Virus record (IMG/VR): IMGVR_UViG_3300027887_000007 | Location: 32,001-96,000 of that record | Source: a virus | DNA length: 64,000 bases | Strand: one strand, 5' to 3' | Part shown: positions 1-64,000 of the stretch, piece by piece | Layout of the letters: every line of letters starts with the position of its first letter | How positions within the stretch are numbered: position 1 is the stretch's first letter | Made by a program: the position numbers and the translations under genes | Notes under the pieces: generated by a model | What the model was told of the DNA's origin: nothing | The model's input: only the letters and a program-made list of their open reading frames with translations | Database searches by the model: none

Positions 1-35
1 AAGCTGATCAACAGGAACACTCGCAGCAACCACAT
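1..35 (-). CDS. Probable o-spanin (Rz1-like), 5' end only, embedded out of frame in the i-spanin gene
   Basis: Not in the ORF track. Reads ATG TGG TTG CTG CGA GTG TTC CTG TTG ATC AGC (MWLLRVFLLIS), a signal-peptide-like start, with AGGGAG upstream. The lipobox would lie beyond the window edge. Confidence 0.5.
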   Translation of the reverse strand, partial: MWLLRVFLLIS

Positions 36-387
36 CGCACTGCTCCCTCGAGGTTTGTGTCTGGGCAATGATCTTGTTCAGGGAATCTTTGATCGCCGAA
101 CGGGCCCGGGTGAGCTCTACGGCTTGCAGCTGGAGGGTGTCCCTCTGCTTTGCGAGATCCTCCTGCTTCAGCTGGATCGCCTTCTCCTGTGCCTTCCATG
201 TCTCCTGCATCTTCTTTTCCATGTCCTTCGCGCCGGCGACCCGGCCTTCCGAGACTCCCTGCTCGAAGGCCCGGTTGCTGTACCACCGAAGGAGGAGGAG
301 AACGAGGAGGGCAATCCCGACGTATCCGATGATCTTCTTCACCGGCGCCGGTAGGCCTTTCCAGAATCCAAGGACCCACGTAATCAT
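1..387 (-). CDS. Probable i-spanin (Rz-like), runs off the window
   Basis: Not in the ORF track; translated by hand as MITWVLGFWKGLPAPVKKIIGYVGIALLVLLLLRWYSNRAFEQG...KQEDLAKQRDTLQLQAVELTRARSAIK. One N-terminal TM helix plus coiled coil, downstream of the endolysin. Confidence 0.7.
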   Translation of the reverse strand, partial: MITWVLGFWKGLPAPVKKIIGYVGIALLVLLLLRWYSNRAFEQGVSEGRVAGAKDMEKKMQETWKAQEKAIQLKQEDLAKQRDTLQLQAVELTRARSAIKDSLNKIIAQTQTSREQCDVVAASVPVDQL

Positions 388-392
388 GGCGC

Positions 393-767
393 TTAATCCC
401 CGAACGGAAACTTGCTGACGATCCACTTGACGGCCGCGGGGGCGATCAGTTCCATGAGCGAACCTAGCAGGAAGGCGATCCCGTAGTCTAGCGGAATTGA
501 CTGCAGGTAGTCACCGAAGAGCCACTCGATCCGGGTGATGTAGGCGCTGCCGAACACCCACACCACTCCGATCGTGGTCACCCAGCTGACGCCGTTGGCG
601 ATCGACCCCTCAAAGAACCACTCAACGGTTGCGTCCTTCCATTCCCACGGATGCCCGGCACTGGTTGTTCCGGTTTTGTTCCCGTCGTATAAGTACTTTG
701 CGTACTTGAAACCAAGGGTCAGGATCGCTCCCAAGATGTAGGAGAACCAGATGATCCCCTTAGACAT
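393..767 (-). CDS. Holin-like membrane protein
   Basis: Start MSKGIIWFSYILG overlaps the endolysin stop. About three hydrophobic segments; lies between endolysin and spanin. Confidence 0.55.
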   Translation of the reverse strand: MSKGIIWFSYILGAILTLGFKYAKYLYDGNKTGTTSAGHPWEWKDATVEWFFEGSIANGVSWVTTIGVVWVFGSAYITRIEWLFGDYLQSIPLDYGIAFLLGSLMELIAPAAVKWIVSKFPFGD

Positions 768-1179
768 CGGCCCCTCCCGGTTCCCCACTGATAACGAGGA
801 AAACCTTCCCGATCGAGAGCGCGGCTGCCAACTTAGCGTACAGGTCGCCAAACGCTAAGCGGCTCTCTCGAATCTCGTCTTTGCCCTTGGTCCTGCCGAC
901 GAGGATACAACCTTCGGTGTCCGCAGCGGTGTTGCCGGAGTGGATCCGGATCCCGTCGAAGCACGGGACATTAAGAAGGAGCGGCATGAGGCGCTGGAAT
1001 CGGTCGGACCAGTTGATGACCACCTCGTACCGCCCCCGGGGAATGGCGGTCTCGCCGTAGACCTTTGGCCCGAACCTGACAACGTCTTCGAGCGTGAAGC
1101 ACTCGAACTGGCCGGCAATCGTTAGCTCGCCGATTGTACTTCGTTCTGTAAACTCTTTACGGCTTAGGTTTAGTTCCAC
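760..1179 (-). CDS. DUF5675-family putative endolysin (L,D-transpeptidase-like His/Cys motif)
   Basis: TIGEL..FECFTLED, GETAIPRGRYEV, and IRIHSGNTAADTEGCILVG are typical of DUF5675; lysis-cassette position. Confidence 0.8.
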   Translation of the reverse strand: MELNLSRKEFTERSTIGELTIAGQFECFTLEDVVRFGPKVYGETAIPRGRYEVVINWSDRFQRLMPLLLNVPCFDGIRIHSGNTAADTEGCILVGRTKGKDEIRESRLAFGDLYAKLAAALSIGKVFLVISGEPGGADV

Positions 1180-1507
1180 TCCTTATCGCTCCCGTCGACT
1201 GCTTCAGGATCCCGTGCATGATCTCGTTGTTCTGGTGCATCAGGGCGATCAGTTCTCCGTGTTGCTGTGTCATCTGACCGAGGATACCATTCACTTGCCT
1301 AACGATCTCCGTGTTCGACCTGATGAGCTCCGCGTTGATTTGAACCTGCGCTTGGATCTCGTAGACACGACCGGCGCTTATCCTGTCGTGAGCGATCCCC
1401 AGAATTTGCAGGACAGCCATGATGACGAAGCCAACGATGATCGCCGACCTCCACCGCACGACGTTCAGGTACTCTCTAGCTTCTGGACTCAGTTTGGCTT
1501 CCACCAT
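1157..1507 (-). CDS. Membrane-anchored coiled-coil protein (holin/antiholin-like)
   Basis: Start MVEAKLSP is coupled (TAATG) to the upstream stop. TM segment AIIVGFVIMAVLQILGI, then heptad-like region. Confidence 0.5.
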   Translation of the reverse strand: MVEAKLSPEAREYLNVVRWRSAIIVGFVIMAVLQILGIAHDRISAGRVYEIQAQVQINAELIRSNTEIVRQVNGILGQMTQQHGELIALMHQNNEIMHGILKQSTGAIRSGTKPKP

Positions 1508-1755
1508 TAGCGCCTCCGGAGATACTCTATACCTATCACCGTAACGGTAGTAGCAATACCTGAGATCGCCCCCCAAAACCCAGACTTTAGCTTGGAAACG
1601 GCAAGCTCCAGCCGGAGTTCGTCGATCTGAGCGGACATCTTCTCATTGTGTTCCTGTAAGCTTTCCAGTTGCTTCAGGACGTACCGCGACCACTCCCTCC
1701 AACCGTTGTCGGTCCCGGTCATGATCGGCGAACTGATTCTGTCATCGTTCGGCAT
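1507..1755 (-). CDS. Small coiled-coil plus C-terminal TM protein (XhlA/holin-like)
   Basis: MPNDDR...WREWSRYVLKQLESL coiled coil, then GFWGAISGIATTVTVIGI TM; GGAGG RBS. Confidence 0.55.
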   Translation of the reverse strand: MPNDDRISSPIMTGTDNGWREWSRYVLKQLESLQEHNEKMSAQIDELRLELAVSKLKSGFWGAISGIATTVTVIGIEYLRRR

Positions 1756-2305
1756 CGAGCCTCCTCCAATGCTCAAGCTTTGGGCAGTCCAAGCAAGGCA
1801 TCGTGTGTACTCTCATCAGTCGTAGTACCAACCTGATCTCGTCGGCGGTTGCTGGCTTGTCTAGGACTATGAAAATCCCAAGCGTCTTGAGCTCAGAGAG
1901 AAGCTCCGCGTCTGGCCGCAGTTCTGTAGCGACAACGACCGGGGTGTGTGGATGATACCTTCTTATGAGTCTAGCGACGTCGACTCCCTCGCTGTCGTGA
2001 AGCGTCAGGTCCGTCCAGATGAAATCGAGCGGCCCGGACAACATGGGGATTGCATCCTTCGAGGTGCCGGCGACGTATGTGTCAGCCTCAACTAGATCCG
2101 TTATCGTCCTTGCGGACCTTCGCGCATGGGCCTCGTTCCGCTCCAGCAGTAAGACCCGAACCCGGTGTACCAAAGCGTTATAGATGTGCCGGAGCCTTAT
2201 TAGGTTCTCCCGGGTCTCGCCGAAGTCTATTTTCATAGAGCTTAACCTCATGGAGAGCGGCAGAAGGGCCCGGACAGTTGAGCCGTGTCCTGACAATTCC
2301 CCCAT
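1742..2305 (-). CDS. Stand-alone response regulator receiver (CheY-like) domain protein
   Basis: VRVLLLE (beta1), FIWTDLTL (phospho-Asp), PVVVAT (conserved Thr), LDKP (conserved Lys-Pro); C-terminal CLDC. Confidence 0.75.
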   Translation of the reverse strand: MGELSGHGSTVRALLPLSMRLSSMKIDFGETRENLIRLRHIYNALVHRVRVLLLERNEAHARRSARTITDLVEADTYVAGTSKDAIPMLSGPLDFIWTDLTLHDSEGVDVARLIRRYHPHTPVVVATELRPDAELLSELKTLGIFIVLDKPATADEIRLVLRLMRVHTMPCLDCPKLEHWRRLDAER

Positions 2306-2319
2306 TTTTGCCCCCCTTT

Positions 2320-5300
2320 CTACATTGGAGGGGGAGAAGGCAGTGCGTTCTCTTGGCTGGCCGGGACAGCTTCATCTTCCGGCCATTTCAGGGAAGGCGC
2401 AAGCCTGAGTTCTTCCTCTTTCAGCTTTTCGAGTTCATGTCCTATCTGATCCTGCGTGAGCCCCTTGGCGCGGCCCGCCTTTATGGCGTCTGCTGCCTTC
2501 AAGGCCGATCGGGCCATGGCCAGCATGGACAGATAATAGGCGTCGATGTCCTTCCGCTTCCGCTCGGGCGTAGCCTCCGGCCTCCTAGAGTTGATAACCA
2601 TCCTCACTTGGCCATGGTACAGGCGGATGATTTCTCCTGCCGCTTTCAGGGTAGCGTACTCTGCCCACTCGTCGTCAGTAAGTTGTGGAGCGGACACGCT
2701 GCCGGGATTCTTTATGCCCTCACGGAAGCTCTGGTACCTCATCTCGAGGCGCTGTAACCGCTTCTGTAGCTTCTGTAGACTGACCAGTCCCCCGCTGGGG
2801 TACCTTACTCCAAAAGTGCGGGCAAGGCTAACGTCTACCATCTTGGGCGTGGGATCGGTTGGCCCTGAGTCGGGAATGAGGCGGTCGACCACCTCTCGCG
2901 TCACGATGCGGCCGGCCCCCGCCGTGTAACCGAACATGAGGTTTTCCAGCTTCACCGGACTGACCCGGAAGTCGAAGATATCCTCACCGAAGACCTTCGT
3001 CATCTCATGGTATATCTTGGCGATCGCTTTCGACGTCGTGACGGCAGCCTTCGACGTGTACCATTCAGCGCGATCCTCCGGCTCAAGGAGCTGCATGTGC
3101 GGAGTTTCAATCATCCGACCGGTAAAGAAGCTGTGGTTGAAGTAGTTCTCGAGTAGCGGCATGATGCCCGTCGCCTGGGCGAACGGGACGGCCGGTAGGA
3201 CCTGAGTAAATGTATTAGTGAGGAACTCGTCAATCGCGCTTTTGTCCCGACGGTGGATCCACTCGCACATGCGCTCTGCGGTGTTGCAGAAGACATAGCC
3301 CCATAGGAACGGCTTTGGAATCGGAACGTACGGCGTTACTTTGTACAGGCTCGTTCCCTTGGTGGGAAAGAGCCAGCACGAATCCTTCAGCCACCACGGC
3401 AGCTCTTGGTACTTTTCGTCGTCCTTATTTACCGACCATAACAGGACTGAGATAAGGGCCAGCGCAGAGCCTTTGATGGCAGACTCATATGGCCGCTCCT
3501 TGATGGTTCGTCCGAACTTGTCAATGTCCTGTACCGCGGCATTCCAGAACGCATGGGTCATGGAAATCGAGAGCATCTTAGCTCCCATGCGACTGTAGTC
3601 TAAGGTCGCCTCGCGTGACTCAAGGGCGGCTTCCCTTATTGGCATACCCTTGTCCCTAGCCAGCTTGTACACCGCGACTCTGGTCATTTCCTCAGAAAGC
3701 TCGGAGAGAACCCGTAAGGAATCAATCCACTTTCTCGGCTTTATCGCCGTAAGGATGGGGTGGGTCACTAGGTCGGTCAACTGCTGCCTGATGTGATCCC
3801 TGTCTAGAGAAATCATGGCGGCGTGAGCCCCACCGCCACGGATCCATTCATGATACAGATCATCACGCTTGAAGACGTGCCACAGCCCCATCAGGGAGTG
3901 CCATCCCGGGACAAATCCAAGGGGATGCTTTTTGGAGTAAAGACTGGTCTGCATGAATGCAGTCGCGGCGTCCCGAAGTATGTTCTTCGGCGTGAACTCC
4001 GGGTTGATTCCGGTCGCTCCCAGTCGAAGGATCTTCGCCGGAACAGCGAGGACCCTCATAAGGACGTTCACCTCTTCAACGTCTAGACCTTGCACAGCGT
4101 TGTACAGCTCCGGGTTAAGCTGAAGCAACTTAACCTTTCCTCGTACGTGGACCGTTATGATGTTCTCTTTTGGAGAGGGCGCCTTGATCGGCCTGAAGAC
4201 GGTCGCAATCGCATCGAGGTCAATGTCCGGATCGGACAGGTTAAACCCAGCCGCCTCGAGGGCGCCGCGTATCTCCGAGAGCGTGAACGAGGTTGGGCGC
4301 ATGTCAGGCGGAACCGGCTCCGCAACCCAGCCGGCACCATCCAGTTGAGACAGACTGTAGAGTGCTTGGGCTACTCTGTTCCGGTCTGCGAGGTTGATCA
4401 TCGTGTACGTGTTCTTGATGATCGTCTCAAGCGGATCGAGAATTGGAAGCCAAGATCCAGTAAACTTTTTCAAGCTTCCCGGTTGCCACAAGTTCCCGAC
4501 CCCTTCTCCGGCCATCCCCTTTGAGCCACCGGATTTTTCCCCGATGCCGGCCTCGTAGAGCCGATGGAACGGAACGTAGAACTTGTTCATCTTCTTGATC
4601 TTCTCGTACGGACCGGGATGATTCGGGTCATAGCTTCTCTCAAGCATCCCGCTATCTGCGTAGTACCTGAGCAGGCGATCCTGATAGTCGTACATCCCTT
4701 GGAGGGCGTTCCATATCATCGCCGCCTCAGGAGTAATCGGCTGTAGCGTTCTGGGATCAAAGCCCTGAAGCTGAAGACTAGACCTAGCTTCATCCAGCGT
4801 GATGCCGACTTCTCTCCCTTGCAGTCCCTTTTTCTCTAACGTGCGAAGGGCGATGGCACAAATGCGAAGGTCGTCCAGCCTGTCTCGGACAGGCTCCAGA
4901 ATAGCCCGGAATCCGTCGCCGGTAGGTGATAGGTTTATGGGATCAAATGTGTCTACGTTGAGGAACTGGTCGGCTTTTGCTACCCAGCCAGCCCGCAGCC
5001 TAGCCAGAAGGTGGGGATCCTCTACCTTTAGGTCTGCCAGTTTTTTACCGGCCTCCTTCTCGATTCTCTTAACTACCTTGTTTAGCGGATTGAGATGATT
5101 GATAACCTTCGTGTACAGTCCGCTCCACCAGTTGGTCTCGTAGATAGGGGCATCGAAAGAGATGTGGGCGAGGATTTTAGCCGACGCCGGCTGCGCTGCC
5201 CAGCGAATGAAATCGTCTCGCGCCGTGGTAAGAGCCTTCTTTACATCTGGATTTAGGTCGAGCGTCCGCTCAAAGAACTGAGTGAAGGATGGCGCCGAGG

Positions 5301-8300
5301 CCCTCGCCACTGGATTCTGTGTCACCCACAGCCTAACGTACTCGGCAAACCCTTCGGGAATCTTGGATCCGCCGGCGCGTGGCTTGGTCGCCAGCGGCTC
5401 CAGCTCGGTTGCGAAGGGTGCGAGCGCGGAGTAGTTCAAGTCCCCCTTGGAGAGACCCCACAATAGCTTGTTGATGTGATGCCCGGCCTCATGGAAGGCG
5501 ACGTTCAGGGGTCCGAGGTCTCCCGGCTTTTCACCGACGCCGCCAAGTTTCTTCCGCAGGCGTATGACCTCGGCGCGTGGCTTGTAGATCCCCAGCGCCT
5601 TCATCCTGAATCGGCCGAACCTCATTGGTACGTTCAGTGCCTTAGTCAGGTCCTTGAGGATCTTGTGCTTCGTCACAAGGTCCTTGCGGCTTAGCTTCTG
5701 CGGGTTGGGACCCGGCTGGAAGGCAGTCGAGCCAGCGACGGGCGGCAGGACCGGTGGAGTCGACGCCATCGCCGAGGGCGGCGGCAGTAGTGGGACGGTC
5801 GTCGCCCCGCTCACGGGACCTTCCTCGAGCGAGAGCGTCGGGCCGTTCGGGTCGCTGATTCCCTCTTTGCCCGTGATCTGGTCAAGCTCCTGCTGCATCC
5901 TTAATAGATGCGGCATGTATGCGTTCGCTTCGATCTTGGCCTGCACCTCGTCGTACTTCCGGCTCTCAAGGATGTGGTTCTTTACCTCTGTGGTCACATC
6001 CAGAACCGTGTTTCCCTCTAGGAGCCACTGGTCGAGATCGTTGGTCTGGATCCAGTTGAGTAGGCGTTGGGCCATGATCGGCGCCTTGTGAACCATGCGC
6101 TGATCTGACACGTCTCCTATTCCGTCGATGATCCGCTTCGCCGACTCCATGGCCTGCTCGACCCAGAACTGGGCGCCCTTGGCAGCCTGGAAGTTATCCG
6201 TCGGCGGCTCCATTTCAAGGCCGAGGTCGATGCTCTTCTTGCCGTCTCCTTGGTCGTACGGCATCAGTGGGGACGGACCGCTACCGCCCCCAGCTGATCC
6301 CGGCGGGGTCGTGGGATCGGCCGTACCAGTCGAGATGACCCTGTCCGCTGGGTACTTCTCGATGATCTTGTCCAAGAGCTTCGGGCCGTCGTTCTCGTCG
6401 AGTGGGATGAAAGCCCGGGGCCGCATAGATCCTCCGGGGGTCTTGATAACCTCGACGATGGCGCCCCACTCGCGCAGCTGCGCCACCAGAGATTCCTTGT
6501 AGGCGCGGCTCATGTTGATCTCCATCCGTCGTTCGCCGTGGATGGGATCACACATGTAAATCTGCCAGTTATTCGTGAGCTGGACGTTCGCGCCGGAGCG
6601 GATCATGTGGAAGAGAGAAGTGCCGGTCTCGGCCTTCAGCTCTGTCCCAAGGCCTAGCCTCTGCTTGAGAGCGGTGATCTCGTTGGCCTGTACTTGGAAC
6701 CCGATTATTCCACTACCGTCCTTCAGGATCGCCCGAACAACCCGCACATGACGGAGTCCGTTATCTCCCATGATCTTGTCATAGACCGGGAAGATGGCGC
6801 CTGTGACCATGTAGATAGGCGCCCGGAACGTCTTAGGGATTGAGGCGAGCTCCATGTTCCAAAGTGTCCGCGCCCGCTCGATGCCCCACAGTGGGACCGT
6901 GATCCTGCCAAGCAACGGCGGCGCCTCGCCCTCCATCCTCTCCACCGCTTCTCGCTCTTCAAGCGAACGAGGGGGTTTGGGCAAGCCCTGAGCGGCCCGC
7001 TTCTCTTCGTGTTCGATGATCTCGTAATACCGAGTTTCATCCTTGGGATTAGACCAACGGATCGGTGCTTTCTGGTTGGGCGCATTCGGATCCTGCGCCA
7101 CTCTCAATGCGCCCGGCGCCGGCTCGATGTCCTCCTTGGCATAGTTCTTTTGGAACTCTTCCAGCGGGACCCGTTCCCTGCGGAACTTCACGCTACGAAG
7201 ATCGACATAGCGAGACCCGTCCTGAGGATCAATCCAAGTGTAGGCTGCGTAAATCATGCCGCTGCGCTTGTTGGTGTAGAACCCCAACATGCCAGCTGAC
7301 CGCGGGAGATCCTCGAACTGCTGTCTGGGCGACTCGAAACTTCCCTCCATTTCGACGAGCTGAGTCTCCGCTCCGGAGCGAGGGTCGGTGTAAAGATGCT
7401 CTGCCCCTTTAATGTCGATCTCGGTGGCGCGGATCTTGGATACGCCCTCGTCGAACCGTCCAGCTTCCTTTGCTGCCTGCACTAGGCGGGTGTAGGTGGC
7501 GTAGAAGTAATCGAACACCGCGTTTTGGACGGTGACCGGAAGGACCATGATCCGGTTAAGGAAGTTCTCCGGGTTTCTCCCGGCGGTCGGACGAAGGTGA
7601 AGTTTGCCCTGCTTGTCCTTTCGGACATAACCCAGCTTCGTCAGAATCTCCTGACCGCTCATGTCGGGATGGTAGAAATTCCCCGCCATGAGGTCGGCTA
7701 CCGTGTGCATACAGGCAGCCTTGCCGTAAGCATCCGTGAAATCTTCGATGTTGAAGAGTGACCCGGCCAAAGCCTCGCGGTGTCCTTGGGTGAAGGCGCC
7801 GAGGCTCGCCAGCCTTCTTGATACGGCATTGATCAGCCGCTCTTGCCCGCGAACATTCGTCCGCACAAGATAGATCATCGGTGCAGACGCTTGGTTGGAT
7901 CGGTGGGCGCGGCCGAAGAACTGCATCTGTTGATCGGCGGACCACGACAGTTGGGCGCAGAACATGACGCGGCGTTTCTTGTTCACTGCCGCCCTTGATG
8001 CGTGAGCGCTGATCCCTGCGTTCCCAGCCGCAGTGATGACCAGTACGTCTGTCTCGCCCTTCTGGAAGCGGCGCAGCTCCCAGTTGTTCTTCGTGTCGCC
8101 CTTCGTCAGCTTCAGTCCGTCCGGTTTGACCGATACGTGCTGCCCGTTCTCAAGCCTATGTTCTCTCCCCGAGATTTCCGAGATGCGCGACCATCCGCCG
8201 AAGTGCTGGCCGATCAGGTCGATTGGATTGTCGGGGAGAACGAGGCTATCGCAGAGAGCGAGAAGCTCTTGCTGCTTTTCCACGTTAGCCTGGTTCTGCT

Positions 8301-11300
8301 CGCCGGTCGGGATGTGTTCGAGTTTACCGGTCATCGGATCCCGCGAGACGTCGAACTCCTCCGTCGGGAAGTACTCCTCGATGAAACGCCTGACCATCTG
8401 CCGCGGGCCAAGGTCGATGTCGTCTAGGCTCTTTCCCGCAGCCTTTCTCTCAGTAACGATTTCCTCCATGAGTGTTTCGTTGGTGCTGAGGATGTTGATG
8501 ATCGGAGCCATCCCCTGTGCGAGACACTCATCTACCTTCTCGAACATGGATCCGATCTGGTAGGTAGTCATCAGCTGGAGGAAAAAGCGCTGCTGCATAC
8601 TGTAGTACACGCTGAAGCGAGTCTGATCGTGCCTTTGGTGGGCATTCTTCTCGGCCCATTCCATTGCCTGAACAAGCTCTGAGAAGAGCGATGCCGCATT
8701 GTTGTACTGCTCTACCTGGAACTCATTCAGCTGGTGATCGACGTAGCCATACTCCACCTTCTCCCAAGGCTCGGCGTCTGGACCTCCGTAGCTTAGGGAC
8801 CGGCTGATGAAGAGACCTACCGCTTTGAGGTCACGCGCAAGCATCTCCATGGACTGGAGACCGCCGGCCCGCATTGCTTCGGTGAAGTCGTCAAAAGTCT
8901 TGAACGGAGATCCCTCGGCTCCCCACAGCATGAGGCGATCCATGTAGCCCATGTTCGACGGCTTTGTCGCACCGGTCGCTGAGACGTAGACGATCCTCGC
9001 CTTGGGGAACACCTTCGATAGTTCCCCGCCCATCTTCCCGGCATTGGTGCCGCCCGTCGACCCGGAGTGGCTTCCATCGTCGGGGATGGCATTCTTCATC
9101 TTGTGGCTTTCGTCAAAGACGATCACGCCGTCGAAGTCTTTGGGGTCTCCCTTTACTTCCACTTCCTTGCCGACCATCGAAGACGGGATCCGCTCGCTCA
9201 GGCCGGTCTCCGGGTTTGTCCAGAAGTCTCCAGCTTCGAGGATCTTCTTTGTCCTCGGCGTGAGGAAGTCGACTATCTGCCGGAATCTCTTTGGATCCGA
9301 ACCCCACCCGATCGAGGCGGTACTGTACTGCGTGAACAGGATCCCGTCGTCTGTGACCGGAGCCTCATCGGCATAACGCGGATCGTTGAGGTGGATCGTC
9401 TTCATCGGCACCATGACTCTGTTGATGTCGCGTTGGGCCGATTCGAGGAGCTGAGATGTTGCGGTTAGCCAGAGGGCCCGCTTGTTTCCCGTCTCCCGCA
9501 GGTAGTGATAAATGATGCCGGCGATCTCGCGCCCCTTGCCGACACCGGTCCCGTCACCAATCCAGAACCCATAATGCCGACCATCCTTGGTCAGATCGTT
9601 CAGGGCTTGGACTGCAAACGTGACGCACTCGAGCTGGGCATCACTAAGGCCGAGCGGCTCTTCTCCCTCGGGAACCGGGGGCGGATGGAAGACATCCTCG
9701 GGGAGGTTTAGCTTTACCTTAACGTCTGGGAAGTCGACCGACGCTTGCGGTCCGCTCTCAATCAGCGGCGCCGGATGGGGGGTTACCCCCTCGTACAGTG
9801 CCTTCCGAACTTGGTAACGGACGTAGACGGCCGATTCCTCCTCGCCCATCTTCCTGTCCGTCGTGACTATCTTTATGTCGGCGGGAGGAGGTTGAGGTTC
9901 GACAGGAGGTTCGTTGCCACCTCGAGGCCCCACACCTTCAGTGTCCTCGGGTCCGGGTTCACCGGGACCGGGAGGTCTGGGAGGAGCCGGAGGATTTCCC
10001 TCTCCACGAGTTCCGGGCGCGTGAACGCCACCTCCCCCACCGCCTGAAGCCCCTCCTCGCCCCCCAGGTCGTCCGCCTCGAGAAGTACCTCCTCGCCCTC
10101 CTCCACCTCCAGAGCCGCCACCAGTGCCTTCACCAGTGGGTGGTTCCCCGGGGGGAGTTGGAGGTGTTGGAGGAGGAGGGAGGCTTGGCGGTTGGCTTCG
10201 CTCAGTTGTACGGCCATAGATGTCATCCTCGGCTATCTTCGCCAGAAGGACAGCCGCCTCTGACGGAGAACATTCCTCTCCTGTTACGATCTCGGCGCCC
10301 TTGGGTAGCGGACCGATCTTGTCGATTACGAGAAGCCTCTGCGGGAAGGAGGTCCCCATCTTCTGGTAGAACTTCCCCGCGAGTCCAATATCTGCACGGA
10401 CGGTGTACTTCTGGTCGACCTCGCCCCACCATCCGACAAACTTGTCTTTCCCCCGGGCCATCCCCTCGCCGATGATCGCCACGAGGCGACCGCCGGGGGA
10501 TAGCTTCTGGAGGGCCTGCATGATGTGGCGGGCCCCGTGAGCAGTATTCTTACCGGTCGGACCGGCAGAGAACGGGGGGTTCATCAGGACGAGGTTCGGC
10601 CGGAGATCAGATACAGCCGTTCCCGTAGTGTTGATGTGCAGGGCATCGACGTCCGTGGTCGTGAAGCCACGGATCTGTAGCATCTGCAGCCGGCGCTCGT
10701 CGATCTCGTTGGCCGTTACCTGAGCCCCGCGGATCCGGAGCATGGTCGCAAGCATCCCCGTCCCGGCGCTCGGCTCCAAGGCGCTCATCGGACCTGACGC
10801 TATTCCTAGGGCGTAGGCAGCTACGAAGGCCTGAGCCGGCGGCGTCGAGAACTGCTGGAGGTCGATCTGCTCCATGGTCCGATCGGACTGAACGGCCAGC
10901 CTCGACTGGAGCTCCATGAGCGCCATGAGGGTTTCAATCGGGTTGCCGAAGTCGACGATGTTCGACATCTCGATCGCCGCGGAGACCCCGGCCTCGAAGG
11001 CGTCGTACATGTCGCGGAGCTCGTACTTACCCTCGCCACGCTGCCCGCCGAACACTTCGTTGGCCATCGCCTGAAGCTTGCGGTTGTTGAATGACTCGCC
11101 GGCAAGGATCGCAGCGCGGACCTTGGCTACTAGATTCCTGTACTGCTCCTGCTTGGTCTGGGTCTCGGGCGGCGGCGGGGGCGGCGCCTCAGGTCGACGG
11201 AAACCCATGATCCGGGCGTAGTTCTCGACCATCTGGTAAACCTGATCGAGATACGGCCGTACCCATTCGGCGCTGTTGGCGATCACGGCTTCCGCCCACT

Positions 11301-14300
11301 CTTCCTTGACGGAATGCTCTCTGTAGAAATGGGCTCCAAGCAGAACGAGGTTTTTCCTCGTAGCCGGATCAAGACTGCTTATGTGACCGGGTCGACTTCC
11401 TCCCATGTCGGCAATGGAGGCCAATCCGGATGAGTCTCCTCCCTGTACTCCCGTATCCATTCCCAGTACTGCTTCGGGTCCTCCCCCTGATCTTTCATCC
11501 ATTGCAGAAAGGACTTCAGGTCTGGCATGTACCAGGCGGGGGACCCCGTCAGATGACCCAATCTTGCCAAGCAGATCGCCCGTCGCTCCCCGCGGGGCAG
11601 AGAGGAGATCGAAATATCGTCGAAACGCTGTGGTGGCCGCATATCCGTTAGCCTTGAAGTGTGCGGTTAAGATGCCTCTCCACTTGGTCTCTTCTGGAAC
11701 CAAGGATGTCCGAATGTCCTGCATGAATGCGGCAAAATCCTTTTCGTGATTCCAGTGTACCGTGTGGACAAGCTCATGTTCGATTAAGGTAGAAAGGATC
11801 CTAGTGCAGTGGACGGTGATCGCCTCGTCGCGGGACAGCAGTCCACTCTTTTCAAAATGGGTGCCGGCATGAACTAGGTTGTGCAGGTTAAGCAATATGA
11901 GGTATGGCTTGGACGGATCGTGATCTTCCCCAAAAGCCTTTAGGTCGCCATGGAATATGATCCCGTTGTAACTCGATCCCAGACCGTATCCGTGGAACTT
12001 GGCCTTCATGATCCTGTCGGCATGATCCGGATGCAGGACGGCCGTTCGCTTCTGAAGCTCCTCGAAACAAGCGGCCGTCAACTCGATTGTCTTTTGCACA
12101 ATCGGATCGCTGGATATCGCCTTCACTACATCGGGCGGCAGCTGATCCTCGTTTGAGTCGACTACCTTGAACCGGGTTGACCCGACGTTGTAACCCTTGT
12201 AGACGATGTCGTCAGTCTTTTGCCGTTCCGCTGCGGCGGCTTTGACGATGAGTGTATTTTTTATCCACTCGAAGACCAGAGCATCCGTCGACTTTGAGAA
12301 GTCGTTCCGGTTCATCGCCAGCGGATAGACCAGATCCTTATGGGCCGGATCCGCTTTTGGGTGAATGTCGATGACAAGTTCTGGAGGAAGGTCTAGGTCC
12401 TCGTCAAGGCGGTAAGTTTTCTCGAACGTAGAGAACCCGTTAACCAGAGTATGGACGTTAACGTACCCGACCTTTTTGTGTACGCCGGGTTGGTAGTATA
12501 TGTCTCCAGAAAAGTTGCGGTCCCCGATCTCTGAAAGCTTAGTCCACTCTCCGAATTCCGCAGGGATTACCGGAGACTCGTTGAATAAAAAGTTGATGTC
12601 GAACTCTGGCAGCCGATTTCTGCCAAGCCAGTCTTTACACCATTGCTTCAGCAGGGCCGGGTAGGGAGACGGTTTGTTTAGTGTAATCTCGATCTCTGTC
12701 CCTGCCTTACGCTTGGTTGTGGGGACAACCGAATTCAGAAGGAATCCCTTAGTCTGGAAATCATCCCCTGTTCCCTCGAACCAAGTCTCTTCCCACCGTC
12801 TCGTCTCGGGATTGAAGTTGACGCTTGAAACCCGAATCGTATCTGCGGATCCGTAGATGGCGACTTTGGCAATTCCGAATCCTCCAGAACTATTCTCGAG
12901 GACTTCTCCGTTTTCATCGAACTTCAGGGACGCGAAAGGCTCTACAAAGAACGTACCCATCGTCGCCTTCGACATGCCAATGCCGTTGTCGACTATTTTT
13001 ATCGTTGGTTTCTGTCCTCTTTCGGCTTTGACAGTTACCCCTATCGTTCCCTTTCTTCCATCCCTGATGCCCCTAAGAGCGTCGACGGAGTTCTGGAGCA
13101 TCTCGCGCAACGCGATCTCGGTAAGGTCTGACCCCTCGTAGGTTTTGACTCCTAGGATGTACTGGGCTCTGCCGTCCATCTTCTGGACTGCCCACTCCCG
13201 GCCCTGAGCATCCTTGACGATCTCCATCGTCGCTCTGGGCGGGAGGTAGCCTTGGTCGCGCATCCACTCGAATGCGTCCTTGACAGCCTTGGCGTCTGGT
13301 AGGGCGCCGGGCGGTTTTGTGCCGAATGCCCCTTTCAGTTTGGCGAGGTCGTCGCTTCCGAGCCCGCCAGTGAGTACCTTCTTCAGGTCCTCGCCCTTTA
13401 CCTCCTCGGTCGGAGGAGTGGTAGGCGGCGGCGTAATCTCCGGGCCTTTCTTCTCCTCCGTCGGTGGAGGTGGAGTTATCGTTGTCTTTTTCCGCTTCTT
13501 CAGGATCGGGCCGCGGTTCTTCTTTACGATCTCCGAGTCCTGAAGATTGAAATGGGCGATGTGTTTTTCGATAAGCTCGTCGGCCCCTTGGTGCAGCTTC
13601 CAGTCCTTTTTGTTGTCATACTGCTTGCTTTTGTCGTACAAGGCCTGAAGGAGAATCTCGGCCTCGTGTCCGGACGCGACAAAGTAGTGGCCTTTCTCTA
13701 AGTCCACCTCGAAGGTGTCGAGGAAGGTCGGTCTATCTGGGTCCTCGTTCTCCTCCCGAATGGCCAAGAGGACTTCTTCCTGCTCGGTAGACTCGTACTC
13801 AATTTCCTCTGTCGGGCCCTCGGGGGTGGTCGTTTCCGGCGGCTTCGTCCCGACGCCGGCCTGTCCGAGGATTTCGTTCAGCGTCTCCTGTAGGCTTTCC
13901 CTGACCTCGTCGGCCTCCTTCGGTGTCGAGAATGGTCCCGCGGATTCGACGCCACTGGAATCGTAGACCCTGAAGTTTGCTTCGTTGTCTTCGTGGACCG
14001 TGTACAGCGAGATGTTTCCGATTTCCGTGCTGGGCTGAGCCACAATCTCTCCCGCAGCAAAGTCGTAAGCTTGCTGCGGCGTCATCATGTGGATCTGGGC
14101 TTCCGTGAAACCCAGAACCCTCAGACGGTTCTGGACGGCCCAAGAGTTGTGCAGTTCCTCCGGGGCATCGGGGAGGTCTGGGAGCGGATGGCCCGGCTTT
14201 GGCTTGGTGTTAACAGGGGTGGTCGGGCGCTGCTCACCCTCCGGCTTTGACTCTCGGTAGGCGTCGAGAACCTTCTTCAGTTTTCTCGGAGAGATCCCGT

Positions 14301-17300
14301 ATGAAGAAAACACGTTGCTCAGGAACTCGAATAGGGAACTCCCCGTCGGTTCGTGTCCGTGCCATGGGTTTGCGACGTACTGCTCCCATGCTTCCTGCTG
14401 TGCCTTAGGAAATCGCTTTGCTGCAAATTGAGCCAGCTCCTCGAATCCAAGTGGAAGGTCAAAGCCTAGGAAATTGCCGTCCCTCAGTATCGGGTACTCA
14501 TCTAGCACCTGCTGTGGAACCTCGCGCCCGATGCTGAGAGCCTCTTCCACAGCCTTGAAGTGGTGGTCGTCGTAGAGCTCGTTGTGAAACTGAGCCTCTT
14601 CAACCGCAAGGGCGAAGTTCCTGACGGCCTGATGGGCGACGTCCTTCGTCAGCGCGAGCTCGTCCGGGCTAATGTCACGCTCGTCAATGGCCGGATCGTT
14701 GAAGAGCTGATCGACCTTGTTGTGCCACAGCTCGAACCACTCGGCGAGCTCGATTTCGCTATCAAGCAGGCCTTCTCTTACCCAACCTCCCAGCAGGTGC
14801 ATCTCATCTTCCATGCTGGTGATCGTGTTACGGTACTTGAACGTGTAGAGACCGCGATTCTCCGGCCGCAGGAACTTCGGAGCGACCTGGTGGACTAGCG
14901 TCATGCGAAGATCGTCGAGCCCACGCTCGAGGACAGTGGGATCCTCGTGCTGCGGGTAGTCGCTCGCGTCGTACTGCTCCCTAGTCATCTGGTGAGGCTC
15001 TAGCTTCTGACTGGGCGGGGCGTTCTCGGACTCAGGCGGCGGTCCCGGCAGACCTCCCTGCGCCGCCTCCGAAACCATTGCGGCTATCTCTTCGGCGGTT
15101 CCTACGTGGATCCTGATCGGTGTGAGCGGTTTCCCCTCTTTCGCGTTGAACTCGTTACGGAATGCTTGGACCTGACGCGGGACGTCCCACCTCGGAACGA
15201 CCGCATGGCCGGCTACGGTCATCGTCCCGTCAGGATTGACCGCCCATACGATTACGCCTGCGTCGGCGTCGGCGTCCTTGGGGGCAACGATTCCGAGGAG
15301 CTCATAGAGCTTCCCGGCGTCAAGCATCGAACTAATGTCGTCCTCGCTGTACGAGTCCGATCGGTAGACGAGGAATCCGTCCTCGACTTTCGGATGGTCG
15401 GAGATATCAACCAACCGAAGCGGGGGCATGATGTTCCACAGCTCCAGAGAATCCTTCTCCTCGTCGGTTAGCTTCGCCATCGTGGATGCCGCGATAAACA
15501 CGGCATTGCGGCTGCCGTTGGCAAGGTTAGCCAACTGCAGTTTGATGGTGTCGGGATCCTCGGGCAACGTCGGCTGAGTAGCCGTCGGCGGCGCCTCCGT
15601 CGTTTCGGGCGGCGGCGGCTCCCCAACCGGAGCGCCCTCGATTGGCTTGCGAACTATCTTCGACTTGGCGGCTAGGTACCCAAGGTTGTCGTTCGCCTGG
15701 AATACATACTTCGCCTCTCCGGTTGTTGGGTCGTAGATCAGCTCGCCGTTCTGGTCGTGATCGTATCCATAGATAGCGCCGGCGAAGGCTCCGATCTTTC
15801 CGTTCTCCAGAACGTGATAGAGCGACTGACCGACTCTCTGGTATTTCAGCCCATCTGTTGTAACGAGCTGGTCGCCTTCTTCCATGACCGCAAGGATCGT
15901 ATGACCCTGAGCGACGATCTCTCCCTCTGCCTGCATCCGGGCCGACTCGTCACCGGCTAGTGGCTGGGCTTCCATGATCTCTGTCATGCGACGATCCAGC
16001 CACGCCTGTACTTCCATTTCATCAAGACCGTGAAGCATCCCGACTAGGACAGAATCAGCCGGCGTTGCCGCCTCTCTAGTCTCTGGCGGCTTGGTTAAGC
16101 CGGGTTCCTGCGGAGCAACCGTTTTAGGAAGGAGTCCCCGCTCTAGCCTCTCTACCTCAGAAAGCTCCAGCTGCGAGAATTCCTTGCCGAATAGCCGGCG
16201 CGAGATTCGATCCGGGTCGAGTCCAAGGCGACCCATGATCTCGCTGACTCTGGCTACGGCAGCGGTCATTACCGCATCGCCCGGGTACGGTGTATTCGCC
16301 GAAGTCGGAGGAACGAAGGTTCCGTAGATCGCCCGGTAGGAACGCTCGATAGCCAAGAGAGCGCTCTCCGGCAATGTGCTGGAGTCTATCGAGGCCAGAA
16401 CCTCGGCCGGGATCGGGTTTCCTGTCTCGTCGAGGTGTGTCCCAATCTCCTGCGCGATCGTCAGTCTCAGGTTGGGATCCTTGTTGTCCCACCATTCAGC
16501 CGCAGCCTTGATCTGCTCATCGGAAGGACCACCGACCGGTTCATTCGGCTCGAGCTGCCTGCGGATCCAGTCGGAAGGACCGGCCGCATCCATTAGGTCA
16601 AGGACCTCCTGCGGAACCGGGGAGACAGGATTGTCCCTGTACTGCGACAAGGTGTCGGAGGCTTGGCCAAGCCATTCGATCTGTGATTCGACGCGGCTGC
16701 GCTCCGAGGCTCTGTCAATGTTTAAGATCAGGTCCTCGCGTTCCCGGCCGATGCGAGCCACGGCGAAGTCGATCTGATTCGGCGTTGGAACTGGGGGCGC
16801 CGGCTCAGGCGGAACACCCTCTACTGGGGGGACGCCGCCTTCTACTGGGGGGACGCCGCCTTCTACTGGAGGGACGCCGCCTTCTACTGGAGGAACACCG
16901 CCTTCTACTGGAGGAACACCGCCTTCTACTGGAGGAACACCGCCTTCAGGCGCAGCCGGAGGGGGAGTTTCGGCGGGAGGTGTCGGAGCCGGTACAGTAG
17001 GGAGAACTCCCTTGTGCTTGTCGAGTACCCCGACCAGCACTTGCCGCAGCTCGAGGATGTTCCACTGCGCGATCTCTTCATCCTTGAAGCCGGAGTACCG
17101 GAGGACCCGCATCACCTCGTCCGTCACTCCATGAGGGTTGCCAGTCTCCGCTTTGGCCGGGGCCCGGCGCATCCCACGTTCGAGTGCGTATATGGCGCCC
17201 TTTACCGCAGTCGGAACCGAGAACGCCGCGATCTCCTGTCCGAACTGATACAGGAAGTCGTCGATCGCTTCTGCTTTGGCAGACATGGGATCCGTGAAGA

Positions 17301-20178
17301 TCCGGATCATGGGAGGAGCCTTGTCCCCCTCGCGCAGCTGCCCAATGAGTGGGAGGTTGATCTCCCGCAGGACATCCCCCATCCGCTCTTCAAACCACTC
17401 ACCGATCAGCCCGTGCCAAGCCATCTTCTGCTTGAACTTGTTGAAGAAATCGTCGAGCGTCCTAGTGGGGTCGCGTTTGAGCCAGTCGTAGACGATGGCT
17501 GACTTCAACGCGCCAAGCTTGTTGATCAGGGGCAGCTTGGCGAACTGCTTTACCCAAGGCTCGATGGCTTCTTTGAGTGCCTTCTGAGCGTATTCACCGG
17601 GAAGGCCCATGCGCTCAGTCCAGTTCTCAATGACTTGCTGAGGTAGAGCCTTTACGAGGGCCGGCATGAAGTCGTCGTCCCATCGCTCCAACTGGTCGCG
17701 CAATCTCTGAAGGTTGCTGGGGTCGCCTATTTGGGTGGGCAGTTGGTTCTCAAGAGTCTGCTGGAGTAGCCTCTGCGGCATGACAAGCGTATGCACGGTA
17801 GCCGCCGCAGCGGAAGTAACGGCGGTTCTCGCGGCCTTCATCGCCGCTTTCCCTGTGACCTTCTCGCCGAGTATCGTTGCTTCCTTCTTGGCTAGATTCT
17901 CAACCGCTCTCCCGGCTACCTTCTTGGCAACCCTCTCCATGGCCTGGTCGAGCAGAAGCTTCGTCCCCGTGTACGCCCCCCCGGTAGTAGCGAACTCCAG
18001 CGCGTAAGCAGGCATGTTGGCCGCAATCTCAGCGGCGCCATAGAGGAAGGTCGTGTCTCTTCGGCCCTCCTCCTGTTCCTGTAGAAATCCTTCTATGACT
18101 TGAATGTCATGCGGGGTCTCCCGGTTGTCTCTGATCGCACGGGCGGCCTCGAGGATTTCCAGAGAGTGTGCGGCATCGAAGAGGGGTCCGACAAACGGGG
18201 TCAGCGTCAATGCCTTGCGGGACGGCTCGAACCTGCTCAGGTTCTCGTTGTACTCGAACATCTCCGCTGCGAATGTCTTCAGATCCTTCGGCCCGGTCCC
18301 CTTAGCTTCAGCGTGAGCCCTTTTAATCGCAGCGTCGATACGGCTCTGCCTTCTAGCTTCCGACTCGAACTGCTTTGGATCCATGTCCCCCAGAAGGTTC
18401 TCGATCTGGACGCGATCCCGATTGGCAGTCAACACCGCATCTTCGGGTTTCTGCGTCAGGTCCATCTGTACCGTCTTACCCGGCACAACCCGCTGCGGGG
18501 CTTTCATGGCTTCGGCTAGGATGTCCCTGACGTTCCCCTGCTGAGCCCGCATCATAATTGGGATCATGCGGGGATCCGTAGAAGAAGCCAGCTGTATCCC
18601 TTGCGTGGCGCCGAATGCCTGTAGGTCGTCGATCTCCTTCTTCTTCTGCCGAGCCCGATCCGACACTTCTTTGAGGTCCGCCACGAGGGCGCTGTACCTC
18701 TTCATTTCAGAATCGTTGGTCTGATCCGGACCGTCTGGAAACTCCTTGGCGAGCTGTTCGTCTGACAGCTTCATCTCGTCGACTATTGCCGTGAGCTCCT
18801 GATAGGTGGAAATCAGCTGGCCTGCCAGATCGGTCTCAAGCGTCGGCGGTCCAAGAATGGACTTCCCGGTAAGAATCTCTGCCGGTTTCGAGATGTCGAT
18901 CTTCCCGCCCTCGAACCACGGCTCCCCGGGCTTTACCGGGGCGACGGGAGCCCTGCCCGGAGGTGCCATGTCAGAGGCAAGGGGGGGCTGCTGCGTCATG
19001 TCTACGGCCGGTGGTTGGACCTCCGGCGCGGTCTGTGGGGCCGGCGGCGCTGCTGGAGGAGTACCCGCGGCGACTTGCGGTGGCGCGAAAGGAGTCGGGG
19101 GCTGCGCCAGTCCGGGCTGCGGGACTGGAGGAGGCTCTGTCTTTGCGAGAGACCCGCCCTCAGCTGCCGTTCCGGGGCCAGCGATGCTGTACTCCGGAAG
19201 CTTTCCGCCCTTCATGACGTAGTTCCAGGCGTTCGTGTACGCCCTGCCGCCCTCCACGGGGTCGTGGACCTGTCCCTTGCGCCCGATGTACAGCAAAAGC
19301 TCTAGGCCCTCGAGGCCGAGCTTCTTCCCCTTTTCGTACCAAGGCTTCAGATACTTCAGTGACTTCGGGATGACGTAGTCAGGATCGAACTGCAGGTCGA
19401 TGGGCTCGCCCGTCCCCATGCCACCCGGTTCGTTCCACTGGAAAAGACCGCGGCTAGTTCGACCTTTCCCGCCGTCGTTCTGTCTGACCGCTTTCGGGTT
19501 TCCACCAGACTCGCCCATGATGATTGCTCTGGTGATCTCCCTCGGGATTCCGTACTGATCCGAGTATCGGTCGGCCTTTTCCCAGACCGTCTCTTCCTTG
19601 GGCTGCGTTACTGCGCCGGGGATCTTCTGCCTCTGAACCGACGGTACGAACGGTACCGGCGCCCCGAGCTGAGGCGGCGGCGTAAGGGAAGGCTCTTCCT
19701 GCGGTTTAGCGGCAGGAGCCGGCTTTGGAAGAGCTTCCTTGGGTGTCTCTGTGGTTGGGGATCCCAGCGGCCCTGTGACGTCTGGCAACTTGGATTCGAT
19801 CCACTGCCCCCACCCCTTGATCCGCTCGCCAAGGCTCTTTTCGGGCGGTGCCTTTGGCTTGTGTTCCTCGTCCCACTTGGCGTAATACTCTTTCCACGAG
19901 TTGTAGTCTCTGCCAAGTACGTCGTCCTGCACGTCCTTGGGAGCCTTGGCGAACCGCTCAGGTTCGATGATATTTAGCAGGTGCCGCCTAGCCCCCGGCG
20001 TCAACCGATGGAACTCCTCGTTCAGCAGGAGATCCCTTCCCCGCTTGTACTTCTCACGGAAAAGCCTGTTAGCCTCCTCTCGAGATTCCTGTGGCTTTAC
20101 CGACTGGACGCCGCTGGAGAACGTACTGTCTTCCTGCGAGGGATCTAGCTCCTGCGGGTCAACCGGCTGCGTAGCCAT
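2320..20178 (-). CDS. Giant (5952 aa) polyvalent ejected/internal virion protein, DarB-like: SLT transglycosylase, GHKL ATPase, zincin, N6-adenine DNA methyltransferase, strawberry-notch SF2 helicase, second zincin, LPD38-like C-terminus
   Basis: IMGESGGNP..SRGLFQ (~19500); REMLQNSVDA/DNGIGM/GGFGIAK (~13100-12870); HELVH (~11770); QQFSTPP/LEPSAGTG/NPPF (~10850-10570); GDGTGVGKGR/DESH/SATG/QFFGRAHRSNQ (~9550-7890); HEAGH..EGFAEY (~5490-5345); C-terminal YQELPWWLKD..PIPKPF..LLENYFNHSFFTGR. Follows the ejection-protein genes. Confidence 0.88.
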   Translation of the reverse strand: MATQPVDPQELDPSQEDSTFSSGVQSVKPQESREEANRLFREKYKRGRDLLLNEEFHRLTPGARRHLLNIIEPERFAKAPKDVQDDVLGRDYNSWKEYYAKWDEEHKPKAPPEKSLGERIKGWGQWIESKLPDVTGPLGSPTTETPKEALPKPAPAAKPQEEPSLTPPPQLGAPVPFVPSVQRQKIPGAVTQPKEETVWEKADRYSDQYGIPREITRAIIMGESGGNPKAVRQNDGGKGRTSRGLFQWNEPGGMGTGEPIDLQFDPDYVIPKSLKYLKPWYEKGKKLGLEGLELLLYIGRKGQVHDPVEGGRAYTNAWNYVMKGGKLPEYSIAGPGTAAEGGSLAKTEPPPVPQPGLAQPPTPFAPPQVAAGTPPAAPPAPQTAPEVQPPAVDMTQQPPLASDMAPPGRAPVAPVKPGEPWFEGGKIDISKPAEILTGKSILGPPTLETDLAGQLISTYQELTAIVDEMKLSDEQLAKEFPDGPDQTNDSEMKRYSALVADLKEVSDRARQKKKEIDDLQAFGATQGIQLASSTDPRMIPIMMRAQQGNVRDILAEAMKAPQRVVPGKTVQMDLTQKPEDAVLTANRDRVQIENLLGDMDPKQFESEARRQSRIDAAIKRAHAEAKGTGPKDLKTFAAEMFEYNENLSRFEPSRKALTLTPFVGPLFDAAHSLEILEAARAIRDNRETPHDIQVIEGFLQEQEEGRRDTTFLYGAAEIAANMPAYALEFATTGGAYTGTKLLLDQAMERVAKKVAGRAVENLAKKEATILGEKVTGKAAMKAARTAVTSAAAATVHTLVMPQRLLQQTLENQLPTQIGDPSNLQRLRDQLERWDDDFMPALVKALPQQVIENWTERMGLPGEYAQKALKEAIEPWVKQFAKLPLINKLGALKSAIVYDWLKRDPTRTLDDFFNKFKQKMAWHGLIGEWFEERMGDVLREINLPLIGQLREGDKAPPMIRIFTDPMSAKAEAIDDFLYQFGQEIAAFSVPTAVKGAIYALERGMRRAPAKAETGNPHGVTDEVMRVLRYSGFKDEEIAQWNILELRQVLVGVLDKHKGVLPTVPAPTPPAETPPPAAPEGGVPPVEGGVPPVEGGVPPVEGGVPPVEGGVPPVEGGVPPVEGVPPEPAPPVPTPNQIDFAVARIGREREDLILNIDRASERSRVESQIEWLGQASDTLSQYRDNPVSPVPQEVLDLMDAAGPSDWIRRQLEPNEPVGGPSDEQIKAAAEWWDNKDPNLRLTIAQEIGTHLDETGNPIPAEVLASIDSSTLPESALLAIERSYRAIYGTFVPPTSANTPYPGDAVMTAAVARVSEIMGRLGLDPDRISRRLFGKEFSQLELSEVERLERGLLPKTVAPQEPGLTKPPETREAATPADSVLVGMLHGLDEMEVQAWLDRRMTEIMEAQPLAGDESARMQAEGEIVAQGHTILAVMEEGDQLVTTDGLKYQRVGQSLYHVLENGKIGAFAGAIYGYDHDQNGELIYDPTTGEAKYVFQANDNLGYLAAKSKIVRKPIEGAPVGEPPPPETTEAPPTATQPTLPEDPDTIKLQLANLANGSRNAVFIAASTMAKLTDEEKDSLELWNIMPPLRLVDISDHPKVEDGFLVYRSDSYSEDDISSMLDAGKLYELLGIVAPKDADADAGVIVWAVNPDGTMTVAGHAVVPRWDVPRQVQAFRNEFNAKEGKPLTPIRIHVGTAEEIAAMVSEAAQGGLPGPPPESENAPPSQKLEPHQMTREQYDASDYPQHEDPTVLERGLDDLRMTLVHQVAPKFLRPENRGLYTFKYRNTITSMEDEMHLLGGWVREGLLDSEIELAEWFELWHNKVDQLFNDPAIDERDISPDELALTKDVAHQAVRNFALAVEEAQFHNELYDDHHFKAVEEALSIGREVPQQVLDEYPILRDGNFLGFDLPLGFEELAQFAAKRFPKAQQEAWEQYVANPWHGHEPTGSSLFEFLSNVFSSYGISPRKLKKVLDAYRESKPEGEQRPTTPVNTKPKPGHPLPDLPDAPEELHNSWAVQNRLRVLGFTEAQIHMMTPQQAYDFAAGEIVAQPSTEIGNISLYTVHEDNEANFRVYDSSGVESAGPFSTPKEADEVRESLQETLNEILGQAGVGTKPPETTTPEGPTEEIEYESTEQEEVLLAIREENEDPDRPTFLDTFEVDLEKGHYFVASGHEAEILLQALYDKSKQYDNKKDWKLHQGADELIEKHIAHFNLQDSEIVKKNRGPILKKRKKTTITPPPPTEEKKGPEITPPPTTPPTEEVKGEDLKKVLTGGLGSDDLAKLKGAFGTKPPGALPDAKAVKDAFEWMRDQGYLPPRATMEIVKDAQGREWAVQKMDGRAQYILGVKTYEGSDLTEIALREMLQNSVDALRGIRDGRKGTIGVTVKAERGQKPTIKIVDNGIGMSKATMGTFFVEPFASLKFDENGEVLENSSGGFGIAKVAIYGSADTIRVSSVNFNPETRRWEETWFEGTGDDFQTKGFLLNSVVPTTKRKAGTEIEITLNKPSPYPALLKQWCKDWLGRNRLPEFDINFLFNESPVIPAEFGEWTKLSEIGDRNFSGDIYYQPGVHKKVGYVNVHTLVNGFSTFEKTYRLDEDLDLPPELVIDIHPKADPAHKDLVYPLAMNRNDFSKSTDALVFEWIKNTLIVKAAAAERQKTDDIVYKGYNVGSTRFKVVDSNEDQLPPDVVKAISSDPIVQKTIELTAACFEELQKRTAVLHPDHADRIMKAKFHGYGLGSSYNGIIFHGDLKAFGEDHDPSKPYLILLNLHNLVHAGTHFEKSGLLSRDEAITVHCTRILSTLIEHELVHTVHWNHEKDFAAFMQDIRTSLVPEETKWRGILTAHFKANGYAATTAFRRYFDLLSAPRGATGDLLGKIGSSDGVPRLVHARPEVLSAMDERSGGGPEAVLGMDTGVQGGDSSGLASIADMGGSRPGHISSLDPATRKNLVLLGAHFYREHSVKEEWAEAVIANSAEWVRPYLDQVYQMVENYARIMGFRRPEAPPPPPPETQTKQEQYRNLVAKVRAAILAGESFNNRKLQAMANEVFGGQRGEGKYELRDMYDAFEAGVSAAIEMSNIVDFGNPIETLMALMELQSRLAVQSDRTMEQIDLQQFSTPPAQAFVAAYALGIASGPMSALEPSAGTGMLATMLRIRGAQVTANEIDERRLQMLQIRGFTTTDVDALHINTTGTAVSDLRPNLVLMNPPFSAGPTGKNTAHGARHIMQALQKLSPGGRLVAIIGEGMARGKDKFVGWWGEVDQKYTVRADIGLAGKFYQKMGTSFPQRLLVIDKIGPLPKGAEIVTGEECSPSEAAVLLAKIAEDDIYGRTTERSQPPSLPPPPTPPTPPGEPPTGEGTGGGSGGGGGRGGTSRGGRPGGRGGASGGGGGGVHAPGTRGEGNPPAPPRPPGPGEPGPEDTEGVGPRGGNEPPVEPQPPPADIKIVTTDRKMGEEESAVYVRYQVRKALYEGVTPHPAPLIESGPQASVDFPDVKVKLNLPEDVFHPPPVPEGEEPLGLSDAQLECVTFAVQALNDLTKDGRHYGFWIGDGTGVGKGREIAGIIYHYLRETGNKRALWLTATSQLLESAQRDINRVMVPMKTIHLNDPRYADEAPVTDDGILFTQYSTASIGWGSDPKRFRQIVDFLTPRTKKILEAGDFWTNPETGLSERIPSSMVGKEVEVKGDPKDFDGVIVFDESHKMKNAIPDDGSHSGSTGGTNAGKMGGELSKVFPKARIVYVSATGATKPSNMGYMDRLMLWGAEGSPFKTFDDFTEAMRAGGLQSMEMLARDLKAVGLFISRSLSYGGPDAEPWEKVEYGYVDHQLNEFQVEQYNNAASLFSELVQAMEWAEKNAHQRHDQTRFSVYYSMQQRFFLQLMTTYQIGSMFEKVDECLAQGMAPIINILSTNETLMEEIVTERKAAGKSLDDIDLGPRQMVRRFIEEYFPTEEFDVSRDPMTGKLEHIPTGEQNQANVEKQQELLALCDSLVLPDNPIDLIGQHFGGWSRISEISGREHRLENGQHVSVKPDGLKLTKGDTKNNWELRRFQKGETDVLVITAAGNAGISAHASRAAVNKKRRVMFCAQLSWSADQQMQFFGRAHRSNQASAPMIYLVRTNVRGQERLINAVSRRLASLGAFTQGHREALAGSLFNIEDFTDAYGKAACMHTVADLMAGNFYHPDMSGQEILTKLGYVRKDKQGKLHLRPTAGRNPENFLNRIMVLPVTVQNAVFDYFYATYTRLVQAAKEAGRFDEGVSKIRATEIDIKGAEHLYTDPRSGAETQLVEMEGSFESPRQQFEDLPRSAGMLGFYTNKRSGMIYAAYTWIDPQDGSRYVDLRSVKFRRERVPLEEFQKNYAKEDIEPAPGALRVAQDPNAPNQKAPIRWSNPKDETRYYEIIEHEEKRAAQGLPKPPRSLEEREAVERMEGEAPPLLGRITVPLWGIERARTLWNMELASIPKTFRAPIYMVTGAIFPVYDKIMGDNGLRHVRVVRAILKDGSGIIGFQVQANEITALKQRLGLGTELKAETGTSLFHMIRSGANVQLTNNWQIYMCDPIHGERRMEINMSRAYKESLVAQLREWGAIVEVIKTPGGSMRPRAFIPLDENDGPKLLDKIIEKYPADRVISTGTADPTTPPGSAGGGSGPSPLMPYDQGDGKKSIDLGLEMEPPTDNFQAAKGAQFWVEQAMESAKRIIDGIGDVSDQRMVHKAPIMAQRLLNWIQTNDLDQWLLEGNTVLDVTTEVKNHILESRKYDEVQAKIEANAYMPHLLRMQQELDQITGKEGISDPNGPTLSLEEGPVSGATTVPLLPPPSAMASTPPVLPPVAGSTAFQPGPNPQKLSRKDLVTKHKILKDLTKALNVPMRFGRFRMKALGIYKPRAEVIRLRKKLGGVGEKPGDLGPLNVAFHEAGHHINKLLWGLSKGDLNYSALAPFATELEPLATKPRAGGSKIPEGFAEYVRLWVTQNPVARASAPSFTQFFERTLDLNPDVKKALTTARDDFIRWAAQPASAKILAHISFDAPIYETNWWSGLYTKVINHLNPLNKVVKRIEKEAGKKLADLKVEDPHLLARLRAGWVAKADQFLNVDTFDPINLSPTGDGFRAILEPVRDRLDDLRICAIALRTLEKKGLQGREVGITLDEARSSLQLQGFDPRTLQPITPEAAMIWNALQGMYDYQDRLLRYYADSGMLERSYDPNHPGPYEKIKKMNKFYVPFHRLYEAGIGEKSGGSKGMAGEGVGNLWQPGSLKKFTGSWLPILDPLETIIKNTYTMINLADRNRVAQALYSLSQLDGAGWVAEPVPPDMRPTSFTLSEIRGALEAAGFNLSDPDIDLDAIATVFRPIKAPSPKENIITVHVRGKVKLLQLNPELYNAVQGLDVEEVNVLMRVLAVPAKILRLGATGINPEFTPKNILRDAATAFMQTSLYSKKHPLGFVPGWHSLMGLWHVFKRDDLYHEWIRGGGAHAAMISLDRDHIRQQLTDLVTHPILTAIKPRKWIDSLRVLSELSEEMTRVAVYKLARDKGMPIREAALESREATLDYSRMGAKMLSISMTHAFWNAAVQDIDKFGRTIKERPYESAIKGSALALISVLLWSVNKDDEKYQELPWWLKDSCWLFPTKGTSLYKVTPYVPIPKPFLWGYVFCNTAERMCEWIHRRDKSAIDEFLTNTFTQVLPAVPFAQATGIMPLLENYFNHSFFTGRMIETPHMQLLEPEDRAEWYTSKAAVTTSKAIAKIYHEMTKVFGEDIFDFRVSPVKLENLMFGYTAGAGRIVTREVVDRLIPDSGPTDPTPKMVDVSLARTFGVRYPSGGLVSLQKLQKRLQRLEMRYQSFREGIKNPGSVSAPQLTDDEWAEYATLKAAGEIIRLYHGQVRMVINSRRPEATPERKRKDIDAYYLSMLAMARSALKAADAIKAGRAKGLTQDQIGHELEKLKEEELRLAPSLKWPEDEAVPASQENALPSPPPM
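9873..10217 (-). CDS. Candidate nested gene (114 aa, +1 frame) inside the methyltransferase-helicase linker of the giant protein
   Basis: GAGGA RBS then ATG GCC GTA CAA CTG. Globular-looking Leu/Glu-rich sequence with genome-like codons (CTC/CTG/GAG/GTG), while the main frame is low-complexity Pro/Gly with A/T-ending codons. Confidence 0.65.
   Translation of the reverse strand: MAVQLSEANRQASLLLQHLQLPPGNHPLVKALVAALEVEEGEEVLLEADDLGGEEGLQAVGEVAFTRPELVEREILRLLPDLPVPVNPDPRTLKVWGLEVATNLLSNLNLLPPT
11379..11528 (-). CDS. Candidate nested gene (49 aa, +1 frame) inside the zincin-methyltransferase linker of the giant protein
   Basis: MPDLKSFLQWMKDQGEDPKQYWEWIREYREETHPDWPPLPTWEEVDPVT. Hand count: G/C third positions about 34/49 in this frame versus about 19/49 in the main frame. 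Weak RBS. Confidence 0.5.
   Translation of the reverse strand: MPDLKSFLQWMKDQGEDPKQYWEWIREYREETHPDWPPLPTWEEVDPVT
16811..16947 (-). repeat. 21-nt coding tandem repeat encoding (GGVPPVE)x6
   Basis: Repeated ccttctactggaggaacaccg / ccttctactggggggacgccg units on the + strand, with no spacers. Confidence 0.9.
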
Positions 20179-20191
20179 CTATCAGGCTCTC

Positions 20192-21967
20192 CTACTGAAG
20201 ATCAGCTTTGGGGGTAACGGGCTTCTGAGCGCCACCCTTGGTTTCTTTGTCGACAAACTTGTTTGCTTTTTCCTCGTCAGTTGGGGCGGGTTTCCCCTCC
20301 TGCATGGCCATCAACGTATCCAAGTCTGGGAAATTGTTGTCTTGCAGGAACTTGTCGACCCCCTTCCTGACCTCACGCTCGAGTCCCGCTGGATCCGTGG
20401 CGGCAAGTCGCATGAGCTGGAGCGGACCAAGCTGCTCATACGCATTAGCGTGAGCTGCCCGTATGACCGAAAGCCGCTGCGCGAGCGTGATCCTCTTGCC
20501 ATTCAGGATCTCGTTCTTTATGGTCTGAGCTTCGTTCATGAGCTTGGTTCTCTCGTTGCGGAGAGAGGCGTAGGTAAGGTCTAGCTCCTGCTTCCCGACC
20601 TTCGCTTTGATACCGCGGAATCGCTGGTCGGCCAGCTGGTGTCGCGCCTCTTCAACGGATACTCCGTAGTTCGCAGCGTATTGAGCCGCGTCCGCATTCT
20701 CTTTCTGGAACTGAGTTTGGGTTGCGGTCGTAAGTGATGCCGGGTAAGGATCTCCTACGTTTTCTCCGGCTGCAGTTGTGGGTTGAAACATCACAACGCC
20801 GCTTGTCGGATCGAGGTACGTTTTGCCCTTGCCCGGACGGTCCCACGGATCGTAGCTGGTACCGGCTAGTGAGAAGCCTTTTCCGGTCATGATGTTGGCT
20901 GTGATTTGCGCCCTCTGTTGCTCTGAGAGCTTGTTCCATCCGTCGCCCATCTCCTTCTTTAGGTCCTCGAGGTCTTGGCGGGCGTACTTCCGCTGTATCT
21001 CGCGGGCGGCGTCTGCCTTATCGGTGGCATCCTGCATTTCCAGTCGTGTCTTCGTCCAGTTCCACTGACTCGGGTACCATTCTGGCTTTGGCGGCATGGC
21101 CGCTGCCAGCCGGGTAATGCTTGCCTTCTGTTCCTGTCCTGCCGGCGTCTGCCCACCGGCTTGTCCCGCAGGCGGTTGTCCCGTGGGCGCTCCCGGCGGC
21201 TGACCCTGTCCTTCCCGCGGGGGCGCTGTCATCTGTGTCGGGACGGTCTGCGACTCAACCTGTCCCATGGTCGTCGGCTGGCCGTAAGCAGGCCCGCCCT
21301 CGCGGGCCATCGGACCTTCGCCCGCGAATCCTTGGGTCGTCCTTCCGCCGCGGAGCGCGGTATCCACTCCTCCGGTAGGACCCATGGTCGTTGGTCGACC
21401 ATAGATCGGAGGTTGCGACTGCCCCCGGCCGGCCAGCGGCCCGGCATTCGTAAACCCCGTGGTCATCACTGGAGTTGATGGACCAGCTCCGGGTTCCATC
21501 GACGCCATACCCGGAGTCATGCTCTGCTCTGGCGGCGGCGTGTTAATGCTTTCCGGACGCCCCTCCGGCTTGGCCGGCTCTTCGGGCGGCTTTGATAGCC
21601 CGGTCCCCGGCTGCCCGGCCATTTGTGTCACAGCGCCGGCCCTGTCTTGAGGAGAGGATGCGCCCTTCCCCTTGCTACCCCCCCTACCGATTCCGAGAAG
21701 AAGCCCGACCTTCGCCAGCCCGCCGACCTTCTGATTGATCGCTTTCTCGGCGTCAAATGCGGCCTGATGTGCTTGCGCCTCTAGTTCTCTGGCCAGATCG
21801 TCGTTAGCCATCGGGCCTTTGGCGCGTTCCATCTGGGCGTGTTTCATGTAGTCGTCAGACGCCCGCATGAGCGTGTCAAACTGACGCTGCCGTTCCTGAT
21901 GGCGTTGGGCGATGGTATCCTGATAGCCCTTCATGAATCCGCCGAAAGCTTCTCCCCATCCGGGCAT
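20192..21967 (-). CDS. Ejection/internal virion protein (591 aa)
   Basis: N-terminal GEAFGGFMKGYQ amphipathic segment, disordered Pro/Gly/Gln middle, helical C-terminus; directly upstream of the giant protein. Confidence 0.6.
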   Translation of the reverse strand: MPGWGEAFGGFMKGYQDTIAQRHQERQRQFDTLMRASDDYMKHAQMERAKGPMANDDLARELEAQAHQAAFDAEKAINQKVGGLAKVGLLLGIGRGGSKGKGASSPQDRAGAVTQMAGQPGTGLSKPPEEPAKPEGRPESINTPPPEQSMTPGMASMEPGAGPSTPVMTTGFTNAGPLAGRGQSQPPIYGRPTTMGPTGGVDTALRGGRTTQGFAGEGPMAREGGPAYGQPTTMGQVESQTVPTQMTAPPREGQGQPPGAPTGQPPAGQAGGQTPAGQEQKASITRLAAAMPPKPEWYPSQWNWTKTRLEMQDATDKADAAREIQRKYARQDLEDLKKEMGDGWNKLSEQQRAQITANIMTGKGFSLAGTSYDPWDRPGKGKTYLDPTSGVVMFQPTTAAGENVGDPYPASLTTATQTQFQKENADAAQYAANYGVSVEEARHQLADQRFRGIKAKVGKQELDLTYASLRNERTKLMNEAQTIKNEILNGKRITLAQRLSVIRAAHANAYEQLGPLQLMRLAATDPAGLEREVRKGVDKFLQDNNFPDLDTLMAMQEGKPAPTDEEKANKFVDKETKGGAQKPVTPKADLQ

Positions 21968-21969
21968 AA

Positions 21970-22314
21970 CTACCTCCTGCTGGCCTTCCGGCTCGGCTTA
22001 CGGGCTTTTGTCAGGCGTTGGACCTTTGAGACGATTTCGGACGGGATAACAACCTCTCCCTTGTGCAGCTTGTACGCCCCGGTCTTGTTGATGCGTCCGC
22101 CCTTGCGTTTTTCTGGGAGAGGTTCCCGAACCACCCGAGAAGGAATCACGGGACCCTCTTGACCCTCCGGCAAGGGCTCCATGGCTTCCTGAGAGTATCT
22201 ACTACCACCCTTGCCGATAGCCTTTTTGAAGCGATCGACGAGGCTCCCGCCCTTTTCTTTTGCCGCGAGACCGGCCGCGGCGCCGCCGGCTAGTCCACCG
22301 AGAAATGCGCCCAT
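21970..22314 (-). CDS. Small ejection-region protein with glycine zipper and KGG..TG..LHKGE.V motif
   Basis: MGAFLGGLAGGAAAG; RKGGRINKTGAYKLHKGEVVIP; basic tail; paralogous to 44041-44376. Confidence 0.65.
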   Translation of the reverse strand: MGAFLGGLAGGAAAGLAAKEKGGSLVDRFKKAIGKGGSRYSQEAMEPLPEGQEGPVIPSRVVREPLPEKRKGGRINKTGAYKLHKGEVVIPSEIVSKVQRLTKARKPSRKASRR

Positions 22315-22332
22315 AACGCCTCCGATATTGGA

Positions 22333-22848
22333 CTACATCATTGCCACAAGGGAACCGACACCCTGGCCGATACCGGCCGCGTTCTGGGCCCCGAGCTGGG
22401 CGAGGTTGGTGTACATGCCGCCCGCACCTTGGAACTGATTGCCGGCTCCTCCCATCGCCCCGATTCCAGACTGGGTTCCGAACTGGGAGAAGGCGCCAAG
22501 GCGTGTCAGGGCGTCGGACCAAGCTGCATTTGCCATACCGGTTTTGGCTCCGGCCTCAGACAGCCTCATGTCTCGCATACTGATATCGCGCAGACCACCC
22601 GGCGGGAGCTCGTTTTTGATCTTGTTGTAGCCGACACCGAACTGGCCTGTCGCCTGATTCATGGCGGGGGCCATCGCCCGCTGCATACTCTGTCCGCCCT
22701 TTACGATGTCGGACCACGTTCCGCCGGCAAGCTTCCGATAGGGCGAGGTCTCACCCCAGAGCTCCTTCGCCATCCCGGTCATTTCCTTGCCGATGTTGGC
22801 AACGCTCTCGGCCTGAATCCGGGCCGCGCCCATATCCCCTTTACCCAT
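22333..22848 (-). CDS. Small ejection protein (P22 gp7-like position)
   Basis: Starts MGKG; Gly/Ala/Gln/Met-rich; C-terminal glycine zipper; follows the GNAT gene. Confidence 0.6.
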   Translation of the reverse strand: MGKGDMGAARIQAESVANIGKEMTGMAKELWGETSPYRKLAGGTWSDIVKGGQSMQRAMAPAMNQATGQFGVGYNKIKNELPPGGLRDISMRDMRLSEAGAKTGMANAAWSDALTRLGAFSQFGTQSGIGAMGGAGNQFQGAGGMYTNLAQLGAQNAAGIGQGVGSLVAMM

Positions 22849-22850
22849 GG

Positions 22851-23456
22851 CTAGCTCCTAAGCCCGGAGAAGTAGTCTTCAGACGTAAGCTGGGAGACTA
22901 CCCCGGCACATACCTTGCCCTCGTACGTGGTGTAGCGAGGGATCCGGCAGATTTCCTTGAGGCCAAGCCTCTTTACGAAGAGCAAAGCCGCACGGTTAGG
23001 CTCCGGCGTAAGCCCAACCAGCGTGTGCAACCCCAGAAGGTTGAACCAGTAGTCGAACAGGATTTCGTGGCACGGATCGGTGTAGGCCGGCTTCTGGTAG
23101 TTCTTGAAGAACAGGAACGATCCGATCGCCTTGTTGAGCGTCCCGCCGCAGCAGTTCTGTGTCTCTGACAGCCACGCCATTCCAACGACGTCAACTACGC
23201 TGTCCGTCTGCTCGTCCATCAGCGCAAAAACGCTGAGGAAGGTTCTGGGGCTGGACATGAAGTTCATGAACTGCAGGAGAGTCATCTCCGGGTTCTCGTG
23301 AAACACGATCTCCTGCAGACCGTCTTGGTGAATTCTGAAGTACAGATCGACTAGGCCCTGCTGCGATGTCGACCCGTCATCTACCCTGTACGGGACCAAC
23401 GTGAAGTGGCCCCGTCTGAACTGAAAATCCATCTTCTCGGCAACGGCTCCTTGCAT
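22851..23456 (-). CDS. GNAT-family acetyltransferase-like protein
   Basis: LHTLVGLTPEPNRAALLFVKRLGLKEICRIP is a RimJ/RimL-like C-terminal motif; usual position before ejection genes; start MQGAV after GGAGGGGAG. Confidence 0.7.
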   Translation of the reverse strand: MQGAVAEKMDFQFRRGHFTLVPYRVDDGSTSQQGLVDLYFRIHQDGLQEIVFHENPEMTLLQFMNFMSSPRTFLSVFALMDEQTDSVVDVVGMAWLSETQNCCGGTLNKAIGSFLFFKNYQKPAYTDPCHEILFDYWFNLLGLHTLVGLTPEPNRAALLFVKRLGLKEICRIPRYTTYEGKVCAGVVSQLTSEDYFSGLRS

Positions 23457-23484
23457 ATCTCCCCTCCGGCAAAATCCCGTCACT

Positions 23485-23505
23485 ACCGTAACATATTGAA
23501 GTCAA
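23485..23505 (-). promoter_or_regulatory. Putative promoter motif TTGACT-N9-TACGGT
   Basis: AT-rich intergenic gap upstream of the GNAT/ejection genes; same architecture at 44014 and 62809. Confidence 0.4.
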
Positions 23506-23705
23506 TCTACTATCTCGAACAGACCGCTGCTCAAATAGGTCTGGACGTCCTCCCGCTTGACCCTCACCCTCTCACCGTAAGTGCCGAACATCCGGCCCGG
23601 CCGGTCGGGCTGTGGGGAGAAGCTGAAAGGACGAAAGGCCTTGTAAGCCATCGTCACGATGTCAGGAAGGTCTGTAAGCCTCTTCTTCTTTCCGCAGCAT
23701 CCCAT
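23502..23705 (-). CDS. Hypothetical protein (67 aa)
   Basis: MGCCGKKKR start; fills the gap in the operon. Confidence 0.6.
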   Translation of the reverse strand: MGCCGKKKRLTDLPDIVTMAYKAFRPFSFSPQPDRPGRMFGTYGERVRVKREDVQTYLSSGLFEIVD

Positions 23706-23711
23706 GTCGTT

Positions 23712-24023
23712 CTATGGCGTTGGCGTCGGGAGAGGGGCTTTTCCGCCCTTCATGAGGTTGTCCCTGATAGCCTCTGCCGCCTCCTTGCTCTTGATGTATT
23801 CCTTCGTGACGAATTCGGTTGACGCCGCGGTCTGCTGGTTCGCCGGCCCGTTCAGGATCTTGTGACCCCCCATGTCCATGTTGTTGTGCTGGACGACCGG
23901 TCCGTTCATCGAGTCTATCTTCTCGATTGCCTCGAAGATCCTCTTCAGAATGAAGTTGAGCCTCTCCCATTTGATCCCGTCGGAACCCTTGGGGTCGTAG
24001 GATATCTGGTAGTACTCTGACAT
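23712..24023 (-). CDS. Small tail/fibre-associated protein
   Basis: MDMGGHKILN...EFVTKEY resembles the phage fibre M-x-x-x-x-I-x-N..ATK.YV knob; follows the nozzle gene; GAGG RBS. Confidence 0.55.
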   Translation of the reverse strand: MSEYYQISYDPKGSDGIKWERLNFILKRIFEAIEKIDSMNGPVVQHNNMDMGGHKILNGPANQQTAASTEFVTKEYIKSKEAAEAIRDNLMKGGKAPLPTPTP

Positions 24024-24030
24024 AACCCTC

Positions 24031-27000
24031 CTAGTACGTCTGCGGCGGCATCATCTTTTCCTTCCGGTAGCCGTCCTCTGTGTTGACGTCTTTCAGCTCG
24101 ATGTCGCTCTTCTCCCAGTGCAGCTCGAAGGCGAACGGAGACGTGAACACGAACCGGAATAGTCGCCCCTTCAGGCCCGCTTTGAAGTCAAGCCGGCGCT
24201 TGGTGAACGACCGCACGAAGACTTGCTCCATGGGAATCGTCAGGTTCATCCTAAGTTCGTTGTCCACGTACACATCGAGGTTAACGTCCCCATCCGGGTT
24301 GAGCATGGCGACCCACAGGCGCCGAAGAACCTTGAGCCTGTCGAAGCTCATTACCTGTTCCCACGAATCGGATATCGTGGTGTCAGGAACCATTTGGTCA
24401 GTGGCGAACGACTCCCCGTAGTACCTGAAACACAGTGGCAGGCAGCACTCCGGATCCAGAAACGACTCATCCACCGTCAGGCGCCCGAGCTTCCCGAACA
24501 GGTCCCGGTCAAACGACTGCAGGAACCGCAGCCGCTTCTCTGTCCGTACGGTGAATTCCTGCACGATCACGCCGTCGAGCCAGAAGTAGAACTGAACCGG
24601 CCGGTTCTCCGTGTCGATGTCGATCTGGACGTGTTTCCAGAGCTTACGGAACGGGAAGCCGTTGTCCTGCCAAGGCAACTGCAGGGTATTGATGCAGGGC
24701 GGCTCTGGGATGACCTGAAATTCGTAGTCGTAGACCTTGACCTCGTTGTCCGCAAACGGGACCACCTTGAGCCGGGCCAGCGTCCCCCGGATGTCCGGGT
24801 GCAGGCCGTAGTAGATTTTCGTCTGTCCGTCCGCATTGAGTCCCTGAGTCAAGACCTGGGCGACTGCCTGGTCGATCTGAACCTCGATTGATTCTAGGTC
24901 CAGCCCGAACGTGTCCATCTCGATCCACAGTTCGCGGAAGAACTTAGGACCCGGTTTCCCTTGATCCGACCAGTCCGTGACGAAGGTCTTGTGCCGAGGC
25001 GGCTCGATGAAGAATCTGTGGACTACCTTGTAGAGCCGTATCGAAGAAGTGGCGTCGACGGCCTGTCTCGCTAGGATCCTGATCGAGGCGCGGGTGGCAA
25101 GCTTGCTGTCACCTTCTCCCAGCAAGATCGGCAGAACCGTACGCTCGCGCCCATTCGTCCTGCAGATCCCAATCGGCTCGTGGGCGGCAGTCTTCGCCTC
25201 TTCCCCGGTCAGGTCGAAGCCCATCTGCACTGTGATCGGGGTGCCTTGCGTGTCGGCATCGACGACTATGTCGATGAAGCGCTTTTCCTGATCCGGCATC
25301 CCGAGGTCGTACTCACGGGTATCTAGGGCCCAGAAGATCCCGCGGTTTCCGACCGGCTCGCTGAGCTGGTCAACGTACCCGTCCTCTAGGTGGAGCGGCC
25401 AGATACCGCCGTAAGCCGCATTGTATGGACGGTTATCGACTATTCCCTCCCATTCGTACAGCTCGCCTCCTACGAGGAAGTTGTTCTCCGGCTCGGTGAA
25501 CAGGCAGGAGCAACCGTACAGGTACCAGTGCCACCTTTCGTAGATCGTATCCCAGACGAGGGTGCAGTCCGGGGTGGTCGACGGGTCTGAGGTCGAGCAG
25601 TAGCTAAAGTACAGCTTGTTGTCCCAGAACCCCATGCACCCCTCTGACTCCCTTCCCGGGTAGATCGGGGGGATTTCGTTGGTCGTTTTGACCAACGGCT
25701 GCGGGGGGGCGGGGACAATGCTCAGGTCGATCTCGCCGAAGAATATCTGGTTGATCGGCTCGCTGATCTTGCGGCCGGATGGGAACTCATAGATCCCATC
25801 GTAGGCCTGCATGAACAGAGCCCGAGTTCCCTTGGCCAGCCCAAAGGGATTCTTCAGGCCTTGGTTGACCGCGGTTGAAACCGCACGGTAGTTTCCAGCA
25901 GATCCAACTACCCGGTAGACTTGAGTCAGGGTGAAAACGAGCAACTCTCCGTCATGTTCCTTGACGCGCTGGATCTTCTCCGACCCGGTCCCAACGTAGA
26001 TGTAGTTCGCGGCCGGGAAATGCTCCACATCGACGTTCTTTGAAAAACGCAGCCGGTTGGGCGGCTCCGGAATCTCAACCGGGTATCCGTCCAGCCCGGT
26101 AGCTATCATCGACCCGCCCCACGTCCAAAGGCGGTTATCAAACAGTTCGACCCCGCGAACCTCGTCTGGGGGCAGCTGGTTGTCGAGATCGGCAAGGTCT
26201 CCGAGCAGGCTGTCCGGAATGTTGTCGTCGTAGGGGTCCGGAATGGTTGTATCGCCTAGGGTCCCTACATACGGAATGCTGTCGACGAGCTGGAACTGCT
26301 GAACCGTCCCCCCCATGCGATACAACCGGATGTAGTCCGGTGCGGCTGCGGGAGCGTCAGTGGCAGCCGTTTGGGGGAAGACTATCTGAAACTGGGCGTA
26401 TTCTGCCGGCGCGTTGTAGGGAGTCGCGGCTACCGGGGACAGGTCACTCTCTGTGTTTGTCGCCGAGTTGTAATAGGTGTAGGCCCAGATCAGATTCTCT
26501 CCGAACAGCTTCCCGGTCGTCAGGACAGAGCAATCGTCGAGGTACACCGTCCCATCTGCTGAGGGCGAGTCTACAAGCCGCACAGTGACTCGCATCGCCG
26601 TCACTGTGTCCCAGTTGAGCTCCGGGTGATCGGCTTCCTTGGTCCCTACCCGGCCGAAGTCATCCTTTCGGATCCGGTACCCCTGCCACACACCGACGCC
26701 AGCCTGCATCGTTTTTGGCTGGCCAAGGGAGTAATCGTTGAAAGCATCCTGATTGGTCTCGGGATAGCTTTCAGCGTAAGCCGAGTCTGAGTAATCTGGG
26801 GAGCGGTACTTTGACTGAGTGTAACCGTAGGTAGTCTGAGCTCCGTCGACCGAGTCAACGTAGCCAGTGTCGCTTGACGGCTGAGCCGCGGCCGTCAACG
26901 CGCTGGTAGCTACTGCCTTCTCATAGCAGGTGGAAAATGAATCGTCACCCGCAACTAGACTCAACCCGAACGAGATGACGATTTCTTTGACATTGAGCGC

Positions 27001-27789
27001 ATCCGCCTCGGTGGGAAACTGGAACCAGAACTCGATGGCTTCGGATCTGTCGTTGTTCCCCAACTCCATGACGTATTCATTGGGGTAGTTGTTCGGGTCG
27101 ATCATTGTGATCGTGGCGTACCCGACCTTTGTCCCAGATGCGATTGTGAACGACACTCCCTGACTGTCATCTCTGATGCCATTTGCCACCGCGTCTAGGG
27201 TGGCATCATTAGCCGTCCACGCATCGTGATCCTCGAAGTCAGCAATCCGGGTGTAGGCATTCGCTAATGTCAGTACGGTGACCGCCTCTGTTGGTGCGGG
27301 TATTCCGATCCTTCTGCCGGCGGCTTTACCGCCCGGATGCTTCAGGAACTTCTTCCCGTCCGCCATGAAGACATAGGGCTTGCTCTCAAACCCAGAGAGC
27401 GTGTAGTTTGCGAAGAATGCCCGGGGATCCGTGTCGTCCGACAGTGAGCCGCCACCCGGTATCTCGGAGAAGTCGGTCCCGAGCGCCACCGGCCATACGT
27501 CTTCGTCGTTAGGGTCGATGACGGGGGCAACCCACCACTCCCTGTTGGCGATTGCGTAGCGCCACTGGCGACCGTCTCCATCTCTCAGGAAAAACAACGA
27601 GTGGGGGCCAGTGGAGAGACCACCGTTTAGGCGGGAGAATCCCTTGCGGACCGAGATCGAGTTCTCCCGATCGGTTACGACGTTGACCAAGGCCTTGTAG
27701 CCGGTCAGGGGAAGTTCGTCCGGAATGTTGCGTAGGACAATCCCGGTGTTACCAAAGGTGATTGGTACCTGCTTCATCTCCTGTGGCAT
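24031..27789 (-). CDS. Tail nozzle / DNA stabilization protein (P22 gp10 / tubular protein B-like, 1252 aa)
   Basis: N-terminal LVNVVTDRENSISVRKGFS; beta-propeller-like NRLRFSK..EHFP..NYI and GELLVFT..VYRVVG; repeated C-terminal beta domains (DLGMPDQEKRF, DQGKPGPKFFRELW, DNGFPFRKLWK); follows the adaptors. Confidence 0.7.
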   Translation of the reverse strand: MPQEMKQVPITFGNTGIVLRNIPDELPLTGYKALVNVVTDRENSISVRKGFSRLNGGLSTGPHSLFFLRDGDGRQWRYAIANREWWVAPVIDPNDEDVWPVALGTDFSEIPGGGSLSDDTDPRAFFANYTLSGFESKPYVFMADGKKFLKHPGGKAAGRRIGIPAPTEAVTVLTLANAYTRIADFEDHDAWTANDATLDAVANGIRDDSQGVSFTIASGTKVGYATITMIDPNNYPNEYVMELGNNDRSEAIEFWFQFPTEADALNVKEIVISFGLSLVAGDDSFSTCYEKAVATSALTAAAQPSSDTGYVDSVDGAQTTYGYTQSKYRSPDYSDSAYAESYPETNQDAFNDYSLGQPKTMQAGVGVWQGYRIRKDDFGRVGTKEADHPELNWDTVTAMRVTVRLVDSPSADGTVYLDDCSVLTTGKLFGENLIWAYTYYNSATNTESDLSPVAATPYNAPAEYAQFQIVFPQTAATDAPAAAPDYIRLYRMGGTVQQFQLVDSIPYVGTLGDTTIPDPYDDNIPDSLLGDLADLDNQLPPDEVRGVELFDNRLWTWGGSMIATGLDGYPVEIPEPPNRLRFSKNVDVEHFPAANYIYVGTGSEKIQRVKEHDGELLVFTLTQVYRVVGSAGNYRAVSTAVNQGLKNPFGLAKGTRALFMQAYDGIYEFPSGRKISEPINQIFFGEIDLSIVPAPPQPLVKTTNEIPPIYPGRESEGCMGFWDNKLYFSYCSTSDPSTTPDCTLVWDTIYERWHWYLYGCSCLFTEPENNFLVGGELYEWEGIVDNRPYNAAYGGIWPLHLEDGYVDQLSEPVGNRGIFWALDTREYDLGMPDQEKRFIDIVVDADTQGTPITVQMGFDLTGEEAKTAAHEPIGICRTNGRERTVLPILLGEGDSKLATRASIRILARQAVDATSSIRLYKVVHRFFIEPPRHKTFVTDWSDQGKPGPKFFRELWIEMDTFGLDLESIEVQIDQAVAQVLTQGLNADGQTKIYYGLHPDIRGTLARLKVVPFADNEVKVYDYEFQVIPEPPCINTLQLPWQDNGFPFRKLWKHVQIDIDTENRPVQFYFWLDGVIVQEFTVRTEKRLRFLQSFDRDLFGKLGRLTVDESFLDPECCLPLCFRYYGESFATDQMVPDTTISDSWEQVMSFDRLKVLRRLWVAMLNPDGDVNLDVYVDNELRMNLTIPMEQVFVRSFTKRRLDFKAGLKGRLFRFVFTSPFAFELHWEKSDIELKDVNTEDGYRKEKMMPPQTY

Positions 27790-27790
27790 C

Positions 27791-28432
27791 TTACGCTCCC
27801 GGGAAGTCCGTTACCGGAGTGCCGTAGATCAGGCGCTTCGCCAGCTGCACCCCGACGATATACCTCGCATGGGCGTACGCGGCTCTGGCGAGGTCTTGGT
27901 TGTCTCCGTCCCTTGCCAGCGCCAATGCTATCACCTCCCATCGGATGTACGGTTCCCAAGGGTCGGCCACAGCGATCAGTTCGTTGAGGTCGTGGCTATG
28001 CTCGTCTGGGATCAGATCGTAGAAGACTCTGTAGGTGCCTCCTGCTGCCGGGATCTTGTCGAATTCCCATTGCACGATCGGCAGATGGTCCTCGTGGTAG
28101 TACCGCGGGTGACCGACTGTGTTGCTCCTCCAGTCGGGATCCTCTCGCTCGAGATCCCATGACGTTACCCGACGGAGACGCTTGCGGTCGAACGAAAGCC
28201 TCTCGATATCACCCATTTGCGCCGTCTTCGTGACCAGAGGGGAACTTCCACCCGGGAGTACAACCGTATCATCCTCTTTGATGATGCCGGTCTGCCGCAA
28301 GAAATCCCGTTCGGCATGGGTGACGTACTCGATCATCTCCTGCTGTGTCCAGACTCCGGCCCCGAAGTTCTCGTCCTCCTCTTGGAGATCGAGAGCAACC
28401 CGCTGCAGCAATTCCCTGACCGTGGTCGCCAT
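27791..28432 (-). CDS. Head-tail adaptor protein (DUF6682-like)
   Basis: MATTVRELLQRVALDLQE..WTQQEMIEYV helical N-terminus, GHPRYY, C-terminal helices. Confidence 0.7.
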   Translation of the reverse strand: MATTVRELLQRVALDLQEEDENFGAGVWTQQEMIEYVTHAERDFLRQTGIIKEDDTVVLPGGSSPLVTKTAQMGDIERLSFDRKRLRRVTSWDLEREDPDWRSNTVGHPRYYHEDHLPIVQWEFDKIPAAGGTYRVFYDLIPDEHSHDLNELIAVADPWEPYIRWEVIALALARDGDNQDLARAAYAHARYIVGVQLAKRLIYGTPVTDFPGA

Positions 28433-29113
28433 TTACTGTTTCGTCCCCTCTTGCGCCCCGCGCCTCAGGGTAGACTCCGAGGTTACGGCCTCCCTGACAT
28501 CCCACGATGGGAAGCTCCTCAGCACGTTGCGGCCGGAGAGCTGCTGGACAACTTCAATGAACCGGATGTAGAAGGAACCGCCTTGCTGAAACTCCGCACC
28601 GCCCTCTTTGAACATCGCCCGAGATACGATGTAGTCCTCCAAGGCCCTTTCGTACTCAGGCCGGCACGGGAGGGGAAGCCCATCGTCATACACGCGATCG
28701 TACTCTGCCAGACCCTCGACGTAGACAGTCCCGGCCAGTAGCGGGCGCGGGTAGATCAGAATCTTGTTCAAGCCCAACGATGACCAACTGCGGATGTCCC
28801 TCCTCACCTCGTTCGCAGCTTCCCAGTCGGCTTCGTTGTCCATTGCGTCGACCGGCTGGCGGTGCAGGTAGTGGCTTCCGTGGCGGGCTGATACCGGGGA
28901 GATGATTCCTTCCGGAAGATCGTAGACGTTCTCTGCGTTGGTTACGTCAACCTCGAAAGTATCCTGACTGTCGAAGGCGATCAGGTTGAGTTCGTTCAGG
29001 GCGTCGTTGAGGAATACGACAAGCTCGTCCCTCGTCCATCGGACCGGGGCTTCTGGTAGAAGTTCGTTAAGGCGCCGGAGCGCCTGGTCGATCAGCTCTC
29101 TCGATGTCGCCAT
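28433..29113 (-). CDS. Head-tail adaptor protein (paralog of 27791-28432)
   Basis: WTRDELVVFLNDALNEL, YDLPE, ILIYPRP, ALEDYIVSRAMFKE. Confidence 0.7.
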   Translation of the reverse strand: MATSRELIDQALRRLNELLPEAPVRWTRDELVVFLNDALNELNLIAFDSQDTFEVDVTNAENVYDLPEGIISPVSARHGSHYLHRQPVDAMDNEADWEAANEVRRDIRSWSSLGLNKILIYPRPLLAGTVYVEGLAEYDRVYDDGLPLPCRPEYERALEDYIVSRAMFKEGGAEFQQGGSFYIRFIEVVQQLSGRNVLRSFPSWDVREAVTSESTLRRGAQEGTKQ

Positions 29114-29119
29114 GATCCA

Positions 29120-29479
29120 CTAGCTCGTCCTCAGCGTGACGTCCGGGTAAACGACTAGGTATCCAGACGCGAGCGTGTAAATGCTTCCCTGTGAGGTGAC
29201 CATCTGGCAATCCCATAGAAGCTGGTGCTTCCCGTTCGTCAGACTGGAGGTATCCGTGGGGGATATCGTCACTGTGAAACGCCCGTTGACCGCAGACGTC
29301 ACCGATATTCCGCTGCCGATCGACTTCTGGAACACCGCGGAGCCGTCTTCGTCGGTGTAGTTCCACTTGGCGGTGAAGTAGATGGCTGCCCCCGTGATGT
29401 CGTAGACCGCCCCGTTGGCGACGACCGAAGCCAGAAGGCTGACCGTGTCTCCGCGATACATCGTAAACGTATTGGACAT
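29120..29479 (-). CDS. BppU-N-like Ig-fold virion protein
   Basis: MYRGDTVSL..YDITGA.IYFTAK..NGRFTVTISPTDT..WDCQMV..G.L.V.PDVT. Confidence 0.65.
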   Translation of the reverse strand: MSNTFTMYRGDTVSLLASVVANGAVYDITGAAIYFTAKWNYTDEDGSAVFQKSIGSGISVTSAVNGRFTVTISPTDTSSLTNGKHQLLWDCQMVTSQGSIYTLASGYLVVYPDVTLRTS

Positions 29480-29483
29480 TTCT

Positions 29484-29966
29484 TCACCTTAGCTGAAATC
29501 TGATCGTAGCGGTTGGCGGCGACTCCTTCGTGAATGTGGCTGTCGGCACACCGAATCCCGTGTCAAACGGAACGCATACGGCATCTCCCCCTCCGGGCTC
29601 ACCGGGCTCCGGAGGCTCTTCCCCGGTCGGCTGGACCGTCGCGGAGGTTTCGGGGACCACCCTTACCTGAAAGACGCTCGTCACTACCAGTGTCGTCGGC
29701 GGCTCTGTGGTACCCCAGATGATGACCCCCGCCGTCTGCGAGACGAGCATCAGCGGGTTGTCGCCCTGCACCGCAGCTACTCCGGCCTGTGAGATAAATT
29801 TAGTCGGGTCGTCGCCGTGGATTACTGACGCGCCCAATACCGTATTCCTGACGACTGGGTCATCTCCCTGAATGAGGGAGAGACCGTCCGTCGTGAATCT
29901 TGCTACGGCATTGCCGCCGGAGAGGAAGATCGCGCCGGCTTTGAGGATCCGATTTATCTCGGCCAT
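29484..29966 (-). CDS. Beta-strand repeat protein (putative appendage scaffold)
   Basis: About five ~17-aa repeats ending IQGDDP/IHGDDP/VQGDNP with ISQ/VSQ motifs; Pro/Glu linker. Confidence 0.55.
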   Translation of the reverse strand: MAEINRILKAGAIFLSGGNAVARFTTDGLSLIQGDDPVVRNTVLGASVIHGDDPTKFISQAGVAAVQGDNPLMLVSQTAGVIIWGTTEPPTTLVVTSVFQVRVVPETSATVQPTGEEPPEPGEPGGGDAVCVPFDTGFGVPTATFTKESPPTATIRFQLR

Positions 29967-29968
29967 AG

Positions 29969-31081
29969 TCAGCTTGCCAACTGGTACCCAAGCTCAACAT
30001 CGTTGGCTTGAGCAACCGTAAAGGGCGATCCCGTTACTGGATCGACGTATAGGAACGACTGGCGCCACAAGAATTCGACGTCGTAAGCGCTCTCGTTGTC
30101 GCCATAGGAGTCCGTTGCAGACCTACGGGCGACAACCTTCAATCCGTGCGGGAGAGAATCCAGCTTTTTCCCCTCAACGCTGATGCCAAGGGCCCTGACG
30201 CTGGTCAAAGCATTCGTGATCACGGCCCCGCCATAGGTGAACGTATCCTTGTTGCCTACGGTATCTGCCGAGTTGTATGAGTTGCTTCCTCCGGTCGACC
30301 AGTCAACCGGGCTCTCGTTGACCATCGCGTAATTGTCCGTACCCTCGAACGGCGTAAAATCGGAGTAGAATCCGTCCGCCACCGGAGCGACCTCGAGGAC
30401 CTTGAGGTCCCCTATGAAGCTCTTCATGTAGGTTCCGGTGGCATCCATGATCACGACGTCGTCAAGAAGGTGGTAGTCGACCGCAGTCGGCCAGCCCATC
30501 GAAATCGGCCCGGTGAAGGTCCCGCCGAACCTAATCTCGTCGATGATCGCACTGGTCCCGGGAACGGCTGAAATGAAGTTTCCCGTTCCAGACCAGTGTA
30601 TTACTCCGTCTATCCGACACTCCAACCAACCGGTGCCGGATCCTCCAACCGTGAAGTCGACTTCGACCCAATGCCAAGTCTGCTCTGAAAACTCGTGTGT
30701 GCCGTGACCGACTAGAACATTGCCGCCGTCGTAGATAAGGATGTTCTTGTTGACAACGTGGACTCCGGCGTGACGGTTGTTGTAGTTCCAGAAGTCGACG
30801 AGCGCCATCTCTCCGGTGCCGTCGGTTTTGATCCACCGTCCGCATCCGACGATAACCCTCGGTAATCCTCCGAATCCGGCGAGTTCAAGACACCCGCTGC
30901 CTGTCATCTTCAGGCAGCTTCCGATGCCATGCCGAGCGTAGTCTGCCCCTTCGACACTGAAGTTGCCGGAGGAAACCCAGTAGTAGCCGTTATAGAAGCG
31001 AGCGTACAGACCCCACGAGGCGGTGGCACCAAGATCGTTATCGTCAGTCAACTCAAAGCCGACAGCCCGAACGACAGCCAT
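29969..31081 (-). CDS. Virion appendage protein: concanavalin/LamG-like domain plus conserved C-terminal jelly-roll (paralog 4 of 4)
   Basis: TWHWVEVDF, LLDDVVIMDATG..FIGDLKV...PVADG.YSDF..NYAMVNE, DPVTGSPFT..NDVELGY. Confidence 0.7.
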   Translation of the reverse strand: MAVVRAVGFELTDDNDLGATASWGLYARFYNGYYWVSSGNFSVEGADYARHGIGSCLKMTGSGCLELAGFGGLPRVIVGCGRWIKTDGTGEMALVDFWNYNNRHAGVHVVNKNILIYDGGNVLVGHGTHEFSEQTWHWVEVDFTVGGSGTGWLECRIDGVIHWSGTGNFISAVPGTSAIIDEIRFGGTFTGPISMGWPTAVDYHLLDDVVIMDATGTYMKSFIGDLKVLEVAPVADGFYSDFTPFEGTDNYAMVNESPVDWSTGGSNSYNSADTVGNKDTFTYGGAVITNALTSVRALGISVEGKKLDSLPHGLKVVARRSATDSYGDNESAYDVEFLWRQSFLYVDPVTGSPFTVAQANDVELGYQLAS

Positions 31082-31089
31082 GGTTCCCC

Positions 31090-32175
31090 CTACGAGTTGA
31101 TCTTGTAGCCGAACTCCGCGGCATTCACCGCTGAGCGGGTAAACGGATATCCCGTATTCGGATCAACGTAGATGAGAGATTCGAGCCAGTTATAGGAGCT
31201 CGGCACTGGAACGACTGACCCGACTCCGTCGACTCCGGAAGACCGGCAGATGCCGACGAAGGTGTGACCACCACCGTCGATACAGCGAGCGTAGGCGGTG
31301 CAGCCAACCGCCGCGATCGTGGTGTTCGGGTTGGTGAGCGGGGTTCCGAATGTGAAGGTATCCTTGTCTCCGACGGTCTGCGAAGAGTTGTAGGTTGTGT
31401 CGTCGTCCGGAGGGACCTCATTGACCATCTCGAAATGGTCGGTCCCAGAGAGCGGGGTGAACTGCGTGTAGTATCCGTCCGCGGTTGGGGAGAACTCACT
31501 GACCTTCCGGTCGCCGATGAAGTCGTTACAGTAAGTTCCCGTCGTGTCCATCACGATCAGGTCATCCCACTGTTGCAGCGTGACGCCTACGGGATTGGCG
31601 TCGGATAGGGCGCCATTCCTCTGACCGCCGATCGCCCATCCGTCCGCGCCCGCCGTCGTCGACGTGATCGTGTTGATACCGGTCAGCGAAAGAATAACCT
31701 GCTCGTCGACTCGCATGACGATTGAGCCGGTCGTTCCATGGAAAACGACCTTGATCTCAATCCAATGCCAAGTCGACTGGCTGACCTCGGTACTCGCCGT
31801 TCCCAGCAGGGTCCCGTTGCCACGGTAGGCTTTCACTGTACGGTTCAGAACCCGGATGTAGCACTGGATCGTCGTGCCGTCGAAGAACTCCGCAATGTTG
31901 ACGTCGGTTACCGTGTTGTCGGTCAGGTAGTAGCCGAAAGACAGAATCATCGTCCCAAGGCTTGCGCCAATCCCGTCGCGGATCTCGCACCCACCGCCCG
32001 TGTCCAAAAGACACTTTCCCAGAGCATTCCTCGGGTTGACGTCCGATACGGTGACCATCGACGGAGCTAGGCTGATGGCCCCGAAGCCGTTCCTACGGCA
32101 GACCGTGAAAAGTTTGCTGTTCTTCGCAGCGGTACTGTCCATCAACTCAAAGCCACAATACTTTCGGATAGCCAT
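31090..32175 (-). CDS. Virion appendage protein, LamG-like (paralog 3 of 4)
   Basis: TWHWIEIKV, WDDLIVMDTTG..FIGDRKV..PTADG, VNEVPPDDDTTYN, DPNTGYPFT..NAAEFGYK. Confidence 0.7.
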   Translation of the reverse strand: MAIRKYCGFELMDSTAAKNSKLFTVCRRNGFGAISLAPSMVTVSDVNPRNALGKCLLDTGGGCEIRDGIGASLGTMILSFGYYLTDNTVTDVNIAEFFDGTTIQCYIRVLNRTVKAYRGNGTLLGTASTEVSQSTWHWIEIKVVFHGTTGSIVMRVDEQVILSLTGINTITSTTAGADGWAIGGQRNGALSDANPVGVTLQQWDDLIVMDTTGTYCNDFIGDRKVSEFSPTADGYYTQFTPLSGTDHFEMVNEVPPDDDTTYNSSQTVGDKDTFTFGTPLTNPNTTIAAVGCTAYARCIDGGGHTFVGICRSSGVDGVGSVVPVPSSYNWLESLIYVDPNTGYPFTRSAVNAAEFGYKINS

Positions 32176-32186
32176 CGTTCACTCCC

Positions 32187-32561
32187 CTACCTGATGAACT
32201 GAATCTTCAAAACGAAGCTGATAACCTGCCCGAGGGCGACTGCGTGACCCGGAGAAATGGTCTCGTGGAGAATCAGATTTCCACCGACTAGCGCGTCATA
32301 GAGTCCCCATTCCGTGATGGTTTTGGCCGCATTTGCCGCCAAACTGCCGGAGACTTGGTAGGTGTCACCGGTAACCGAGATCGTGGTGATCTGGCTAACT
32401 CCGGCCACTCGCGCCTCTGAGGCCTCGGTAAAAAGGGCTAGGTCGTTGGCGCCGGCGGTCCCCGCCCCGGTTCCCCACGCGATGTAAAGCGGCTCGGTGC
32501 CGTTCCCCTTGACTCGGGCAGCGACGATCGCAAGTCCGACGTTGGTAACGATCTTGGCCAT
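32187..32561 (-). CDS. Tail-fibre base/collar-like protein
   Basis: IVTNVGL..YIAWGTG..DLALFTE..TITEWGLYDALVGGNL; related to 36462-37112. Confidence 0.6.
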   Translation of the reverse strand: MAKIVTNVGLAIVAARVKGNGTEPLYIAWGTGAGTAGANDLALFTEASEARVAGVSQITTISVTGDTYQVSGSLAANAAKTITEWGLYDALVGGNLILHETISPGHAVALGQVISFVLKIQFIR

Positions 32562-32564
32562 AAC

Positions 32565-32864
32565 CTACCTCTCCAGTACGTTGCTCCAGCGAACCTTGAA
32601 GTGCATCTCGCCTGCCGCCTTGCCGTTCCCGGTAGACCAGAACCGGTAGTAGTAGTCCCCCGACAGTTCCACGTCCCTTGAGATTTCGTAGACCCCGACT
32701 CCGGTCTTTTGAACCTCAGGATCGGTTCCATAGACCTTGGTCACCTTCGACCGGTTCGGCAGCCTCATCTCAAATGATACGGTATCCGGGTCAACTGGCT
32801 CCCCGTCCGCATCGACGAAAGTCGCGGAGCAGACGATCCTGTCACCGATGTCGTACGTGTTCAT
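32565..32864 (-). CDS. Ig-like virion protein
   Basis: YDIGD.IV...F.D.DGEPVDP..V....P...GVGVY......SG.Y.YR beta-sandwich pattern. Confidence 0.6.
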   Translation of the reverse strand: MNTYDIGDRIVCSATFVDADGEPVDPDTVSFEMRLPNRSKVTKVYGTDPEVQKTGVGVYEISRDVELSGDYYYRFWSTGNGKAAGEMHFKVRWSNVLER

Positions 32865-33388
32865 GGCATCTTCCTATCCGACAGGCGGGCGTCAACCGCC
32901 GTATCTCTAACTAGGGCCTCCCCGCTTCTAATGCTCACCTGCGCCCTCCACGTTCGCGCAACCTCGCTCGCAGCCCTGTAAACGAGGGTCTCGAGCTCGT
33001 AGTCGCCCAGCTTAGCATCCCACTCCGGGTGATCCCTCAGGATCAAGGTTGCGATCTTCTTAATAACCTCTATGAAGAATCGCTGGAGCGTCTCGATGTC
33101 GAACTCGAGAGCGACTTGAAAGTCGGCCATCGCCCTCGGCGAGAACTCAACCTCGATCGGAAACGCGATCGTAGGATTGGTTATCATCGTTGCCGAGATA
33201 GACTCATCAACAATCAGGGCAAAGGCGATCTCCCGGGAAGCGTCAAGTGTTACTGATACCGCGTCCTCTGCCTCGAGGCCTAGGGCGACATCCACATTGA
33301 AGATCAGCTGCCCGGGCCAGTAGTTGGTCTCCCAGTAATCGAGATCCCAGAACCCTGACGCGAAGTATCCAACTCCACCTTCAGACAC
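32861..33388 (-). CDS. Hypothetical structural protein
   Basis: GTG start with GGAG RBS; N-terminal YFASGFWDLDYWETNYWP aromatic motif; beta-rich. Confidence 0.55.
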   Translation of the reverse strand: MSEGGVGYFASGFWDLDYWETNYWPGQLIFNVDVALGLEAEDAVSVTLDASREIAFALIVDESISATMITNPTIAFPIEVEFSPRAMADFQVALEFDIETLQRFFIEVIKKIATLILRDHPEWDAKLGDYELETLVYRAASEVARTWRAQVSIRSGEALVRDTAVDARLSDRKMP

Positions 33389-33396
33389 TCTAACTC

Positions 33397-34032
33397 CTAC
33401 GGTGTCAGCGTCATCGAGGTACGGTTATTGTTGGCATCCGTCACCACCACAGCCCTTGTAGCAACCCCGTTCGGCGTCTTGAACGTCTTTCCGGCATTCG
33501 CCGTGACGCCAGATAGTACCGACAGCAGAATCGAAAGGATCTGGTCGTAAGTGTAGTTCCCCTGTGATTCTGCAATTCGAGCGCCAAGCGCCGCCGCGAT
33601 CGTACTTTCCGTCACCACCTGAAGGTCGAATGCCGTAAGCTGGATTTCCTTCATATTCGGCCCGATGTTCAGTGCCGTGGTCGTGGCCTCGTAAATGTTG
33701 ATCTGGACCTTTGCGGAGGCGTCGGCAGCTCCGAAGATCGTTGCCGAATCGTGGAACTGGATCTCGTACATCCCCGGGAAGTTGGTCGCGTCAACCGCCT
33801 TGAACCTGCAGTACGTCGAGCCCGTGGGCGCCTGGTAGGTCCCGGGAGTCGTGATGTCCTCGATGTTGGCCCCCGTGTAGGTCACGGTTGCCCCCTGCTC
33901 CCTCCGGTAGGCAATCACGAGGTTCGTACTGGCGTTGGTCAGGCCGGTCTTTCCCGCACCTGTCGTACTCGAGTTGTCGGGGATGAAAACCCGAACCATC
34001 TGAGATGTGGCTCCGCGGGTTCTGATGTCCAC
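33397..34032 (-). CDS. Hypothetical structural protein
   Basis: Ig-like N-terminus (GKTGLT, VDATNFPGMYE); C-terminal TYDQILSILLSVLSG..TDANNNRTSMTL. Confidence 0.6.
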   Translation of the reverse strand: MDIRTRGATSQMVRVFIPDNSSTTGAGKTGLTNASTNLVIAYRREQGATVTYTGANIEDITTPGTYQAPTGSTYCRFKAVDATNFPGMYEIQFHDSATIFGAADASAKVQINIYEATTTALNIGPNMKEIQLTAFDLQVVTESTIAAALGARIAESQGNYTYDQILSILLSVLSGVTANAGKTFKTPNGVATRAVVVTDANNNRTSMTLTP

Positions 34033-34404
34033 CTAAAAGCCCCCTCTCATGGCGCTGAATCCACCGTAGAAGTCCGGGTTGATCAGTAATCCACCGGTTT
34101 CCTTGACGATGACCTCAAGTACAAACTGCGACACTCTTGGACCCGCGTCTGAGTAGAACACCGTCTCAGTGGCGAACTGTGAGACTCTCGGCGGGTCATC
34201 GCTTCCATAGATCGTTTCTACCGCTAACTGGCTGACCTTGTTGACCGAATTTTCTAGGACCGAGTACAGCAGAGCCTTTGTGATGTCTATGCCGGCAGGC
34301 GGCTCTATGACTGACTCTAGTACTCCCTTCGCTACGCCAAGCCCGGTTGTCGGCTCGAGGACCGAGTAAAGTACAGATTTACTGACCTCTACACCTTCAG
34401 CCAT
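34033..34404 (-). CDS. Beta-strand repeat protein (putative appendage scaffold, 3+3 repeats)
   Basis: VSKSVLYSVLE/VAKGVLESVIE/ITKALLYSVLE, then KVSQLAVETI/RVSQFATETV/RVSQFVLEVI. Confidence 0.6.
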   Translation of the reverse strand: MAEGVEVSKSVLYSVLEPTTGLGVAKGVLESVIEPPAGIDITKALLYSVLENSVNKVSQLAVETIYGSDDPPRVSQFATETVFYSDAGPRVSQFVLEVIVKETGGLLINPDFYGGFSAMRGGF

Positions 34405-34422
34405 CTAACATCCCCTCGGACT

Positions 34423-35406
34423 CTACGTGGCAGACCTGAAATTGATCTGGGCAGCGTCCAGAAGAGTCGGGGTTATCGCCGCCGCGTTCCACTGCGTCAT
34501 GTAGCGTTCGTAGGTTTGCCATCCAGAGGCAAGGGCTTGCCCCGCGTCGACGTCAACCGTCCCGCCGGACTTTACCCCAAGCTTCAGTGTGCCGACTGTT
34601 GCCGAAGACGTCTTCAATGCTCTGGCGGCAATCTTCGTAGCTATCACGTTCACCGAAGAAGACGGCAGGTTCGACAGCCCAAACTGGGCATCCTGAGCGT
34701 CTGAGTCGACGACGATCAGATCGGCATCGCTGATCGTCGTTTCGTCGATATCCGTGTACGCTCCGGTCCAAGCATTCGCATCCCCGGCGCCGTTGGGGTA
34801 GTGCGTTACCAGTGACATAGCCCGCGTGTCAGTGGTAGCCACGATCATCTCGGAGAAGTACTCCGTTCCCGAACCGGACAGGTGGGTGTAGATGACTACG
34901 ATGTCGAAATCGGATACACCCGAGATCGACGAGTCTCCGGTGAAGGTGAGGGCCAAGACGCCATCGACGTAGACCCTTATTGTGGAAGAGCCCCCGTAGC
35001 TCGACAGCTGCATGTCGATCTTCTGAAGCGTGTTGTTGATAAGCACCGTACTCGCCGATGCCGCAAGCTCAGTTCTCGTGGATCCGTCCCATGTTGCGAC
35101 ACTGACCTTTCCACCGGAGCTTGTTGCGGGACCAAGGAATATCCCTTTGTCCGTTCCCAGCTTGCCGATCCCTATCTTCATCCGGCCGGCGTTGGCTGTG
35201 TCTATCTTCCACCAGACAGACAGCCAGCAGGACGTTACACCACCGCCAGAGAAGGTCGTCGACTTGTAGTAAACGTAGGGGGAGGCTGTAAACCTCACCG
35301 AGCATCTGCCGTACCCGGAACGGAATGTCGTCGAACCGGTCTCCACCGGAATTGTGCTAGCGTTTGGAAAGTCGATGTCCTCTCCACCGCACCATAGGAT
35401 CGACAT
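34423..35406 (-). CDS. Virion appendage protein, LamG-like (divergent paralog 2 of 4)
   Basis: IRVYVDGVLALTFTGD, FSEMIVA..DTR..L....PNGAGD..AWTG.YTDIDE; ends LDAAQINFRSAT. Confidence 0.65.
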   Translation of the reverse strand: MSILWCGGEDIDFPNASTIPVETGSTTFRSGYGRCSVRFTASPYVYYKSTTFSGGGVTSCWLSVWWKIDTANAGRMKIGIGKLGTDKGIFLGPATSSGGKVSVATWDGSTRTELAASASTVLINNTLQKIDMQLSSYGGSSTIRVYVDGVLALTFTGDSSISGVSDFDIVVIYTHLSGSGTEYFSEMIVATTDTRAMSLVTHYPNGAGDANAWTGAYTDIDETTISDADLIVVDSDAQDAQFGLSNLPSSSVNVIATKIAARALKTSSATVGTLKLGVKSGGTVDVDAGQALASGWQTYERYMTQWNAAAITPTLLDAAQINFRSAT

Positions 35407-36458
35407 TACGTTTCCCTCTTGTAGCCGAACTCGGCAGCATTAAAGCCGGCCTTGGTGAATGGATATCCCGTAGTCGGATCCACATAGACTGGACTCTGCA
35501 GCCAGTTGTAACTCCCGGCGACTGCCTTTTCCGGGCCCAAGCCGTCGGTTGTGCCGGTTCGAGCAACCCCCTTCACGGAAGCGCCGCCCTCAACCTTGGT
35601 GTAGATGCTGCAAACCACTGCAGAAATCGCAGACGCCGCGGCTAGTTGTGTGACGGAGAAGGTGTCAATCTCTCCGACTGTTTCCGTGTAGTTGTAGGTT
35701 GTGTCGTCGTCTGGGGGGACTTCGTCTACGTTGGCGTAGTTGTCTGATCCGGCACTGCGATCCCATTGCTTGTAGGATCCGTCGGCAGTAGGAACGCACA
35801 CTTGAACGATGCGTGGGCCGAGGAGGGCATTGCAGTACGAACCGGTGGTGTCCATGATGATGATGTCGGACCATCTGGCCGTATTGGCGTCCCAGTCCCC
35901 TTCCGTTCCGGTCCCGTATCCGAATCTGATTTTGTTGCAGTAGGCGTTTGCGGTGTACTGGGTGTCCTGACCGGTGAGATTCAGAACCGTTTGATTGTCG
36001 ACCTTTACCAGAACTGCTCCGACCGAGTTGTCGATCGTTACGTCCACCTCTATCTGGTGCCAAGCGTTTGCCGGCACCGACGCGCCAGACTCTTCACCGA
36101 TTTTTGTTCCGACCCCACTGCTGGCACGGTAGGCAGATATCTTCCCATTAGCACAACCTATGGATAGCTGGGCGCCGTACCGCGCATCTCCGTCCGAGAA
36201 GGTGACAAGGGCCGGGATCCCGGGGCCCCACCACTGCGAAGCGTAGAATCCGAATTGAACCAGAATCCGCTGGTAGTTTGCCGGGAGAGCTTTCACGAAG
36301 TACTGCCCGCCGCATTGCGGGTGAATCAAGTACCTCGCGTTTGCGGTCCTGCCCGATCCCGTGCCGATCGAAGGACTGTAGCCCACACCAAACGAGTCGT
36401 ACCGTTTGGTGATCAGCGAGATGTCGTATGGGAATCCGTCGACGAACAGGAGGGCCAT
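35406..36458 (-). CDS. Virion appendage protein, LamG-like (paralog 1 of 4)
   Basis: MALLFVDGF, AWHQIEVDV, WSDIIIMDTTG, PTADG, VDEVPPDDDTTYN, DPTTGYPFT..NAAEFGYK. Confidence 0.7.
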   Translation of the reverse strand: MALLFVDGFPYDISLITKRYDSFGVGYSPSIGTGSGRTANARYLIHPQCGGQYFVKALPANYQRILVQFGFYASQWWGPGIPALVTFSDGDARYGAQLSIGCANGKISAYRASSGVGTKIGEESGASVPANAWHQIEVDVTIDNSVGAVLVKVDNQTVLNLTGQDTQYTANAYCNKIRFGYGTGTEGDWDANTARWSDIIIMDTTGSYCNALLGPRIVQVCVPTADGSYKQWDRSAGSDNYANVDEVPPDDDTTYNYTETVGEIDTFSVTQLAAASAISAVVCSIYTKVEGGASVKGVARTGTTDGLGPEKAVAGSYNWLQSPVYVDPTTGYPFTKAGFNAAEFGYKRET

Positions 36459-36461
36459 GGC

Positions 36462-37112
36462 TTAGACGCTCGTCATCGTAATCGTTACCATCACGTTGAC
36501 CGTGTCACCGGATCCAACAATCTTCACCCCACCGGTAAAGTCGCCTTCACCGAGCAGGGTTCCGGTGCTGTCTGCCTTGACTGGATTGTCTACGAGACCG
36601 CCGCCGCGGACGGTCATGTCGGCATTGATGTTGAAAACCGCCTTGGACCCGGAGTTGCTGACGGCCCCGCCAGAGATGGTTCCCGGCGTGAATGCCGGCC
36701 GGGTCGCGTTGCTGTAGGGTTGACCCTCCACCCATCCGCCGTGGGTTGCGAAGGTGTCGGCTGCGCTATAGCCGGTAGTGAACCCCGCGTTGTTGACGAG
36801 GAAGACGTACCAGGCCGGAACCGCAAGCCCGGTCTTCAAGGTGGCATCGAGGTAGGCGTTCAACCCCACGGTCGGGACAAGATTCTCGATCTTGTCGTAC
36901 CAGATCCGCTCGCTGCGATGCGGCAGCGGACATTGATCATGAGGGGTGGTGCAGCGGGCCCCATCTTCGTGATAGTGCCGGAAGCACTCGAAGTCGTAAG
37001 TCTGCGAGACTCGGATGTTCTGTCCAGCTCTCATCCGGCCGAGTTCCTTTGCGACAGCCTCGCGGACCTTCGACAGGGACACCCTAATGGTTCCGTGTAC
37101 GGCTTCGTCCAT
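36462..37112 (-). CDS. Tail-fibre base-like structural protein
   Basis: ENLVPTVGLNAYLD, YSNATRPAF..GTISGG, F.INAD.TVRG, VGSGDTVNV. Carries a small Cys/His insert (CFRHYH..CTTPHDQC). Confidence 0.6.
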   Translation of the reverse strand: MDEAVHGTIRVSLSKVREAVAKELGRMRAGQNIRVSQTYDFECFRHYHEDGARCTTPHDQCPLPHRSERIWYDKIENLVPTVGLNAYLDATLKTGLAVPAWYVFLVNNAGFTTGYSAADTFATHGGWVEGQPYSNATRPAFTPGTISGGAVSNSGSKAVFNINADMTVRGGGLVDNPVKADSTGTLLGEGDFTGGVKIVGSGDTVNVMVTITMTSV

Positions 37113-37127
37113 GACACCCCCCAAACG

Positions 37128-37433
37128 TCAGAATTCTTCGTACATGACGTTGGCGATATCTCCGTCCGCAGACGCCAGAACGTAGATCGCGCTCAGGTCG
37201 AGACCGTTCTGCGGCCCGCCGTCAATGTGGAGGATATGCGAATGAGCAGAGGCCACCGGCTTGATGAGTTCGATGCCGTCTAGCTGGGAGATCGTGTCGT
37301 CTCCGACCATCAGGTATCCGTCGTTGTCCCTCTTGGCCTGAATCCAGACCTGTCGGCACTTGATGGACGTCGGCCAGATCGGGTAGGCGACTTCTTTCGC
37401 GGTACAGGTGACATACACTGATTTGATTGCCAT
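37128..37433 (-). CDS. Small beta-sandwich virion protein (paralog of 44391-44717)
   Basis: VWIQAKRDNDGYLMVG...LDLSAIYVLA..DGD. Confidence 0.6.
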   Translation of the reverse strand: MAIKSVYVTCTAKEVAYPIWPTSIKCRQVWIQAKRDNDGYLMVGDDTISQLDGIELIKPVASAHSHILHIDGGPQNGLDLSAIYVLASADGDIANVMYEEF

Positions 37434-37442
37434 CGCCCCTCC

Positions 37443-37667
37443 CTAGAAGCCCTGACGGTTGCGCCCGCAACCCTCGGACGGAAGGTCGTCCTCGTCGAGA
37501 ACGAACGGTGTGCTGAACTGCCCCCCGGACTTCACCCCGCAGTCAGGCACCTTGAAGGCCATGGCGGGATCGTCGGCCGATCTGCCGTCTGGGATCTTGT
37601 GGCCGGTAGGCGCCTGATTGAACGTGGGATCCGGACGACACTCGTCCCTTGGTATCTCTTTTCTCAT
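37443..37667 (-). CDS. Hypothetical protein (74 aa)
   Basis: GGAGG RBS; fills the operon gap. Confidence 0.55.
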   Translation of the reverse strand: MRKEIPRDECRPDPTFNQAPTGHKIPDGRSADDPAMAFKVPDCGVKSGGQFSTPFVLDEDDLPSEGCGRNRQGF

Positions 37668-37685
37668 ACGTCCTCCACCGACAGT

Positions 37686-38327
37686 TTACTGTTTCTCTGT
37701 CAACACCCGGTTGAAGTCCTTAGACCCCACCGGTTTTGGCACACCCATCTGGTTGACCTCAAACGATGTATCGCAGTGGATCTTGATCCCGGCTGCCGTG
37801 GCAGACTGGCAGAAGTTGAGGTCGGCAGTGAACTTCTCTTCCTTGTCGTACCAGAACCAAGGCTCCCTCATCTGCCAGAGTATCTCGGTCCGGATCATGA
37901 TCACACCGGTCCCTACCCCGTCGCACTCAACGAGTGCGTTTTTGGGGTAGTCCAATATCGGATTCATGCTGCCGTCCGGGGCCCTTTTGAAGAGCAGGGG
38001 GGCATGGTCGCCACCGGACCTGAAGAACAGCGGTGCGACGATGTCCACGTTCCGCTCGAGCAGACGGTCGAACACATCGGCCGTTGGAAGCATGTCATCG
38101 TCGATCATGGCGACGTGACTGAGACCGTTGTTCTTGGCGATACTGCAGGCTATGTTTCTGGCCTTGGTGATCTTCATCTTGGGGCCGGCAACCATCCACC
38201 TGACGAGGAATCGCCCTTCGGCTTCCGCCCGTCCGCAGGCTCCAGCAAGAACCAGAAAGTGAGAGAATGGTGTTGGTTGGACTCCCCAGTAGGAGGGGAC
38301 TAGGGCAAGGATTTTCGCATCTGGCAT
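37686..38327 (-). CDS. GT-A fold glycosyltransferase-like protein
   Basis: ITKARN, HVAMIDDDM (DxD), DIVAPLFF, GVGTGVIMIR, PWF, ADLNFC...AGIKIHCDTS. Confidence 0.75.
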   Translation of the reverse strand: MPDAKILALVPSYWGVQPTPFSHFLVLAGACGRAEAEGRFLVRWMVAGPKMKITKARNIACSIAKNNGLSHVAMIDDDMLPTADVFDRLLERNVDIVAPLFFRSGGDHAPLLFKRAPDGSMNPILDYPKNALVECDGVGTGVIMIRTEILWQMREPWFWYDKEEKFTADLNFCQSATAAGIKIHCDTSFEVNQMGVPKPVGSKDFNRVLTEKQ

Positions 38328-38333
38328 GACACC

Positions 38334-39557
38334 TCAGACATAGCCGTAAACCGAGTCGACGTCGTGGCTCTGCCAGTAGTTCGCACCATGCTGCGTGAAC
38401 GGATAGCGAGAGTACGCCCACTGAAGGTTCTGCATGTAGATCGAATCGTCCGCCAACGCCGCGGCTGCATAGTCAGCCTCGAACTGCATCTGGAAGTCCC
38501 TCGCCGTCCCGGGGTCGTAGTAAGGGCTCTTGGGATTGTACTTCAGAACGTCCGCAATCGCACCATTTACTAGGACATGGCTCGGCATTGCCGGTGGCGC
38601 CGTATCCGTATCATCGACGAGGTTGGGGACGGTCCGGTAGGCGAGGTACGGGAACCCCTGCTCCATGGACGGAGCCGGGTAGAGCTCGTACTGAAACCGG
38701 CCGATCTCGTCTGGGATGTAGTCGACCATCATGTAGCAGAAGCCGGTCGTCTGCCGCCAAGTGTCGTAGGTATTGACCACCTCCTGAGGCATGTTGAGCC
38801 GGAGGCGCCAACCCTGCTTGTTGTTCACCACGGACCAGACCATCCGCAGGTTTTGTTCCAAGGAGACGTAGGCCTTCATGATCTGGTAGGCGGATCCGGG
38901 TCCGAATGTAGCATGGCCCCAAACCAGATCGAGGGTAAGGTACTGACCGGTCACAGCGGGTCCGTGTACCCCTTTGATTCCGTAGAAGGACGTCGTCGTG
39001 CCGATTCTAAACTGCCGGCGGGCTAGCGAGCTCTTCCAGATCGTCTCCCCGGCCGCGTGTGCCTTTGCGGGGATCGCCTTGAAGCTGGTCGCACCAACGC
39101 TGATGACCAGCATGAACTCCCGCTGAGTCCCTCCGGTCGGGTCGCCTATGGTGTCGCCGCCATCGAACGTCAGCCAGTCCCCGGCCTCAATTCCAGACAT
39201 GCTGGCCGGGTAGACGTCCTGCAACTCGTTGACGATCGTGATTGCTGTGCCGAGGGTTGTATTGACGAGGTCGTTGCGGGGCCAAGACGTGGCGACCCCT
39301 GTGACGAGGGCGGACCCCTGCGTAGCTGTGACCGTACCGGTAGTGTAGGCTGCCGGGACTACGATCTGGCCGCGGACTAGCAGGCCGCCCCACATTCGGC
39401 GGTCCTGTAGTTGACGCAGACGGGTATTGATTCGCCGCTTCGCCAGTTGCGGGGGACAGTCCGGGTTGTAGGTCAACACATGGTCGACCATCTGCCGGAA
39501 GTTCTCTTGAACCGCCCCGCCGCCGGCGTAGGGCTGCATCGGGCCGACGACGGCCAT
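38334..39557 (-). CDS. Head-tail adaptor/neck protein with inserted beta domains
   Basis: Helical N-terminus (AKRRIN..LRQL), insert beginning GTVTATQGSALVTG, then YELYPAPS and HVLVNGAIAD, typical of adaptors; follows the capsid genes. Confidence 0.6.
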   Translation of the reverse strand: MAVVGPMQPYAGGGAVQENFRQMVDHVLTYNPDCPPQLAKRRINTRLRQLQDRRMWGGLLVRGQIVVPAAYTTGTVTATQGSALVTGVATSWPRNDLVNTTLGTAITIVNELQDVYPASMSGIEAGDWLTFDGGDTIGDPTGGTQREFMLVISVGATSFKAIPAKAHAAGETIWKSSLARRQFRIGTTTSFYGIKGVHGPAVTGQYLTLDLVWGHATFGPGSAYQIMKAYVSLEQNLRMVWSVVNNKQGWRLRLNMPQEVVNTYDTWRQTTGFCYMMVDYIPDEIGRFQYELYPAPSMEQGFPYLAYRTVPNLVDDTDTAPPAMPSHVLVNGAIADVLKYNPKSPYYDPGTARDFQMQFEADYAAAALADDSIYMQNLQWAYSRYPFTQHGANYWQSHDVDSVYGYV

Positions 39558-39580
39558 AGCACACCCTTTCCGTAGGCTCA

Positions 39581-39604
39581 CCCCGGGCGGGCGCCCGCCC
39601 GGGG
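39581..39604. terminator. Perfect 24-bp GC palindrome (hairpin) after the capsid/decoration genes
   Basis: CCCCGGGCGGGC|GCCCGCCCGGGG in an intergenic gap. No U-tract, so it may be a stabilising or attenuating hairpin. Confidence 0.5.
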
Positions 39605-39610
39605 CTTACC

Positions 39611-39859
39611 TCATGCGTGTCCGATCGCCAGAACTAGAGCGTTCGTCAGACCACCGCTGCAAGCGAAGGTCACTCGTCCACCGCTGTACGTTGCCCCGGT
39701 TGTCACACCAGAGGTTCCGTTTTCGATGAAGCAGGCCTCCACCTTACCGAGACCAGTGTCCCAGTAATCGGTTGCACCGGCAGACGAGAACGTCGCCAGA
39801 ACTGCCATCCGGTTGCCGAGGTTGAGCTGGATCTTGCTGGCTTCTGTTGCCGCAGCCAT
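39611..39859 (-). CDS. Small capsid-associated protein
   Basis: 82 aa, beta-rich; GGAGG RBS; follows the decoration gene. Confidence 0.55.
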   Translation of the reverse strand: MAAATEASKIQLNLGNRMAVLATFSSAGATDYWDTGLGKVEACFIENGTSGVTTGATYSGGRVTFACSGGLTNALVLAIGHA

Positions 39860-39870
39860 CCCTTACCTCC

Positions 39871-40407
39871 TTACCAGATCAAGTTCTGGAGAAGAACCGT
39901 GTTTGTGCCGGCCGTGCCGTTGCGAGCTGAAAGCGCAAGGGCATAGACGCAGTCGGTGACGGTTTGCGCTTCGGCGATCCGCGCAAAGATCCCGTCGTTG
40001 GTCGAACCGGTACACATATCGCCAGCCACGGTCGAAGCCGCGGTCTTGGCTGTGCAGGTTCCACCAACCTGAATCCATGTGTAGTAGCCGTCGGTGACAA
40101 CGCCACCGAAGATGCCGGCGACCGCATTCTTGCCGCCGAGTGTGTCGGTCCAGTCCATCGTGACCGTGAAAACGCCGTCGGTGGTAGCCGTCGGCATCGT
40201 CAAAGTCTTCCAAACCGCCACGCCGTACGCAACGCTGGCGACGTTTCCGGATCCGTTGTCAAACTTGACGTACCGGTAAACTTTGCCGTTCCACCGCAGC
40301 AATGCGCCCAAGGGCGCCTTGGCCACAGCGTCGTTTGCTGCACCGGGACCGCTCGCTGGAACCTCGACGGTCTCCAGTGTCCCGTAAGTGAAAAGACCCT
40401 CACCCAT
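39871..40407 (-). CDS. Capsid decoration/cement protein
   Basis: PLG..LRWNGKVYRYVK and DGYYTWIQVGG motifs; immediately after the MCP; AGGAG RBS. Confidence 0.7.
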   Translation of the reverse strand: MGEGLFTYGTLETVEVPASGPGAANDAVAKAPLGALLRWNGKVYRYVKFDNGSGNVASVAYGVAVWKTLTMPTATTDGVFTVTMDWTDTLGGKNAVAGIFGGVVTDGYYTWIQVGGTCTAKTAASTVAGDMCTGSTNDGIFARIAEAQTVTDCVYALALSARNGTAGTNTVLLQNLIW

Positions 40408-40427
40408 GACACTTTCTCCTTTCGAGG

Positions 40428-41402
40428 TTACAGGGAAGTTACCCCAGACAGAACGAAGTTGAGACGCGGGGCCGGGAACAGGAGGTTGCCGGAGAAGAGA
40501 TACTGACCGGCGACGTCATCCGTGTTCTGCGCTTCCTTGAACCCGGTGAACCCGAACTGGTACTTCGGCAACGTGCTGATCCAGAACTGGATGTACTTCG
40601 TGTTGAGACCGAAGATGTATCCAGACGGAGCGTACTGGTCGACGGTGATGCTGGCGCCGTTCCAGCGCAAGCTCTGGAATCCGATCTTCGCCACGTCCGA
40701 GGATTCCTCAAGGAACCTCTGCTGCGGCTGGACCTTGTTCCAGACCATGTCCCAGATGGACTGAGACGTGACGATGAGGTCGATGTGTTCGTTGCCGAAC
40801 CATGACGCACCGTACGCGGTCTGAAGTCCAAGCATCGTGAACGGCTGGAGGGTGTTGACGTAACCGTTGATGCCCTGGTTGTTGGTGCCGTTGGCAACGC
40901 CCAGATCGGAGCGCGTGATGCCCCCGTACGAAGCGTAGGTGTTGCCGTTGTCGAGGGCCTGAAGCATCCCATCGAGGTTGATCGTTGCTGAGTTGACGCC
41001 CGTCCCGTCAAGGAAGAGGTCGGTGCCGAGGAGCTTTGCCATCTTGCCGCTGGCGTTGACCATCTTCGACTCGACGTAGTTCATCGCCGCGTCTGGACCC
41101 CGAGCGATCACGTTGTCAGTGCCGAACAGCGTGACATTGACGTAGTAGTACTTGGGGTTAACCTCGATCGCGGTGTCGGTCTGGACGTAGGTGATGTTGA
41201 AGGTGCCGCCCCTCTGAAATGCGCCGCCGTTGAGTTCCGCGTACGCGATCGGGTGCCTGATCGTCGTACCACCCTCAAACCGCTCTGCATTTCTGGTTCG
41301 GAGGCGGGTGAAGACTGGCGAGGATTTGTAGACGTTGTCTACCAACCGGGGGACAATGTGCTTATTGACCTTCCCGGTTATGTCGTCCCATGTTAGGGCC
41401 AT
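40428..41402 (-). CDS. Major capsid protein (HK97 fold)
   Basis: LVDNVYKSSPVF, GGTTIRHPI, YVESKMVNA..MAKLLGTDLF.DGTG, YGGITRS, GFQSLRWNGA.I.VD, NL....PR; follows the scaffold. Confidence 0.9.
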   Translation of the reverse strand: MALTWDDITGKVNKHIVPRLVDNVYKSSPVFTRLRTRNAERFEGGTTIRHPIAYAELNGGAFQRGGTFNITYVQTDTAIEVNPKYYYVNVTLFGTDNVIARGPDAAMNYVESKMVNASGKMAKLLGTDLFLDGTGVNSATINLDGMLQALDNGNTYASYGGITRSDLGVANGTNNQGINGYVNTLQPFTMLGLQTAYGASWFGNEHIDLIVTSQSIWDMVWNKVQPQQRFLEESSDVAKIGFQSLRWNGASITVDQYAPSGYIFGLNTKYIQFWISTLPKYQFGFTGFKEAQNTDDVAGQYLFSGNLLFPAPRLNFVLSGVTSL

Positions 41403-41620
41403 CTCACTGACTCCATTGAAGTTAGGTTACAAGCCGTCCGCTAATGCGGATACTCCGACCGGAACATTACCGATCGGCTGATCTGCACTCGCCTCTGCCT
41501 TGTCGCCTTCCTTCTATGGCTCCCCGCGAGATAGCGGTTCCATTTCGGGCTCGGGCGCTGGCACTTGGGGTCAAGTGCTGCGCGGCCGGCCGGGAACGCC
41601 CCGACCGGCCAGCAGGAGGT
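41403..41620 (-). other. Highly structured intergenic region / 5' leader of the major capsid gene
   Basis: Minus-strand hairpins GGCCGGTCGGG..CCCGGCCGGCC, GCACTTG-ACCC-CAAGTGC, CCGATCGG..CCGGTCGG, TCCGC-ATTA-GCGGA. Confidence 0.55.
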
Positions 41621-42442
41621 CTAGAATTTCCCCTCTTGCCTGAGCTCCTGAGCGACCAGATTGGCAAGTCGGCCGGAGCCGTCCGCCATGACGTCCTCAG
41701 GAATATTTCCCGTTTCCTTCTTCTGCAACCGGACTTGGAGCGGTCCCAGATTGGGCTCCCCGCCCCCCTGATCCAGAGGAAGGTTAGAGGTTTTGATTCT
41801 TTCAGCGTACTTCTTCTCGTACTCGGCCTCGATTTCCTGCCGGATCTTCGCTTCTTTGAAGTCCTTGGTCAGGTACTCGTAGGCCCCTTGGAGGTCTCCG
41901 TTGCGCTTCTGCGCTTCCGAGATGAGTTGGTTGCGGTCAAGCCTCTTGCCGTAGGTCTCGAAGCATTCGGTCTGCTTGTCGATCACGTCGAAAATCGCCG
42001 CACCGAGCCCGTCGCCACGCTTGACGAGCTCCTCTTCCATCTTGTCGGCCGTGACGAGCTTACCCTGCTCAAGCATCTGGTCGAACTGGGTAATCCTCGT
42101 CTTCGCTTCTGCCAGTTCAGCCCGTGCTTCCCGCAGTGCTTTGTTCAAAGCCTCGTCCTCGACTCCCGTAAGGTCATCGCCCTTTTTTGCTTCTTCGAGC
42201 AGACTCACCCGGTTCTTGAGGTCGTCGCGCTCCTTGATCGCCGCCTTGAATTCGGCGTCGGCCTTCTGGTGCCACGACTGCCACTCTTTTTGTTTCGCAG
42301 TGAGCTCGTTCATCCTGCGGCTGTAATCAGACTGCCGCAGGCCGTTCTCGGAGTTCTCCAAGAGCTGCTTCCGTGTTGCTTCTCGCTTCGTTGGATCGGT
42401 AATGAGGCCGACCAACGCCTCGAGTTCCGCTGACAACGGCAT
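41621..42442 (-). CDS. Capsid scaffolding protein
   Basis: LRQSDYSRRMNEL motif, acidic coiled coil, directly upstream of the MCP. Confidence 0.8.
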   Translation of the reverse strand: MPLSAELEALVGLITDPTKREATRKQLLENSENGLRQSDYSRRMNELTAKQKEWQSWHQKADAEFKAAIKERDDLKNRVSLLEEAKKGDDLTGVEDEALNKALREARAELAEAKTRITQFDQMLEQGKLVTADKMEEELVKRGDGLGAAIFDVIDKQTECFETYGKRLDRNQLISEAQKRNGDLQGAYEYLTKDFKEAKIRQEIEAEYEKKYAERIKTSNLPLDQGGGEPNLGPLQVRLQKKETGNIPEDVMADGSGRLANLVAQELRQEGKF

Positions 42443-42510
42443 AACATTCCTTCGCTTCTACCCCTTGGCAAACCCCCAAGTCTGCAAGCGGTAGACCAGC
42501 GTTGGACTAC

Positions 42511-42894
42511 CTAGCCCATCGGGGGCATCTGCCCGGGTCCGCCCGGAGGCGGTGGTGTTCCGGGCATACCCGGAGGTCCGGTTTCACCCGGGCCACCTGG
42601 CCCCTTCGGGGCTCCTCTTACAGCCGCCACTCCACTGTCGAGAATCGCGGTTGCCCGCGCAGCGAAAGGCGCCATTATCGGTTCTGTCGAAGCCATCTGC
42701 TCAAGTACCTTCTTTACCGCCTCTACCTGAGCGACGATTGCTCCGTTGGCGTCAGGAGCTCCCGGTGCCGGAGGACCGCCACCGGGTCGCCGAGCCGCCA
42801 GAGCGCCAAGCCCCGGTGGGGGCTCGGGCGGTGTCCCCATCTGACTAGCGACGTCAGGCGGGGGTGCGGGTGGTCGATCCAGTCCCATAGGCAT
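42511..42894 (-). CDS. Pro/Gly-rich small protein
   Basis: Central helical hairpin flanked by Pro-rich tails; upstream of the scaffold. Confidence 0.6.
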   Translation of the reverse strand: MPMGLDRPPAPPPDVASQMGTPPEPPPGLGALAARRPGGGPPAPGAPDANGAIVAQVEAVKKVLEQMASTEPIMAPFAARATAILDSGVAAVRGAPKGPGGPGETGPPGMPGTPPPPGGPGQMPPMG

Positions 42895-42897
42895 GGG

Positions 42898-43059
42898 TTA
42901 CCCCACCTTTCCCTTTTTCCCCGATTCAGACTTCTGGTTGGCCGACGTGGGCTCAGTCGCCAGAGGCACGAACGTACCCGGGCTCTGGATCCCTGCCGGC
43001 TGTGTGTTGTCGCCGTGGCCCTCGAACTTGCCCCCGGCTTCTTTCTTTTCCTCGGCCAT
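42898..43059 (-). CDS. Small hypothetical protein
   Basis: MAEEKKEAGG start after an AGGAG RBS. Confidence 0.55.
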   Translation of the reverse strand: MAEEKKEAGGKFEGHGDNTQPAGIQSPGTFVPLATEPTSANQKSESGKKGKVG

Positions 43060-43115
43060 GTTGAATCTCCTTTTGCTGGCTTTAGGTGATGTGCAACTCC
43101 CGAATTCCGGCGCCA

Positions 43116-43283
43116 TCAACGCCGGGAACCCTTTCGCCCATTCAGCTTGCGATAGTGTCGCAGCTCTCTGGACTGTTTCTTGGCCTCTTTGTCTAGCTTG
43201 TCCGTATCCCCGTGCCGCAAAACCTTGACGAGATGCTCATGCTCTCGAACGGCTTCCTTCTTCGGGATACGGACTTCGGCCAT
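43116..43283 (-). CDS. Small basic protein
   Basis: MAEVRIPKKEAVREHEHLVKVL...RKLNGRKGSRR; starts 1 nt after the upstream stop. Confidence 0.6.
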   Translation of the reverse strand: MAEVRIPKKEAVREHEHLVKVLRHGDTDKLDKEAKKQSRELRHYRKLNGRKGSRR

Positions 43284-43284
43284 T

Positions 43285-43443
43285 TTACTTCCGGCCAAAA
43301 CCCCTGCCGGCCTTTCGGACCTTCTTGCGACCCTTGCCCCGGGATTTTGCCTCGGCCTTTTCCTCAGCCGCGGATTCCTTGCCACCAAACGGCGGCGCCC
43401 CGGCGACCGGGGCAGCTGCACCCTTGACGAACGGAGGTTTCAT
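43285..43443 (-). CDS. Small basic protein (52 aa, not in ORF track)
   Basis: MKPPFVKGAAAPVAGAPPFGGKESAAEEKAEAKSRGKGRKKVRKAGRGFGRK; ATGA-coupled to the upstream stop; GAGG RBS. Confidence 0.65.
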   Translation of the reverse strand: MKPPFVKGAAAPVAGAPPFGGKESAAEEKAEAKSRGKGRKKVRKAGRGFGRK

Positions 43444-43658
43444 CTTCCTCTCCCTCTGGATGATTTTCGTGCTGATTTGCGTCCCTTGCGAGATTGCCCG
43501 GATACGCTAAGTCCGATGGCGATCGCCTGATCTCGGTCCTTTACGATCGGACCCTCGTCTGACCCGGAGTGGAGTGTTCCGGCCTTGAACTTGTGCATCT
43601 CCTCGCCCATTGCAGCCCGTTTCTGCTTCTTCGATGCGGAAGGCGGTAGCTTAGGCAC
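43440..43658 (-). CDS. DUF6496-like small basic protein
   Basis: EMHKFKAGTLHSGS..GPIVKDRDQAIAIGLS matches the family pattern; GTG start with GAGGAG RBS. Confidence 0.75.
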   Translation of the reverse strand: MPKLPPSASKKQKRAAMGEEMHKFKAGTLHSGSDEGPIVKDRDQAIAIGLSVSGQSRKGRKSARKSSRGRGR

Positions 43659-43926
43659 GGGACGCTCCTCGTGAGGCCTTTCGGTTCGGCTTGCGCTTCG
43701 AGGCCCTTCCCTCGTCAGCCTCATATCCGGAAAGCGCTGAAGCTGCGCTCCTCAGGAGTTCGGCCGCCCGGGCTAGGCGCTTGGGATCCTTGCGGATCTC
43801 GGCATGGCGAATCATGTCGTGGGCATCCTCGCGGGCGCGGAACTCATCGTCCATGCCCAGCGCCGCAGACGGGGTCGGCGGGCTCGGAATCTTTGCAAGG
43901 CTGGCCTTCTTCCCTTTGGTCGCCAT
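43651..43926 (-). CDS. Small basic protein
   Basis: FRAREDAHDMIRHAEIRKDPKRLARA helix; basic tail; GAGAGG RBS. Confidence 0.65.
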   Translation of the reverse strand: MATKGKKASLAKIPSPPTPSAALGMDDEFRAREDAHDMIRHAEIRKDPKRLARAAELLRSAASALSGYEADEGRASKRKPNRKASRGASRA

Positions 43927-44013
43927 ATTCGCCTCTCGGGGCGGCCTCGGTTCGAGGAGGGTAGATGTTACCTCTTGCCAAGACCGCCACTTCGGGAGTT
44001 TGCCGTCAGAGAT

Positions 44014-44034
44014 AGGCTACTAAACCCTTGTCAA
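44014..44034 (-). promoter_or_regulatory. Putative promoter motif TTGACA-N9-TAGCCT followed by a structured leader
   Basis: Intergenic; downstream stem GGCGGTCTTGG/CCGAGGCCGCC (43940-43988). Confidence 0.45.
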
Positions 44035-44040
44035 GCCCCC

Positions 44041-44376
44041 CTATCTCCCTCGGCCTCTGGACCTTTTGCGGTTGCCCTTGCGGACGACCATTTCCCCCTT
44101 GTGGAGGACCGCGAGGCCGGTATTTTTTACCCGTCCGCCCTTTCGGTACTTCGGCAGCTTCTTGAGCTGCTCCGGATCCGCCTGTCCTCCAGCTCGGCGC
44201 TTGGCGAGGTCTACCACAGCCGAAACGCCCTTCTCGCGGATCGTGTCCGCTGCGGTCCGGGCGGGGGCCGCGGTTTTCTTTGCCGGGCCGACCCAACTGT
44301 CAACCTTCTCTTGGATCTTCCGGCCGGCTGACTTCACCGCCTCGGTGGCTTTGCTCAGTATGCCTTCATCCGGCAT
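44041..44376 (-). CDS. Small basic protein with KGG..TG..LHKGE.V motif
   Basis: PKYRKGGRVKNTGLAVLHKGEMVV; paralog of 21970-22314. Confidence 0.7.
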   Translation of the reverse strand: MPDEGILSKATEAVKSAGRKIQEKVDSWVGPAKKTAAPARTAADTIREKGVSAVVDLAKRRAGGQADPEQLKKLPKYRKGGRVKNTGLAVLHKGEMVVRKGNRKRSRGRGR

Positions 44377-44390
44377 CTCGCCTCTCCTTG

Positions 44391-44717
44391 CTAGGACACC
44401 ATGCAGATGCAGGTGACCCCATCCCCCGCGGTGTCCGCGTCGATGTAGATCACCGACATGTTGGTCCCGTTCACCTCGATACCTATCCCTGCACTAAATG
44501 ATGGCTGAGTCCTGTCAAGCCTCGCCATGATGTACCGCAGGTTTATTCGGTCGTCGGAGGATGAGAGAGTAACGTAGACGTCGCCAGCATTCGACTTGAG
44601 ACGCTGGATCGCAAAACCATGGACGTTTACGGCCAAGGATGGGTCGAGGAGGTTGTTGGTGATCCTCTTCGGGACCCCGGGCGTGTCGATTACGATCTTG
44701 CCGAGTGGTAGAAACAT
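44391..44717 (-). CDS. Small beta-sandwich virion protein
   Basis: MFLPLGKIV..PGVP; IQRLKSNAGDVYV; NMSVIYIDADTAGDG; GAGG RBS; paralog of 37128-37433. Confidence 0.6.
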   Translation of the reverse strand: MFLPLGKIVIDTPGVPKRITNNLLDPSLAVNVHGFAIQRLKSNAGDVYVTLSSSDDRINLRYIMARLDRTQPSFSAGIGIEVNGTNMSVIYIDADTAGDGVTCICMVS

Positions 44718-44893
44718 TTGAGTTTCCTCGTGGCGATGATGTACCGCCGCCTGACACTTCCCAACCACCATTCATAGATGGCGGCGAGAACCTTGCTCCT
44801 AGGACCAACGTAGTCGATCTGAAAGATCGCAGCCCGTTGTTCCACGGCACGGGACGTGAAATCCTCAGGACCCAAGTGATACGCGAACTTCAT
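44690..44893 (-). CDS. Hypothetical protein (67 aa)
   Basis: ATGA-coupled to the upstream gene. Confidence 0.45.
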   Translation of the reverse strand: MKFAYHLGPEDFTSRAVEQRAAIFQIDYVGPRSKVLAAIYEWWLGSVRRRYIIATRKLKCFYHSARS

Positions 44894-46884
44894 GACGGCA
44901 CCTCAAGTACTCCAATGCCCATCGAGGGCCCCGGGCATCCGGGGTACTCGCCCGGGTCGAAAAACTCGTGGTGGACGAATCTCCCCTTTATTTCCTCCCA
45001 CAGCCGGCTGACGAAAACCCCAAGGCTGCGGTGATAGTCGCTGTCGAGAATGTCATGGAAGACGATCAGACCGCCTGGTCGAACAGACGGACTGTAGGCC
45101 TCGAAATCCTGTCTGACACCCTCATAGGTGTGGTCCCCGTCGATAAACAGAACGTCGACCTGTCCAGCCATTTCGGTAGCCCGGTGGATGATCGCCCAGT
45201 CGTGGCTGTCCCCCTCGATCTCGGTAACATGCTTTGCGAGCGGGGTCTCGTCGTACACCTGCCGGGGATAGTAGTGGGCGAGCTCGGTAAACCCGCCCCA
45301 GTCGAATCTCTGGTCAACCGCATAGACCATGCCATCGTGAGGGGCGACCATCTTGGCCCAAAACATGGCGCTTCCACCCCTGTACACGCCTATCTCAAGT
45401 ACCTTCTTGATCTTCCGTGCCGACAGTAGCTTCTGCAACGCCATGAGCTCGCCCGGCTTTTGGGCGCAAGGCCAGTCGATCTTGATGCCGGCGAACCCGT
45501 ACCGCTCTCGGATGATCGCCCGGCAGCGCTCGAAATGCTCCGGCGTCATCCAAGAGGCGTGATTCTCTTGGTGAAAGATCGGGAAGTTTCCGATCATCAG
45601 GCTTCCGTTGTTCGGGAGCGGCCCTTCTTTCGGGACCTGAATGGTCTGGTACCCGGCGTCCTGAACCTTGAAGCAGAAGTCCATGTCCTCAAATCCGCCG
45701 GGATTGAAAGTCTCATCGAACAGACCGACCTTATCGAACATGTCCCGGCGAACGGCGGCGCAGAAAAACATGACGAACCAGCGGTCCACGTCCGATGCGT
45801 ACCCCTTCAGTGGGCCGGTAACGCCGAAGCGCTTGGTCCTCAGAGGCTCAATCAGTGTCGGCAGCCATAGTCGCGCCGCTTCGGGATTGTTGTTTAGGAT
45901 CACCGCATCATCATTGATGAAGACGATGTACTCTCCACGGGAAGCCCGCACCCCCTCGTTGAGCGCTCTGGTAGCTCCGATCCTCTCTGGGAACCATACC
46001 AACCTGAATGGATCCCCCAATGTCTGGGCGAAGTAGCGAGCATCCTCCTCCGCTCCATTTGCCACAATGACCACCTCACCGTTGGTCAGATCGGTGGCTG
46101 CAACGATGCTCGACACGCAGGCCTGCAGATTCCTCGCCGAGCAAGTAGGGATGACTATCGAGAACTCGGCAGTCTTCTCCTTGAATCCGTACCGCTCGCG
46201 GAGGATGTTGAAGTTCCGGGCGAAGGTCTCCTGCCACTTCTCGGCCACCCCTTCGAGGGAATGCACTGTACCTTCGGCCGCATGGTAGATCGGGAACTCC
46301 CCCGACCAGAACTTCGGGTTAATGTTCCCATCCAGCTTATCGTGGGGAACCTGAACGATGCCGTACCCCTTCTGCTTCGCCTTCATGGCGAAGTCCATGT
46401 CTTCCCCGGCGCCCGGGTTGAAGCACTCGTCCAGCAGGCCGATCTCGTAGAACAGGGTGTGCCGGATCATGGCACAGAAGAAGAGGATGAACTCGCAGTT
46501 GGTTGCCGGGCTGCGCGTCTTGAGTGGTCCGGTGATGGCCACTTTCGGGTTCGAGAAAGGCGCCATCATCATGTCGATCCACTGGTTTTTGGACTGCGGG
46601 AGCAGGATTACGTCGTCGTTCAGCAGGACGATGTACTCTCCGCGGCAGACCTTGATCCCCTCGTTGAGGGCCCGTGTGGCCCCGATCGGCTTGTCATAGT
46701 GAAGGTACTCTACCGGAACGCCGACCTCGGTAAGTCCCTTGGCGAACCGGCGCGTTTCTTCCCCGGCGCCGTTTGCGACCACAACAATCTCGGTGTCAGT
46801 GAGATTGGTGTACTCAGCAATAGACGCCAGACATTGTTTCAACAGAGATAGGGTACACGTCGGTATGACGATGCTTAACTTCAT
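44890..46884 (-). CDS. Tandem GT2 glycosyltransferase domains fused to a class I SAM methyltransferase (Methyltransf_24-like)
   Basis: Two copies of SIVIPTC..IGATRALNEG..GEYIV.LNDD..FFCA..GL.DE.FNPG..EDMDF; then VLEIGVYRGGS, LFIDGDHTYEGVRQDF, GGLIVFHD. Confidence 0.9.
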   Translation of the reverse strand: MKLSIVIPTCTLSLLKQCLASIAEYTNLTDTEIVVVANGAGEETRRFAKGLTEVGVPVEYLHYDKPIGATRALNEGIKVCRGEYIVLLNDDVILLPQSKNQWIDMMMAPFSNPKVAITGPLKTRSPATNCEFILFFCAMIRHTLFYEIGLLDECFNPGAGEDMDFAMKAKQKGYGIVQVPHDKLDGNINPKFWSGEFPIYHAAEGTVHSLEGVAEKWQETFARNFNILRERYGFKEKTAEFSIVIPTCSARNLQACVSSIVAATDLTNGEVVIVANGAEEDARYFAQTLGDPFRLVWFPERIGATRALNEGVRASRGEYIVFINDDAVILNNNPEAARLWLPTLIEPLRTKRFGVTGPLKGYASDVDRWFVMFFCAAVRRDMFDKVGLFDETFNPGGFEDMDFCFKVQDAGYQTIQVPKEGPLPNNGSLMIGNFPIFHQENHASWMTPEHFERCRAIIRERYGFAGIKIDWPCAQKPGELMALQKLLSARKIKKVLEIGVYRGGSAMFWAKMVAPHDGMVYAVDQRFDWGGFTELAHYYPRQVYDETPLAKHVTEIEGDSHDWAIIHRATEMAGQVDVLFIDGDHTYEGVRQDFEAYSPSVRPGGLIVFHDILDSDYHRSLGVFVSRLWEEIKGRFVHHEFFDPGEYPGCPGPSMGIGVLEVPS

Positions 46885-48154
46885 GCTTGGCAGGCTCCCG
46901 TTCCATCTTCTTTTCGTAGTCTAACAGACACCCGCGCCGCGGCTTGTTCTCCTTCAGCCAAGTGCGGAAGGCGACCTCTAGGATCCTAAATTCCGCCCGC
47001 GACAACCAGAGAGTATCTACCGTCAGCCCTCCGGTCCCATCCTTGCCAACCTGATAGTACTGATCGAAGTCGCGTGACATCCAAGTGATCCCATACTTCT
47101 CCGGGTTGTCCCACACGGGGGTCCCGGGGTAGGGGACGAAATTGGAGACGAAGTACTGGTCCGGATCGGCGTCGACGATGAACTTCCTCGTCTCCTCGAG
47201 CGTATCGGCGGTCTCGCCCGGGAATCCGATGACGAAGAAGGCCCGGGAGACGATCCCGTATTTCTTCGCCCATTCGATGACGTTGTAGTTGTCCTTGATC
47301 TTCGCTCCCTTGATCATCCGGTCAAGGATGTAGGGCGACCCGGATTCGATGCCCCATGCAACCTGTCGGCATCCGGCGTCGGCCAGCCGGCGGTAGACTT
47401 CTTCCGTATCCGGCCCGGCCTTCCCAAGGCAGCGGAACGTGATACCAAGCGGCCCGATCAAGTCCAATATCGGAAAAAGTCGCTTCTTGTTCAGGGTGAA
47501 GATGTCGTCTTGGAAGTTGAACGCCCGGATCCCGTACTCGTCGATAACCCGCTTGATCATGTCGCGGACTTGCTCGGGCGTGGCGATTTTCTTGTTTCCG
47601 TCCAGCTTGTGCATCATGTCGAGCCCGCAGAATGCACAGTGGTAGGGACATCCGCGGGCTGTGAGCAGAGGGACCGACTTCTCCCCGTCGACAACCCGGT
47701 GGTAGGAGAAGACGTCCACGAGGTCGAACGCGGGGTAGATACCAGCGTCAACCTTCCCGTCCGACTTGATGATCCTGTGAAACTGCTTCCCGGTCGCAAG
47801 CTCAGCCATTGGGGTTTCGCCGGCCCCGATCACTACATGATCGGCAAACAGGTATCCCTCCGGCATGGCCGATGGATTAGCTCCCCCGACAACGATCTTG
47901 GCCTTGGGTGAAACCCTGCGGATCTCCCGACACAAAGGCTCGACAAAGTTCATCGAGGTGCAATAGCTGGTGATCCCGTAGAGGTCGGCCTTCCCGATCG
48001 TAAAGCTGGTCAAACCAGACATGTCGTTCACACGCACATCGACATCCGGAACTGCCTTGCGAAGATGCGCGGCAATCATGAGAAGACCCAGAGGCGGGTC
48101 CAGCCTGTCATCTGTGGAGTTTGGGTGCGGCGGATGGATCAGCTCAACCTTCAT
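46814..48154 (-). CDS. Cobalamin-binding radical SAM protein
   Basis: PPLGLLMIAA and IVVGGANPS (B12-binding), TARGCPYHCAFC (CxxxCxxC), FQDDIF, GIESGS, IGFPGET, PYPGT. Confidence 0.92.
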   Translation of the reverse strand: MKVELIHPPHPNSTDDRLDPPLGLLMIAAHLRKAVPDVDVRVNDMSGLTSFTIGKADLYGITSYCTSMNFVEPLCREIRRVSPKAKIVVGGANPSAMPEGYLFADHVVIGAGETPMAELATGKQFHRIIKSDGKVDAGIYPAFDLVDVFSYHRVVDGEKSVPLLTARGCPYHCAFCGLDMMHKLDGNKKIATPEQVRDMIKRVIDEYGIRAFNFQDDIFTLNKKRLFPILDLIGPLGITFRCLGKAGPDTEEVYRRLADAGCRQVAWGIESGSPYILDRMIKGAKIKDNYNVIEWAKKYGIVSRAFFVIGFPGETADTLEETRKFIVDADPDQYFVSNFVPYPGTPVWDNPEKYGITWMSRDFDQYYQVGKDGTGGLTVDTLWLSRAEFRILEVAFRTWLKENKPRRGCLLDYEKKMEREPAKHEVKHRHTDVYPISVETMSGVYC

Positions 48155-48624
48155 TACCCCCCCTTTGCGACCGTGTCGATCGCGGTGGCTACGGTTTCGG
48201 CGTCAACCCAACAGTCCTCACGGTACTGTGCGTTGTCCCACCATTCCCAGATATTAGGGCGGATGTACCTGACTCCTTTGAGCAGGTTTACGTTGGCGGG
48301 ATGACCAAACACGTAGGGGTCTTGCTGACCGAATACCACAACTCCGCGTTTTCCCTCGTAGGTTGCGAAGTGCTGGAAAAAGTTGTCGACCGACGCCCAT
48401 GTCGCGCATTCCTGCAGGGCTTTCGCAATGAGCTTCAGGCGCAGCCCCCAGCAGAATCCTTGGACGTTAGGAAACCGGTACTCGCCGGCCGCGCCGACCT
48501 GAATGACATGGTACCCCATGGCGACCAACAGTGAGATCACCGCCTCCCAGTGCGGGTAGTCCTTCGGGTTTTTCGCCCCGCTGCGGAGCGTCCTCGAGAA
48601 CGGCGAGACCATGATCTTCTGCAT
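48154..48624 (-). CDS. GT9 (heptosyltransferase-like, GT-B) C-terminal domain
   Basis: KDYPHW, VIQVG, SVDNFFQHFA...GVVVFG..DPYVFGH. Confidence 0.75.
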   Translation of the reverse strand: MQKIMVSPFSRTLRSGAKNPKDYPHWEAVISLLVAMGYHVIQVGAAGEYRFPNVQGFCWGLRLKLIAKALQECATWASVDNFFQHFATYEGKRGVVVFGQQDPYVFGHPANVNLLKGVRYIRPNIWEWWDNAQYREDCWVDAETVATAIDTVAKGG

Positions 48625-49670
48625 CAGGCAACTCCGTACAGCCGCTTGAACCCTTCAGCGATCGGGATCCTGAGATTCTTGTCACCACAGTACTTGTAGA
48701 CGTCATAGTTCTCAAGGTTCCAAATCATCTGGCCTTCGGCAATCGAGATTTCCACGAAGTCCTTCGGTTCGTCCTCGAAGACCTCCGGGTAGCAGTCGGC
48801 CATGACGATCTTCTTCCCGGTGGCTTTCTCGCGGACCAGCGGCCAGACCTCGTTTTTGAAGATGATGTGGTCGCCGAGGCCGCAGTTCAAGACGATCGGG
48901 ACAATTTCAGTGGGATTGACGCCCCAGCGGAGCATACGCTCGACGAACTTCCGCTCGTCCGATGCCCAGTGGGACCCGTCCGTGTAGGACCGGATTCCGC
49001 CCTCCGGGTTGCGAAGGTGCCAAGTCTTGCAGACTGGCTGTATGAGGATCTTCCAGCCGGCGAGCTTCATCTCGTAGGTGAAGATAGTCTCCTCCCGATG
49101 GCCGACCGGACTCAGGTCGGTCGGGTAGTTCGGGGCAGCTTCCTTGCGAAACACAAACGAGCTGTAGAGGTGGTCAACCTCGTACGGCTGCTCGACCGTA
49201 CTAGGGAACCACTGCTCGTTCATGCCGATGTAGATGTCCTCGATCTTGTTCGAGGCGATCTTCGGCTTCCTCGGGATGTAGTTGAGTGGGTCGATGATCA
49301 GCCCACCGACAGCCCCGACCTCCGGCCTCGGGCGAATCACCCGCAGGAGGCACTCGAGGACGTTCGGCTCGGGCGCCTGGTCGTCGTCCAAACGCCAGAT
49401 GAAGTCAGTCTTCGCCATGCCGAGGGCCCGCTGGTGGTTGGCGACTTGGCCGATCCGGGCCCCGAAGCTAACCTCCCACTCGATGCCCTTGATGCTCAGC
49501 AGTGAGAATAGCCCCTTGTAAAGGCCGTTCTCGCGTAGGTCCCTCTGCTCTCCGTCATCGAAGATGATGAGTTTCTTCGGAAGGATGGTCTGGTTGCAGA
49601 CCGCGGAGATCATGAGCGGAAGGGTGGTGAAGTACCGGTCCTTCGTGGAAACGGTTGCGGTTACTTGCAT
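48624..49670 (-). CDS. GT2 glycosyltransferase fused to a GT9 N-terminal lobe
   Basis: TKDR, IIFDDG, WRLDDD (DxD), HREET; C-terminal LNCGLGDHIIF..YPEVF. Confidence 0.8.
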   Translation of the reverse strand: MQVTATVSTKDRYFTTLPLMISAVCNQTILPKKLIIFDDGEQRDLRENGLYKGLFSLLSIKGIEWEVSFGARIGQVANHQRALGMAKTDFIWRLDDDQAPEPNVLECLLRVIRPRPEVGAVGGLIIDPLNYIPRKPKIASNKIEDIYIGMNEQWFPSTVEQPYEVDHLYSSFVFRKEAAPNYPTDLSPVGHREETIFTYEMKLAGWKILIQPVCKTWHLRNPEGGIRSYTDGSHWASDERKFVERMLRWGVNPTEIVPIVLNCGLGDHIIFKNEVWPLVREKATGKKIVMADCYPEVFEDEPKDFVEISIAEGQMIWNLENYDVYKYCGDKNLRIPIAEGFKRLYGVA

Positions 49671-49906
49671 CAGACAGGCACCCCCAGCTCCGTGAGGATC
49701 GCCTCGATTCCGCCGACCTCCTTCAGGAGCTCAGCCCGCCTGTCCTGAAGCTCTTTGGGGTTGACCTTCTGCCGCTCCGGCATCTGGAGTTCTTCCCCGC
49801 TCTCCGGGTCGAATCGCTTGAAGACCAGCTCGTAGCCCTCCGGTCCGAACTGAATCTTCGCAAGTCCCTTCTCACGCACTCGGTTGAACCGTTTGATGTC
49901 GATCAT
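49670..49906 (-). CDS. Hypothetical protein (78 aa)
   Basis: KRFDPESGEEL beta hairpin plus C-terminal coiled coil; GGAGGGAG RBS; TGATG coupling. Confidence 0.6.
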   Translation of the reverse strand: MIDIKRFNRVREKGLAKIQFGPEGYELVFKRFDPESGEELQMPERQKVNPKELQDRRAELLKEVGGIEAILTELGVPV

Positions 49907-50375
49907 AAAATCTCCCTCCCGGTATCGCTATCCACCGACCGACATTTGCCGGCCAGATCCAATCGTTCTGCACTTGCGCCATATCCCACTTCTTCTTCTC
50001 TGCCTCAATCTCGTTCTTGATTGACTCTACACTGACGCAGTCACCAGCGGGAAGCTCCCTCACGAAGCGGCAGGATGCGGAAACGCCCCCTTGAACGTAG
50101 ATCGCCGGAAACGATCTGCAGACGAGCGGGCGCTTGTTGTAGACCAAGCAGGCTCCATCGCCGTAGTTCGGGCAAGGCCTAGTCACCATTTGGTACGCGG
50201 TAGTCACAACAGGAAAGCCGACACCGAAGAGAGGTTTTACGCTTTCTGGGGGAAACTGCAGTGTTTCGTCCGGGCTGAGGTAGAGTCCAAACTCCCATCC
50301 GAACCTCGGCTCGACAAGATTCTGCTCCCGGCAGCAATCCCCGCAGTTGGTACACTTGAAGTCAACGGCTACCAT
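49872..50375 (-). CDS. YkgJ family (CxxCxxCC) Fe-S/Zn-chelating protein
   Basis: FKCTNCGDCC; CPNY...CLVYNKRPLVCRSFP. Confidence 0.85.
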   Translation of the reverse strand: MVAVDFKCTNCGDCCREQNLVEPRFGWEFGLYLSPDETLQFPPESVKPLFGVGFPVVTTAYQMVTRPCPNYGDGACLVYNKRPLVCRSFPAIYVQGGVSASCRFVRELPAGDCVSVESIKNEIEAEKKKWDMAQVQNDWIWPANVGRWIAIPGGRFYDRHQTVQPSA

Positions 50376-53300
50376 TCAACGCCCCGATCACTGATTCTAC
50401 AGATTCTTTCAGTGAGGCGTCCATCTGTTTTACAGCGTTGACCAAAATGAAGACCATCGGGGCGTAGTCGAAGATCAGTACGTCAGTCGGTTCTCCCTCG
50501 GCGTAGAGCTGGGCGTTCTCTATGCGCCAGATCGTCCGCGGGGCGACCGGCTCTACTTCCTGCGCGATGATGCCGACGCGGTCGATGTTGTCGTATCCCG
50601 GCTCCCAAAGCTGGTTGTACTTGAAAAATACGGGGTTGATCTTCTCTACAACCTCGATCCCGTCGGTAAACCGCTCGATCTCACGCTTCAGGCGGATATC
50701 GGACGACTTTTTGAACCCCGACAGACCACTGTAACCGGAGAACCCAGAACCAGAGTAGCCGCTGTCACCCGAGTAGCCTGACCCGGACGAGTACCCAGAG
50801 TAGCCCGAGTGACCGCAGTACCCGGACATTCCGGAGTAGCCGCTGTAGCCGCTCTGCGGTGAGGAGTAGCCGCTCCGTCCTGAGACCCCGGAAATCCCCG
50901 AGTGACCGCAGTACCCGGATTTGCCTGGGAAGCCTGAGTACCCGCTATCCGTCGAGGAGTACCCGGATGTACCAGAGAAACCGGAATAGCCTGAGTAACC
51001 TGACGTTCCAAGACCAGCGCTTCCATACCCGGAGTAGGAGCTGTAGCCAGAGTACCCCGACACGGCGCTGTAGCCCGAGATCCCCGAATACCCTGATTCC
51101 CCGCTGTAGCCGGAGTAGCCAGACGCCTGACCTCCACCACCACCGCCAGATGTGACGAACCAACTTCTGGGAGATGGCGGGAGGAGACGAGGCGGGTCTT
51201 GCTGACTGCCGAAGTACGACTGGTACAGGCGCCAGACCTCATCGGCTGACAGCGCCCGATTCCAGAACTGTAGGTCTGATGCTCGGCACTCGTTCCACTC
51301 GAATGAGCCATAGTCTCTCGGGAGCCCGACACCGTAGCTCCAAGCTCTTTCACTGGCAAACGCAGTAGCCGAGCCGTGCGTCTGGGAATCCCAAAGCTTG
51401 CCGTCCACGTAGACGTCTAGGTACCCATTGTCAGACGCGCTCCTGACCACCCAAGTAACTAGGACCCACCTGTTTGTCGGACACGGAGTACCGCCACAGA
51501 CCATCGTGTGATCTTCTGTGACATACCCAAAGAAGTAGCCTTCGGTTGAAATTCCGACCACGGCATTTGTGTAGCCACCGGCCGGACCATCAAGAACATC
51601 GAACAATGAGTTCCATTGAGTGGTCCCAAGATTCAGCACCCAGGCCGATACCGTGTACGCCCCATCCACCGCAATCGGAGTCCGTACGGTGTGAACCGGG
51701 GTATAGAAGTAGTACTGATTGGTGTAGCTGAAGGTGCCACCGAGCTGCGGCCCACGGGCGCCAACCGACCAGTAATCCGGTCCAGCCGGAGCCACGAAAA
51801 TCTCCGGACCTGCTACGTTGTGGAGATAGTTGCCAGATCCCTCGTTGAGAAGCAACCACACCCCAAGCCCTTGGTTGAGCGGGTGGTCTGGATTAGCTTT
51901 CCATCCAGCCCCGACCGGCTTGGTCGGAGGTTCTGATGGTATTGACAGCTTACGGGTGACCGCTTGACTGCCGGATGAAACGAACCACTTGCGCGGCGAC
52001 GACGGGAGAAGGCGCGGATTGTCAGGTGTCCCCCACGGGTGCCGCTGTAGGTACAGCATCTCGTCGATGGACAAGATACGGTTCCAGATGGCGGTTTGAA
52101 TGACCGGAGCGCTGTAATTGCCAACTCCGTTTGCCTTCCCACCTGCGATGTTGAACATGTCCGCGTCGTAGTCGTTGCGATAGTAGATCGGACCCAGTCC
52201 AGTCCCTATATTCGCACTACGTCCAACGGCATAGATGTTGACATCCCCAGCGGCATTCCATGTTTGAAATGCAACAAACCCCATGCGTTGCTCAAACTCA
52301 GTCATGGTGAGGTCGGGACCATCCAGAGTGTGGTTGTTAGCCCCCCCATTTGAGTAGTAATCGCATGTCAGCCCATGAAGCGAACCTGTCCAACAGACCA
52401 GGCCGTATGACGCCGATAGGCTCCCGGCGCCCCTAAATCCGCCAATCGCCACGTTCTGCTCGACAGATCCATAAAACACAAACTCCGTCATGCTCGTTCC
52501 TTCTGGAACGTCCGAGAGCTGTCGCATCGACGTAGTATGTGGCCCGAAGCCCGTCGATTGTACGGCGTGGATCCCGCATCCTCTCCGCGTCTGGGCCCAC
52601 CTAACATTCATCCCGGTGTCAGGAGCATTAGGAATGCCGTAAAACAAAGTCATCCCAGTGCAATACTCCTTCAGTGACGCCCCGACTCCCTCCAAGAGCG
52701 GGTACCACAACGTCATTCCATCGTGAACTGGGTGTTCCCTGTTTACCTGAAATTCGCTTCCAACCGGCTTTGTGAGCGTTTCATCGGGGATGATGAATGC
52801 CCTAGTAAGCCCGGAGTCTCCTCCTCCTGCCGAGTATCCGGACGACCCACTCAGTCCAGATCCACCCGAGTACCCAGATGGCGCCGTGTCGCCCGAATAC
52901 CCAGAAATGCCGGAGTACCCCGAGAACCCGCTGTCTCCGAACCCACGGTACCCGGAGAATCCAGAAGGCGCAGCGCCCGAGTAACCAGAAGACCCGTACC
53001 CCGAGTACCCGGATGCTCCAGAGCATCCCTCCATACCGAACTGGAACACCCAGTTCTGCTCTGGACCTTCCTGAGCGGGGGCGAACCAAACCTCCGGCTG
53101 CGCTGGGACAAAACGAGGATTTTCTGGGGTGCCAAACGGGTGAGAGTAGAGCTCTAGCCACTCCTCCGAGCTCAGTTCCCTGTCCCAGATTTGAATCCAG
53201 TAGATGTTAGCGCCAACCGTTCTGGTTAGCTGGGCTGCTGAGGCGTCGTTGCCAGCGATGACAAACCTACCCGTGCCACCTGTGTCGTAGTCTATCGTCC

Positions 53301-53952
53301 CGGCTGTCTCTGCGGTGGACTTGACGTTCCTGCCGTTAACCCAGAGACGAACAGACCCGCCATCACCCCATGAACCGCCGACTTGCGTTGGAACCGTAAG
53401 ATCGCCACAGTCGTAGGCGTCAGTTTCGTAGATACCAGCACAGTTGACGGCGAAGCTGACGTAGTTCTGCCCAGCGTACGCTGGATTCACGTTTAGGCAG
53501 TACGACGTGTATGGGAACGCGCCATTGTTGTAGGTCTTATCGAGGATCTTTCCAAGCCAGATGTCGCTCGTGGTCCTGCGGAAGTAAGTGGCGACCGAGA
53601 TGCCTTTAGTTGGCTCGCACCAGTTTCCACGCTCGATCCATGTCGCCTGATCCTCGACGGTCGTTCCGGGGTATGCCCGACCCCCACCACGCTCACCAGT
53701 CCAGCGCGGTACAGCCCTAGCCCCCGCACCTCCGATTGTATTGAGCGGGAGCCTGTTGATGAGGCCAATGCCCTCCCCCGCTCCTTCCGTGAAAAGGAAG
53801 ACCTCTCTCAGGCCACGATTTAGCGGGTGATCCCAGTTGACACCAACAGCAGAGTGCGGCTTGAAGGTATAGGCCTGAGGAGCCCGCATCCTGACCGGAA
53901 CCACCGCGGTGAGAGGCCAGTAGAACGGCAGCAGGTTTGGCCCGAATCCCAT
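50362..53952 (-). CDS. Fibre protein: three LamG-like domains, Gly-Tyr-Ser repeats, C-terminal peptidase S74 intramolecular chaperone
   Basis: Three units framed by KP..VN..HP...G and W.R.LS..E...LY..P.G.P..PR; two SGYSG tracts; SSDIRLKREI..GIIAQEV..LVNAVKQ. Confidence 0.85.
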   Translation of the reverse strand: MGFGPNLLPFYWPLTAVVPVRMRAPQAYTFKPHSAVGVNWDHPLNRGLREVFLFTEGAGEGIGLINRLPLNTIGGAGARAVPRWTGERGGGRAYPGTTVEDQATWIERGNWCEPTKGISVATYFRRTTSDIWLGKILDKTYNNGAFPYTSYCLNVNPAYAGQNYVSFAVNCAGIYETDAYDCGDLTVPTQVGGSWGDGGSVRLWVNGRNVKSTAETAGTIDYDTGGTGRFVIAGNDASAAQLTRTVGANIYWIQIWDRELSSEEWLELYSHPFGTPENPRFVPAQPEVWFAPAQEGPEQNWVFQFGMEGCSGASGYSGYGSSGYSGAAPSGFSGYRGFGDSGFSGYSGISGYSGDTAPSGYSGGSGLSGSSGYSAGGGDSGLTRAFIIPDETLTKPVGSEFQVNREHPVHDGMTLWYPLLEGVGASLKEYCTGMTLFYGIPNAPDTGMNVRWAQTRRGCGIHAVQSTGFGPHTTSMRQLSDVPEGTSMTEFVFYGSVEQNVAIGGFRGAGSLSASYGLVCWTGSLHGLTCDYYSNGGANNHTLDGPDLTMTEFEQRMGFVAFQTWNAAGDVNIYAVGRSANIGTGLGPIYYRNDYDADMFNIAGGKANGVGNYSAPVIQTAIWNRILSIDEMLYLQRHPWGTPDNPRLLPSSPRKWFVSSGSQAVTRKLSIPSEPPTKPVGAGWKANPDHPLNQGLGVWLLLNEGSGNYLHNVAGPEIFVAPAGPDYWSVGARGPQLGGTFSYTNQYYFYTPVHTVRTPIAVDGAYTVSAWVLNLGTTQWNSLFDVLDGPAGGYTNAVVGISTEGYFFGYVTEDHTMVCGGTPCPTNRWVLVTWVVRSASDNGYLDVYVDGKLWDSQTHGSATAFASERAWSYGVGLPRDYGSFEWNECRASDLQFWNRALSADEVWRLYQSYFGSQQDPPRLLPPSPRSWFVTSGGGGGGQASGYSGYSGESGYSGISGYSAVSGYSGYSSYSGYGSAGLGTSGYSGYSGFSGTSGYSSTDSGYSGFPGKSGYCGHSGISGVSGRSGYSSPQSGYSGYSGMSGYCGHSGYSGYSSGSGYSGDSGYSGSGFSGYSGLSGFKKSSDIRLKREIERFTDGIEVVEKINPVFFKYNQLWEPGYDNIDRVGIIAQEVEPVAPRTIWRIENAQLYAEGEPTDVLIFDYAPMVFILVNAVKQMDASLKESVESVIGALNGSR

Positions 53953-54743
53953 CAGACGAACCTCGGAACTGTCGGAGTTCCATAGGGGAAGAGGCTGAAT
54001 TGCCTGACTTCATCGTCGGTCAGGCACCTGTTCCAGAGGCAGAAGTACTCGAAGATTCCGTCCCAGACACTATTATTGGTCTGAGTGCCGATCGCCAATG
54101 TTCCGGCTGGGTAGGCTATCGGGTAAGCAGTGGTGTTGACCGTGTTTATGAATACCCCGTCTTTGTAGAACGACGCAAATCCAGTCGTCGTTATGTTCCG
54201 CCACGTACCACCGAGCGTCACCCACGGGTTGCCACCACCGGGAATGCTGATGAGAGAGACGGAGCTCAGGTACCACCCGTGGATACCATAGTCTGTGCCA
54301 CAGTAGGCAAAGCCCAGCTTCCCAGTATCGCCAGGGACAGTGGTTCCCCTGATACCCCATTCATAGAATCCTAAACCTATTATAGTATCCGGAGACCCGA
54401 TCAGCATCCTCGATCCACTTCCGCTGTGGGTATCCAGTTTAACCTTTGCGATTATGGTGTGGTTTTGCACCCGGAGTGGAGAGTTTGCGTTTGCACTGGA
54501 CGGGAGTGCGATGTAATCTCCAGCGCTGCCCGCCTTCAGCTCTAGGAAGTAACCCCACCACGCAGTCCCACCAGGCAGAACGCCTTCTATCCCATACGGC
54601 GCAGAGTGGAGGGTGGATCCCCCACCCTCATTCATCGCCCAGAACGCAACTATGCCATTCGACAGAGGATCTGCCGGATTGAGGGATGGACTGCGGTAGG
54701 TAGGCTTCCGCAGTCCGCCATGAGATTGCAAAGCCCAAGGCAT
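53952..54743 (-). CDS. Single LamG-like (concanavalin A) domain protein
   Basis: DPLSNGIVAFWAMNEGGG, FYKDGV, WDG.FE....WNRCLTDDEV. Confidence 0.8.
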   Translation of the reverse strand: MPWALQSHGGLRKPTYRSPSLNPADPLSNGIVAFWAMNEGGGSTLHSAPYGIEGVLPGGTAWWGYFLELKAGSAGDYIALPSSANANSPLRVQNHTIIAKVKLDTHSGSGSRMLIGSPDTIIGLGFYEWGIRGTTVPGDTGKLGFAYCGTDYGIHGWYLSSVSLISIPGGGNPWVTLGGTWRNITTTGFASFYKDGVFINTVNTTAYPIAYPAGTLAIGTQTNNSVWDGIFEYFCLWNRCLTDDEVRQFSLFPYGTPTVPRFV

Positions 54744-54755
54744 TGCCCACCCCCG

Positions 54756-55199
54756 CTAGGCGGCAGGCGCGTATGTCTTCGGCCTCGCCTTGAGTACCCA
54801 TCCAGCGGATAGGTTCTGATTGGTCCCGTTCTCGATGCTGAACTTGCACGTTTGCGAGATCGGCACGTTCGGCAGTGGGTAGGACGCAGATGCGCTCTGA
54901 CCGCTCGGGATCACGAATGCCCCGACGAACAGGTACTTGTAGGTTGTTGCCGGGGCCGGCGCGTCCTCCGTCCCTCCGACGATGTCGAAATCTTGGCGAT
55001 AGAGATTGACCGTGTAGTTGGCTCCCACGGCGGCGCCGAAGTCGCATGTCAGGACCAGATCAGCCAACGGGTAGTCCGAGGCGTTTGCCACCGCAAGCGA
55101 GGTGTCGTCGGCCGCGACGAATGCGTTTGACGCGGCCGATGCCCCGTTGGCCTCGAGAGTAACAGCTGAAGCGTATGTGTACTTTACCTCGTTTGCCAT
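54756..55199 (-). CDS. Small jelly-roll structural protein (147 aa)
   Basis: True start MANEVKY after GGGGAG; FVGAFVI, CKFSIENGTNQNL; precedes the LamG genes. Confidence 0.6.
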   Translation of the reverse strand: MANEVKYTYASAVTLEANGASAASNAFVAADDTSLAVANASDYPLADLVLTCDFGAAVGANYTVNLYRQDFDIVGGTEDAPAPATTYKYLFVGAFVIPSGQSASASYPLPNVPISQTCKFSIENGTNQNLSAGWVLKARPKTYAPAA

Positions 55200-55207
55200 T
55201 TCTCCCC

Positions 55208-55504
55208 CTAGACAGCGAACGTGTTGACCGCGTTGGTGACGGCAGTGATGATCTGTCCGTCGGTACAACCAGTCGGATTGGCGAGTACGTTCGCATCGGC
55301 GATGACGGCCCACATGATCTTGTCCGTTGCGGATTCCGTATTGATCAGAGCATCCTTCGCCCATGTGAGCCGGGCAGCGTGATTTGCGGTCCCCGGATCC
55401 TCCGCGAGGATGTCGATCGAACACTTCGCTACCGCCGCGATCGTCCGACTCCGAAGCGTCTGGTTGGTGACTTTCGTGTTGTAGGCCTCAAGCAGCGTTG
55501 CCAT
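55208..55504 (-). CDS. Small helical hypothetical protein
   Basis: LRSRTIAAVAK...EDPGTANHAARLTWAK...TDGQI..AV; GAGGAG RBS. Confidence 0.65.
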   Translation of the reverse strand: MATLLEAYNTKVTNQTLRSRTIAAVAKCSIDILAEDPGTANHAARLTWAKDALINTESATDKIMWAVIADANVLANPTGCTDGQIITAVTNAVNTFAV

Positions 55505-56171
55505 TTTGTTTCTCCTCTAGCGCCTCATCTCTGAGGGCGTCTTTGTAAGTGTAGTCGTATGACCCGACGTGGATCATGAGCTTAGACAGATCGTGATCCA
55601 CGTAGAGCTTGAAACCGGAGTCCATGGCTCGTTGAGAAAAGTAGTAGTCCTGATAGACGTACCGCCGATTCTGCTCGCTGTACCCCATGAGGAACCACGG
55701 GTGAGCCATCTTCTCGTACACCTCCCGGGCCACCAGCGTTAACCCCTGCGGGAGCAACTTGACCTCCTCAAGCCCGGTTGACGTCTCCTTCGTGATAATC
55801 CTTTTGTCCTTCCCGGCCGCGGTGAACCTCTGACGCTTTCCTTTGTTGGTCGAGTAGTTCGCCCCAACGATCGGAAGCCGATGCCGGGCGAGACGGTGTA
55901 TGGCGTCTGGAGGGAACCCCATGTCATCCTCGACGCTGCAAAAGTGCGTCCACCTCACCTGCTTGTCCTCCAAGTACTTTTCGACCAGGCGCTCGTAGTT
56001 CTCCGCAATCCCGCTTCCTTCTGTCCCGTCGGGGACGAAGTACTGGGTGTCGCAATCCTCAAACACCCTAACGTGCGAGAAGTACATCGCCATTCTGGCG
56101 AGGCACATCGCATACTTCAGCCGGCACAGACCAGTCGACGGCGTCAAAACGGCAACGGCGAAATCTCCCAT
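55488..56171 (-). CDS. GT-A fold glycosyltransferase-like protein (paralog of 37686-38327)
   Basis: THFCSVEDDMGFPPD, PIVGANY, GLTLVAREVY, HPWF, QDYYFS...GFKLYVDHDLS...HVG. Confidence 0.75.
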   Translation of the reverse strand: MGDFAVAVLTPSTGLCRLKYAMCLARMAMYFSHVRVFEDCDTQYFVPDGTEGSGIAENYERLVEKYLEDKQVRWTHFCSVEDDMGFPPDAIHRLARHRLPIVGANYSTNKGKRQRFTAAGKDKRIITKETSTGLEEVKLLPQGLTLVAREVYEKMAHPWFLMGYSEQNRRYVYQDYYFSQRAMDSGFKLYVDHDLSKLMIHVGSYDYTYKDALRDEALEEKQNGNAA

Positions 56172-56179
56172 ATTCCACC

Positions 56180-57202
56180 TCAAAGCTGAGCGATCGAAGC
56201 GAGGAACCGTTCTTTGTCTCCCGTAGACTCGAACTCCTCGGATAGACGCTTCAGCTCGAGTATCTTACCGTTCAACTCCTTGATAGCGTTAGTGAGAAGA
56301 AAGACCAGTGGCGCTACGTCGAACAGGATGATCTCGGTCTCCTCGCCCTCTTCGATAAGCTTGCCGGTGACCTTCCGGATGGTGTACGGAGCTAGAGCCT
56401 CGATCTCCTGACCGACGATCCCAACTTGGAGTACGTCGTCGTTCTTGGTCTCCCACAGGCCGTTCCACTTGAACGTGATCGGGTTGATCTTCCTCAGAAC
56501 CTCTAGGCCGTCCTTGAATGCGCGGATGTCGCGCTTGAGTCGAATATCGGACGATGCCCCCGAGTATCCCGATCGGCCCGAATAGCCAGAAACTCCTGAA
56601 AATCCGCTTCGGCCCGAATAGCCAGAATAGCCTGAAGTCCCGCAGTACCCCGAAACTCCCGAATAGCCCGAGTAGCCTGAGCTGGAGTATCCCGAGATGC
56701 CAGAGTATCCCGAGTAGCCTGAGCTGGAGTAACCCGACACCCCGCTGTACCCAGAAAAGCCTGACGTCCCGCAATAGCCGCTGACGCCTGAGAATCCGCT
56801 GTAGCCCGAGCTGGAGTAGCCACTTGTCCCCGAGAAACCAGATCCGCCACTACCGCCCGAGTACCCACTTTCGCCCGAGAAGCCGCTGACCCCGCTAAAC
56901 CCCGAAACCGCCGAGTACCCCGAGATCCCCGAATAACCCGAAGTTCCAGAAAATCCAGAAGTGGCCGCACCTGAGATCCCAGAGTACCCCGAGTATCCTG
57001 ACGGACCAGAGTAGCCACTGTCGGTCGAACCCGGTCCGCTATAGCCTGATGGGCCACTGTAGCCGGAATCGCCCCCGCCGCCAGAGTAGCCCGAAATCCC
57101 TGAGTAGCCAGATGTCGACGAGTAGCCCGAATAGCCTGAAACCCCGGAGTACCCGGAGATCCCAGAATAACCACTCATCGACGCAATCTTGTCCCAGCCC
57201 AT
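56180..57202 (-). CDS. Gly-Tyr-Ser repeat fibre protein with C-terminal peptidase S74 chaperone
   Basis: About 200 aa of G-X-S triplets, then SSDIRLKRDI..GIVGQEIE..LTNAIKEL. Confidence 0.85.
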   Translation of the reverse strand: MGWDKIASMSGYSGISGYSGVSGYSGYSSTSGYSGISGYSGGGGDSGYSGPSGYSGPGSTDSGYSGPSGYSGYSGISGAATSGFSGTSGYSGISGYSAVSGFSGVSGFSGESGYSGGSGGSGFSGTSGYSSSGYSGFSGVSGYCGTSGFSGYSGVSGYSSSGYSGYSGISGYSSSGYSGYSGVSGYCGTSGYSGYSGRSGFSGVSGYSGRSGYSGASSDIRLKRDIRAFKDGLEVLRKINPITFKWNGLWETKNDDVLQVGIVGQEIEALAPYTIRKVTGKLIEEGEETEIILFDVAPLVFLLTNAIKELNGKILELKRLSEEFESTGDKERFLASIAQL

Positions 57203-57203
57203 A

Positions 57204-57680
57204 TCAACTCAGAAGGTAGACGTCACAGGTGTCAGTGTCTAGGTACAGGTCTCCAGCGACGGCGCCTGGGATCGACCCCGGAGCTCCAGATCCGGTGAAC
57301 CACTGCGTTCCCCGAGCGCCCGAGTAGGCGCTGATCCCAGAGTACCCACTGTAGCCCGAGGTCCCCGGACTGGAGTAACCAGAAATCCCACTGTAGCCCG
57401 AGGGCGAGGAGTAGCCTGAGATTCCCGAATAGCCCGACGTCCCAGAGTATCCCGACGATGACGAGTACCCAGAAATCCCTGAGAATCCAGACAGGCTAGA
57501 GTATCCCGAAATCCCCGAATACCCAGAAGGCGACGAATAGCCACTAATTCCCGAGTAGCCCGAACTGGACGAGTATCCGCTGATCCCCGAATAGCCCGAT
57601 ACGCCGGAGTAGCCGGAGTAACCCGATCGGCCCGAGTAGCCTGAGTATCCGCTGATGTTGCTCTGCTTTGTCCAGCTCAT
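57204..57680 (-). CDS. Gly-Tyr-Ser repeat fibre extender with C-terminal knob
   Basis: MSWTKQSNISG, G-X-S triplets, GTQWFTGSGAP..GDLYLDTDTCDVY. Confidence 0.8.
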   Translation of the reverse strand: MSWTKQSNISGYSGYSGRSGYSGYSGVSGYSGISGYSSSSGYSGISGYSSPSGYSGISGYSSLSGFSGISGYSSSSGYSGTSGYSGISGYSSPSGYSGISGYSSPGTSGYSGYSGISAYSGARGTQWFTGSGAPGSIPGAVAGDLYLDTDTCDVYLLS

Positions 57681-60352
57681 GCGTACTGGCCTCCGGTCGC
57701 TGACGTTCCAGACGAGTCTCCTGGGAAGTAGTTAGCGCCGCCGCCGTTTGTGTTGATCACGCCGTTCAGGGTTACTTGGTACCGGGAACCGGTTGCTGAC
57801 CCGCTGTAGGTTGATGATGTGTCCTGAACCACTCCGGCCAAAGATGCGTATGCAAAGGCCGTAAACGCTGGAGTCCCAGTAATCGTCACTGTGTGGGCGG
57901 AAGTCTTGTTCACCCTGCCCTGGCTTGTTGCTACATGGGAGGTCGCACCGCCGCTGATTGCGTAGCTTCCTACGCAAGAGATTATCCCGTTGAATCCAGC
58001 ATCGAGGTGGTAGACGGAGCAAGCGCCGAAATCGATGTTCTGGAACTTTATTGATGCAGCTTGAGCCCTTAAACCACCAAGCCCACCAGAGTTCGTGATC
58101 TTGAGATCCTTGATGAACACAGGATTTACGGTTGGGCAACCAACAACCGCTATGTTGTACGCAGCCGTTGTGTTGATCACGACGTTTGCTGGCGTTGAGG
58201 CGTTCCCCTGAACCGTTAGAGTGGCAGTTCCAAGCCCATGAAGCAGGCCGATCTGCATCCCAGCCGTGTAGGTTCCATCTCCGATTTGTACTGTGACGTT
58301 ATACCCGGCGATGTCCAGCTGCATGATCGAGTCAGCAGCCTTCTGCAGAGTGAGGAACGCACCACCGGCCGAGTCTGTCAGCCCATCGTTGCTGTCGTTC
58401 CCATCGGCGCGGACGTAGTAGGTCCGGTCTGCCGTTAGCCTAGTCCTGACGTTCAGCGGGTTGCTCGCCCCGGCCCCCTGCTGGTAAACGTCTCCAGTGT
58501 TGAGATCGAGGTAGAGGTCCCCTGTGGCCTCGCCACTAATCGTGCCTGGCGCTCCATCCCCCGTGTACCAGAATGACCCCCGGACTCCGGATCCTCCCGA
58601 GTAGGCGCTGATCCCAGAATATCCAGATGGGCCGCTGTAGCCAGATGGGCCCGAGTAGCCTGAAAATCCCGAAACTCCCGAATACCCCGAAATCCCCGAG
58701 TAGCCCGATCGCCCGGAATACCCCGAGTAGCCTGAGTCGGAACTGTAGCCGGAAATGCCCGAGTAGCCAGATCGTCCCGAATAGCCCGAGTAGCCCGAAT
58801 CTGAGCTGTAGCCAGATCTTCCCGAGTAGCCAGAATATCCCGAGTCAGAACTGTAGCCGGAGATTCCCGAGTACCCCGACCGGCCAGAATAGCCCGAGTA
58901 GCCGCTGTCGGAAGAGTACCCAGAAATCCCGCTGTAGCCGGAAATTCCCGAGTAAGCCGAAATCCCTGAGTAGCCTGATCGCCCAGAATAGCCCGAGTAG
59001 CCTGAATCTGAACTGTAGCCCGAAATCCCTGAGTAGCCCGACGTGCCAGAATATCCGGAGGGCGACGAATAGCCGGAGATCCCAGAGTACCCAGAATCAG
59101 ACGAGTAGCCTGAGATGCCGCTGAACCCGGAAATCCCAGAAAATCCTGAGTAGCCCGACCGGCCCGAATACCCACTGTAGCCCGAGGCTCCTTTGGCTCC
59201 CTGCATGGCGAACACAAGCATGTCCGCCTTGTTTAGGCCCGGAGTGGCCGCTCCGGACGCCCTGCGGAATCTCAGCTTGACCGTGTAGGTCCCTGCCGGG
59301 AGCTCGGCAGTCCTGTGGGTGATCGCCCCGATTCCGTAGTCGTTCGTTCCGGAGAGGTACCGCTGGTACTCGTCGTAGTCTACCCCGTCGATCTGTATTG
59401 CGATCCCGATGGTAGATGGAGCGCCGCCGCTCTGCGTCCCGATCTCGAAACTTGCCAGCGCGGCAATCTCGACCGCCTCTTCGGTCGTGATTGTCGTCGA
59501 CATCCCGCTGACGTCCTCTAGCGTAGCGGACGTAGTGCCAACGGGACTGTCCAGCTCGACGTAAGAACTCGGGAGTTTTCCAGCAACGGCATCCGCGCCG
59601 GGAAGCCCTGAGTAGCCCGAGATCCCAGAGTAGGCGCTAATGCCTGAAAACCCCGAAACGGACGAGTAACCCGAGAGTCCCGAGTAACCCGAGTATCCAC
59701 TGTCTCCCGGCCCCGAAAACCCTGAGTACCCAGACTGCCCAGCTCCCGAGTATCCAGAGTACCCTGAAAACCCGGATCCGCCCCCGGGGTCTCCCTTTTC
59801 TCCGGAGTAACCAGAGTATCCCGACGTTCCGGGGCTGGAGTACCCAGAGAATCCAGACTCCCCGCCGGCCGGGCCGGAAAAGCCACTGTAACCGGATGTG
59901 CCGGGGCTGGAGAAACCAGAAGTTCCGCTGTATCCGGAGTAACCCGATGTGCCGGGGCTTGAGTAGCCAGAGAATCCCGAGACCGAGATTCCCGAGTACC
60001 CTGAGATGCCCGAGTCTCCGCTATAGCCAGAAGTGCCGGGGCTTGAGTACCCAGAAGGGCCGCTGTAACCCGATGGGCCTGAGTATCCGGAGGTCGATTC
60101 TCCCGAGTACCCGGATGGGCCGGAGTAGCCAGAGGTCGAGACCCCCGAGTATCCGGAGTAACCAGAAATGCCGTAACCGGAGTACCCGGAGGTCCCGAAA
60201 GTGTACGGAAGGGCGTTCCAGTTCTGAATGCCGTCGCCGAGCTTGATCTTGCCAGTGTCAAGCTCAACACCAACTTCGCCTTCAGCCAGAAGTGGATTCG
60301 CTGCGGTCCACTCTGCTGCGAGGCCGCGGCGAAGCTGGATGTGGACAGCCAT
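57677..60352 (-). CDS. Fibre protein: Mtd_N/hyaluronidase-N domain, Gly-Tyr-Ser repeats, C1q/BclA-like module, knob, C-terminal beta-helix
   Basis: IQLRRG.AAEWTAANPLLAEGEVGVELDTGKIKLGDG...WNALPY; two GYS tracts; TYYVRADGNDSNDGL....AFLTLQKA..GTY. Confidence 0.85.
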   Translation of the reverse strand: MAVHIQLRRGLAAEWTAANPLLAEGEVGVELDTGKIKLGDGIQNWNALPYTFGTSGYSGYGISGYSGYSGVSTSGYSGPSGYSGESTSGYSGPSGYSGPSGYSSPGTSGYSGDSGISGYSGISVSGFSGYSSPGTSGYSGYSGTSGFSSPGTSGYSGFSGPAGGESGFSGYSSPGTSGYSGYSGEKGDPGGGSGFSGYSGYSGAGQSGYSGFSGPGDSGYSGYSGLSGYSSVSGFSGISAYSGISGYSGLPGADAVAGKLPSSYVELDSPVGTTSATLEDVSGMSTTITTEEAVEIAALASFEIGTQSGGAPSTIGIAIQIDGVDYDEYQRYLSGTNDYGIGAITHRTAELPAGTYTVKLRFRRASGAATPGLNKADMLVFAMQGAKGASGYSGYSGRSGYSGFSGISGFSGISGYSSDSGYSGISGYSSPSGYSGTSGYSGISGYSSDSGYSGYSGRSGYSGISAYSGISGYSGISGYSSDSGYSGYSGRSGYSGISGYSSDSGYSGYSGRSGYSSDSGYSGYSGRSGYSGISGYSSDSGYSGYSGRSGYSGISGYSGVSGFSGYSGPSGYSGPSGYSGISAYSGGSGVRGSFWYTGDGAPGTISGEATGDLYLDLNTGDVYQQGAGASNPLNVRTRLTADRTYYVRADGNDSNDGLTDSAGGAFLTLQKAADSIMQLDIAGYNVTVQIGDGTYTAGMQIGLLHGLGTATLTVQGNASTPANVVINTTAAYNIAVVGCPTVNPVFIKDLKITNSGGLGGLRAQAASIKFQNIDFGACSVYHLDAGFNGIISCVGSYAISGGATSHVATSQGRVNKTSAHTVTITGTPAFTAFAYASLAGVVQDTSSTYSGSATGSRYQVTLNGVINTNGGGANYFPGDSSGTSATGGQYA

Positions 60353-60486
60353 TACACGCCCCCACCATCAATCGGGTCGATTCCGCCGTAGACGGAGGTT
60401 GGAGTACCGCCGTCGACGTCTCCAAAGTTCTCAGACGTCCCCTCGCCGCCGCCGCCACCGATGATGATGCAGCTCTCTATCTCCAT
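60352..60486 (-). CDS. Small acidic DGG-motif protein (not in ORF track)
   Basis: MEIESCIIIGGGGEGTSENFGDVDGGTPTSVYGGIDPIDGGGV; TAATG-coupled to the fibre gene. Confidence 0.55.
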   Translation of the reverse strand: MEIESCIIIGGGGGEGTSENFGDVDGGTPTSVYGGIDPIDGGGV

Positions 60487-60488
60487 CG

Positions 60489-60893
60489 TCAGAGCGCCTG
60501 TCCGTGCGGCCCGACTAGGCCACCGGGACTATCGGGTTTGACCATTGGAGGAATCAGGTCAATCGGCTTTGCGACTTCGATTTCCCGATAGCACCGGTTA
60601 CACTTGAATGAAACCTGTCCGTCCGTCGTTGCCCCCTTTACGTCGTACATCGACCGCTTGTTGCGGGCTCCGCAGCCGGGACACTCAAAGACGACGTAGT
60701 CGGTCCCGGGTACGCGCTGGTTACTCCGGAGGTACCGCTTGATCGACTTTTTCAGCCTCAATCCTAGCTTTACGGCTTCCTTTGCGAGCTCGCCATCCGG
60801 ATCAGGAAGTGGCTCTCGAACGGTCTTTGTCTTATGTCCTCCACCCTTGTTCACTACCTTGACGGCGGTAGTTCTCAGAATAACTCCCGGCAT
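60489..60893 (-). CDS. Zinc-ribbon protein (134 aa)
   Basis: True start MPGVILR after the portal stop; CPGC...CNRC. Confidence 0.65.
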   Translation of the reverse strand: MPGVILRTTAVKVVNKGGGHKTKTVREPLPDPDGELAKEAVKLGLRLKKSIKRYLRSNQRVPGTDYVVFECPGCGARNKRSMYDVKGATTDGQVSFKCNRCYREIEVAKPIDLIPPMVKPDSPGGLVGPHGQAL

Positions 60894-60901
60894 GTTTCCC
60901 C

Positions 60902-62791
60902 CTATTGGATTTGACCTGTTTGCGTTGCAGATGGGCCAGTGGCATTGCTGATTTTCTCCATGGCACCCGGCAACATTCCTCCACCGCCGGCAGCTCCCGC
61001 CTGCTTCTGCCGGATGGCTTGGATGAGGATGTTGGCACCCTCTTCCTCGAGGTTTTTCTTGATCGAGTCGTACAGGCCTCCCAGATCGAGAGACTCCAGC
61101 ATGTTCTTCATATCCATGTCGCCCATTCGCCGCAGGTTGAGCATGAGCGCTTGCTGCGGCATTCGGGCCGACTTGAGCAGGGATCCGGGGACCATCATGA
61201 ACGTAAACGCCTTCCAATGCTCCTCGGCAGGCGTCCCGTACGGGACCATCGTCCCGGGGTCCCAGTCGAAGTCCTCCCACGTCAATCCCTCGGACCCTAG
61301 AAGCTGCATCCTCCGTTTCAGCGTGTAGAACTGGAAGGCGTTGGGGACCCACTGCTGGCCCATCTGTTTCATGAAGTCTTCGATGTACCGTACCTTGAGC
61401 CTGACAAGGGTCTGTTGCCCCTCCTTCAGTTGCTCCAGAGTGTCTCCTGCCGGGACGATACCCCTGCGAGAGATGCTCCCCATGTCCAGAAAACCGCTCT
61501 GGCTGTCTAGTTCCTGCTGGGCGTACAGCATCGTCTGGAAGACGAAGCTGGGCAGGACAGGCGCCGGCCCCCACGTCGGAGCCTGAATCGAAGCCGGGGA
61601 GTAGAAAATCTTCGCATTCGGCATGTTCGGGTCGAGATTCTTCTTCACCGAAGCGCCGAAGGCGTTGTCCGGAGCAAGGAGTTGCGGGTTGACCGCCTTC
61701 TTGACCGCGTCAAGGATCCCTGCGAGGACGTTGTTCATGACATCCTGCAGCGGGATCTGGTTGCGGAACTCGGACAGTCCCGGGAACTGCCACGGGACCC
61801 GGTTCAACCGGAGGCACTGGAACGGGAACTGACCGTGGTAGTGCGGATTTGGACCGTCGTAAAGGACAACCGGGCCGCCGAGGATCATTAGCCGGCCGCG
61901 AGGATAAAGCTTCTGGCCAGGCTGGACGGCGTATCCGTACTCCCTCTGCTGATCCCCGACCCAAACTGTTGCGTTTGACGTATTTCTCTGGCTGTCCCTG
62001 ATCCAGAACTCCCGGTAGAGAGCCATCGGTATTGCGGAGTCTCGGGCTTGGCTTGTGGTTTGGCCAAACACTCGGCGCATCTGGGGGGATAGCACCTGCC
62101 AAGCCCGTCCCCACATCCCCGTGCCGGCCTGAGACGGGCCACCAAGGTACTGCGAATACTCCTTGTCGACAGGGACTTTGTAGCCTTTGAGGGGGTACTT
62201 CTCCTTGAACCATGAGATCGGCTTGGGGGCGCGGTAGATGACTCCAAGAGACCGCTGTAGCGTATGGGACGGCCTGATCGGAATCAGGTCCATCGCGCCA
62301 AGGGCTGTCAGCTCCATCTCGCCTTCGCCGTTCTTCAGGTCTGGATTCCAGATCAAACGGCCGTAACCGATCGTGAGAGCCGCGTGGACGATGATCATGG
62401 CAAGGGTCATGTCGATGTCCTCGTTCATGAACCAAGCCCGGACCATCTTGTTGAGGACCTTCGCGTGTTCGTCGTACAGCTTGTTGTTCGCTTTGATCTC
62501 GAACGAAGGCCGGATGTCCGTGAGGTAGGAAATCAGCTGAACTAGGTTAGTCCACAGCCGGTTGGCGACCGGTGCGGCCTTGTAGCTAGGCCGGCGCTCG
62601 ACCCACTGCTTCCCCATCAGGTAGTTGATGGCGCGGTCGATCTGGACTACGTCGTCGTTCCGCTCGAGGTCGTCCTTCGCCTCTTCAAAGACGGCCTCAC
62701 ACCACCGGCTGACCAAGAGATCGTGTGCAGTCTCGTCTAGCGGCCATTGGGTAGCGCTCGGGTCGTACGAGTACCAACCGGGTAAATCCAT
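60902..62791 (-). CDS. Portal protein (P22-like)
   Basis: YLMGKQW, P..NRL, ALTIGYG.L.W, YDGPNP..HGQFPF, LQDVMN, size 629 aa; downstream of terminase. Confidence 0.88.
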   Translation of the reverse strand: MDLPGWYSYDPSATQWPLDETAHDLLVSRWCEAVFEEAKDDLERNDDVVQIDRAINYLMGKQWVERRPSYKAAPVANRLWTNLVQLISYLTDIRPSFEIKANNKLYDEHAKVLNKMVRAWFMNEDIDMTLAMIIVHAALTIGYGRLIWNPDLKNGEGEMELTALGAMDLIPIRPSHTLQRSLGVIYRAPKPISWFKEKYPLKGYKVPVDKEYSQYLGGPSQAGTGMWGRAWQVLSPQMRRVFGQTTSQARDSAIPMALYREFWIRDSQRNTSNATVWVGDQQREYGYAVQPGQKLYPRGRLMILGGPVVLYDGPNPHYHGQFPFQCLRLNRVPWQFPGLSEFRNQIPLQDVMNNVLAGILDAVKKAVNPQLLAPDNAFGASVKKNLDPNMPNAKIFYSPASIQAPTWGPAPVLPSFVFQTMLYAQQELDSQSGFLDMGSISRRGIVPAGDTLEQLKEGQQTLVRLKVRYIEDFMKQMGQQWVPNAFQFYTLKRRMQLLGSEGLTWEDFDWDPGTMVPYGTPAEEHWKAFTFMMVPGSLLKSARMPQQALMLNLRRMGDMDMKNMLESLDLGGLYDSIKKNLEEEGANILIQAIRQKQAGAAGGGGMLPGAMEKISNATGPSATQTGQIQ

Positions 62792-62806
62792 GGACCCCTC
62801 CGATGC

Positions 62807-63127
62807 TCAGTCTACTAGGGTTGTGTCAATCCCCGGCTGGGGGGCTCTTTTCTTGGGCGGGGCATCCTTGGGATCCGGGCAGTGAACCACTCCGTACTCG
62901 TTGCAGTACCGGGAAAGGTCCTTCTGGCGCCCGACGTGGATTTCTCTGCCATCCGGGTCAAGGTTTCTGGTGTTGAAGGCGGCGAAAACCTTGGGGGAGT
63001 ACCGGCTGAAGAGACGCTCTCCGGGTCCCCCGCACTTTGGGCAGGTACCGCTGCAATCGGTAACGTGGGGTGAGTACCACTCCCAGATGTGGTCGCACTC
63101 GAAGCACTGGTCCTCGTAGACTGGCAT
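62807..63127 (-). CDS. FmdB-family zinc ribbon protein
   Basis: MPVYEDQCFECDH..E...CPKCGG..ERLFS; GGAGG RBS. Confidence 0.8.
   Translation of the reverse strand: MPVYEDQCFECDHIWEWYSPHVTDCSGTCPKCGGPGERLFSRYSPKVFAAFNTRNLDPDGREIHVGRQKDLSRYCNEYGVVHCPDPKDAPPKKRAPQPGIDTTLVD
62809..62829 (-). promoter_or_regulatory. Putative promoter motif TTGACA-N9-TAGACT upstream of the portal
   Basis: Ends just ahead of the GGAGGGG RBS of the portal gene. Confidence 0.4.
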
Positions 63128-63137
63128 GATCGCCTCC

Positions 63138-63701
63138 TCAGTAGAACCAGAGGTTGTCGAGACCGTCCTCAACCCGGGAGTTCATGTAGCGCTCAAGCGA
63201 CATTTGCCCTGACTTGGCTACGTCTTCGAGCGGCTGGACGTGCCTCTCTGGGATCATCAGGGTAATCGGAACATCTCCACCGATCTTCCTGATCTGGCCA
63301 GACAGGACTCTGGCCTCTGCCCTCTCGACCCTCTCACGCATGTCCTTCATTTGCTCGTTCATGGCAAAAACGGCTCCGAACAGCGACGAGGAGTCGGTGA
63401 ATTTTCCGAGGACGCTCTCGAGGCGAAGGCGGTCGACCTCCTCAATCCTCATTCTCGTATCAGGAGGCGCCGAGGCTTCCTCTTTCGGCGGCTCCGGAAC
63501 TGGCGGCGGGGCCGCGGCTCTTCTCGTCCTACCCATCTCGAGCAATGCCGCGGCGAGGACATCGCGGTCCTCCCACTGGTGACCGGCGGTGCAAAAGTGG
63601 CTAAACTTAGCTCCCGGCCTGTAAATTAGGTCGTTTTCGACTCCACCCTTGTAACACTCCGGACACAACTCTCTAGGCTTTGGTTTGTTGGCGACGGCCA
63701 T
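63138..63701 (-). CDS. Hypothetical protein with N-terminal Zn finger and C-terminal ribbon-helix-helix-like segment
   Basis: CPEC...CTAGH; ITLMIPERHVQPLEDVAKSGQMSLERYM. Confidence 0.6.
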   Translation of the reverse strand: MAVANKPKPRELCPECYKGGVENDLIYRPGAKFSHFCTAGHQWEDRDVLAAALLEMGRTRRAAAPPPVPEPPKEEASAPPDTRMRIEEVDRLRLESVLGKFTDSSSLFGAVFAMNEQMKDMRERVERAEARVLSGQIRKIGGDVPITLMIPERHVQPLEDVAKSGQMSLERYMNSRVEDGLDNLWFY

Positions 63702-63709
63702 CTCCGCTC

Positions 63710-64000
63710 CTATAGCATGTAAAAGTCAGGAATTCCCGTCCGATCCTGAGCAATGTTGTCCTTGTCGTAAAGCAATGAGTAATCCGTGTTTTGGAAGTCC
63801 TGATTGGCTGGAATCTTCTCTTCTTCTAACTTGGAGTCCATTCTTGGACGCAACTGGGTGGCGCAGTAGTAGGTGATCATGGCCGACATGATCCCGTCAT
63901 CGTGCTGGCCGGCTCTGGCCTCGTACCTCTCGGTCCCCTCCTCTACTTCCACGAAGTCGAACATCTCGTCGATGTCTGCCTCGGCCCGGATGATGACGGT
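63710..64000 (-). CDS. terL: Terminase large subunit, C-terminal nuclease end (partial)
   Basis: Frame open to the window edge; IDEMFDF..YEARAGQHDDGIMSAMI matches the TerL C-terminal HDD motif; upstream of the portal. Confidence 0.85.
   Translation of the reverse strand, partial: TVIIRAEADIDEMFDFVEVEEGTERYEARAGQHDDGIMSAMITYYCATQLRPRMDSKLEEEKIPANQDFQNTDYSLLYDKDNIAQDRTGIPDFYML

Follow-up and report, generated by a model that had tools for sequence, protein, structure and literature searches.

A gene at positions 2320..20178 (minus strand) of the window, by which we mean the whole 64,000-nt stretch that was analysed (positions 32,001-96,000 of IMGVR_UViG_3300027887_000007), encodes a protein of 5952 aa and 658.5 kDa that belongs to an established class, the phage polyvalent or "DarB-like" proteins (Iyer et al. 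2017). We consider it probable that this protein stands in the place of the largest ejection (internal virion) protein in a short-tailed phage, and by analogy with other members of the class it is most likely packed in the capsid and injected with the DNA. The class itself is already well described; particular to this giant are a module joining a GHKL ATPase to a zincin and a near-orphan acidic stretch of about 1,100 residues. The gene and its parts are numbered within the window.

The gene and its ejection cassette

The gene is carried by a 110-kb uncultured phage and forms a single intact open reading frame of 5,952 codons with an ATG start, preceded at 8 nt by a GGAGAG ribosome-binding site that overlaps with the stop codon ending the gene before it. 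From 5952 open codons in DNA of 58% GC we infer that a chance origin of the reading frame is excluded. The original prediction of one 5952-aa chain is thus borne out by the intact frame, the ATG and the ribosome-binding site, and each motif that it had listed was found in the order given, including HELVH at residue 2801, NPPF at 3200, GVGKG at 3545, DESH at 3689, HEAGH at 4896 and EGFAE at 4942. All the catalytic motifs are intact. The domain reading attached to these motifs was right overall, although the lytic transglycosylase (SLT) and the first HExxH domain (WLM-like) score below their family cut-offs. No internal duplications were found among the segments of the protein. Sequence searches of the PDB returned weak matches to the HSP90 N-domain only, the N-terminal 3000 aa had no match in phage records, and a search of IMG/VR with the N-terminus found no relatives.

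A T7-like ejection cassette ends with the giant, its largest gene. Gene calls place the upstream part of this cassette, in the same operon, at 20192..29113 (minus strand), comprising two adaptors of SU10 type, a protein of 1252 aa, small ORFs, a GNAT-like protein of 210 aa and proteins of 171, 114 and 591 aa; portal, capsid and fibre genes share the strand and operon too, and a receiver-domain gene lies downstream of the giant. The order adaptor, 1252 aa, GNAT-like, 171, 591 and giant parallels gp49-gp44 of Pelagibacter phage HTVC034P, where tail tubular A/B are followed by an acetyltransferase, an internal virion protein B-like protein, a 580-aa protein and gp44. It also fits VvAW1 gp03-gp01, in which gp01 comes after a 'DNA ejection' gene. 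To the cassettes of HTVC034P, Bcep22 and N4 the neighbours of the giant are alike in order and size only, with no sequence similarity, and the 1252-aa and 591-aa proteins had no sequence relatives in deposited phages.

The two ends of the protein and their relatives

The N-terminal 134 residues (19777..20178, minus strand, as are all the parts below) are possibly an assembly or targeting element; residues 40-142 are retained in five giant relatives. They are followed by a probable lytic transglycosylase at residues 189-334 (19177..19614), where residues 204-283 reach 19.1 bits against SLT, under the Pfam cut-off of 21.3. Three orthologs all keep this region's catalytic Glu-Ser and its GL[FY]Q motif unchanged, and there is a weak profile link to one SLT-annotated relative. 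Further along, a helical region (residues 427-1051; 17026..18900) is common to the giants P0003 and P0009 and to gp3 of Bacteroides phage BS-TP4, and its matches in a language-model atlas were to unnamed viral clusters only. The glycine/alanine-rich helices that had been predicted are present as a weakly hydrophobic stretch at residues ~700-800, conserved in three other giants. An (EGGVPPV)n linker then follows, encoded by a 21-nt tandem repeat of 6.1 copies (16820..16947).

At the other end, a second zincin with the motifs HEAGH...EGFAE (residues 4830-5020; 5119..5691) leads into a basic, conserved terminal region (residues 5021-5930; 2389..5118) that contains LPD38 (PF18857) at residues 5587-5761 (E 6e-26, 92-94 bits against a cut-off of 27). 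The model of this C-terminal module covers 1101 residues with a pLDDT of 69. In it the second zincin resembles the lethal-factor/M34 fold (Z 9.2, rmsd 3.5 A over 133 residues), and a Pro-Pro endopeptidase of the M34 family gave Z 6.6. The fold modelling that had been proposed as a check supported the second zincin as lethal-factor-type, but gave a pLDDT of only ~30 for residues 1734-2229. The last ~1,100 residues, zincin plus LPD38, behave as a conserved unit that forms the extreme C-terminus in 44 of 44 shorter homologs. The minimal homologs consist of the module alone or of a lysozyme joined to it, and some homologs have no zincin.

The module profile matches the C-termini of Bcep22 gp75 (3e-29) and VvAW1 gp01 (1e-135), and HTVC034P gp44 matches with an E-value of 2e-79. 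It found no match in the PDB. We also considered a likeness to the C-terminus of the N4 virion RNA polymerase, its encapsidation part, and rejected it as there was no match to the module profile; the resemblance to N4 is one of gene order only.

Because the same module ends Bcep22 gp75 and HTVC034P gp44, the latter in the slot of T7 gp16, we place the giant in the polyvalent class. It has in common with that class the assembly of unrelated enzymes in one chain (here SLT-like, GHKL, two zincins, methyltransferase and strawberry-notch helicase), zincin MPTases, a dyad of methyltransferase and SWI2/SNF2 helicase, LPD38, and a neighbourhood of late virion genes (PMC5512222). In the Bcep22-like podophages, Bcep22 gp75 (4602 aa) and the near-identical JC1 gp69 (4515 aa; LT-MTase-helicase-LPD38), which was detected in purified virions by mass spectrometry (PMC9144972), have a similar layout of N-terminal lytic transglycosylase, adenine methyltransferase, SF2 helicase and C-terminal LPD38. 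Their genes likewise close the virion module, behind those for a GNAT-type acetyltransferase and a virion protein of ~530-590 aa. However, homology to them is detectable in the C-terminal region only, their helicase is of the COG4646 and not the strawberry-notch type, and the giant lacks LPD3 while adding the GHKL-zincin module and ~1,100 orphan acidic residues. Less elaborate proteins carry the homologous module with little or no enzymatic cargo: HTVC034P gp44 (1229 aa) and VvAW1 gp01 (3640 aa), both in the same slot after internal-virion or ejection genes, and metagenomic lysozyme+LPD38 proteins of 1753 aa. Compared with these, the giant has its wall-lytic head and C-terminal module set apart by an insertion of ~4,500 residues. 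Another LPD38-bearing giant, similar by domain description, is phi24B gp47 (2811 aa, LPD5/LPD1/LPD38 + MuF-C), which mass-spectrometric proteomics showed to be abundant in virions and which does not appear in the cryo-EM map; it has been proposed as the encapsidated ejection protein (bioRxiv 10.64898/2026.04.10.717836). It is half the size of our protein, with no methyltransferase, helicase or GHKL domain reported.

T7 gp16 (internal virion protein D), which acts in the gp14-gp15-gp16 ejectosome (PMC8954989), has an N-terminal transglycosylase, for which the giant has a candidate counterpart in its sub-cut-off SLT, and it shares with the giant the position as largest and last cassette gene after the tail tubular genes. 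Its C-terminal part is expected in the cytoplasm with the DNA, and the C-terminal module of the giant is basic (pI 9.3). The giant is 4.5 times as long, however, has enzymes absent from T7 gp16, and its C-terminal module gave no sequence or fold match to it. The original prediction saw in the protein both an injected toolkit and an ejection conduit. Injection and ejection fit the published reading of the class, the position in the cassette and the homology of the C-terminal module to Bcep22 gp75. The conduit found no such backing: searches with the module by PDB profile, Foldseek and VIA (with a model of pLDDT 69) revealed no likeness to T7 gp15/gp16 or to further ejection proteins of solved structure, and neither a transmembrane-grade hydrophobic segment nor a predicted transmembrane helix was found in the giant.

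The giant may be a polyprotein whose own two zincins cut Pro-rich linkers before or during assembly, so that separate proteins, or only the end pieces, are packaged and injected. We regard this as possible though doubtful. The metal-binding and catalytic residues are intact in both zincin modules, the fold of the second is that of a family including a Pro-Pro endopeptidase, and about 12 Pro-rich linkers are rich in Pro-Pro bonds, with six VPPV repeats among them. MPTase-driven processing was moreover proposed by Iyer et al., and P1 DdrB is processed before packaging (PMC5512222). However, the N4 vRNAP, which also bears an MPTase, is packaged unprocessed (PMC5512222). JC1 gp69 was represented by 51 unique peptides, its size in the virion being unreported (PMC9144972). 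Within the linkers no cleavage motif clearly recurs, the one candidate being a weak TKPP[EG] that occurs three times, and the zincin is missing from some homologs of the module.

The enzymes and acidic segments in between

The core at residues 3008-5900 is common to 154 giant relatives that exchange their N-terminal cargo (e.g. GGDEF, His_Phos_1). It includes a DNA methyltransferase of N6-adenine type (residues 3020-3316; 10231..11121), recognised from motif I EPSAGTG, motif IV NPPF and a Pfam MTS match at residues 3137-3237. A Pro/Gly-rich linker (residues 3317-3444; 9847..10230) with a GC3 of 0.41 connects it to an SF2 helicase/translocase of strawberry-notch type (residues 3445-4619; 6322..9846), described as the rarer type among polyvalent proteins (PMC5512222). 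The helicase carries GVGKG and DESH, matches AAA_34 (E 1.5e-75) and Helicase_C_4 (E 1.3e-59), and has a conserved unnamed tail at residues 4436-4615.

P1 DarB, too, carries an adenine methyltransferase ahead of an SF2 helicase in a single chain. It travels in the virion and shields incoming DNA in cis against type I restriction (PMC5512222), and by this analogy a DarB-like role may be suggested for the pair in the giant. The DarB comparison of the original prediction is one of layout: a tblastn search with residues 3020-4619 against 50,697 phage records gave no match in Escherichia phage P1, and the helicase of DarB belongs to a different family. P1 is, in addition, a myovirus whose packaging depends on DarA/Hdf, partners for which we saw no counterparts here.

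These are DNA enzymes, and together with the GHKL domain they could act on replicated DNA. PADLOC reported the methyltransferase alone as resembling a defence system (MADS mad2, 7e-9). It might thus be supposed that the giant is a late cytoplasmic enzyme complex, methylating or remodelling progeny DNA or attacking the host, that merely lies beside the structural genes. This seems to us improbable given that proteins detected in virions have such a wall-lytic N-terminal domain and C-terminal module, that the position of the gene is the one conserved for the largest ejection protein, and that LPD38 is confined to phage-type polyvalent proteins near virion genes (PMC5512222).

Upstream of the core we found a GHKL ATPase with a transducer-like domain (residues ~2334-2611), followed by a zincin of HExxHx5H type (HELVH at 2801), the module spanning residues 2267-2982 (11233..13380). 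This module is common only to the giant and two other giant phage proteins, P0002 and P0006; searches for free-standing relatives gave two marginal matches. Its GC3 is below that of the rest of the gene. When the segment was scanned alone, HATPase_c matched residues 2356-2437 with 28.7 bits (cut-off 26.4), HATPase_c_3 reached 26.7 bits (cut-off 25), and in NCBIfam the region matched the HSP90 family (1.3e-9) and Topo VI-B (7e-6). The Bergerat-fold motifs (N box E..N..D, G1 DxGxG and G2 GGxG) are invariant in all three proteins (the giant being P0001), as are H2801, E2802, H2805 and H2811 of the metal site, and these motifs are kept although the proteins are only 33-41% identical. For the zincin, WLM at residues 2790-2847 scored 22.3 bits, under the cut-off of 26. 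With a model whose pLDDT is only 40-73 over the GHKL domain, the best 28 matches in VIA were all GHKL ATPases, and the likeness was strongest to Topo VI-B (Z 11.3 over 244 residues), followed by MutL (~10) and HSP90/MORC (~7.9). We did not find such a unit described for polyvalent proteins, and the text of Iyer et al. (PMC5512222) names no GHKL ATPase, with 0 occurrences of GHKL, histidine kinase or HSP90.

Between the linker repeat and this module lies the near-orphan acidic region (residues 1145-2229; 13492..16746), which is composed of four segments, at residues 1145-1503, 1545-1701, 1734-1977 and 2014-2229, of pI 4.4-4.7 with zero Cys, separated by Pro-rich linkers. The prediction had left about 1300 aa here unassigned, and residues 1145-2233 indeed gave no match in Pfam, PHROG, NCBIfam or the PDB and nothing usable in the language-model atlas. 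Among 1.84 billion representatives they match just four other proteins, while residues 1542-1710 are the only part of the region that recurs in five other giants. An AF2 model of residues 1734-2933, with only three sequences in the input, had a mean pLDDT of 36.7, and ~30 over residues 1734-2229, the part of the acidic region that was modelled.

We put forward, as a speculation with a small chance of being right, that the GHKL ATPase with its WLM/SprT-like zincin and the four acidic segments (pI ~4.5) are new injected effectors acting early, the segments for example as DNA mimics. The ATPase-zincin unit could be an ATP-driven DNA clamp that moves a DNA-dependent protease along the entering genome, removing or destroying DNA-bound defence proteins of the host, or it could be an HSP90-like built-in device for refolding a 660-kDa chain that passes the tail unfolded. 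That the giant is instead an architectural element of the capsid interior, a core or a pressure/packing body with enzyme-like relics, would suit its very large mass and the length of its helical and acidic stretches that match no family but is very improbable, as all the catalytic motifs are intact, those of the GHKL-zincin module are kept in three diverged proteins, and the core enzymes are conserved in ~100 relatives.

Proposed course of infection and significance

On the preferred reading of an injected polyvalent protein, the giant would be synthesized late within the structural operon, for which the position, strand and coupled start are observed. A few copies would be packed in the capsid through the conserved ends, chiefly the ~1,100-residue zincin and LPD38 module. 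At infection the protein would leave through the tail at least partly unfolded, and its N-terminal transglycosylase would open the peptidoglycan as in T7 gp16. The remainder would enter the cytoplasm with the leading DNA, where the methyltransferase and the strawberry-notch translocase may blunt restriction on the entering genome in a DarB-like manner. Further early functions would come from the acidic segments and from the module of GHKL ATPase and zincin, and cleavage of the Pro-rich linkers by the two zincins may release parts of the chain.

Polyvalent proteins are the main route by which short-tailed phages deliver ready-made enzymes with their DNA, and to our knowledge almost none has been studied biochemically. 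The design is clear in this protein: a wall-cutting head and a conserved tail module of ~1,100 residues form a carrier, which also occurs alone in 35-kb phages, and the ~4,500 residues between them are exchangeable cargo. With 5,952 residues the giant exceeds Pavtok gp27 (5,007 residues), which was called the longest known phage protein by a 2021 paper, and its metagenomic relatives reach up to 7,325 residues. For early-infection or counter-defence activities, the rare GHKL-zincin unit and the orphan acidic segments offer concrete candidates.

Coding sequence and domains of the giant protein

The gene for the giant protein, a predicted phage polyvalent protein, is one unbroken ORF of 5952 codons (2320-20178, minus strand), beginning with ATG; a GGAGAG site 8 nt before this start shares bases with the preceding gene's stop codon. 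Its product has a mass of 658.5 kDa and a pI of 5.5. A motif scan found all of the motifs listed in the original prediction, in the order claimed: HELVH (residue 2801), NPPF (3200), GVGKG (3545), DESH (3689), HEAGH (4896) and EGFAE (4942), all encoded on the minus strand. At the level of domains, profiles supported the GHKL domain (HATPase_c, residues 2356-2437, 28.7 bits versus a Pfam cut-off of 26.4, with the segment scanned by itself), the methyltransferase (MTS-type profile match, 3137-3237), strawberry notch (AAA_34, 1.5e-75; Helicase_C_4, 1.3e-59) and LPD38 (5587-5761, 6e-26), whereas the SLT (204-283, 19.1 bits) and WLM (2790-2847, 22.3 bits) matches were under their Pfam cut-offs of 21.3 and 26.

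About 12 Pro-rich linkers divide the chain into segments. The linker behind the N-terminal helical region contains a 21-nt tandem repeat (16820-16947, minus strand; 6.1 copies, 97% identity) coding for (EGGVPPV)n, and the near-perfect copies suggest that the repeat expanded recently and that the linker varies in length. The Pro/Gly linker between methyltransferase and helicase (9847-10230, minus strand) has a GC3 of 0.41 versus 0.70 for the whole gene, and a 117-aa ORF (9873-10226, likewise minus strand) lies inside this region in a different reading frame.

The C-terminal module and its virion relatives

The last ~1,100 residues, comprising the second zincin (4830-5020) and the LPD38-containing end, behave as a single unit. 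This C-module was found in 44 homologs of 600-1900 residues, always ending no more than a few residues from the C-terminus; the homolog P0132 (1113 aa) is nearly C-module only, and in 1753-aa proteins on ~34-kb contigs a phage lysozyme domain alone stands ahead of it. The motif HExGH...EG[FYW]AE is kept in most of these homologs, and because a few begin past the zincin, the latter is a separable subdomain. The module is basic (pI 9.3). Its model, built from 28 sequences, had a mean pLDDT of 69.4, rising to ~90 over the first 175 residues, which matched the lethal-factor-type (M34) zincin core with a Foldseek probability of ~1 over ~180 columns. Using VIA-align, the same subdomain gave Z 9.2 with the M34 type (rmsd 3.5 A over 133 residues) and Z 6.6 with a Pro-Pro endopeptidase of that family. 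The same lethal-factor-type affinity was noted for polyvalent-protein MPTases by Iyer et al., who defined the class in 2017 (PMC5512222). The remaining ~900 residues are mainly helical in the model; profile, Foldseek and VIA searches matched nothing specific in the PDB, and 82 predicted viral structures were matched at E <= 0.001, the named ones among the matches listed being mostly annotated as large polyvalent or LPD38-domain proteins; Escherichia phage PTXU04 and Ralstonia phage Alix are among the sources.

By sequence, the C-module is homologous to virion proteins. Its profile matches the C-terminus of Bcep22 gp75 (3e-29), the pairwise alignment with the giant protein being confined to residues 5318-5763 of the latter. 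Directly upstream of gp75, Bcep22 encodes an acyltransferase as well as a virion protein of 532 aa. JC1 gp69 (4515 aa), 79% identical to gp75, was detected by 51 unique peptides in CsCl-purified virions and has the layout LT-like (80-192), MTase, helicase, LPD3, LPD38 (PMC9144972). VvAW1 gp01 (3640 aa, 'DarB-like') matches at 1e-135 and is preceded by a gene annotated 'DNA ejection'. Another LPD38 protein, gp47 of phi24B, is abundant in the virion but not visible by cryo-EM; its authors proposed it as the encapsidated ejection protein (bioRxiv 10.64898/2026.04.10.717836). The class of the giant protein already has cultured members confirmed by proteomics.

The source contig is single (110,207 bp) and carries phage genes throughout. 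The following genes all share the strand of the giant gene (minus): the portal (60902-62791), collagen-like fibres, the major head protein (40428-41402), two adjacent SU10-type adaptor paralogs (27791-29113; 213 and 226 aa; PF24175, 1.6e-10 and 2.2e-15) and, behind these, a 1252-aa protein without relatives found among deposited phages. From there to the giant gene follow small ORFs, a GNAT-like protein of 210 aa, and proteins of 171, 114 and 591 aa. This cassette has the gene order of Pelagibacter phage HTVC034P (tail tubular A and B, acetyltransferase, an internal virion protein B-like gene, a gene for 580 aa, gp44, tail fibre), which is in turn the gp11-gp17 order of T7, with gp44 (C-module match, E 2e-79) in the gp16 slot. 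Homologs of gp15 have mostly been tied to T7 via size and synteny, not sequence, and P22-type gp16 homologs keep synteny with little shared sequence; T7 gp16 itself has an N-terminal transglycosylase active in the periplasm and a C-terminal DNA-binding part that gets to the cytoplasm (PMC8954989).

The GNAT-type acetyltransferase of the cassette (22851-23483, minus strand), between nozzle and internal-protein genes, is also present in HTVC034P (gp47, 5261-5716) and Bcep22 (gp69, 6114-6545), with no sequence similarity detectable among the three past the fold family; it looks like a recurring yet unexplained member of ejection cassettes. On the other side, the giant gene is followed after 14 nt, in the same operon, by a gene for 187 aa (1742-2305, minus strand) with its own G-rich ribosome-binding site; the product has a receiver domain of the response-regulator type (PF00072, 33.6 bits). 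A stand-alone phage receiver closing a virion module is unusual.

A common core and a variable N-terminal half

Searching among proteins of 3,273-10,416 residues, we found 154 relatives, the longest of 7,325 residues. The size of the giant protein by itself is not unique: Bacteroides phage BS-TP4 gp3 has 5,391 residues. The giant is longer than Pavtok gp27 (5,007 aa), which a 2021 paper described as the longest phage protein then known. The conservation map shows two halves, a common core (~3008-5900) of methyltransferase, Sno helicase, an unnamed but conserved stretch, the second zincin and LPD38, and a variable N-terminal half. The methyltransferase-helicase part (3008-4300) is present in ~100 of the relatives and the C-terminal part (~4830-5800) in ~12-34. 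Few pieces of the N-terminal half recur: residues 1-345 in the homologs P0002 and P0006, 608-1018 in two others (P0003 and P0009), and 1542-1710 in five giants. Relatives carry different cargo there, such as GGDEF, His_Phos_1, ART, 2H and inteins.

The GHKL-zincin module (2264-3000) is common to the giant protein and only two others, P0002 (5366 aa, 41% identity) and P0006. In NCBIfam its GHKL segment scored best with the HSP90 family (1.3e-9), followed by Topo VI-B, MutL and HtpG. The model of residues 1734-2933, built from the three sequences at hand, failed, with a mean pLDDT of 36.7; even within it, residues ~2334-2611 align with two-domain GHL ATPases over ~240 positions (Topo VI-B Z 11.3; topo II, MutL and MLH1 ~10; HSP90 and MORC ~7.9), and the best 28 structure matches are all GHKL enzymes. 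Taken with the N, G1 and G2 boxes, which do not vary among the three proteins, and with the scores in Pfam and NCBIfam, this alignment makes assignment to GHKL sound at superfamily level. Also invariant in all three is the HExxHx5H site of the first zincin, whose spacing is that of WLM/Wss1-type zincins. GC (0.53-0.55) and GC3 (0.59-0.64, versus 0.70 for the whole gene) of the module (11233-13380, minus strand) are both clearly below those of its flanks, as would fit an origin separate from the rest of the gene. We found no description of the module in the literature on polyvalent or ejection proteins, and there is a modest chance that it is a new effector.

Beside this module, a near-orphan acidic region is the second particular feature of the protein. 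The original prediction left about 1300 aa ahead of the GHKL domain unassigned; residues 1145-2233 matched nothing in Pfam, PHROG, NCBIfam, PDB or the language-model atlas, and only four other proteins among 1.84 billion representatives, all giants and chiefly over 1486-1900. Unlike the basic C-module, each of its four segments is acidic (pI 4.4-4.7), and none contains cysteine; a search for internal duplications saw none. The segments may be effector domains, may mimic DNA or may serve as spacers.

A proposed route into the cell

The analysis establishes the position and coupling of the gene, a domain set with intact motifs, and a terminal carrier module homologous to virion proteins. The original prediction saw in the protein both an ejection conduit and an anti-defence toolkit. 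The conduit is the least supported part, because the chain has no transmembrane-grade segment (top hydrophobic 19-mers of 1.0-1.4) and fold searches of the modelled C-module detected no gp15/gp16-like fold. Probably a few copies are packaged in the virion and ejected in a partly unfolded state, partial unfolding having been argued necessary for very large ejection proteins (PMC8402733). The predicted transglycosylase would then open the wall, the zincins might cleave the Pro-rich linkers and, by analogy with DarB, the predicted methyltransferase and Sno translocase would work on the entering DNA.

Follow-up and report, generated by a model that had tools for sequence, protein, structure and literature searches.

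The minus strand of this phage DNA contains a short reading frame that lies entirely within a much longer gene, in the +1 frame relative to it, where the main frame reads as a linker. The question raised by this locus is whether the nested frame encodes a protein, or whether it is a leftover or a by-product of the sequence it overlaps. The window (the whole 64-kb stretch of DNA that was analysed) is part of a 110,207-bp IMG/VR phage record. We found that the nested frame has a protein-coding signature, and that this signature is confined to its last ~52 codons. The DNA probably carries two messages, because the linker also encodes a +1 peptide that is predicted to be well folded and that has a relative elsewhere. 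On balance, and with modest confidence, we favor genuine dual coding in the linker between the zincin and methyltransferase modules of the host protein.

The host gene (2320..20178, minus strand; 17.9 kb) was defined from the list of open reading frames, its translation, and Pfam, and encodes a 5952-aa phage polyvalent protein. The protein matched PF01464, PF02518, PF08325, PF05175, PF13872, PF13871, and PF18857. Its modules are an SLT domain, a GHKL ATPase (HATPase_c), a WLM-like zincin, an N6-MTase (MTS), a Sno/SNF2-type helicase (AAA_34, Helicase_C_4), and LPD38. With a zincin, a methyltransferase plus helicase, and LPD38 in one chain, it is a textbook case of a phage-type polyvalent protein (Iyer et al. 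2017). We found one full-length homologue of the giant protein, P0004, which shares its architecture at 33-36% identity. The WLM-like zincin segment (PF08325; 11638..11811, minus strand) is in the main frame, directly 5' of the linker. The PF08325 match covers residues 790-847 of the middle third of the protein, corresponding to residues 2790-2847 of the whole (E = 5e-4, under the Pfam cut-off), and the HExxH motif of the zincin is invariant in the alignment with P0004. The linker itself (11379..11545, minus strand; residues about 2878-2933) is rich in Gly, Asp, and Ser, and extends from the zincin module to the helical domain that precedes the methyltransferase.

The full +1 open reading frame (11379..11642, minus strand) is wholly inside the host gene, in the other frame, and encodes 87 aa from its first ATG (P0002). 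A preliminary description of this DNA had reported that the frame is open from 11642 and that it encodes a Trp-rich 49-mer where the main frame is linker-like. Both observations were confirmed. The 49-mer runs from a candidate internal start codon, the ATG at 11528-11526 (minus strand), to a TAA stop codon at 11381-11379 (minus strand). Trp accounts for 5 of its 49 residues, compared to 1.5% of residues across the giant protein. The length of the open frame is ordinary (95 codons from stop to stop), as other open runs of 92-126 codons were found in the +1 frame of the same gene.

Codon composition pointed to the +1 frame as the one that resembles coding sequence. Over positions 11379-11541, GC1/2/3 was 0.58/0.39/0.69 in the +1 frame, and the gene-wide values for the main frame were 0.63/0.43/0.70. 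The main frame over the same stretch had values of 0.69/0.60/0.40 (GC3 of 0.40-0.43). The GC3 counts made earlier by hand, 34/49 codons in +1 and 19/49 in the main frame, agree with the computed values of 0.69 and 0.40 over the 49 codons. The codon-usage log-likelihood over these 49 codons was +10.5 in the +1 frame and -3.6 in the main frame. Reference windows of 49 codons scored 10.2 ± 5.3 in the true main frame and -21.1 ± 8.7 in the +1 frame, so that the +1 score equals the average for genuine coding windows and is 3.6 SD over the +1 null, and the main-frame score is 2.6 SD under its own mean. There were just two places among the 5952 codons at which the +1 frame outscored the main frame: the locus at 11379 and positions 9873-10233. 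In addition, GGA was used for 9 of the 12 Gly codons at this locus, compared to 27% gene-wide (p = 7e-4).

The signature does not extend over the full open frame. In +1, codons 1-38 of the 87-aa ORF scored -4.6, and the main frame in that region holds a motif that is conserved in P0004. The coding-like core (52 codons; 11382..11537, minus strand) is delimited by codon scores, GC pattern, GGA bias, predicted fold, and the match to a small protein described below, and the 49-mer makes up the last 49 of its codons. Linker composition, which would have undercut the preliminary description had it accounted for the GC3 shift, fails to explain it, because ten other low-complexity linkers of the host gene keep a normal GC3 (0.66-0.81). 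Linkers near 13400 and 16850 carry 3 and 6 stops, respectively, in the +1 frame, as had been stated.

We searched for relatives of the +1 peptide. A phmmer search against 1.84 billion (1.84e9) representative proteins returned a single match of borderline significance (E = 7.8e-4). The matching protein, P0011, is predicted from a 1881-bp contig of an ENA metagenome and is 95 aa long; it was also the sole return of a profile search for proteins near the length of the query (47-167 aa). The two sequences align without gaps over 45 residues, with 38% identity and 71% similarity (46 bits by pairwise BLASTP), and have in common the helix-turn-helix part and a PDWPPxPxxxEVDP end. P0011 differs from the +1 peptide in having 35 extra N-terminal and 15 extra C-terminal residues. 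When P0011 was compared to the whole phage genome by tblastn, this spot alone was detected (E = 9e-10). P0011 has no Pfam or PHROG family. The +1 peptide likewise had no match in PHROGs or Pfam, and no usable match in the protein atlas, including its feature search. Searches with shorter fragments taken from the giant protein recovered no family members, and a DNA pattern derived from the motif was absent from the viral, metagenome, and genome collections, as were matches from an alignment scan of viral contigs. We also asked if P0011 might lie inside a giant gene of its own. A best-case main-frame decoding was not significant overall (fraction of 0.17-0.32), although 7 of 9 positions fitted the upstream anchor motif. 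The +1 domain probably belongs to a very rare family of small proteins in which P0011 is the only other known member.

The predicted structure follows the same boundaries. When the +1 product was modeled from an alignment of two sequences, residues 41-87 had a pLDDT of 81-84, with helices at residues 42-51, 56-70, and 80-83. The model of the core is a helical hairpin (helix-turn-helix), followed by a Pro/Trp-rich loop and a short helix. The N-terminal 40 residues of the 87-aa product had a pLDDT of 46-66. The main frame of the same DNA, at the same two-sequence depth, was mostly coil (pLDDT of 22-26). A search of folds in the PDB gave no match at E ≤ 0.001.

The linker of P0004 is similar in length to the linker described here and has weak main-frame similarity to it. 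We determined which +1 peptides the P0004 protein would allow. At the homologous register these fit P0011 and the 49-mer better than at 99.9% of the other 5300 offsets, and better than in shuffles of the protein's own residues (p = 2e-4 and 5.5e-4; gapped z about 3), in what is a best-case decoding of protein, not DNA, to which the weak main-frame homology of the linkers could contribute. The C-terminal D-W of the shared motif can be encoded by P0004 solely with a one-residue gap. Members of the P0004 cluster are so nearly identical that they reveal no pattern of substitutions, and two further proteins (P0005 and P0006) do not have this linker. Alignment scans of viral, metagenome, and genome contigs for homologous loci yielded one unrelated partial locus (L002) and nothing else, and tblastn against phages and plasmids gave no match to homologue DNA.

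We propose that about 155 bases are read in two ways. In the main frame they would be read as a disordered Gly/Asp/Ser spacer, and in the +1 frame the same bases would encode a Trp-rich domain of about 50 residues, with a helical hairpin and a Pro/Trp loop. The +1 reading appears to have shaped the codons, and would therefore be under protein-level selection now or very recently. We infer from these features that a peptide is made from the +1 frame.

How such a peptide might be produced is less apparent from the start codons. Neither the ATG at 11528 nor the ATG at 11642 has a Shine-Dalgarno sequence at a usable spacing; at 11528, this is because the only upstream G-run is 15 nt away. Real genes of the same phage have AGGAG-type Shine-Dalgarno sites. 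We found no promoter-like site for the +1 ORF. The nested mini-gene suggested earlier thus stands with respect to its coding signature, its protein relative, and its fold in silico, but not with respect to a start signal of its own. The alternative suggested along with it, in which a +1 frameshift would produce a truncated isoform, is no less plausible than the mini-gene.

There is a candidate +1 slip site (11538..11547, minus strand) that coincides exactly with the start of the +1 coding signal. It consists of GGGG (11547-11544), UC, an in-frame CCC (11541-11539), and C (11538). In the context GUC_CCC_C (slip codon and following base at 11541-11538), the P-site tRNA would be able to re-pair in +1, and the GGGG 2 nt 5' of the slip codon is a weak anti-Shine-Dalgarno partner. 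The host gene has 23 in-frame occurrences of CCC_C, and an SD-like run is upstream of 4 of them, this site included. The next codon, CGC, is common (24% of Arg), so the A site would not be slow (there is no stop or rare codon). There was no significant RNA structure 3' of the slip site (z = 0.24) and no Rfam match. A phage-encoded frameshift-suppressor tRNA was considered and rejected, as the tRNA set of the phage consists of one tRNA-Met.

Dual coding could be realized by either of two routes. In the first, peptidyl-tRNA-Pro would slip by +1 at GUC_CCC_C and translation would terminate 52 codons on, giving a product of 2880 + 52 aa (about 2932 aa) that contains the SLT, GHKL, and zincin modules with the +1 domain as a C-terminal cap, and that is without the methylase-helicase half. 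In the second, weak internal initiation at the AUG at 11528 would give a free 49-mer. We consider the two routes about equally likely, with a slight lean to frameshifting because the +1 signal and the homology begin at the slip site, and because there is no ribosome-binding site.

The main rival to dual coding is that the +1 frame is a non-functional relic, which we consider unlikely. The 3' half of a small gene like that of P0011 would have been captured fairly recently in this lineage, by fusion or illegitimate recombination, and would now be read out of frame as a harmless, disordered spacer. The signature, homology, and fold would be leftovers, with no +1 product. What is present corresponds only to the C-terminal ~45 residues of the P0011 family, with no counterpart of the N-terminal 35, and the +1 stop falls where the conserved part of the family ends, as it would at the end of a captured gene; however, the linker is as long as that of P0004, and therefore there is no obvious insertion. 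The lack of a start signal or promoter for the +1 ORF would also be expected of a relic, but the P0004 protein could accommodate this +1 peptide at the homologous register (p about 2e-4 to 5e-4, in the best-case decoding described above), and a neutral remnant should not outlast divergence to 33% identity. When acidic helical proteins are read in the -1 direction, the result is naturally a linker-like sequence rich in Gly, Arg, Ser, and Pro, and one study reports out-of-frame gene remodeling in bacterial pangenomes (PMC8788219); we counted both for the relic. Against a relic, GC3 in the main frame shows no return toward 0.70, and all 52 codons of the +1 frame are uninterrupted, compared to a mean stop-to-stop distance of 24 codons in the +1 frame of the host gene.

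It is quite improbable that chance and composition account for the locus, with an unconstrained Gly/Asp-rich linker happening to be open and coding-like in +1 and the database match being a false positive. The long +1 runs elsewhere in the gene are in keeping with chance, and a crude genome-wide scan detected a small number of further internal regions in which the called frame is somewhat outscored by another. In addition, the match to P0011 is borderline and the feature search of the protein atlas was empty. In contrast, four independent lines of evidence (codon score, GGA bias, the 45-residue match, and the fold) point to one set of 50 codons with common boundaries, and the other linkers of the same gene behave normally. 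An assembly artefact or compensated double frameshift, in which the true protein follows the +1 frame at this place and is masked by two indels, either genuine or due to sequencing error, would fit a coding signal that changes frame for ~52 codons and then returns, but is very improbable: the +1 frame ends in TAA and the second shift must therefore fall just before it, the main frame is open in both phages and in P0004 runs straight through a linker of similar length, and we rejected a compensated frameshift on finding no in-frame counterpart of the +1 peptide in P0004 (no P0011-like sequence in frame).

Dual coding of this linker, if correct, bears on what sets the amounts of the different units of polyvalent proteins. 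These proteins are thought to be delivered with the phage DNA and then cut into working units by their own peptidases. The metallopeptidase embedded in polyvalent proteins has been proposed to cut the chain into units, and LPD38 is phage-specific (Iyer et al. 2017, PMC5512222). The text of PMC5512222 has no occurrence of 'frameshift', 'overlapping', or 'linker', and therefore a second frame in a linker is outside the polyvalent-protein picture described there. The preliminary description had proposed a recurrent architecture, with a second ORF at 9873 in the same +1 offset. The shared offset was verified and the recurrence rests on that ORF, but a rival explanation attributes the ORF to a long CCUCC/GGAGG hairpin arising from Pro-run and Gly-run codons. 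As a tentative generalization from the sequences, the disordered linkers of giant ejected polyvalent proteins might hide a conserved second frame. In this case, a +1 helical domain would have been kept in two lineages that are only 33% identical, and would be read either as a free peptide or through a stimulator-poor slip that splits the multi-enzyme and leaves an isoform of the type 'front half plus cap', with perhaps a second such frame in the next linker (9873-10226). If true, phages would have a new way to set module stoichiometry in a polyvalent protein or to add a cofactor to it, with translation itself supplying either a half-length isoform or a small accessory peptide. "Junk-looking" linkers of giant phage genes could then hide genes that annotation pipelines never call. 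The locus is also a clean test case for methods that detect overlapping genes from composition only. The older-looking signature is in the nested frame and not in the annotated frame, the reverse of classical overprinting.

Two known systems are the closest comparisons. In phage lambda, Rz1 is equipped with a ribosome-binding site of its own and with a lipoprotein signal, and the products of Rz and Rz1 form one complex. As with Rz/Rz1, the short frame described here is contained completely within a longer gene of the phage, lies on the same strand as that gene, and is offset from it by +1. Unlike Rz1, it lacks a start signal, what it overlaps in the host frame is a disordered linker within a 5952-aa multi-enzyme protein, and a functional link between the two products is hypothetical. 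The capsid (cps) and tail (tsh) genes of Listeria phage PSA use programmed +1 frameshifting on CCC; a stop codon or a 3' pseudoknot provides the stimulus, and the shift lengthens a structural protein (Atkins et al. 2016, PMC5009743). Whereas no stop, rare codon, or structure follows the CCC described here, and the putative shift would halve the protein, the two cases are alike in having a Pro CCC in the P site that is able to re-pair one base 3', and the second product here would likewise have a new C-terminal region.

The phage record in IMG/VR from which the window (bases 32001-96000) is taken is 110,207 bp long and is rated complete by CheckV. Its giant ORF of 5952 codons (2320..20178, minus strand, from the ORF list and translation) has Pfam matches to SLT, GHKL ATPase, N6-methyltransferase, a strawberry-notch type helicase (matched as AAA_34, ResIII and Helicase_C_4) and LPD38, and a match below the Pfam cut-off to a WLM-like zincin (11638-11811, minus strand). 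By these predicted domains, the host gene encodes a polyvalent protein of the phage type described by Iyer et al. 2017 (PMC5512222). The +1 stretch lies in the linker that separates the zincin segment from the pre-methyltransferase helical domain.

The nested +1 ORF (11379..11642, minus strand; 87-aa product P0002) and its 49-codon tail starting at ATG 11528, both proposed in the preliminary description, are present in the sequence. Over the 49 codons, GC content by codon position was 0.58/0.39/0.69 in the +1 frame (0.63/0.43/0.70 gene-wide), and the main frame had a displaced pattern (0.69/0.60/0.40). We scored codon usage as a log-likelihood trained on the remainder of the giant gene, leaving out the stretch itself. 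The +1 frame scored +10.5 and the main frame -3.6; windows of the same size scored 10.2 ± 5.3 in the main frame and -21.1 ± 8.7 in the +1 frame. A sliding scan along the entire gene, with which a genome-trained codon model agreed, put the +1 frame ahead of the main frame at just two places, this stretch and 9873-10233. GGA accounted for 9 of the 12 Gly codons in the stretch compared to 27% gene-wide (p 7e-4), and a GGA with any of G, A, C or U after it creates a Glu or Asp codon in the +1 frame. The stretch also holds, within 90 bases (11400-11490, minus strand), three strongly Shine-Dalgarno-like GGAGGA runs, none of which is followed at 5-10 nt by a start codon in any frame; these may be a mere by-product of the +1 Glu/Asp codons.

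Linker composition does not explain this signature, because GC3 stays at 0.66-0.81 in ten further Pro/Gly/Ser-rich linkers of this protein. The proposed GC3 shift in the +1 frame thus goes beyond local composition. The remaining low-GC3 stretches of the giant gene were the 9873 region and one tandem repeat (16768-17031, minus strand; a 7-residue Glu-Gly-Gly-Val-Pro-Pro-Val unit repeated about seven times), which has a GC3 of 0.44 and six +1 stops. The open length, 95 codons between stops, is nothing unusual for the +1 frame of this gene. The coding-like signal is limited to about 11382-11537; the twelve codons directly upstream score -6.3 in the +1 frame and overlap a main-frame motif common to P0004, a homologue of the giant protein.

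Among 1.84 billion cluster representatives, phmmer found a single match to P0002: P0011, a 95-aa protein encoded on a 1881-bp ENA contig (whole-library E 7.8e-4). The match spans P0002 residues 41-85, the 49-mer part only, aligning 45 residues without gaps (38% identical, 71% similar) and terminating in a common PDWPPxPxxxEVDP motif. In the reverse search, the sole match of P0011 in the six frames of the whole phage genome was this stretch (E 9e-10). Profile searches, the protein atlas, Pfam and PHROGs yielded no further members, and three collections scanned with a DNA pattern built from the motif likewise gave none. The P0011-like family is real-looking yet extremely rare. Given the two-sequence alignment only, AlphaFold2 assigned the +1 product a pLDDT of 81-84 over residues 41-87, where it predicted helices at 42-51, 56-70 and 80-83, and modelled the first 40 residues poorly. 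At equal alignment depth and in a 541-residue context, the main-frame reading of this DNA was predicted as coil (pLDDT 22-26), and its flanking helices had pLDDT 55-80. A PDB fold search gave no match at E <= 0.001.

The region search found one cluster of full-length homologues of the giant gene, represented by P0004 (5366 aa; 33-36% identical across the region, its domains in the same order and its linker similar in length); the other members are near-identical to it. Its nucleotide locus was not found in pattern scans of three collections or by BLAST against phages and plasmids. Two further relatives, P0005 (4191 aa, JGI contig of 109,212 bp) and P0006 (4231 aa, JGI contig of 109,283 bp), come from contigs close in size to this phage's genome and have only the methylase-helicase half in common with the giant protein. 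That half, with LPD38, is about 65% identical to it, and the front half carries a GGDEF domain in place of GHKL-zincin, which points to module swapping within one phage group.

Because two of the three bases in any +1 codon are set by the main-frame protein sequence, the +1 residues permitted by the P0004 linker could be enumerated from the protein, rather than DNA, and the best case scored. An upstream anchor motif fixed the register at offset 2399. The best-case score there was 111 against P0011 (z 3.9; equalled by 0.08% of 5300 offsets) and 104 against the 49-mer (equalled by 0.11% of P0004 offsets), and a profile of both queries was equalled by 0.04% of offsets. Shuffles of P0004's own 50 residues gave p 2e-4 against P0011 and p 5.5e-4 against the 49-mer. 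In the central P0011 nonamer, 7 of 9 residues are encodable by the P0004 linker and the other two are conservative. A gapped version gave z about 3, and the same decoding of the +2 frame gave nothing. This best-case decoding of a protein is suggestive of a P0004 linker compatible with the same +1 peptide; weak main-frame homology between the two linkers could contribute to the score.

There is little support for internal initiation. AGGAG-type Shine-Dalgarno sites are seen at real genes of this phage. ATG 11528 has no usable ribosome-binding site, merely a G-run 15 nt upstream, nothing convincing lies upstream of ATG 11642, and no promoter-like site was found for the +1 ORF. The proposed nested mini-gene has a codon signature, a homologue and a predicted fold, and lacks a start signal of its own. 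A candidate +1 slip site on the minus strand consists of CCC (11541-11539) followed by C, with GGGG two bases upstream; the +1 coding signal and the P0011 homology begin within one to three codons of CCC. A slip there would yield 2880 main-frame residues followed by 52 +1 residues. Against slippage, the codon after CCC is CGC, a common codon, no RNA structure stands out (z 0.24) and Rfam gave no match. In-frame CCC_C occurs 23 times in the giant gene, 4 with a Shine-Dalgarno-like run upstream. The only tRNA gene of the phage, outside the window (genome C1:13121-13195), is tRNA-Met (CAT).

The second +1 ORF (9873-10226, minus strand; P0003, 117 aa) lies in a Pro/Gly linker after the methyltransferase and outscores every other alternative-frame stretch of the giant gene on codon usage, the 11379 stretch included. 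It has no Pfam match and a non-significant PHROG match (E 0.28); its best-case decoding in P0004 gave z 3.55, with a shuffle control that is unsafe for such blocky low-complexity sequence. The main frame here is a Pro run, then a Gly run, whose CCU and GGA codons pair in a long imperfect CCUCC/GGAGG hairpin (10089-10190; MFE z -2.3) with weak microRNA-precursor-like Rfam matches on both strands. The hairpin is one way to explain, without a second coding frame, why codons in this linker end in A/T. Given the hairpin and the unsafe control, a recurrent +1 architecture is a possibility only. Elsewhere, a crude longest-ORF genome scan scored an alternative frame somewhat higher (about 4-8) than the called one (0-4) in internal stretches at 70494-70763 (minus strand) and 37704-37943 (plus strand), which may be gene-calling artefacts.

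Composition, homologue, fold and P0004 compatibility are four independent lines converging on one set of ~50 codons with shared boundaries, and we consider functional dual coding of the linker somewhat probable. Within it, frameshifting and internal starts are roughly equal, with a slight lean toward frameshifting. The main rival, which we regard as unlikely but worth weighing, is a relic, in which the linker incorporated the 3' half of a P0011-like gene that is now read in the wrong frame. This would account for the composition, homologue, fold and absent start signal, but leaves the P0004 compatibility, the intact 52 codons and the unrelaxed main-frame GC3 unaccounted for. Pure chance is improbable, because the four lines converge. 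A compensated double frameshift or assembly error is very improbable, because an in-frame counterpart of the +1 peptide was looked for in P0004 and not found.

The polyvalent-protein paper (PMC5512222) does not describe a second frame within a disordered linker. Phages are already known to have nested +1 genes as well as +1 frameshifts, and Listeria phage PSA employs +1 shifts on CCC (PMC5009743); the likeness lies in CCC as the shift codon, here a candidate only. The second frame in this linker bears an older-looking signature, possibly kept across distant relatives.

Follow-up and report, generated by a model that had tools for sequence, protein, structure and literature searches.

The mounting and exchange of receptor-binding proteins govern the host range of phages, and the locus studied here raises the question of how such proteins may be mounted: in this 110-kb phage, four sugar-binding head proteins adjoin two very small proteins built from repeats of a 17-residue strand. 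All features described below lie on the minus strand of the window (the whole analysed stretch of 64,000 nucleotides), at the positions given in an earlier note on this DNA. We consider it reasonably probable that the region comprises two appendage cassettes of a GP4-like podophage, in which the repeat proteins serve as ropes with docking strands for the heads.

Two-domain heads and period-17 repeat proteins

The four heads are paralogues composed of two domains each, a ConA/LamG-like N-domain and a β-sandwich C-domain of ~140 residues. Cassette 1 encodes the A-type head lecA1 (35406..36458, 350 aa), which carries the conserved C-domain, matches phrog_2448 over its full length (E 1e-28) and is alignable with the lecA family, and the B-type head lecB (34423..35406, 327 aa; 28 homologous loci), which matches phrog_6368 (E 8e-21) and, below cut-off, Pfam Laminin_G_3 (E 5e-4). 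Cassette 2 encodes lecA2 (31090..32175, 361 aa; phrog_2448 E 3e-35), likewise of A-type, and lecC (29969..31081, 370 aa), a divergent A-type head (phrog_2448 E 4e-13; lecA profile E 3e-47). In the AlphaFold2 model of lecA2 (pLDDT 89.5, pTM 0.90), structure search assigned a concanavalin-A-like β-jelly-roll fold to the N-domain (model residues 1-225), which at Z ~18 resembles lectins of the ConA type as well as jelly-roll lyases, with TtX122A (Z 18.2), PL20 glucuronan lyase (Z 18.0) and PL14 alginate lyase (Z 17.8) as best matches (Foldseek E 3e-8). The C-domain spans residues 212-361 in lecA2 (31093-31542) and residues 192-327 in lecB (34426-34833).

The earlier note had remarked that all four lectin-like proteins stop abruptly, and the four ends were found just where it had placed them (NAAEFGYKRET in lecA1, AAQINFRSAT in lecB, NAAEFGYKINS in lecA2, NDVELGYQLAS in lecC), each C-terminus lying three residues past the conserved last strand. 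For its statement that an RV[ST]QxxxEV strand is the usual end of similar domains, no confirmation was obtained; homologues always stop 2-5 residues past the last strand, be it the 98 aligned homologues, the 107 further C-domains or the 24 lecB homologues. Judged from these more than 200 sequences, the abrupt C-terminus is the natural end of the family. Homologues with the strand fused in cis, for which the note had recommended searching, did not turn up either, as none of the homologues searched combines the C-domain and repeats on one chain.

The repeat protein of cassette 1, rope1 (34033-34404, 123 aa), begins with three type-1 (K/Y) repeats of period 17 (34243..34395; PSSM matches at residues 5, 22 and 39), whose strands read VSKSVLYSVLE, VAKGVLESVIE and ITKALLYSVLE, and continues with three type-2 (Q/E) repeats of the same period (34099..34242; PSSM matches at residues 55, 72 and 89) that read KVSQLAVETI, RVSQFATETV and RVSQFVLEVI. 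Its C-terminal tail (34036..34098, ..LLINPDFYGGFSAMRGGF), which we presume to be the virion anchor, also forms the C-terminus of a 77-aa protein with three type-2 repeats (P0129). In rope2 (29484-29966, 160 aa), five to six period-17 repeats of a third type, x[VF][ST][QNT]xxxxxx[IV]xGDDP (29643..29957), gave no scoring match to the type-1 and type-2 PSSMs. They precede a C-terminal part (29487..29642), again a presumed anchor, that by eye and unscored resembles the C-terminal part of a repeat-less 102-aa protein at the same position in the relative L129. The best self-similarity lag is 17 in both ropes, with BLOSUM lag scores of 121 (rope1) and 66 (rope2) that none of 2000 shuffles reached (null maxima 25 and 21, respectively), in agreement with the previous description of small proteins made of spaced strands.

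Cassette 1 opens with a 220-aa protein (36462..37124; phrog_8123 E 7e-18) whose residues 168-215 weakly match the gp80-family HMM (E 0.07), so that its C-terminal part is possibly gp80-like; a 211-aa protein without Pfam or PHROG match follows rope1 (33397..34032) and is included for its position alone. The first gene of cassette 2 (32187..32561) encodes a 124-aa protein of the GP4 Fiber-I (gp80) family, which matches Pfam PF23140 above cut-off (E 2.5e-6), the gp80-family HMM (E 2e-56) and, weakly, PDB chain 8jou_a; PF23140 is found in most of its 750 homologues. Beyond rope2 lie a 119-aa Ig-like protein (29120..29479), a candidate collar or anchor for rope2 with a BppU_N match below cut-off (Pfam, E 6e-4), no match in the PDB sequence search and a homologue at the equivalent position in L129, and two SU10-type adaptor paralogues (27791..29113; PF24175 E 2e-15 and 2e-10; phrog_399 and phrog_437) that provide the context of a podophage neck.

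Pairing of repeat types with lectin types

We compared ~100 other phage contigs from IMG/VR, inspecting the ORF whose start lies no more than 60 nt from the final lectin stop. Runs of A-type lectins only were followed by type-2 repeats only in 52/80 cases and by type-1 repeats in none, and runs of B-type lectins only by type-1 repeats only in 18/25 cases, as a rope1-like module of three type-1 repeats, and by type-2 repeats in none; all three mixed runs were followed by both types, as in the window. The absence of any cross-type case (Fisher p 4e-17) is to be read with the reservation that at 40% identity lecB falls into one clade, and the pairings of B-type heads with type 1 may represent few independent events. 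The typed pairing persists across 47 clusters (50% identity), and independent rope-first and lectin-first ascertainment agree, with about one fifth to one third of lectin runs having no recognised downstream repeat ORF. Last-strand E in the lectin goes along with T-Q repeats (26:1) and last-strand Q with T-R-Q repeats (1:6; p 4e-5). The view that two strand types follow two lectin types, put forward in the earlier note, has thus held up, and gene neighbourhoods strongly support that the repeats belong with the lectins.

The repeat ORF starts at most ~50 nt from the lectin stop in 41/47 cases, and the gap between the two genes amounts to -4 to +23 nt in most loci. Such tight translational coupling would also be expected if the lectin-like proteins served the repeat-bearing protein encoded downstream as assembly chaperones or as factors absent from the virion. 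We regard this as highly improbable: known fibre chaperones are usually encoded downstream of their client, a ConA/LamG-like jelly roll joined to a CBM-like domain is typical of exposed modules that bind or cleave glycans, and tandem arrays of up to five lectins are better suited to receptor diversification.

The more lectin genes there are, the more repeats accompany them (Spearman rho 0.58, p 2e-8): two lecB genes go with six type-1 repeats of two subtypes in L096, three lecA genes with nine type-2 repeats in L074, and in L104, where one lecB stands beside four lecA genes, type-2 repeats number at least 12 and type-1 repeats three. The mode for a single lectin is three (36/65), and modes of 3, 6 and 9 repeats for one, two and three lectins, together with stand-alone repeat proteins of 65-80 aa that usually hold exactly three units, would be in line with the same partners meeting in another geometry, each lectin paralogue forming a homotrimer whose subunits are bound by three consecutive repeats, one trimer per triplet. 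This arrangement appears unlikely to us, since the inter-strand linkers of ~6 residues are short for three symmetry-related sites, two, four or five repeats per single lectin also occur, and the solved rope fibres carry serial dimers rather than trimers (PMC13730344).

Many other virion proteins also carry the repeats in cis, and some arrays are long, with up to 20 matched stretches in one 6221-aa protein and at least 14 in another locus (L100). Repeat periods of this order (15-18 residues) are typically seen in fibrous folds. Conceivably, then, the repeats could fold by themselves into a fibre shaft (trimeric β-helix or triple β-spiral), and the lectin gene would be a mere distal tail-fibre or accessory neighbour without any docking. 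Self-folding of this kind would leave unexplained the type match between repeats and lectins, the rise of repeat number with lectin genes and the occurrence of mixed ropes exactly with mixed runs, and unbound repeats are disordered in a monomer model, albeit one that cannot reveal a trimer; overall, we judge it quite improbable. The typed, adjacent and number-scaled pairing of the genes is, like the domain folds and the periodicity, an observed or computed property.

The partner of rope2 is uncertain, with both the lectins and the gp80-like protein (32187-32561) as candidates. In the latter case rope2 would correspond to the rope of GP4 Fiber-I, and lecA2 and lecC would be attached elsewhere. 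Cassette 2 indeed contains the set of genes known from GP4, for a gp80-family protein, a repeat protein, an Ig-like protein and adaptors, its five to six rope2 units compare with five dimers on the GP4 rope (PMC13730344), gp80-like genes are typically followed, sometimes after intervening genes, by a protein with period-18 repeats, and the rope2 repeats fit neither lectin-linked PSSM. Against this stands L129, which retains the gp80-like gene and the gene order, but in which two heads of another family replace the lectins and 17-residue repeats are missing from the 102-aa protein that occupies the place of rope2; with lectins and repeats both missing and gp80 kept, the repeats there track the lectins and not gp80. 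The repeat ORF also lies directly after a lectin in every other locus, and we consider assignment of rope2 to the gp80-like protein the less probable option.

A putative docking code

Returning to the ropes proposed for lectin-like heads, we envisage the rope as a mostly unstructured chain whose 17-residue units act as docking strands and whose C-terminal tail would provide the attachment to the virion, near the neck. In the head, the N-terminal ConA/LamG-like jelly roll would bind, or possibly cleave, a host surface glycan, and the conserved CBM-like C-domain would be the socket, accommodating one rope strand beside its own last β-strand. The strands read by B-type heads would be those with K at position 3 and Y at 7; for A-type heads these two residues would be Q and E or, for a subgroup, R-Q and E, usually with three strands per head gene. 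Consequently loaded, rope1 would carry ~3 lecB and ~3 lecA1 subunits on its three K/Y and three Q/E strands, and rope2 would carry lecA2 plus lecC, or the gp80-like protein. Physical binding, strand insertion, stoichiometry and the place of anchoring are what we infer here.

Structural evidence comes from an AlphaFold2 proxy in which artificial TAG read-through places the lecB C-domain (pLDDT ~90-96) and rope1 on one chain. The first K/Y repeat was modelled as a 14-residue strand (148-161, pLDDT 56-66), although the 11-residue artificial linker favours a hairpin with the last strand, and the other repeats were disordered. For the C-domain in this model, the 50 structures that match best (CBM32, CBM6, CBM86, IFT25 and others; Z 7.7-9.5) all have an aligned model range that ends at residue 155-167 and thus reaches into the first-repeat strand. 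The top Z values were 9.5 (CBM32), 9.2 (IFT25) and 8.9 (CBM86) with 117-136 residues aligned, where a Z near 8 is middling, and Foldseek gave a TM of 0.62 with a CBM6. With low confidence, one repeat may accordingly be taken to complete a CBM-like jelly roll as its last strand, the contact being read from one-dimensional output and alignment ranges. The C-domain reaches a pLDDT >90 when modelled without a partner and therefore need not be incomplete. An Ig-like pilin fold lacking its G strand was rejected as a candidate fold, the top 50 structural matches all being CBM-like jelly rolls or similar sandwiches.

The donor-strand scaffoldin proposed in the earlier note thus survives in part: repeats pair with lectins by type, whereas the supply of a missing last strand depends on one low-confidence AlphaFold proxy and on fold alignments of middling Z (8-9.5). 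Complementation of the lectin C-domain by a rope repeat is, on this basis, a plausible hypothesis. Tentatively, and with somewhat more doubt than conviction, we extend the reading to phages in general: a 17-residue strand would act as a typed address (K/Y, Q/E or R-Q/E at positions 3/7) that is inserted into the CBM-like C-domain of LamG-type heads, with ~3 addresses per head gene. As the address array can be carried by a very small separate peptide as well as by any protein of the tail or neck, multi-head arrays could then be reshuffled by swapping short strands. Positions 3 and 7 of the unit would, if this is true, constitute a simple sequence rule for head placement and a handle for annotating phage adhesin arrays by sequence alone, and two widespread families of unknown function, phrog_2448/6368 and the small repeat proteins (including phiCbK gp102/gp103), would be assigned one.

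Comparison with known rope fibres, scaffolds and pili

Among known systems, the beads-on-a-rope fibre of the GP4 type comes closest. Rope fibres were first seen in 2023, with one small bead family only. The chain-like Fiber-I of GP4 has related assemblies in Bas63 (collar/whisker), VP1 and A1002 (JMB 2023 435:168258; PMC12609058; PMC13730344). In the podophages GP4, Bas63 and A1002, fibre dimers of the gp80 family dock on the rope by β-sheet augmentation, which by analogy offers a solved precedent for beads on one peptide (PMC13730344, PMC12609058); the GP4 rope holds five dimers (PMC13730344) and interlocks with an Ig-like collar (PMC12609058). Common to this fibre type are several copies of a small head, a rope that either has its own gene or belongs to another virion protein, and anchoring by an Ig-like collar near the adaptor. 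The window resembles GP4 in that genes for a genuine gp80-family member, two adaptors of the SU10 type, an Ig-like protein and a DarB-like giant protein are arranged in a GP4-like order. By family (gp80, PF23140), the bead is the 124-aa protein, the lectins giving no match, and hhalign revealed no profile similarity between the lectin C-domain and the gp80 family (probability 0.2). Tandem putative docking repeats encoded beside the bead gene, the mark of a GP4 rope, are present as period-17 repeats in both small proteins, which share no sequence similarity with GP4 gp79, the probable rope. Unlike in GP4, the proposed beads are LamG-plus-CBM-like proteins of ~350 aa, the docking strand types are matched to bead types, usually with three strands per bead gene and possibly two types on one rope, and the lectin-repeat module also occurs in siphophage tail-tip regions.

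Caulobacter phage phiCbK is an example of the latter. Its gp103 (362 aa, annotated hypothetical) is a lecA homologue (E 2e-10), and the adjoining gp102 (69 aa, likewise hypothetical) consists of three type-2 repeats and a hydrophobic tail, both within the tail module; other than in the window, the rope precedes a single type of lectin, and the phage is a siphophage. The rope principle would thereby extend, if our reading is true, to large glycan-binding heads in podophages and siphophages.

The earlier note had likened the arrangement to chaperone-usher pili and cellulosomes; with a C-domain that appears CBM-like rather than pilin Ig and without chaperone or usher, these are analogies and not memberships. 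Shared with chaperone-usher pili is the idea that a β-sandwich takes up a strand of another polypeptide, deduced here from the AlphaFold proxy and fold alignments. The acceptor would be a CBM-like (galactose-binding-domain-like) jelly roll instead of an incomplete Ig pilin, and one chain would donate many strands to many acceptors, whereas pilus subunits each donate one to the next; Pfam/PHROG scans of the neighbouring genes (a phage structural module) contained no periplasmic chaperone or outer-membrane usher families. With the cellulosome scaffoldin, the system would share a scaffold whose typed, repeated docking sites gather several carbohydrate-active heads. Where the scaffoldin has folded modules of 140 residues, the sites here are strands of 17 residues, and Pfam scans of ropes, lectins and fused homologues detected no cohesin or dockerin domains. 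If true, the docking code would nonetheless represent a viral counterpart of cohesin-dockerin pairing, built on a bead family unrelated to gp80.

Two cassettes of lectin-like heads and small repeat proteins

Every element listed by the earlier note was found, and all of them lie on the minus strand; a single strand carries all genes of the region, and the virus record itself is complete at 110,207 bp (IMG/VR). Two cassettes are present. The first consists of a 220-aa protein, the lectin-like heads lecA1 (35406–36458, minus strand; 350 aa, C-terminus ..NAAEFGYKRET) and lecB (34423–35406, minus; 327 aa, ..AAQINFRSAT), the small repeat protein rope1 (34033–34404, minus; 123 aa) and a 211-aa protein. 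The second comprises a 124-aa protein (32187–32561, minus), the heads lecA2 (31090–32175, minus; 361 aa, ..NAAEFGYKINS) and lecC (29969–31081, minus; 370 aa, ..NDVELGYQLAS), the repeat protein rope2 (29484–29966, minus; 160 aa) and a 119-aa Ig-like protein. Judged by sequence, the 124-aa protein can be assigned solidly to the family of gp80, the bead protein of the GP4 Fiber-I rope fibre (PF23140 above cut-off; 750 homologues, HMM E 2e-56). The major head protein (40428–41402, minus) is encoded upstream of both cassettes, and two adjacent SU10-type adaptor paralogues (27791–29113, minus; PF24175) follow downstream, as do a 1252-aa and a 5952-aa protein. The general gene order is shared with Ralstonia podophage GP4, including the adaptor-like gp81/gp82 and a giant protein: the 5952-aa ORF (2320–20178, minus) occupies the slot of the GP4 3224-aa ‘DarB-like antirestriction protein’, at nearly twice its size. 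The late structural operon also contains glycosyltransferase-like genes (37686–38327 and 44890–46884, both minus), of which one has a methyltransferase-like region fused to it.

The heads belong to phrog_2448 (lecA1, lecA2, lecC) and phrog_6368 (lecB), both annotated as function unknown. An AlphaFold2 model of lecA2 built on 98 homologues (pLDDT 89.5, pTM 0.90) revealed a ConA/LamG-like jelly roll in a fold search of residues 1–225, the best matches being TtX122A (Z 18.2), PL20 glucuronan lyase (Z 18.0), PL14 alginate lyase (Z 17.8) and many lectins. PL36 polysaccharide lyase was also among the best matches of this N-domain. As these matches comprise lectins as well as lyases, the heads may bind or cleave glycan, and depolymerase activity of the N-domain is a possibility predicted from fold similarity. 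The C-terminal 140–150 residues form a separate conserved domain, also found alone in viral proteins of 140–220 aa in the ESM Atlas and preceded in some homologues by a discoidin-like domain or another insert. The abrupt C-termini that had caught the attention of the earlier note are real, since all four window proteins end 3 residues past a conserved strand. The stop falls 2–5 residues past the ..NAAEFG.K / ..NALQ.xL.S strand in 98/98 aligned homologues, in all 107 further C-domains and in 24/24 lecB homologues; in these alignments the abrupt end is thus the natural end of the family.

Repeat units and their pairing with lectin type

Rope1 is built from three V-S/A/T-K-x-x-L-Y/E-S-V units followed by three K/R-V-S-Q-x-x-x-E-x-I/V units, and rope2 from 5–6 related units. 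Self-similarity peaked at a lag of 17 residues in both proteins (rope1, 121 versus a shuffle maximum of 25; rope2, 66 versus 21; 2000 shuffles each). Type-1 (K/Y) and type-2 (Q/E) units can be aligned in a common register; what sets them apart is chiefly position 3, with K in type 1 and Q in type 2, and position 7, with Y and E, respectively. A word-indexed homologue search and tblastn against INPHARED phages returned no matches for rope1, and PDB sequence searches gave nothing relevant for rope1, the type-1/type-2 rope profiles, the lectins, the lecA profile or GP4 gp79. An exhaustive profile-free search with rope1 retrieved 32 proteins in four groups: proteins of 65–80 aa with exactly three type-1 units from Met1; one protein of 77 aa that combines three type-2 units with the ..LLxNPDxxGGFxxxRGGF tail of rope1; proteins in which a globular N-domain precedes three type-1 and then many type-2 units; and giant proteins with up to 20 matched stretches. 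Pfam and PHROG scans left the long repeat-bearing proteins almost without annotation. Stand-alone ropes end at many loci in recurrent short tails (..FWPxIxRLLDQ, ..VVQVCG, ..LIIIVAG, ..LLxNPDxxGGFxxxRGGF), which probably correspond to different anchoring sockets on the virion.

The earlier note had proposed that each repeat strand completes one lectin subunit, with two strand types matching two lectin types. The pairing of types could be followed in IMG/VR loci from three independent collections (rope alignment, n = 6; lecA alignment, n = 80; lecB alignment, n = 28). At loci found through the rope, the gene directly upstream was a lecB homologue in 6/6 cases (E 1e-61 to 1e-87), and at loci found through the lectin a repeat ORF started −54 to +48 nt from a lectin stop in 41 of 47. 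When repeats were counted by PSSM for each lectin run, A-only runs were followed by type-2 units only in 52 cases, by type-1 in 0 and by no recognised repeat in 28, and B-only runs by type-1 only in 18, by type-2 in 0 and by none in 7 (Fisher p 4e-17 for lectin type versus repeat type). In mixed A+B runs the following rope contained both repeat types (3/3), the arrangement also seen in the window. The pattern was without exception across 47 clusters at 50% identity; lecB forms a single clade at 40%. Of the 28 A-only cases scored as ‘none’, at least 11 contain a variant unit, V-T-R-Q-x-x-E-V-L, which tracks lectins with Q rather than E in the last strand (T-Q to T-R-Q repeats, 26:1 for lectins with E versus 1:6 for those with Q, p 4e-5). 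Repeat number rises with the number of lectin genes (Spearman rho 0.58, p 2e-8): three units are most frequent for a single lectin (36/65), two lecB genes at L096 go with six units of two subtypes, three lecA genes at L074 with nine units, and four lecA plus one lecB at L104 with at least 12 type-2 and three type-1 units. The same neighbourhood occurs in phiCbK, where gp102 (69 aa, three type-2 units) adjoins the lecA homologue gp103. Lectin type and strand type are genuinely paired, in a widespread association that had not been annotated before.

A candidate docking mode

LecB and rope1 share a reading frame; between them lie only TAG, five codons and another TAG, the latter abutting the rope1 ATG (34402–34425, minus). 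No evidence for natural read-through from lecB into rope1 was found; the shared frame was exploited as a modelling device, by folding the lecB C-domain and rope1 as one artificial read-through chain (TAG = Q). The input alignment held seven similarly paired rows plus unpaired homologues and was kept free of type-2-only ropes, which MAFFT set on type-1 columns. C-domain residues 1–136 were modelled at a pLDDT of about 90–96, the first K/Y unit as a 14-residue strand (148–161) at only 56–66, units 2 and 3 as disordered (33–42) and the Q/E units at 50–56. The best 50 fold matches were all CBM-like (galactose-binding-domain-like) jelly rolls, with middling Z scores (CBM32, 9.5; IFT25, 9.2; CBM86, 8.9; CBM6, 8.2), and Foldseek was concordant (CBM6, TM 0.62). 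Several small target domains were nearly fully covered, and in all 50 matches the aligned model range ended at 155–167, inside the rope strand. This would be consistent with the rope strand standing in for the final strand of the fold, in a model with a short tether, low confidence in the strand and middling Z.

Homologues carrying the strand in cis, which the earlier note had suggested looking for, did not turn up: C-domain and repeats never shared one chain in the sampled data. In P0127, the lecB N-domain is joined to three type-1 repeats and the C-domain is missing.

A separate idea, that the last strand of each lectin resembles its cognate repeat and would hint at strand exchange, was rejected because PSSM scores of lectin C-termini were not raised.

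Taken together, beads on a rope is the best explanation of the lectins and repeat proteins. Of the earlier proposal, the matching of strand types to lectin types stands; insertion of the strand into the C-domain is a plausible candidate mechanism, modelled at low confidence.

Relation to gp80 rope fibres

The rope principle itself is established, though for another bead family, by known fibres and by gp80-like loci. In GP4, the rope is the product of its own gene, interlocks with an Ig-like collar and carries five gp80 dimers; in Bas63, a collar extension serves as the rope; and in A1002, the rope joins each of eleven dimers, which are of two bead types, in an augmented beta-sheet (PMC13730344; PMC12609058). 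In a set of 80 gp80-like loci, a gp80-like gene is typically followed by a 275–390-aa protein with strong period-18 repeats and then by a roughly 103-aa protein that is Ig-like by eye; the lectin C-domain is absent from all 80. At L001 (9372–10661 in MW202796.1), L149 and L172 the gene after the gp80-like one encodes 300–430 aa, almost wholly period-18 units (..K-A-V-S-K-x-L-S-Y-L-S-T-S..), annotated as hypothetical and followed by the roughly 103-aa Ig-like protein. GP4-type Fiber-I probably has this period-18 protein as its common rope.

Rope2 might carry the gp80-like protein instead of the lectins, given that its units match neither the type-1 nor the type-2 PSSM and that the gene set of GP4 is found in cassette 2. 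We consider this rather unlikely: in the relative L129, the genes for the gp80-like protein, the Ig-like protein and the adaptors are retained, but there are two head proteins of another family and, in the rope2 slot, a 102-aa protein without repeats, whose C-terminal part resembles that of rope2 by eye. L128–L131 and L133 (contigs of about 64–110 kb) likewise encode a gp80-like protein and fill the lecA2/lecC slot with two proteins of about 355–770 aa, which have in common a conserved strand at the N-terminus (M-x-R-[FY]-x-T-x-x-F-T..) and the motif ..L-x-E-[VI]-E-[IV] at the C-terminus, and which look like an alternative head family for this slot.

As for the lectins as beads, their C-domain showed no similarity to the gp80 family in hhalign, and neither 8jou nor gp80-like chains were among the fold matches listed for the lecA2 and read-through models, the N-domain filling the lists of the former. 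On this reading, the lectin/repeat system would extend the known rope-fibre principle to a different bead family, and it would differ from the known rope fibres further in its typed address code and in offering about three sites per head gene.
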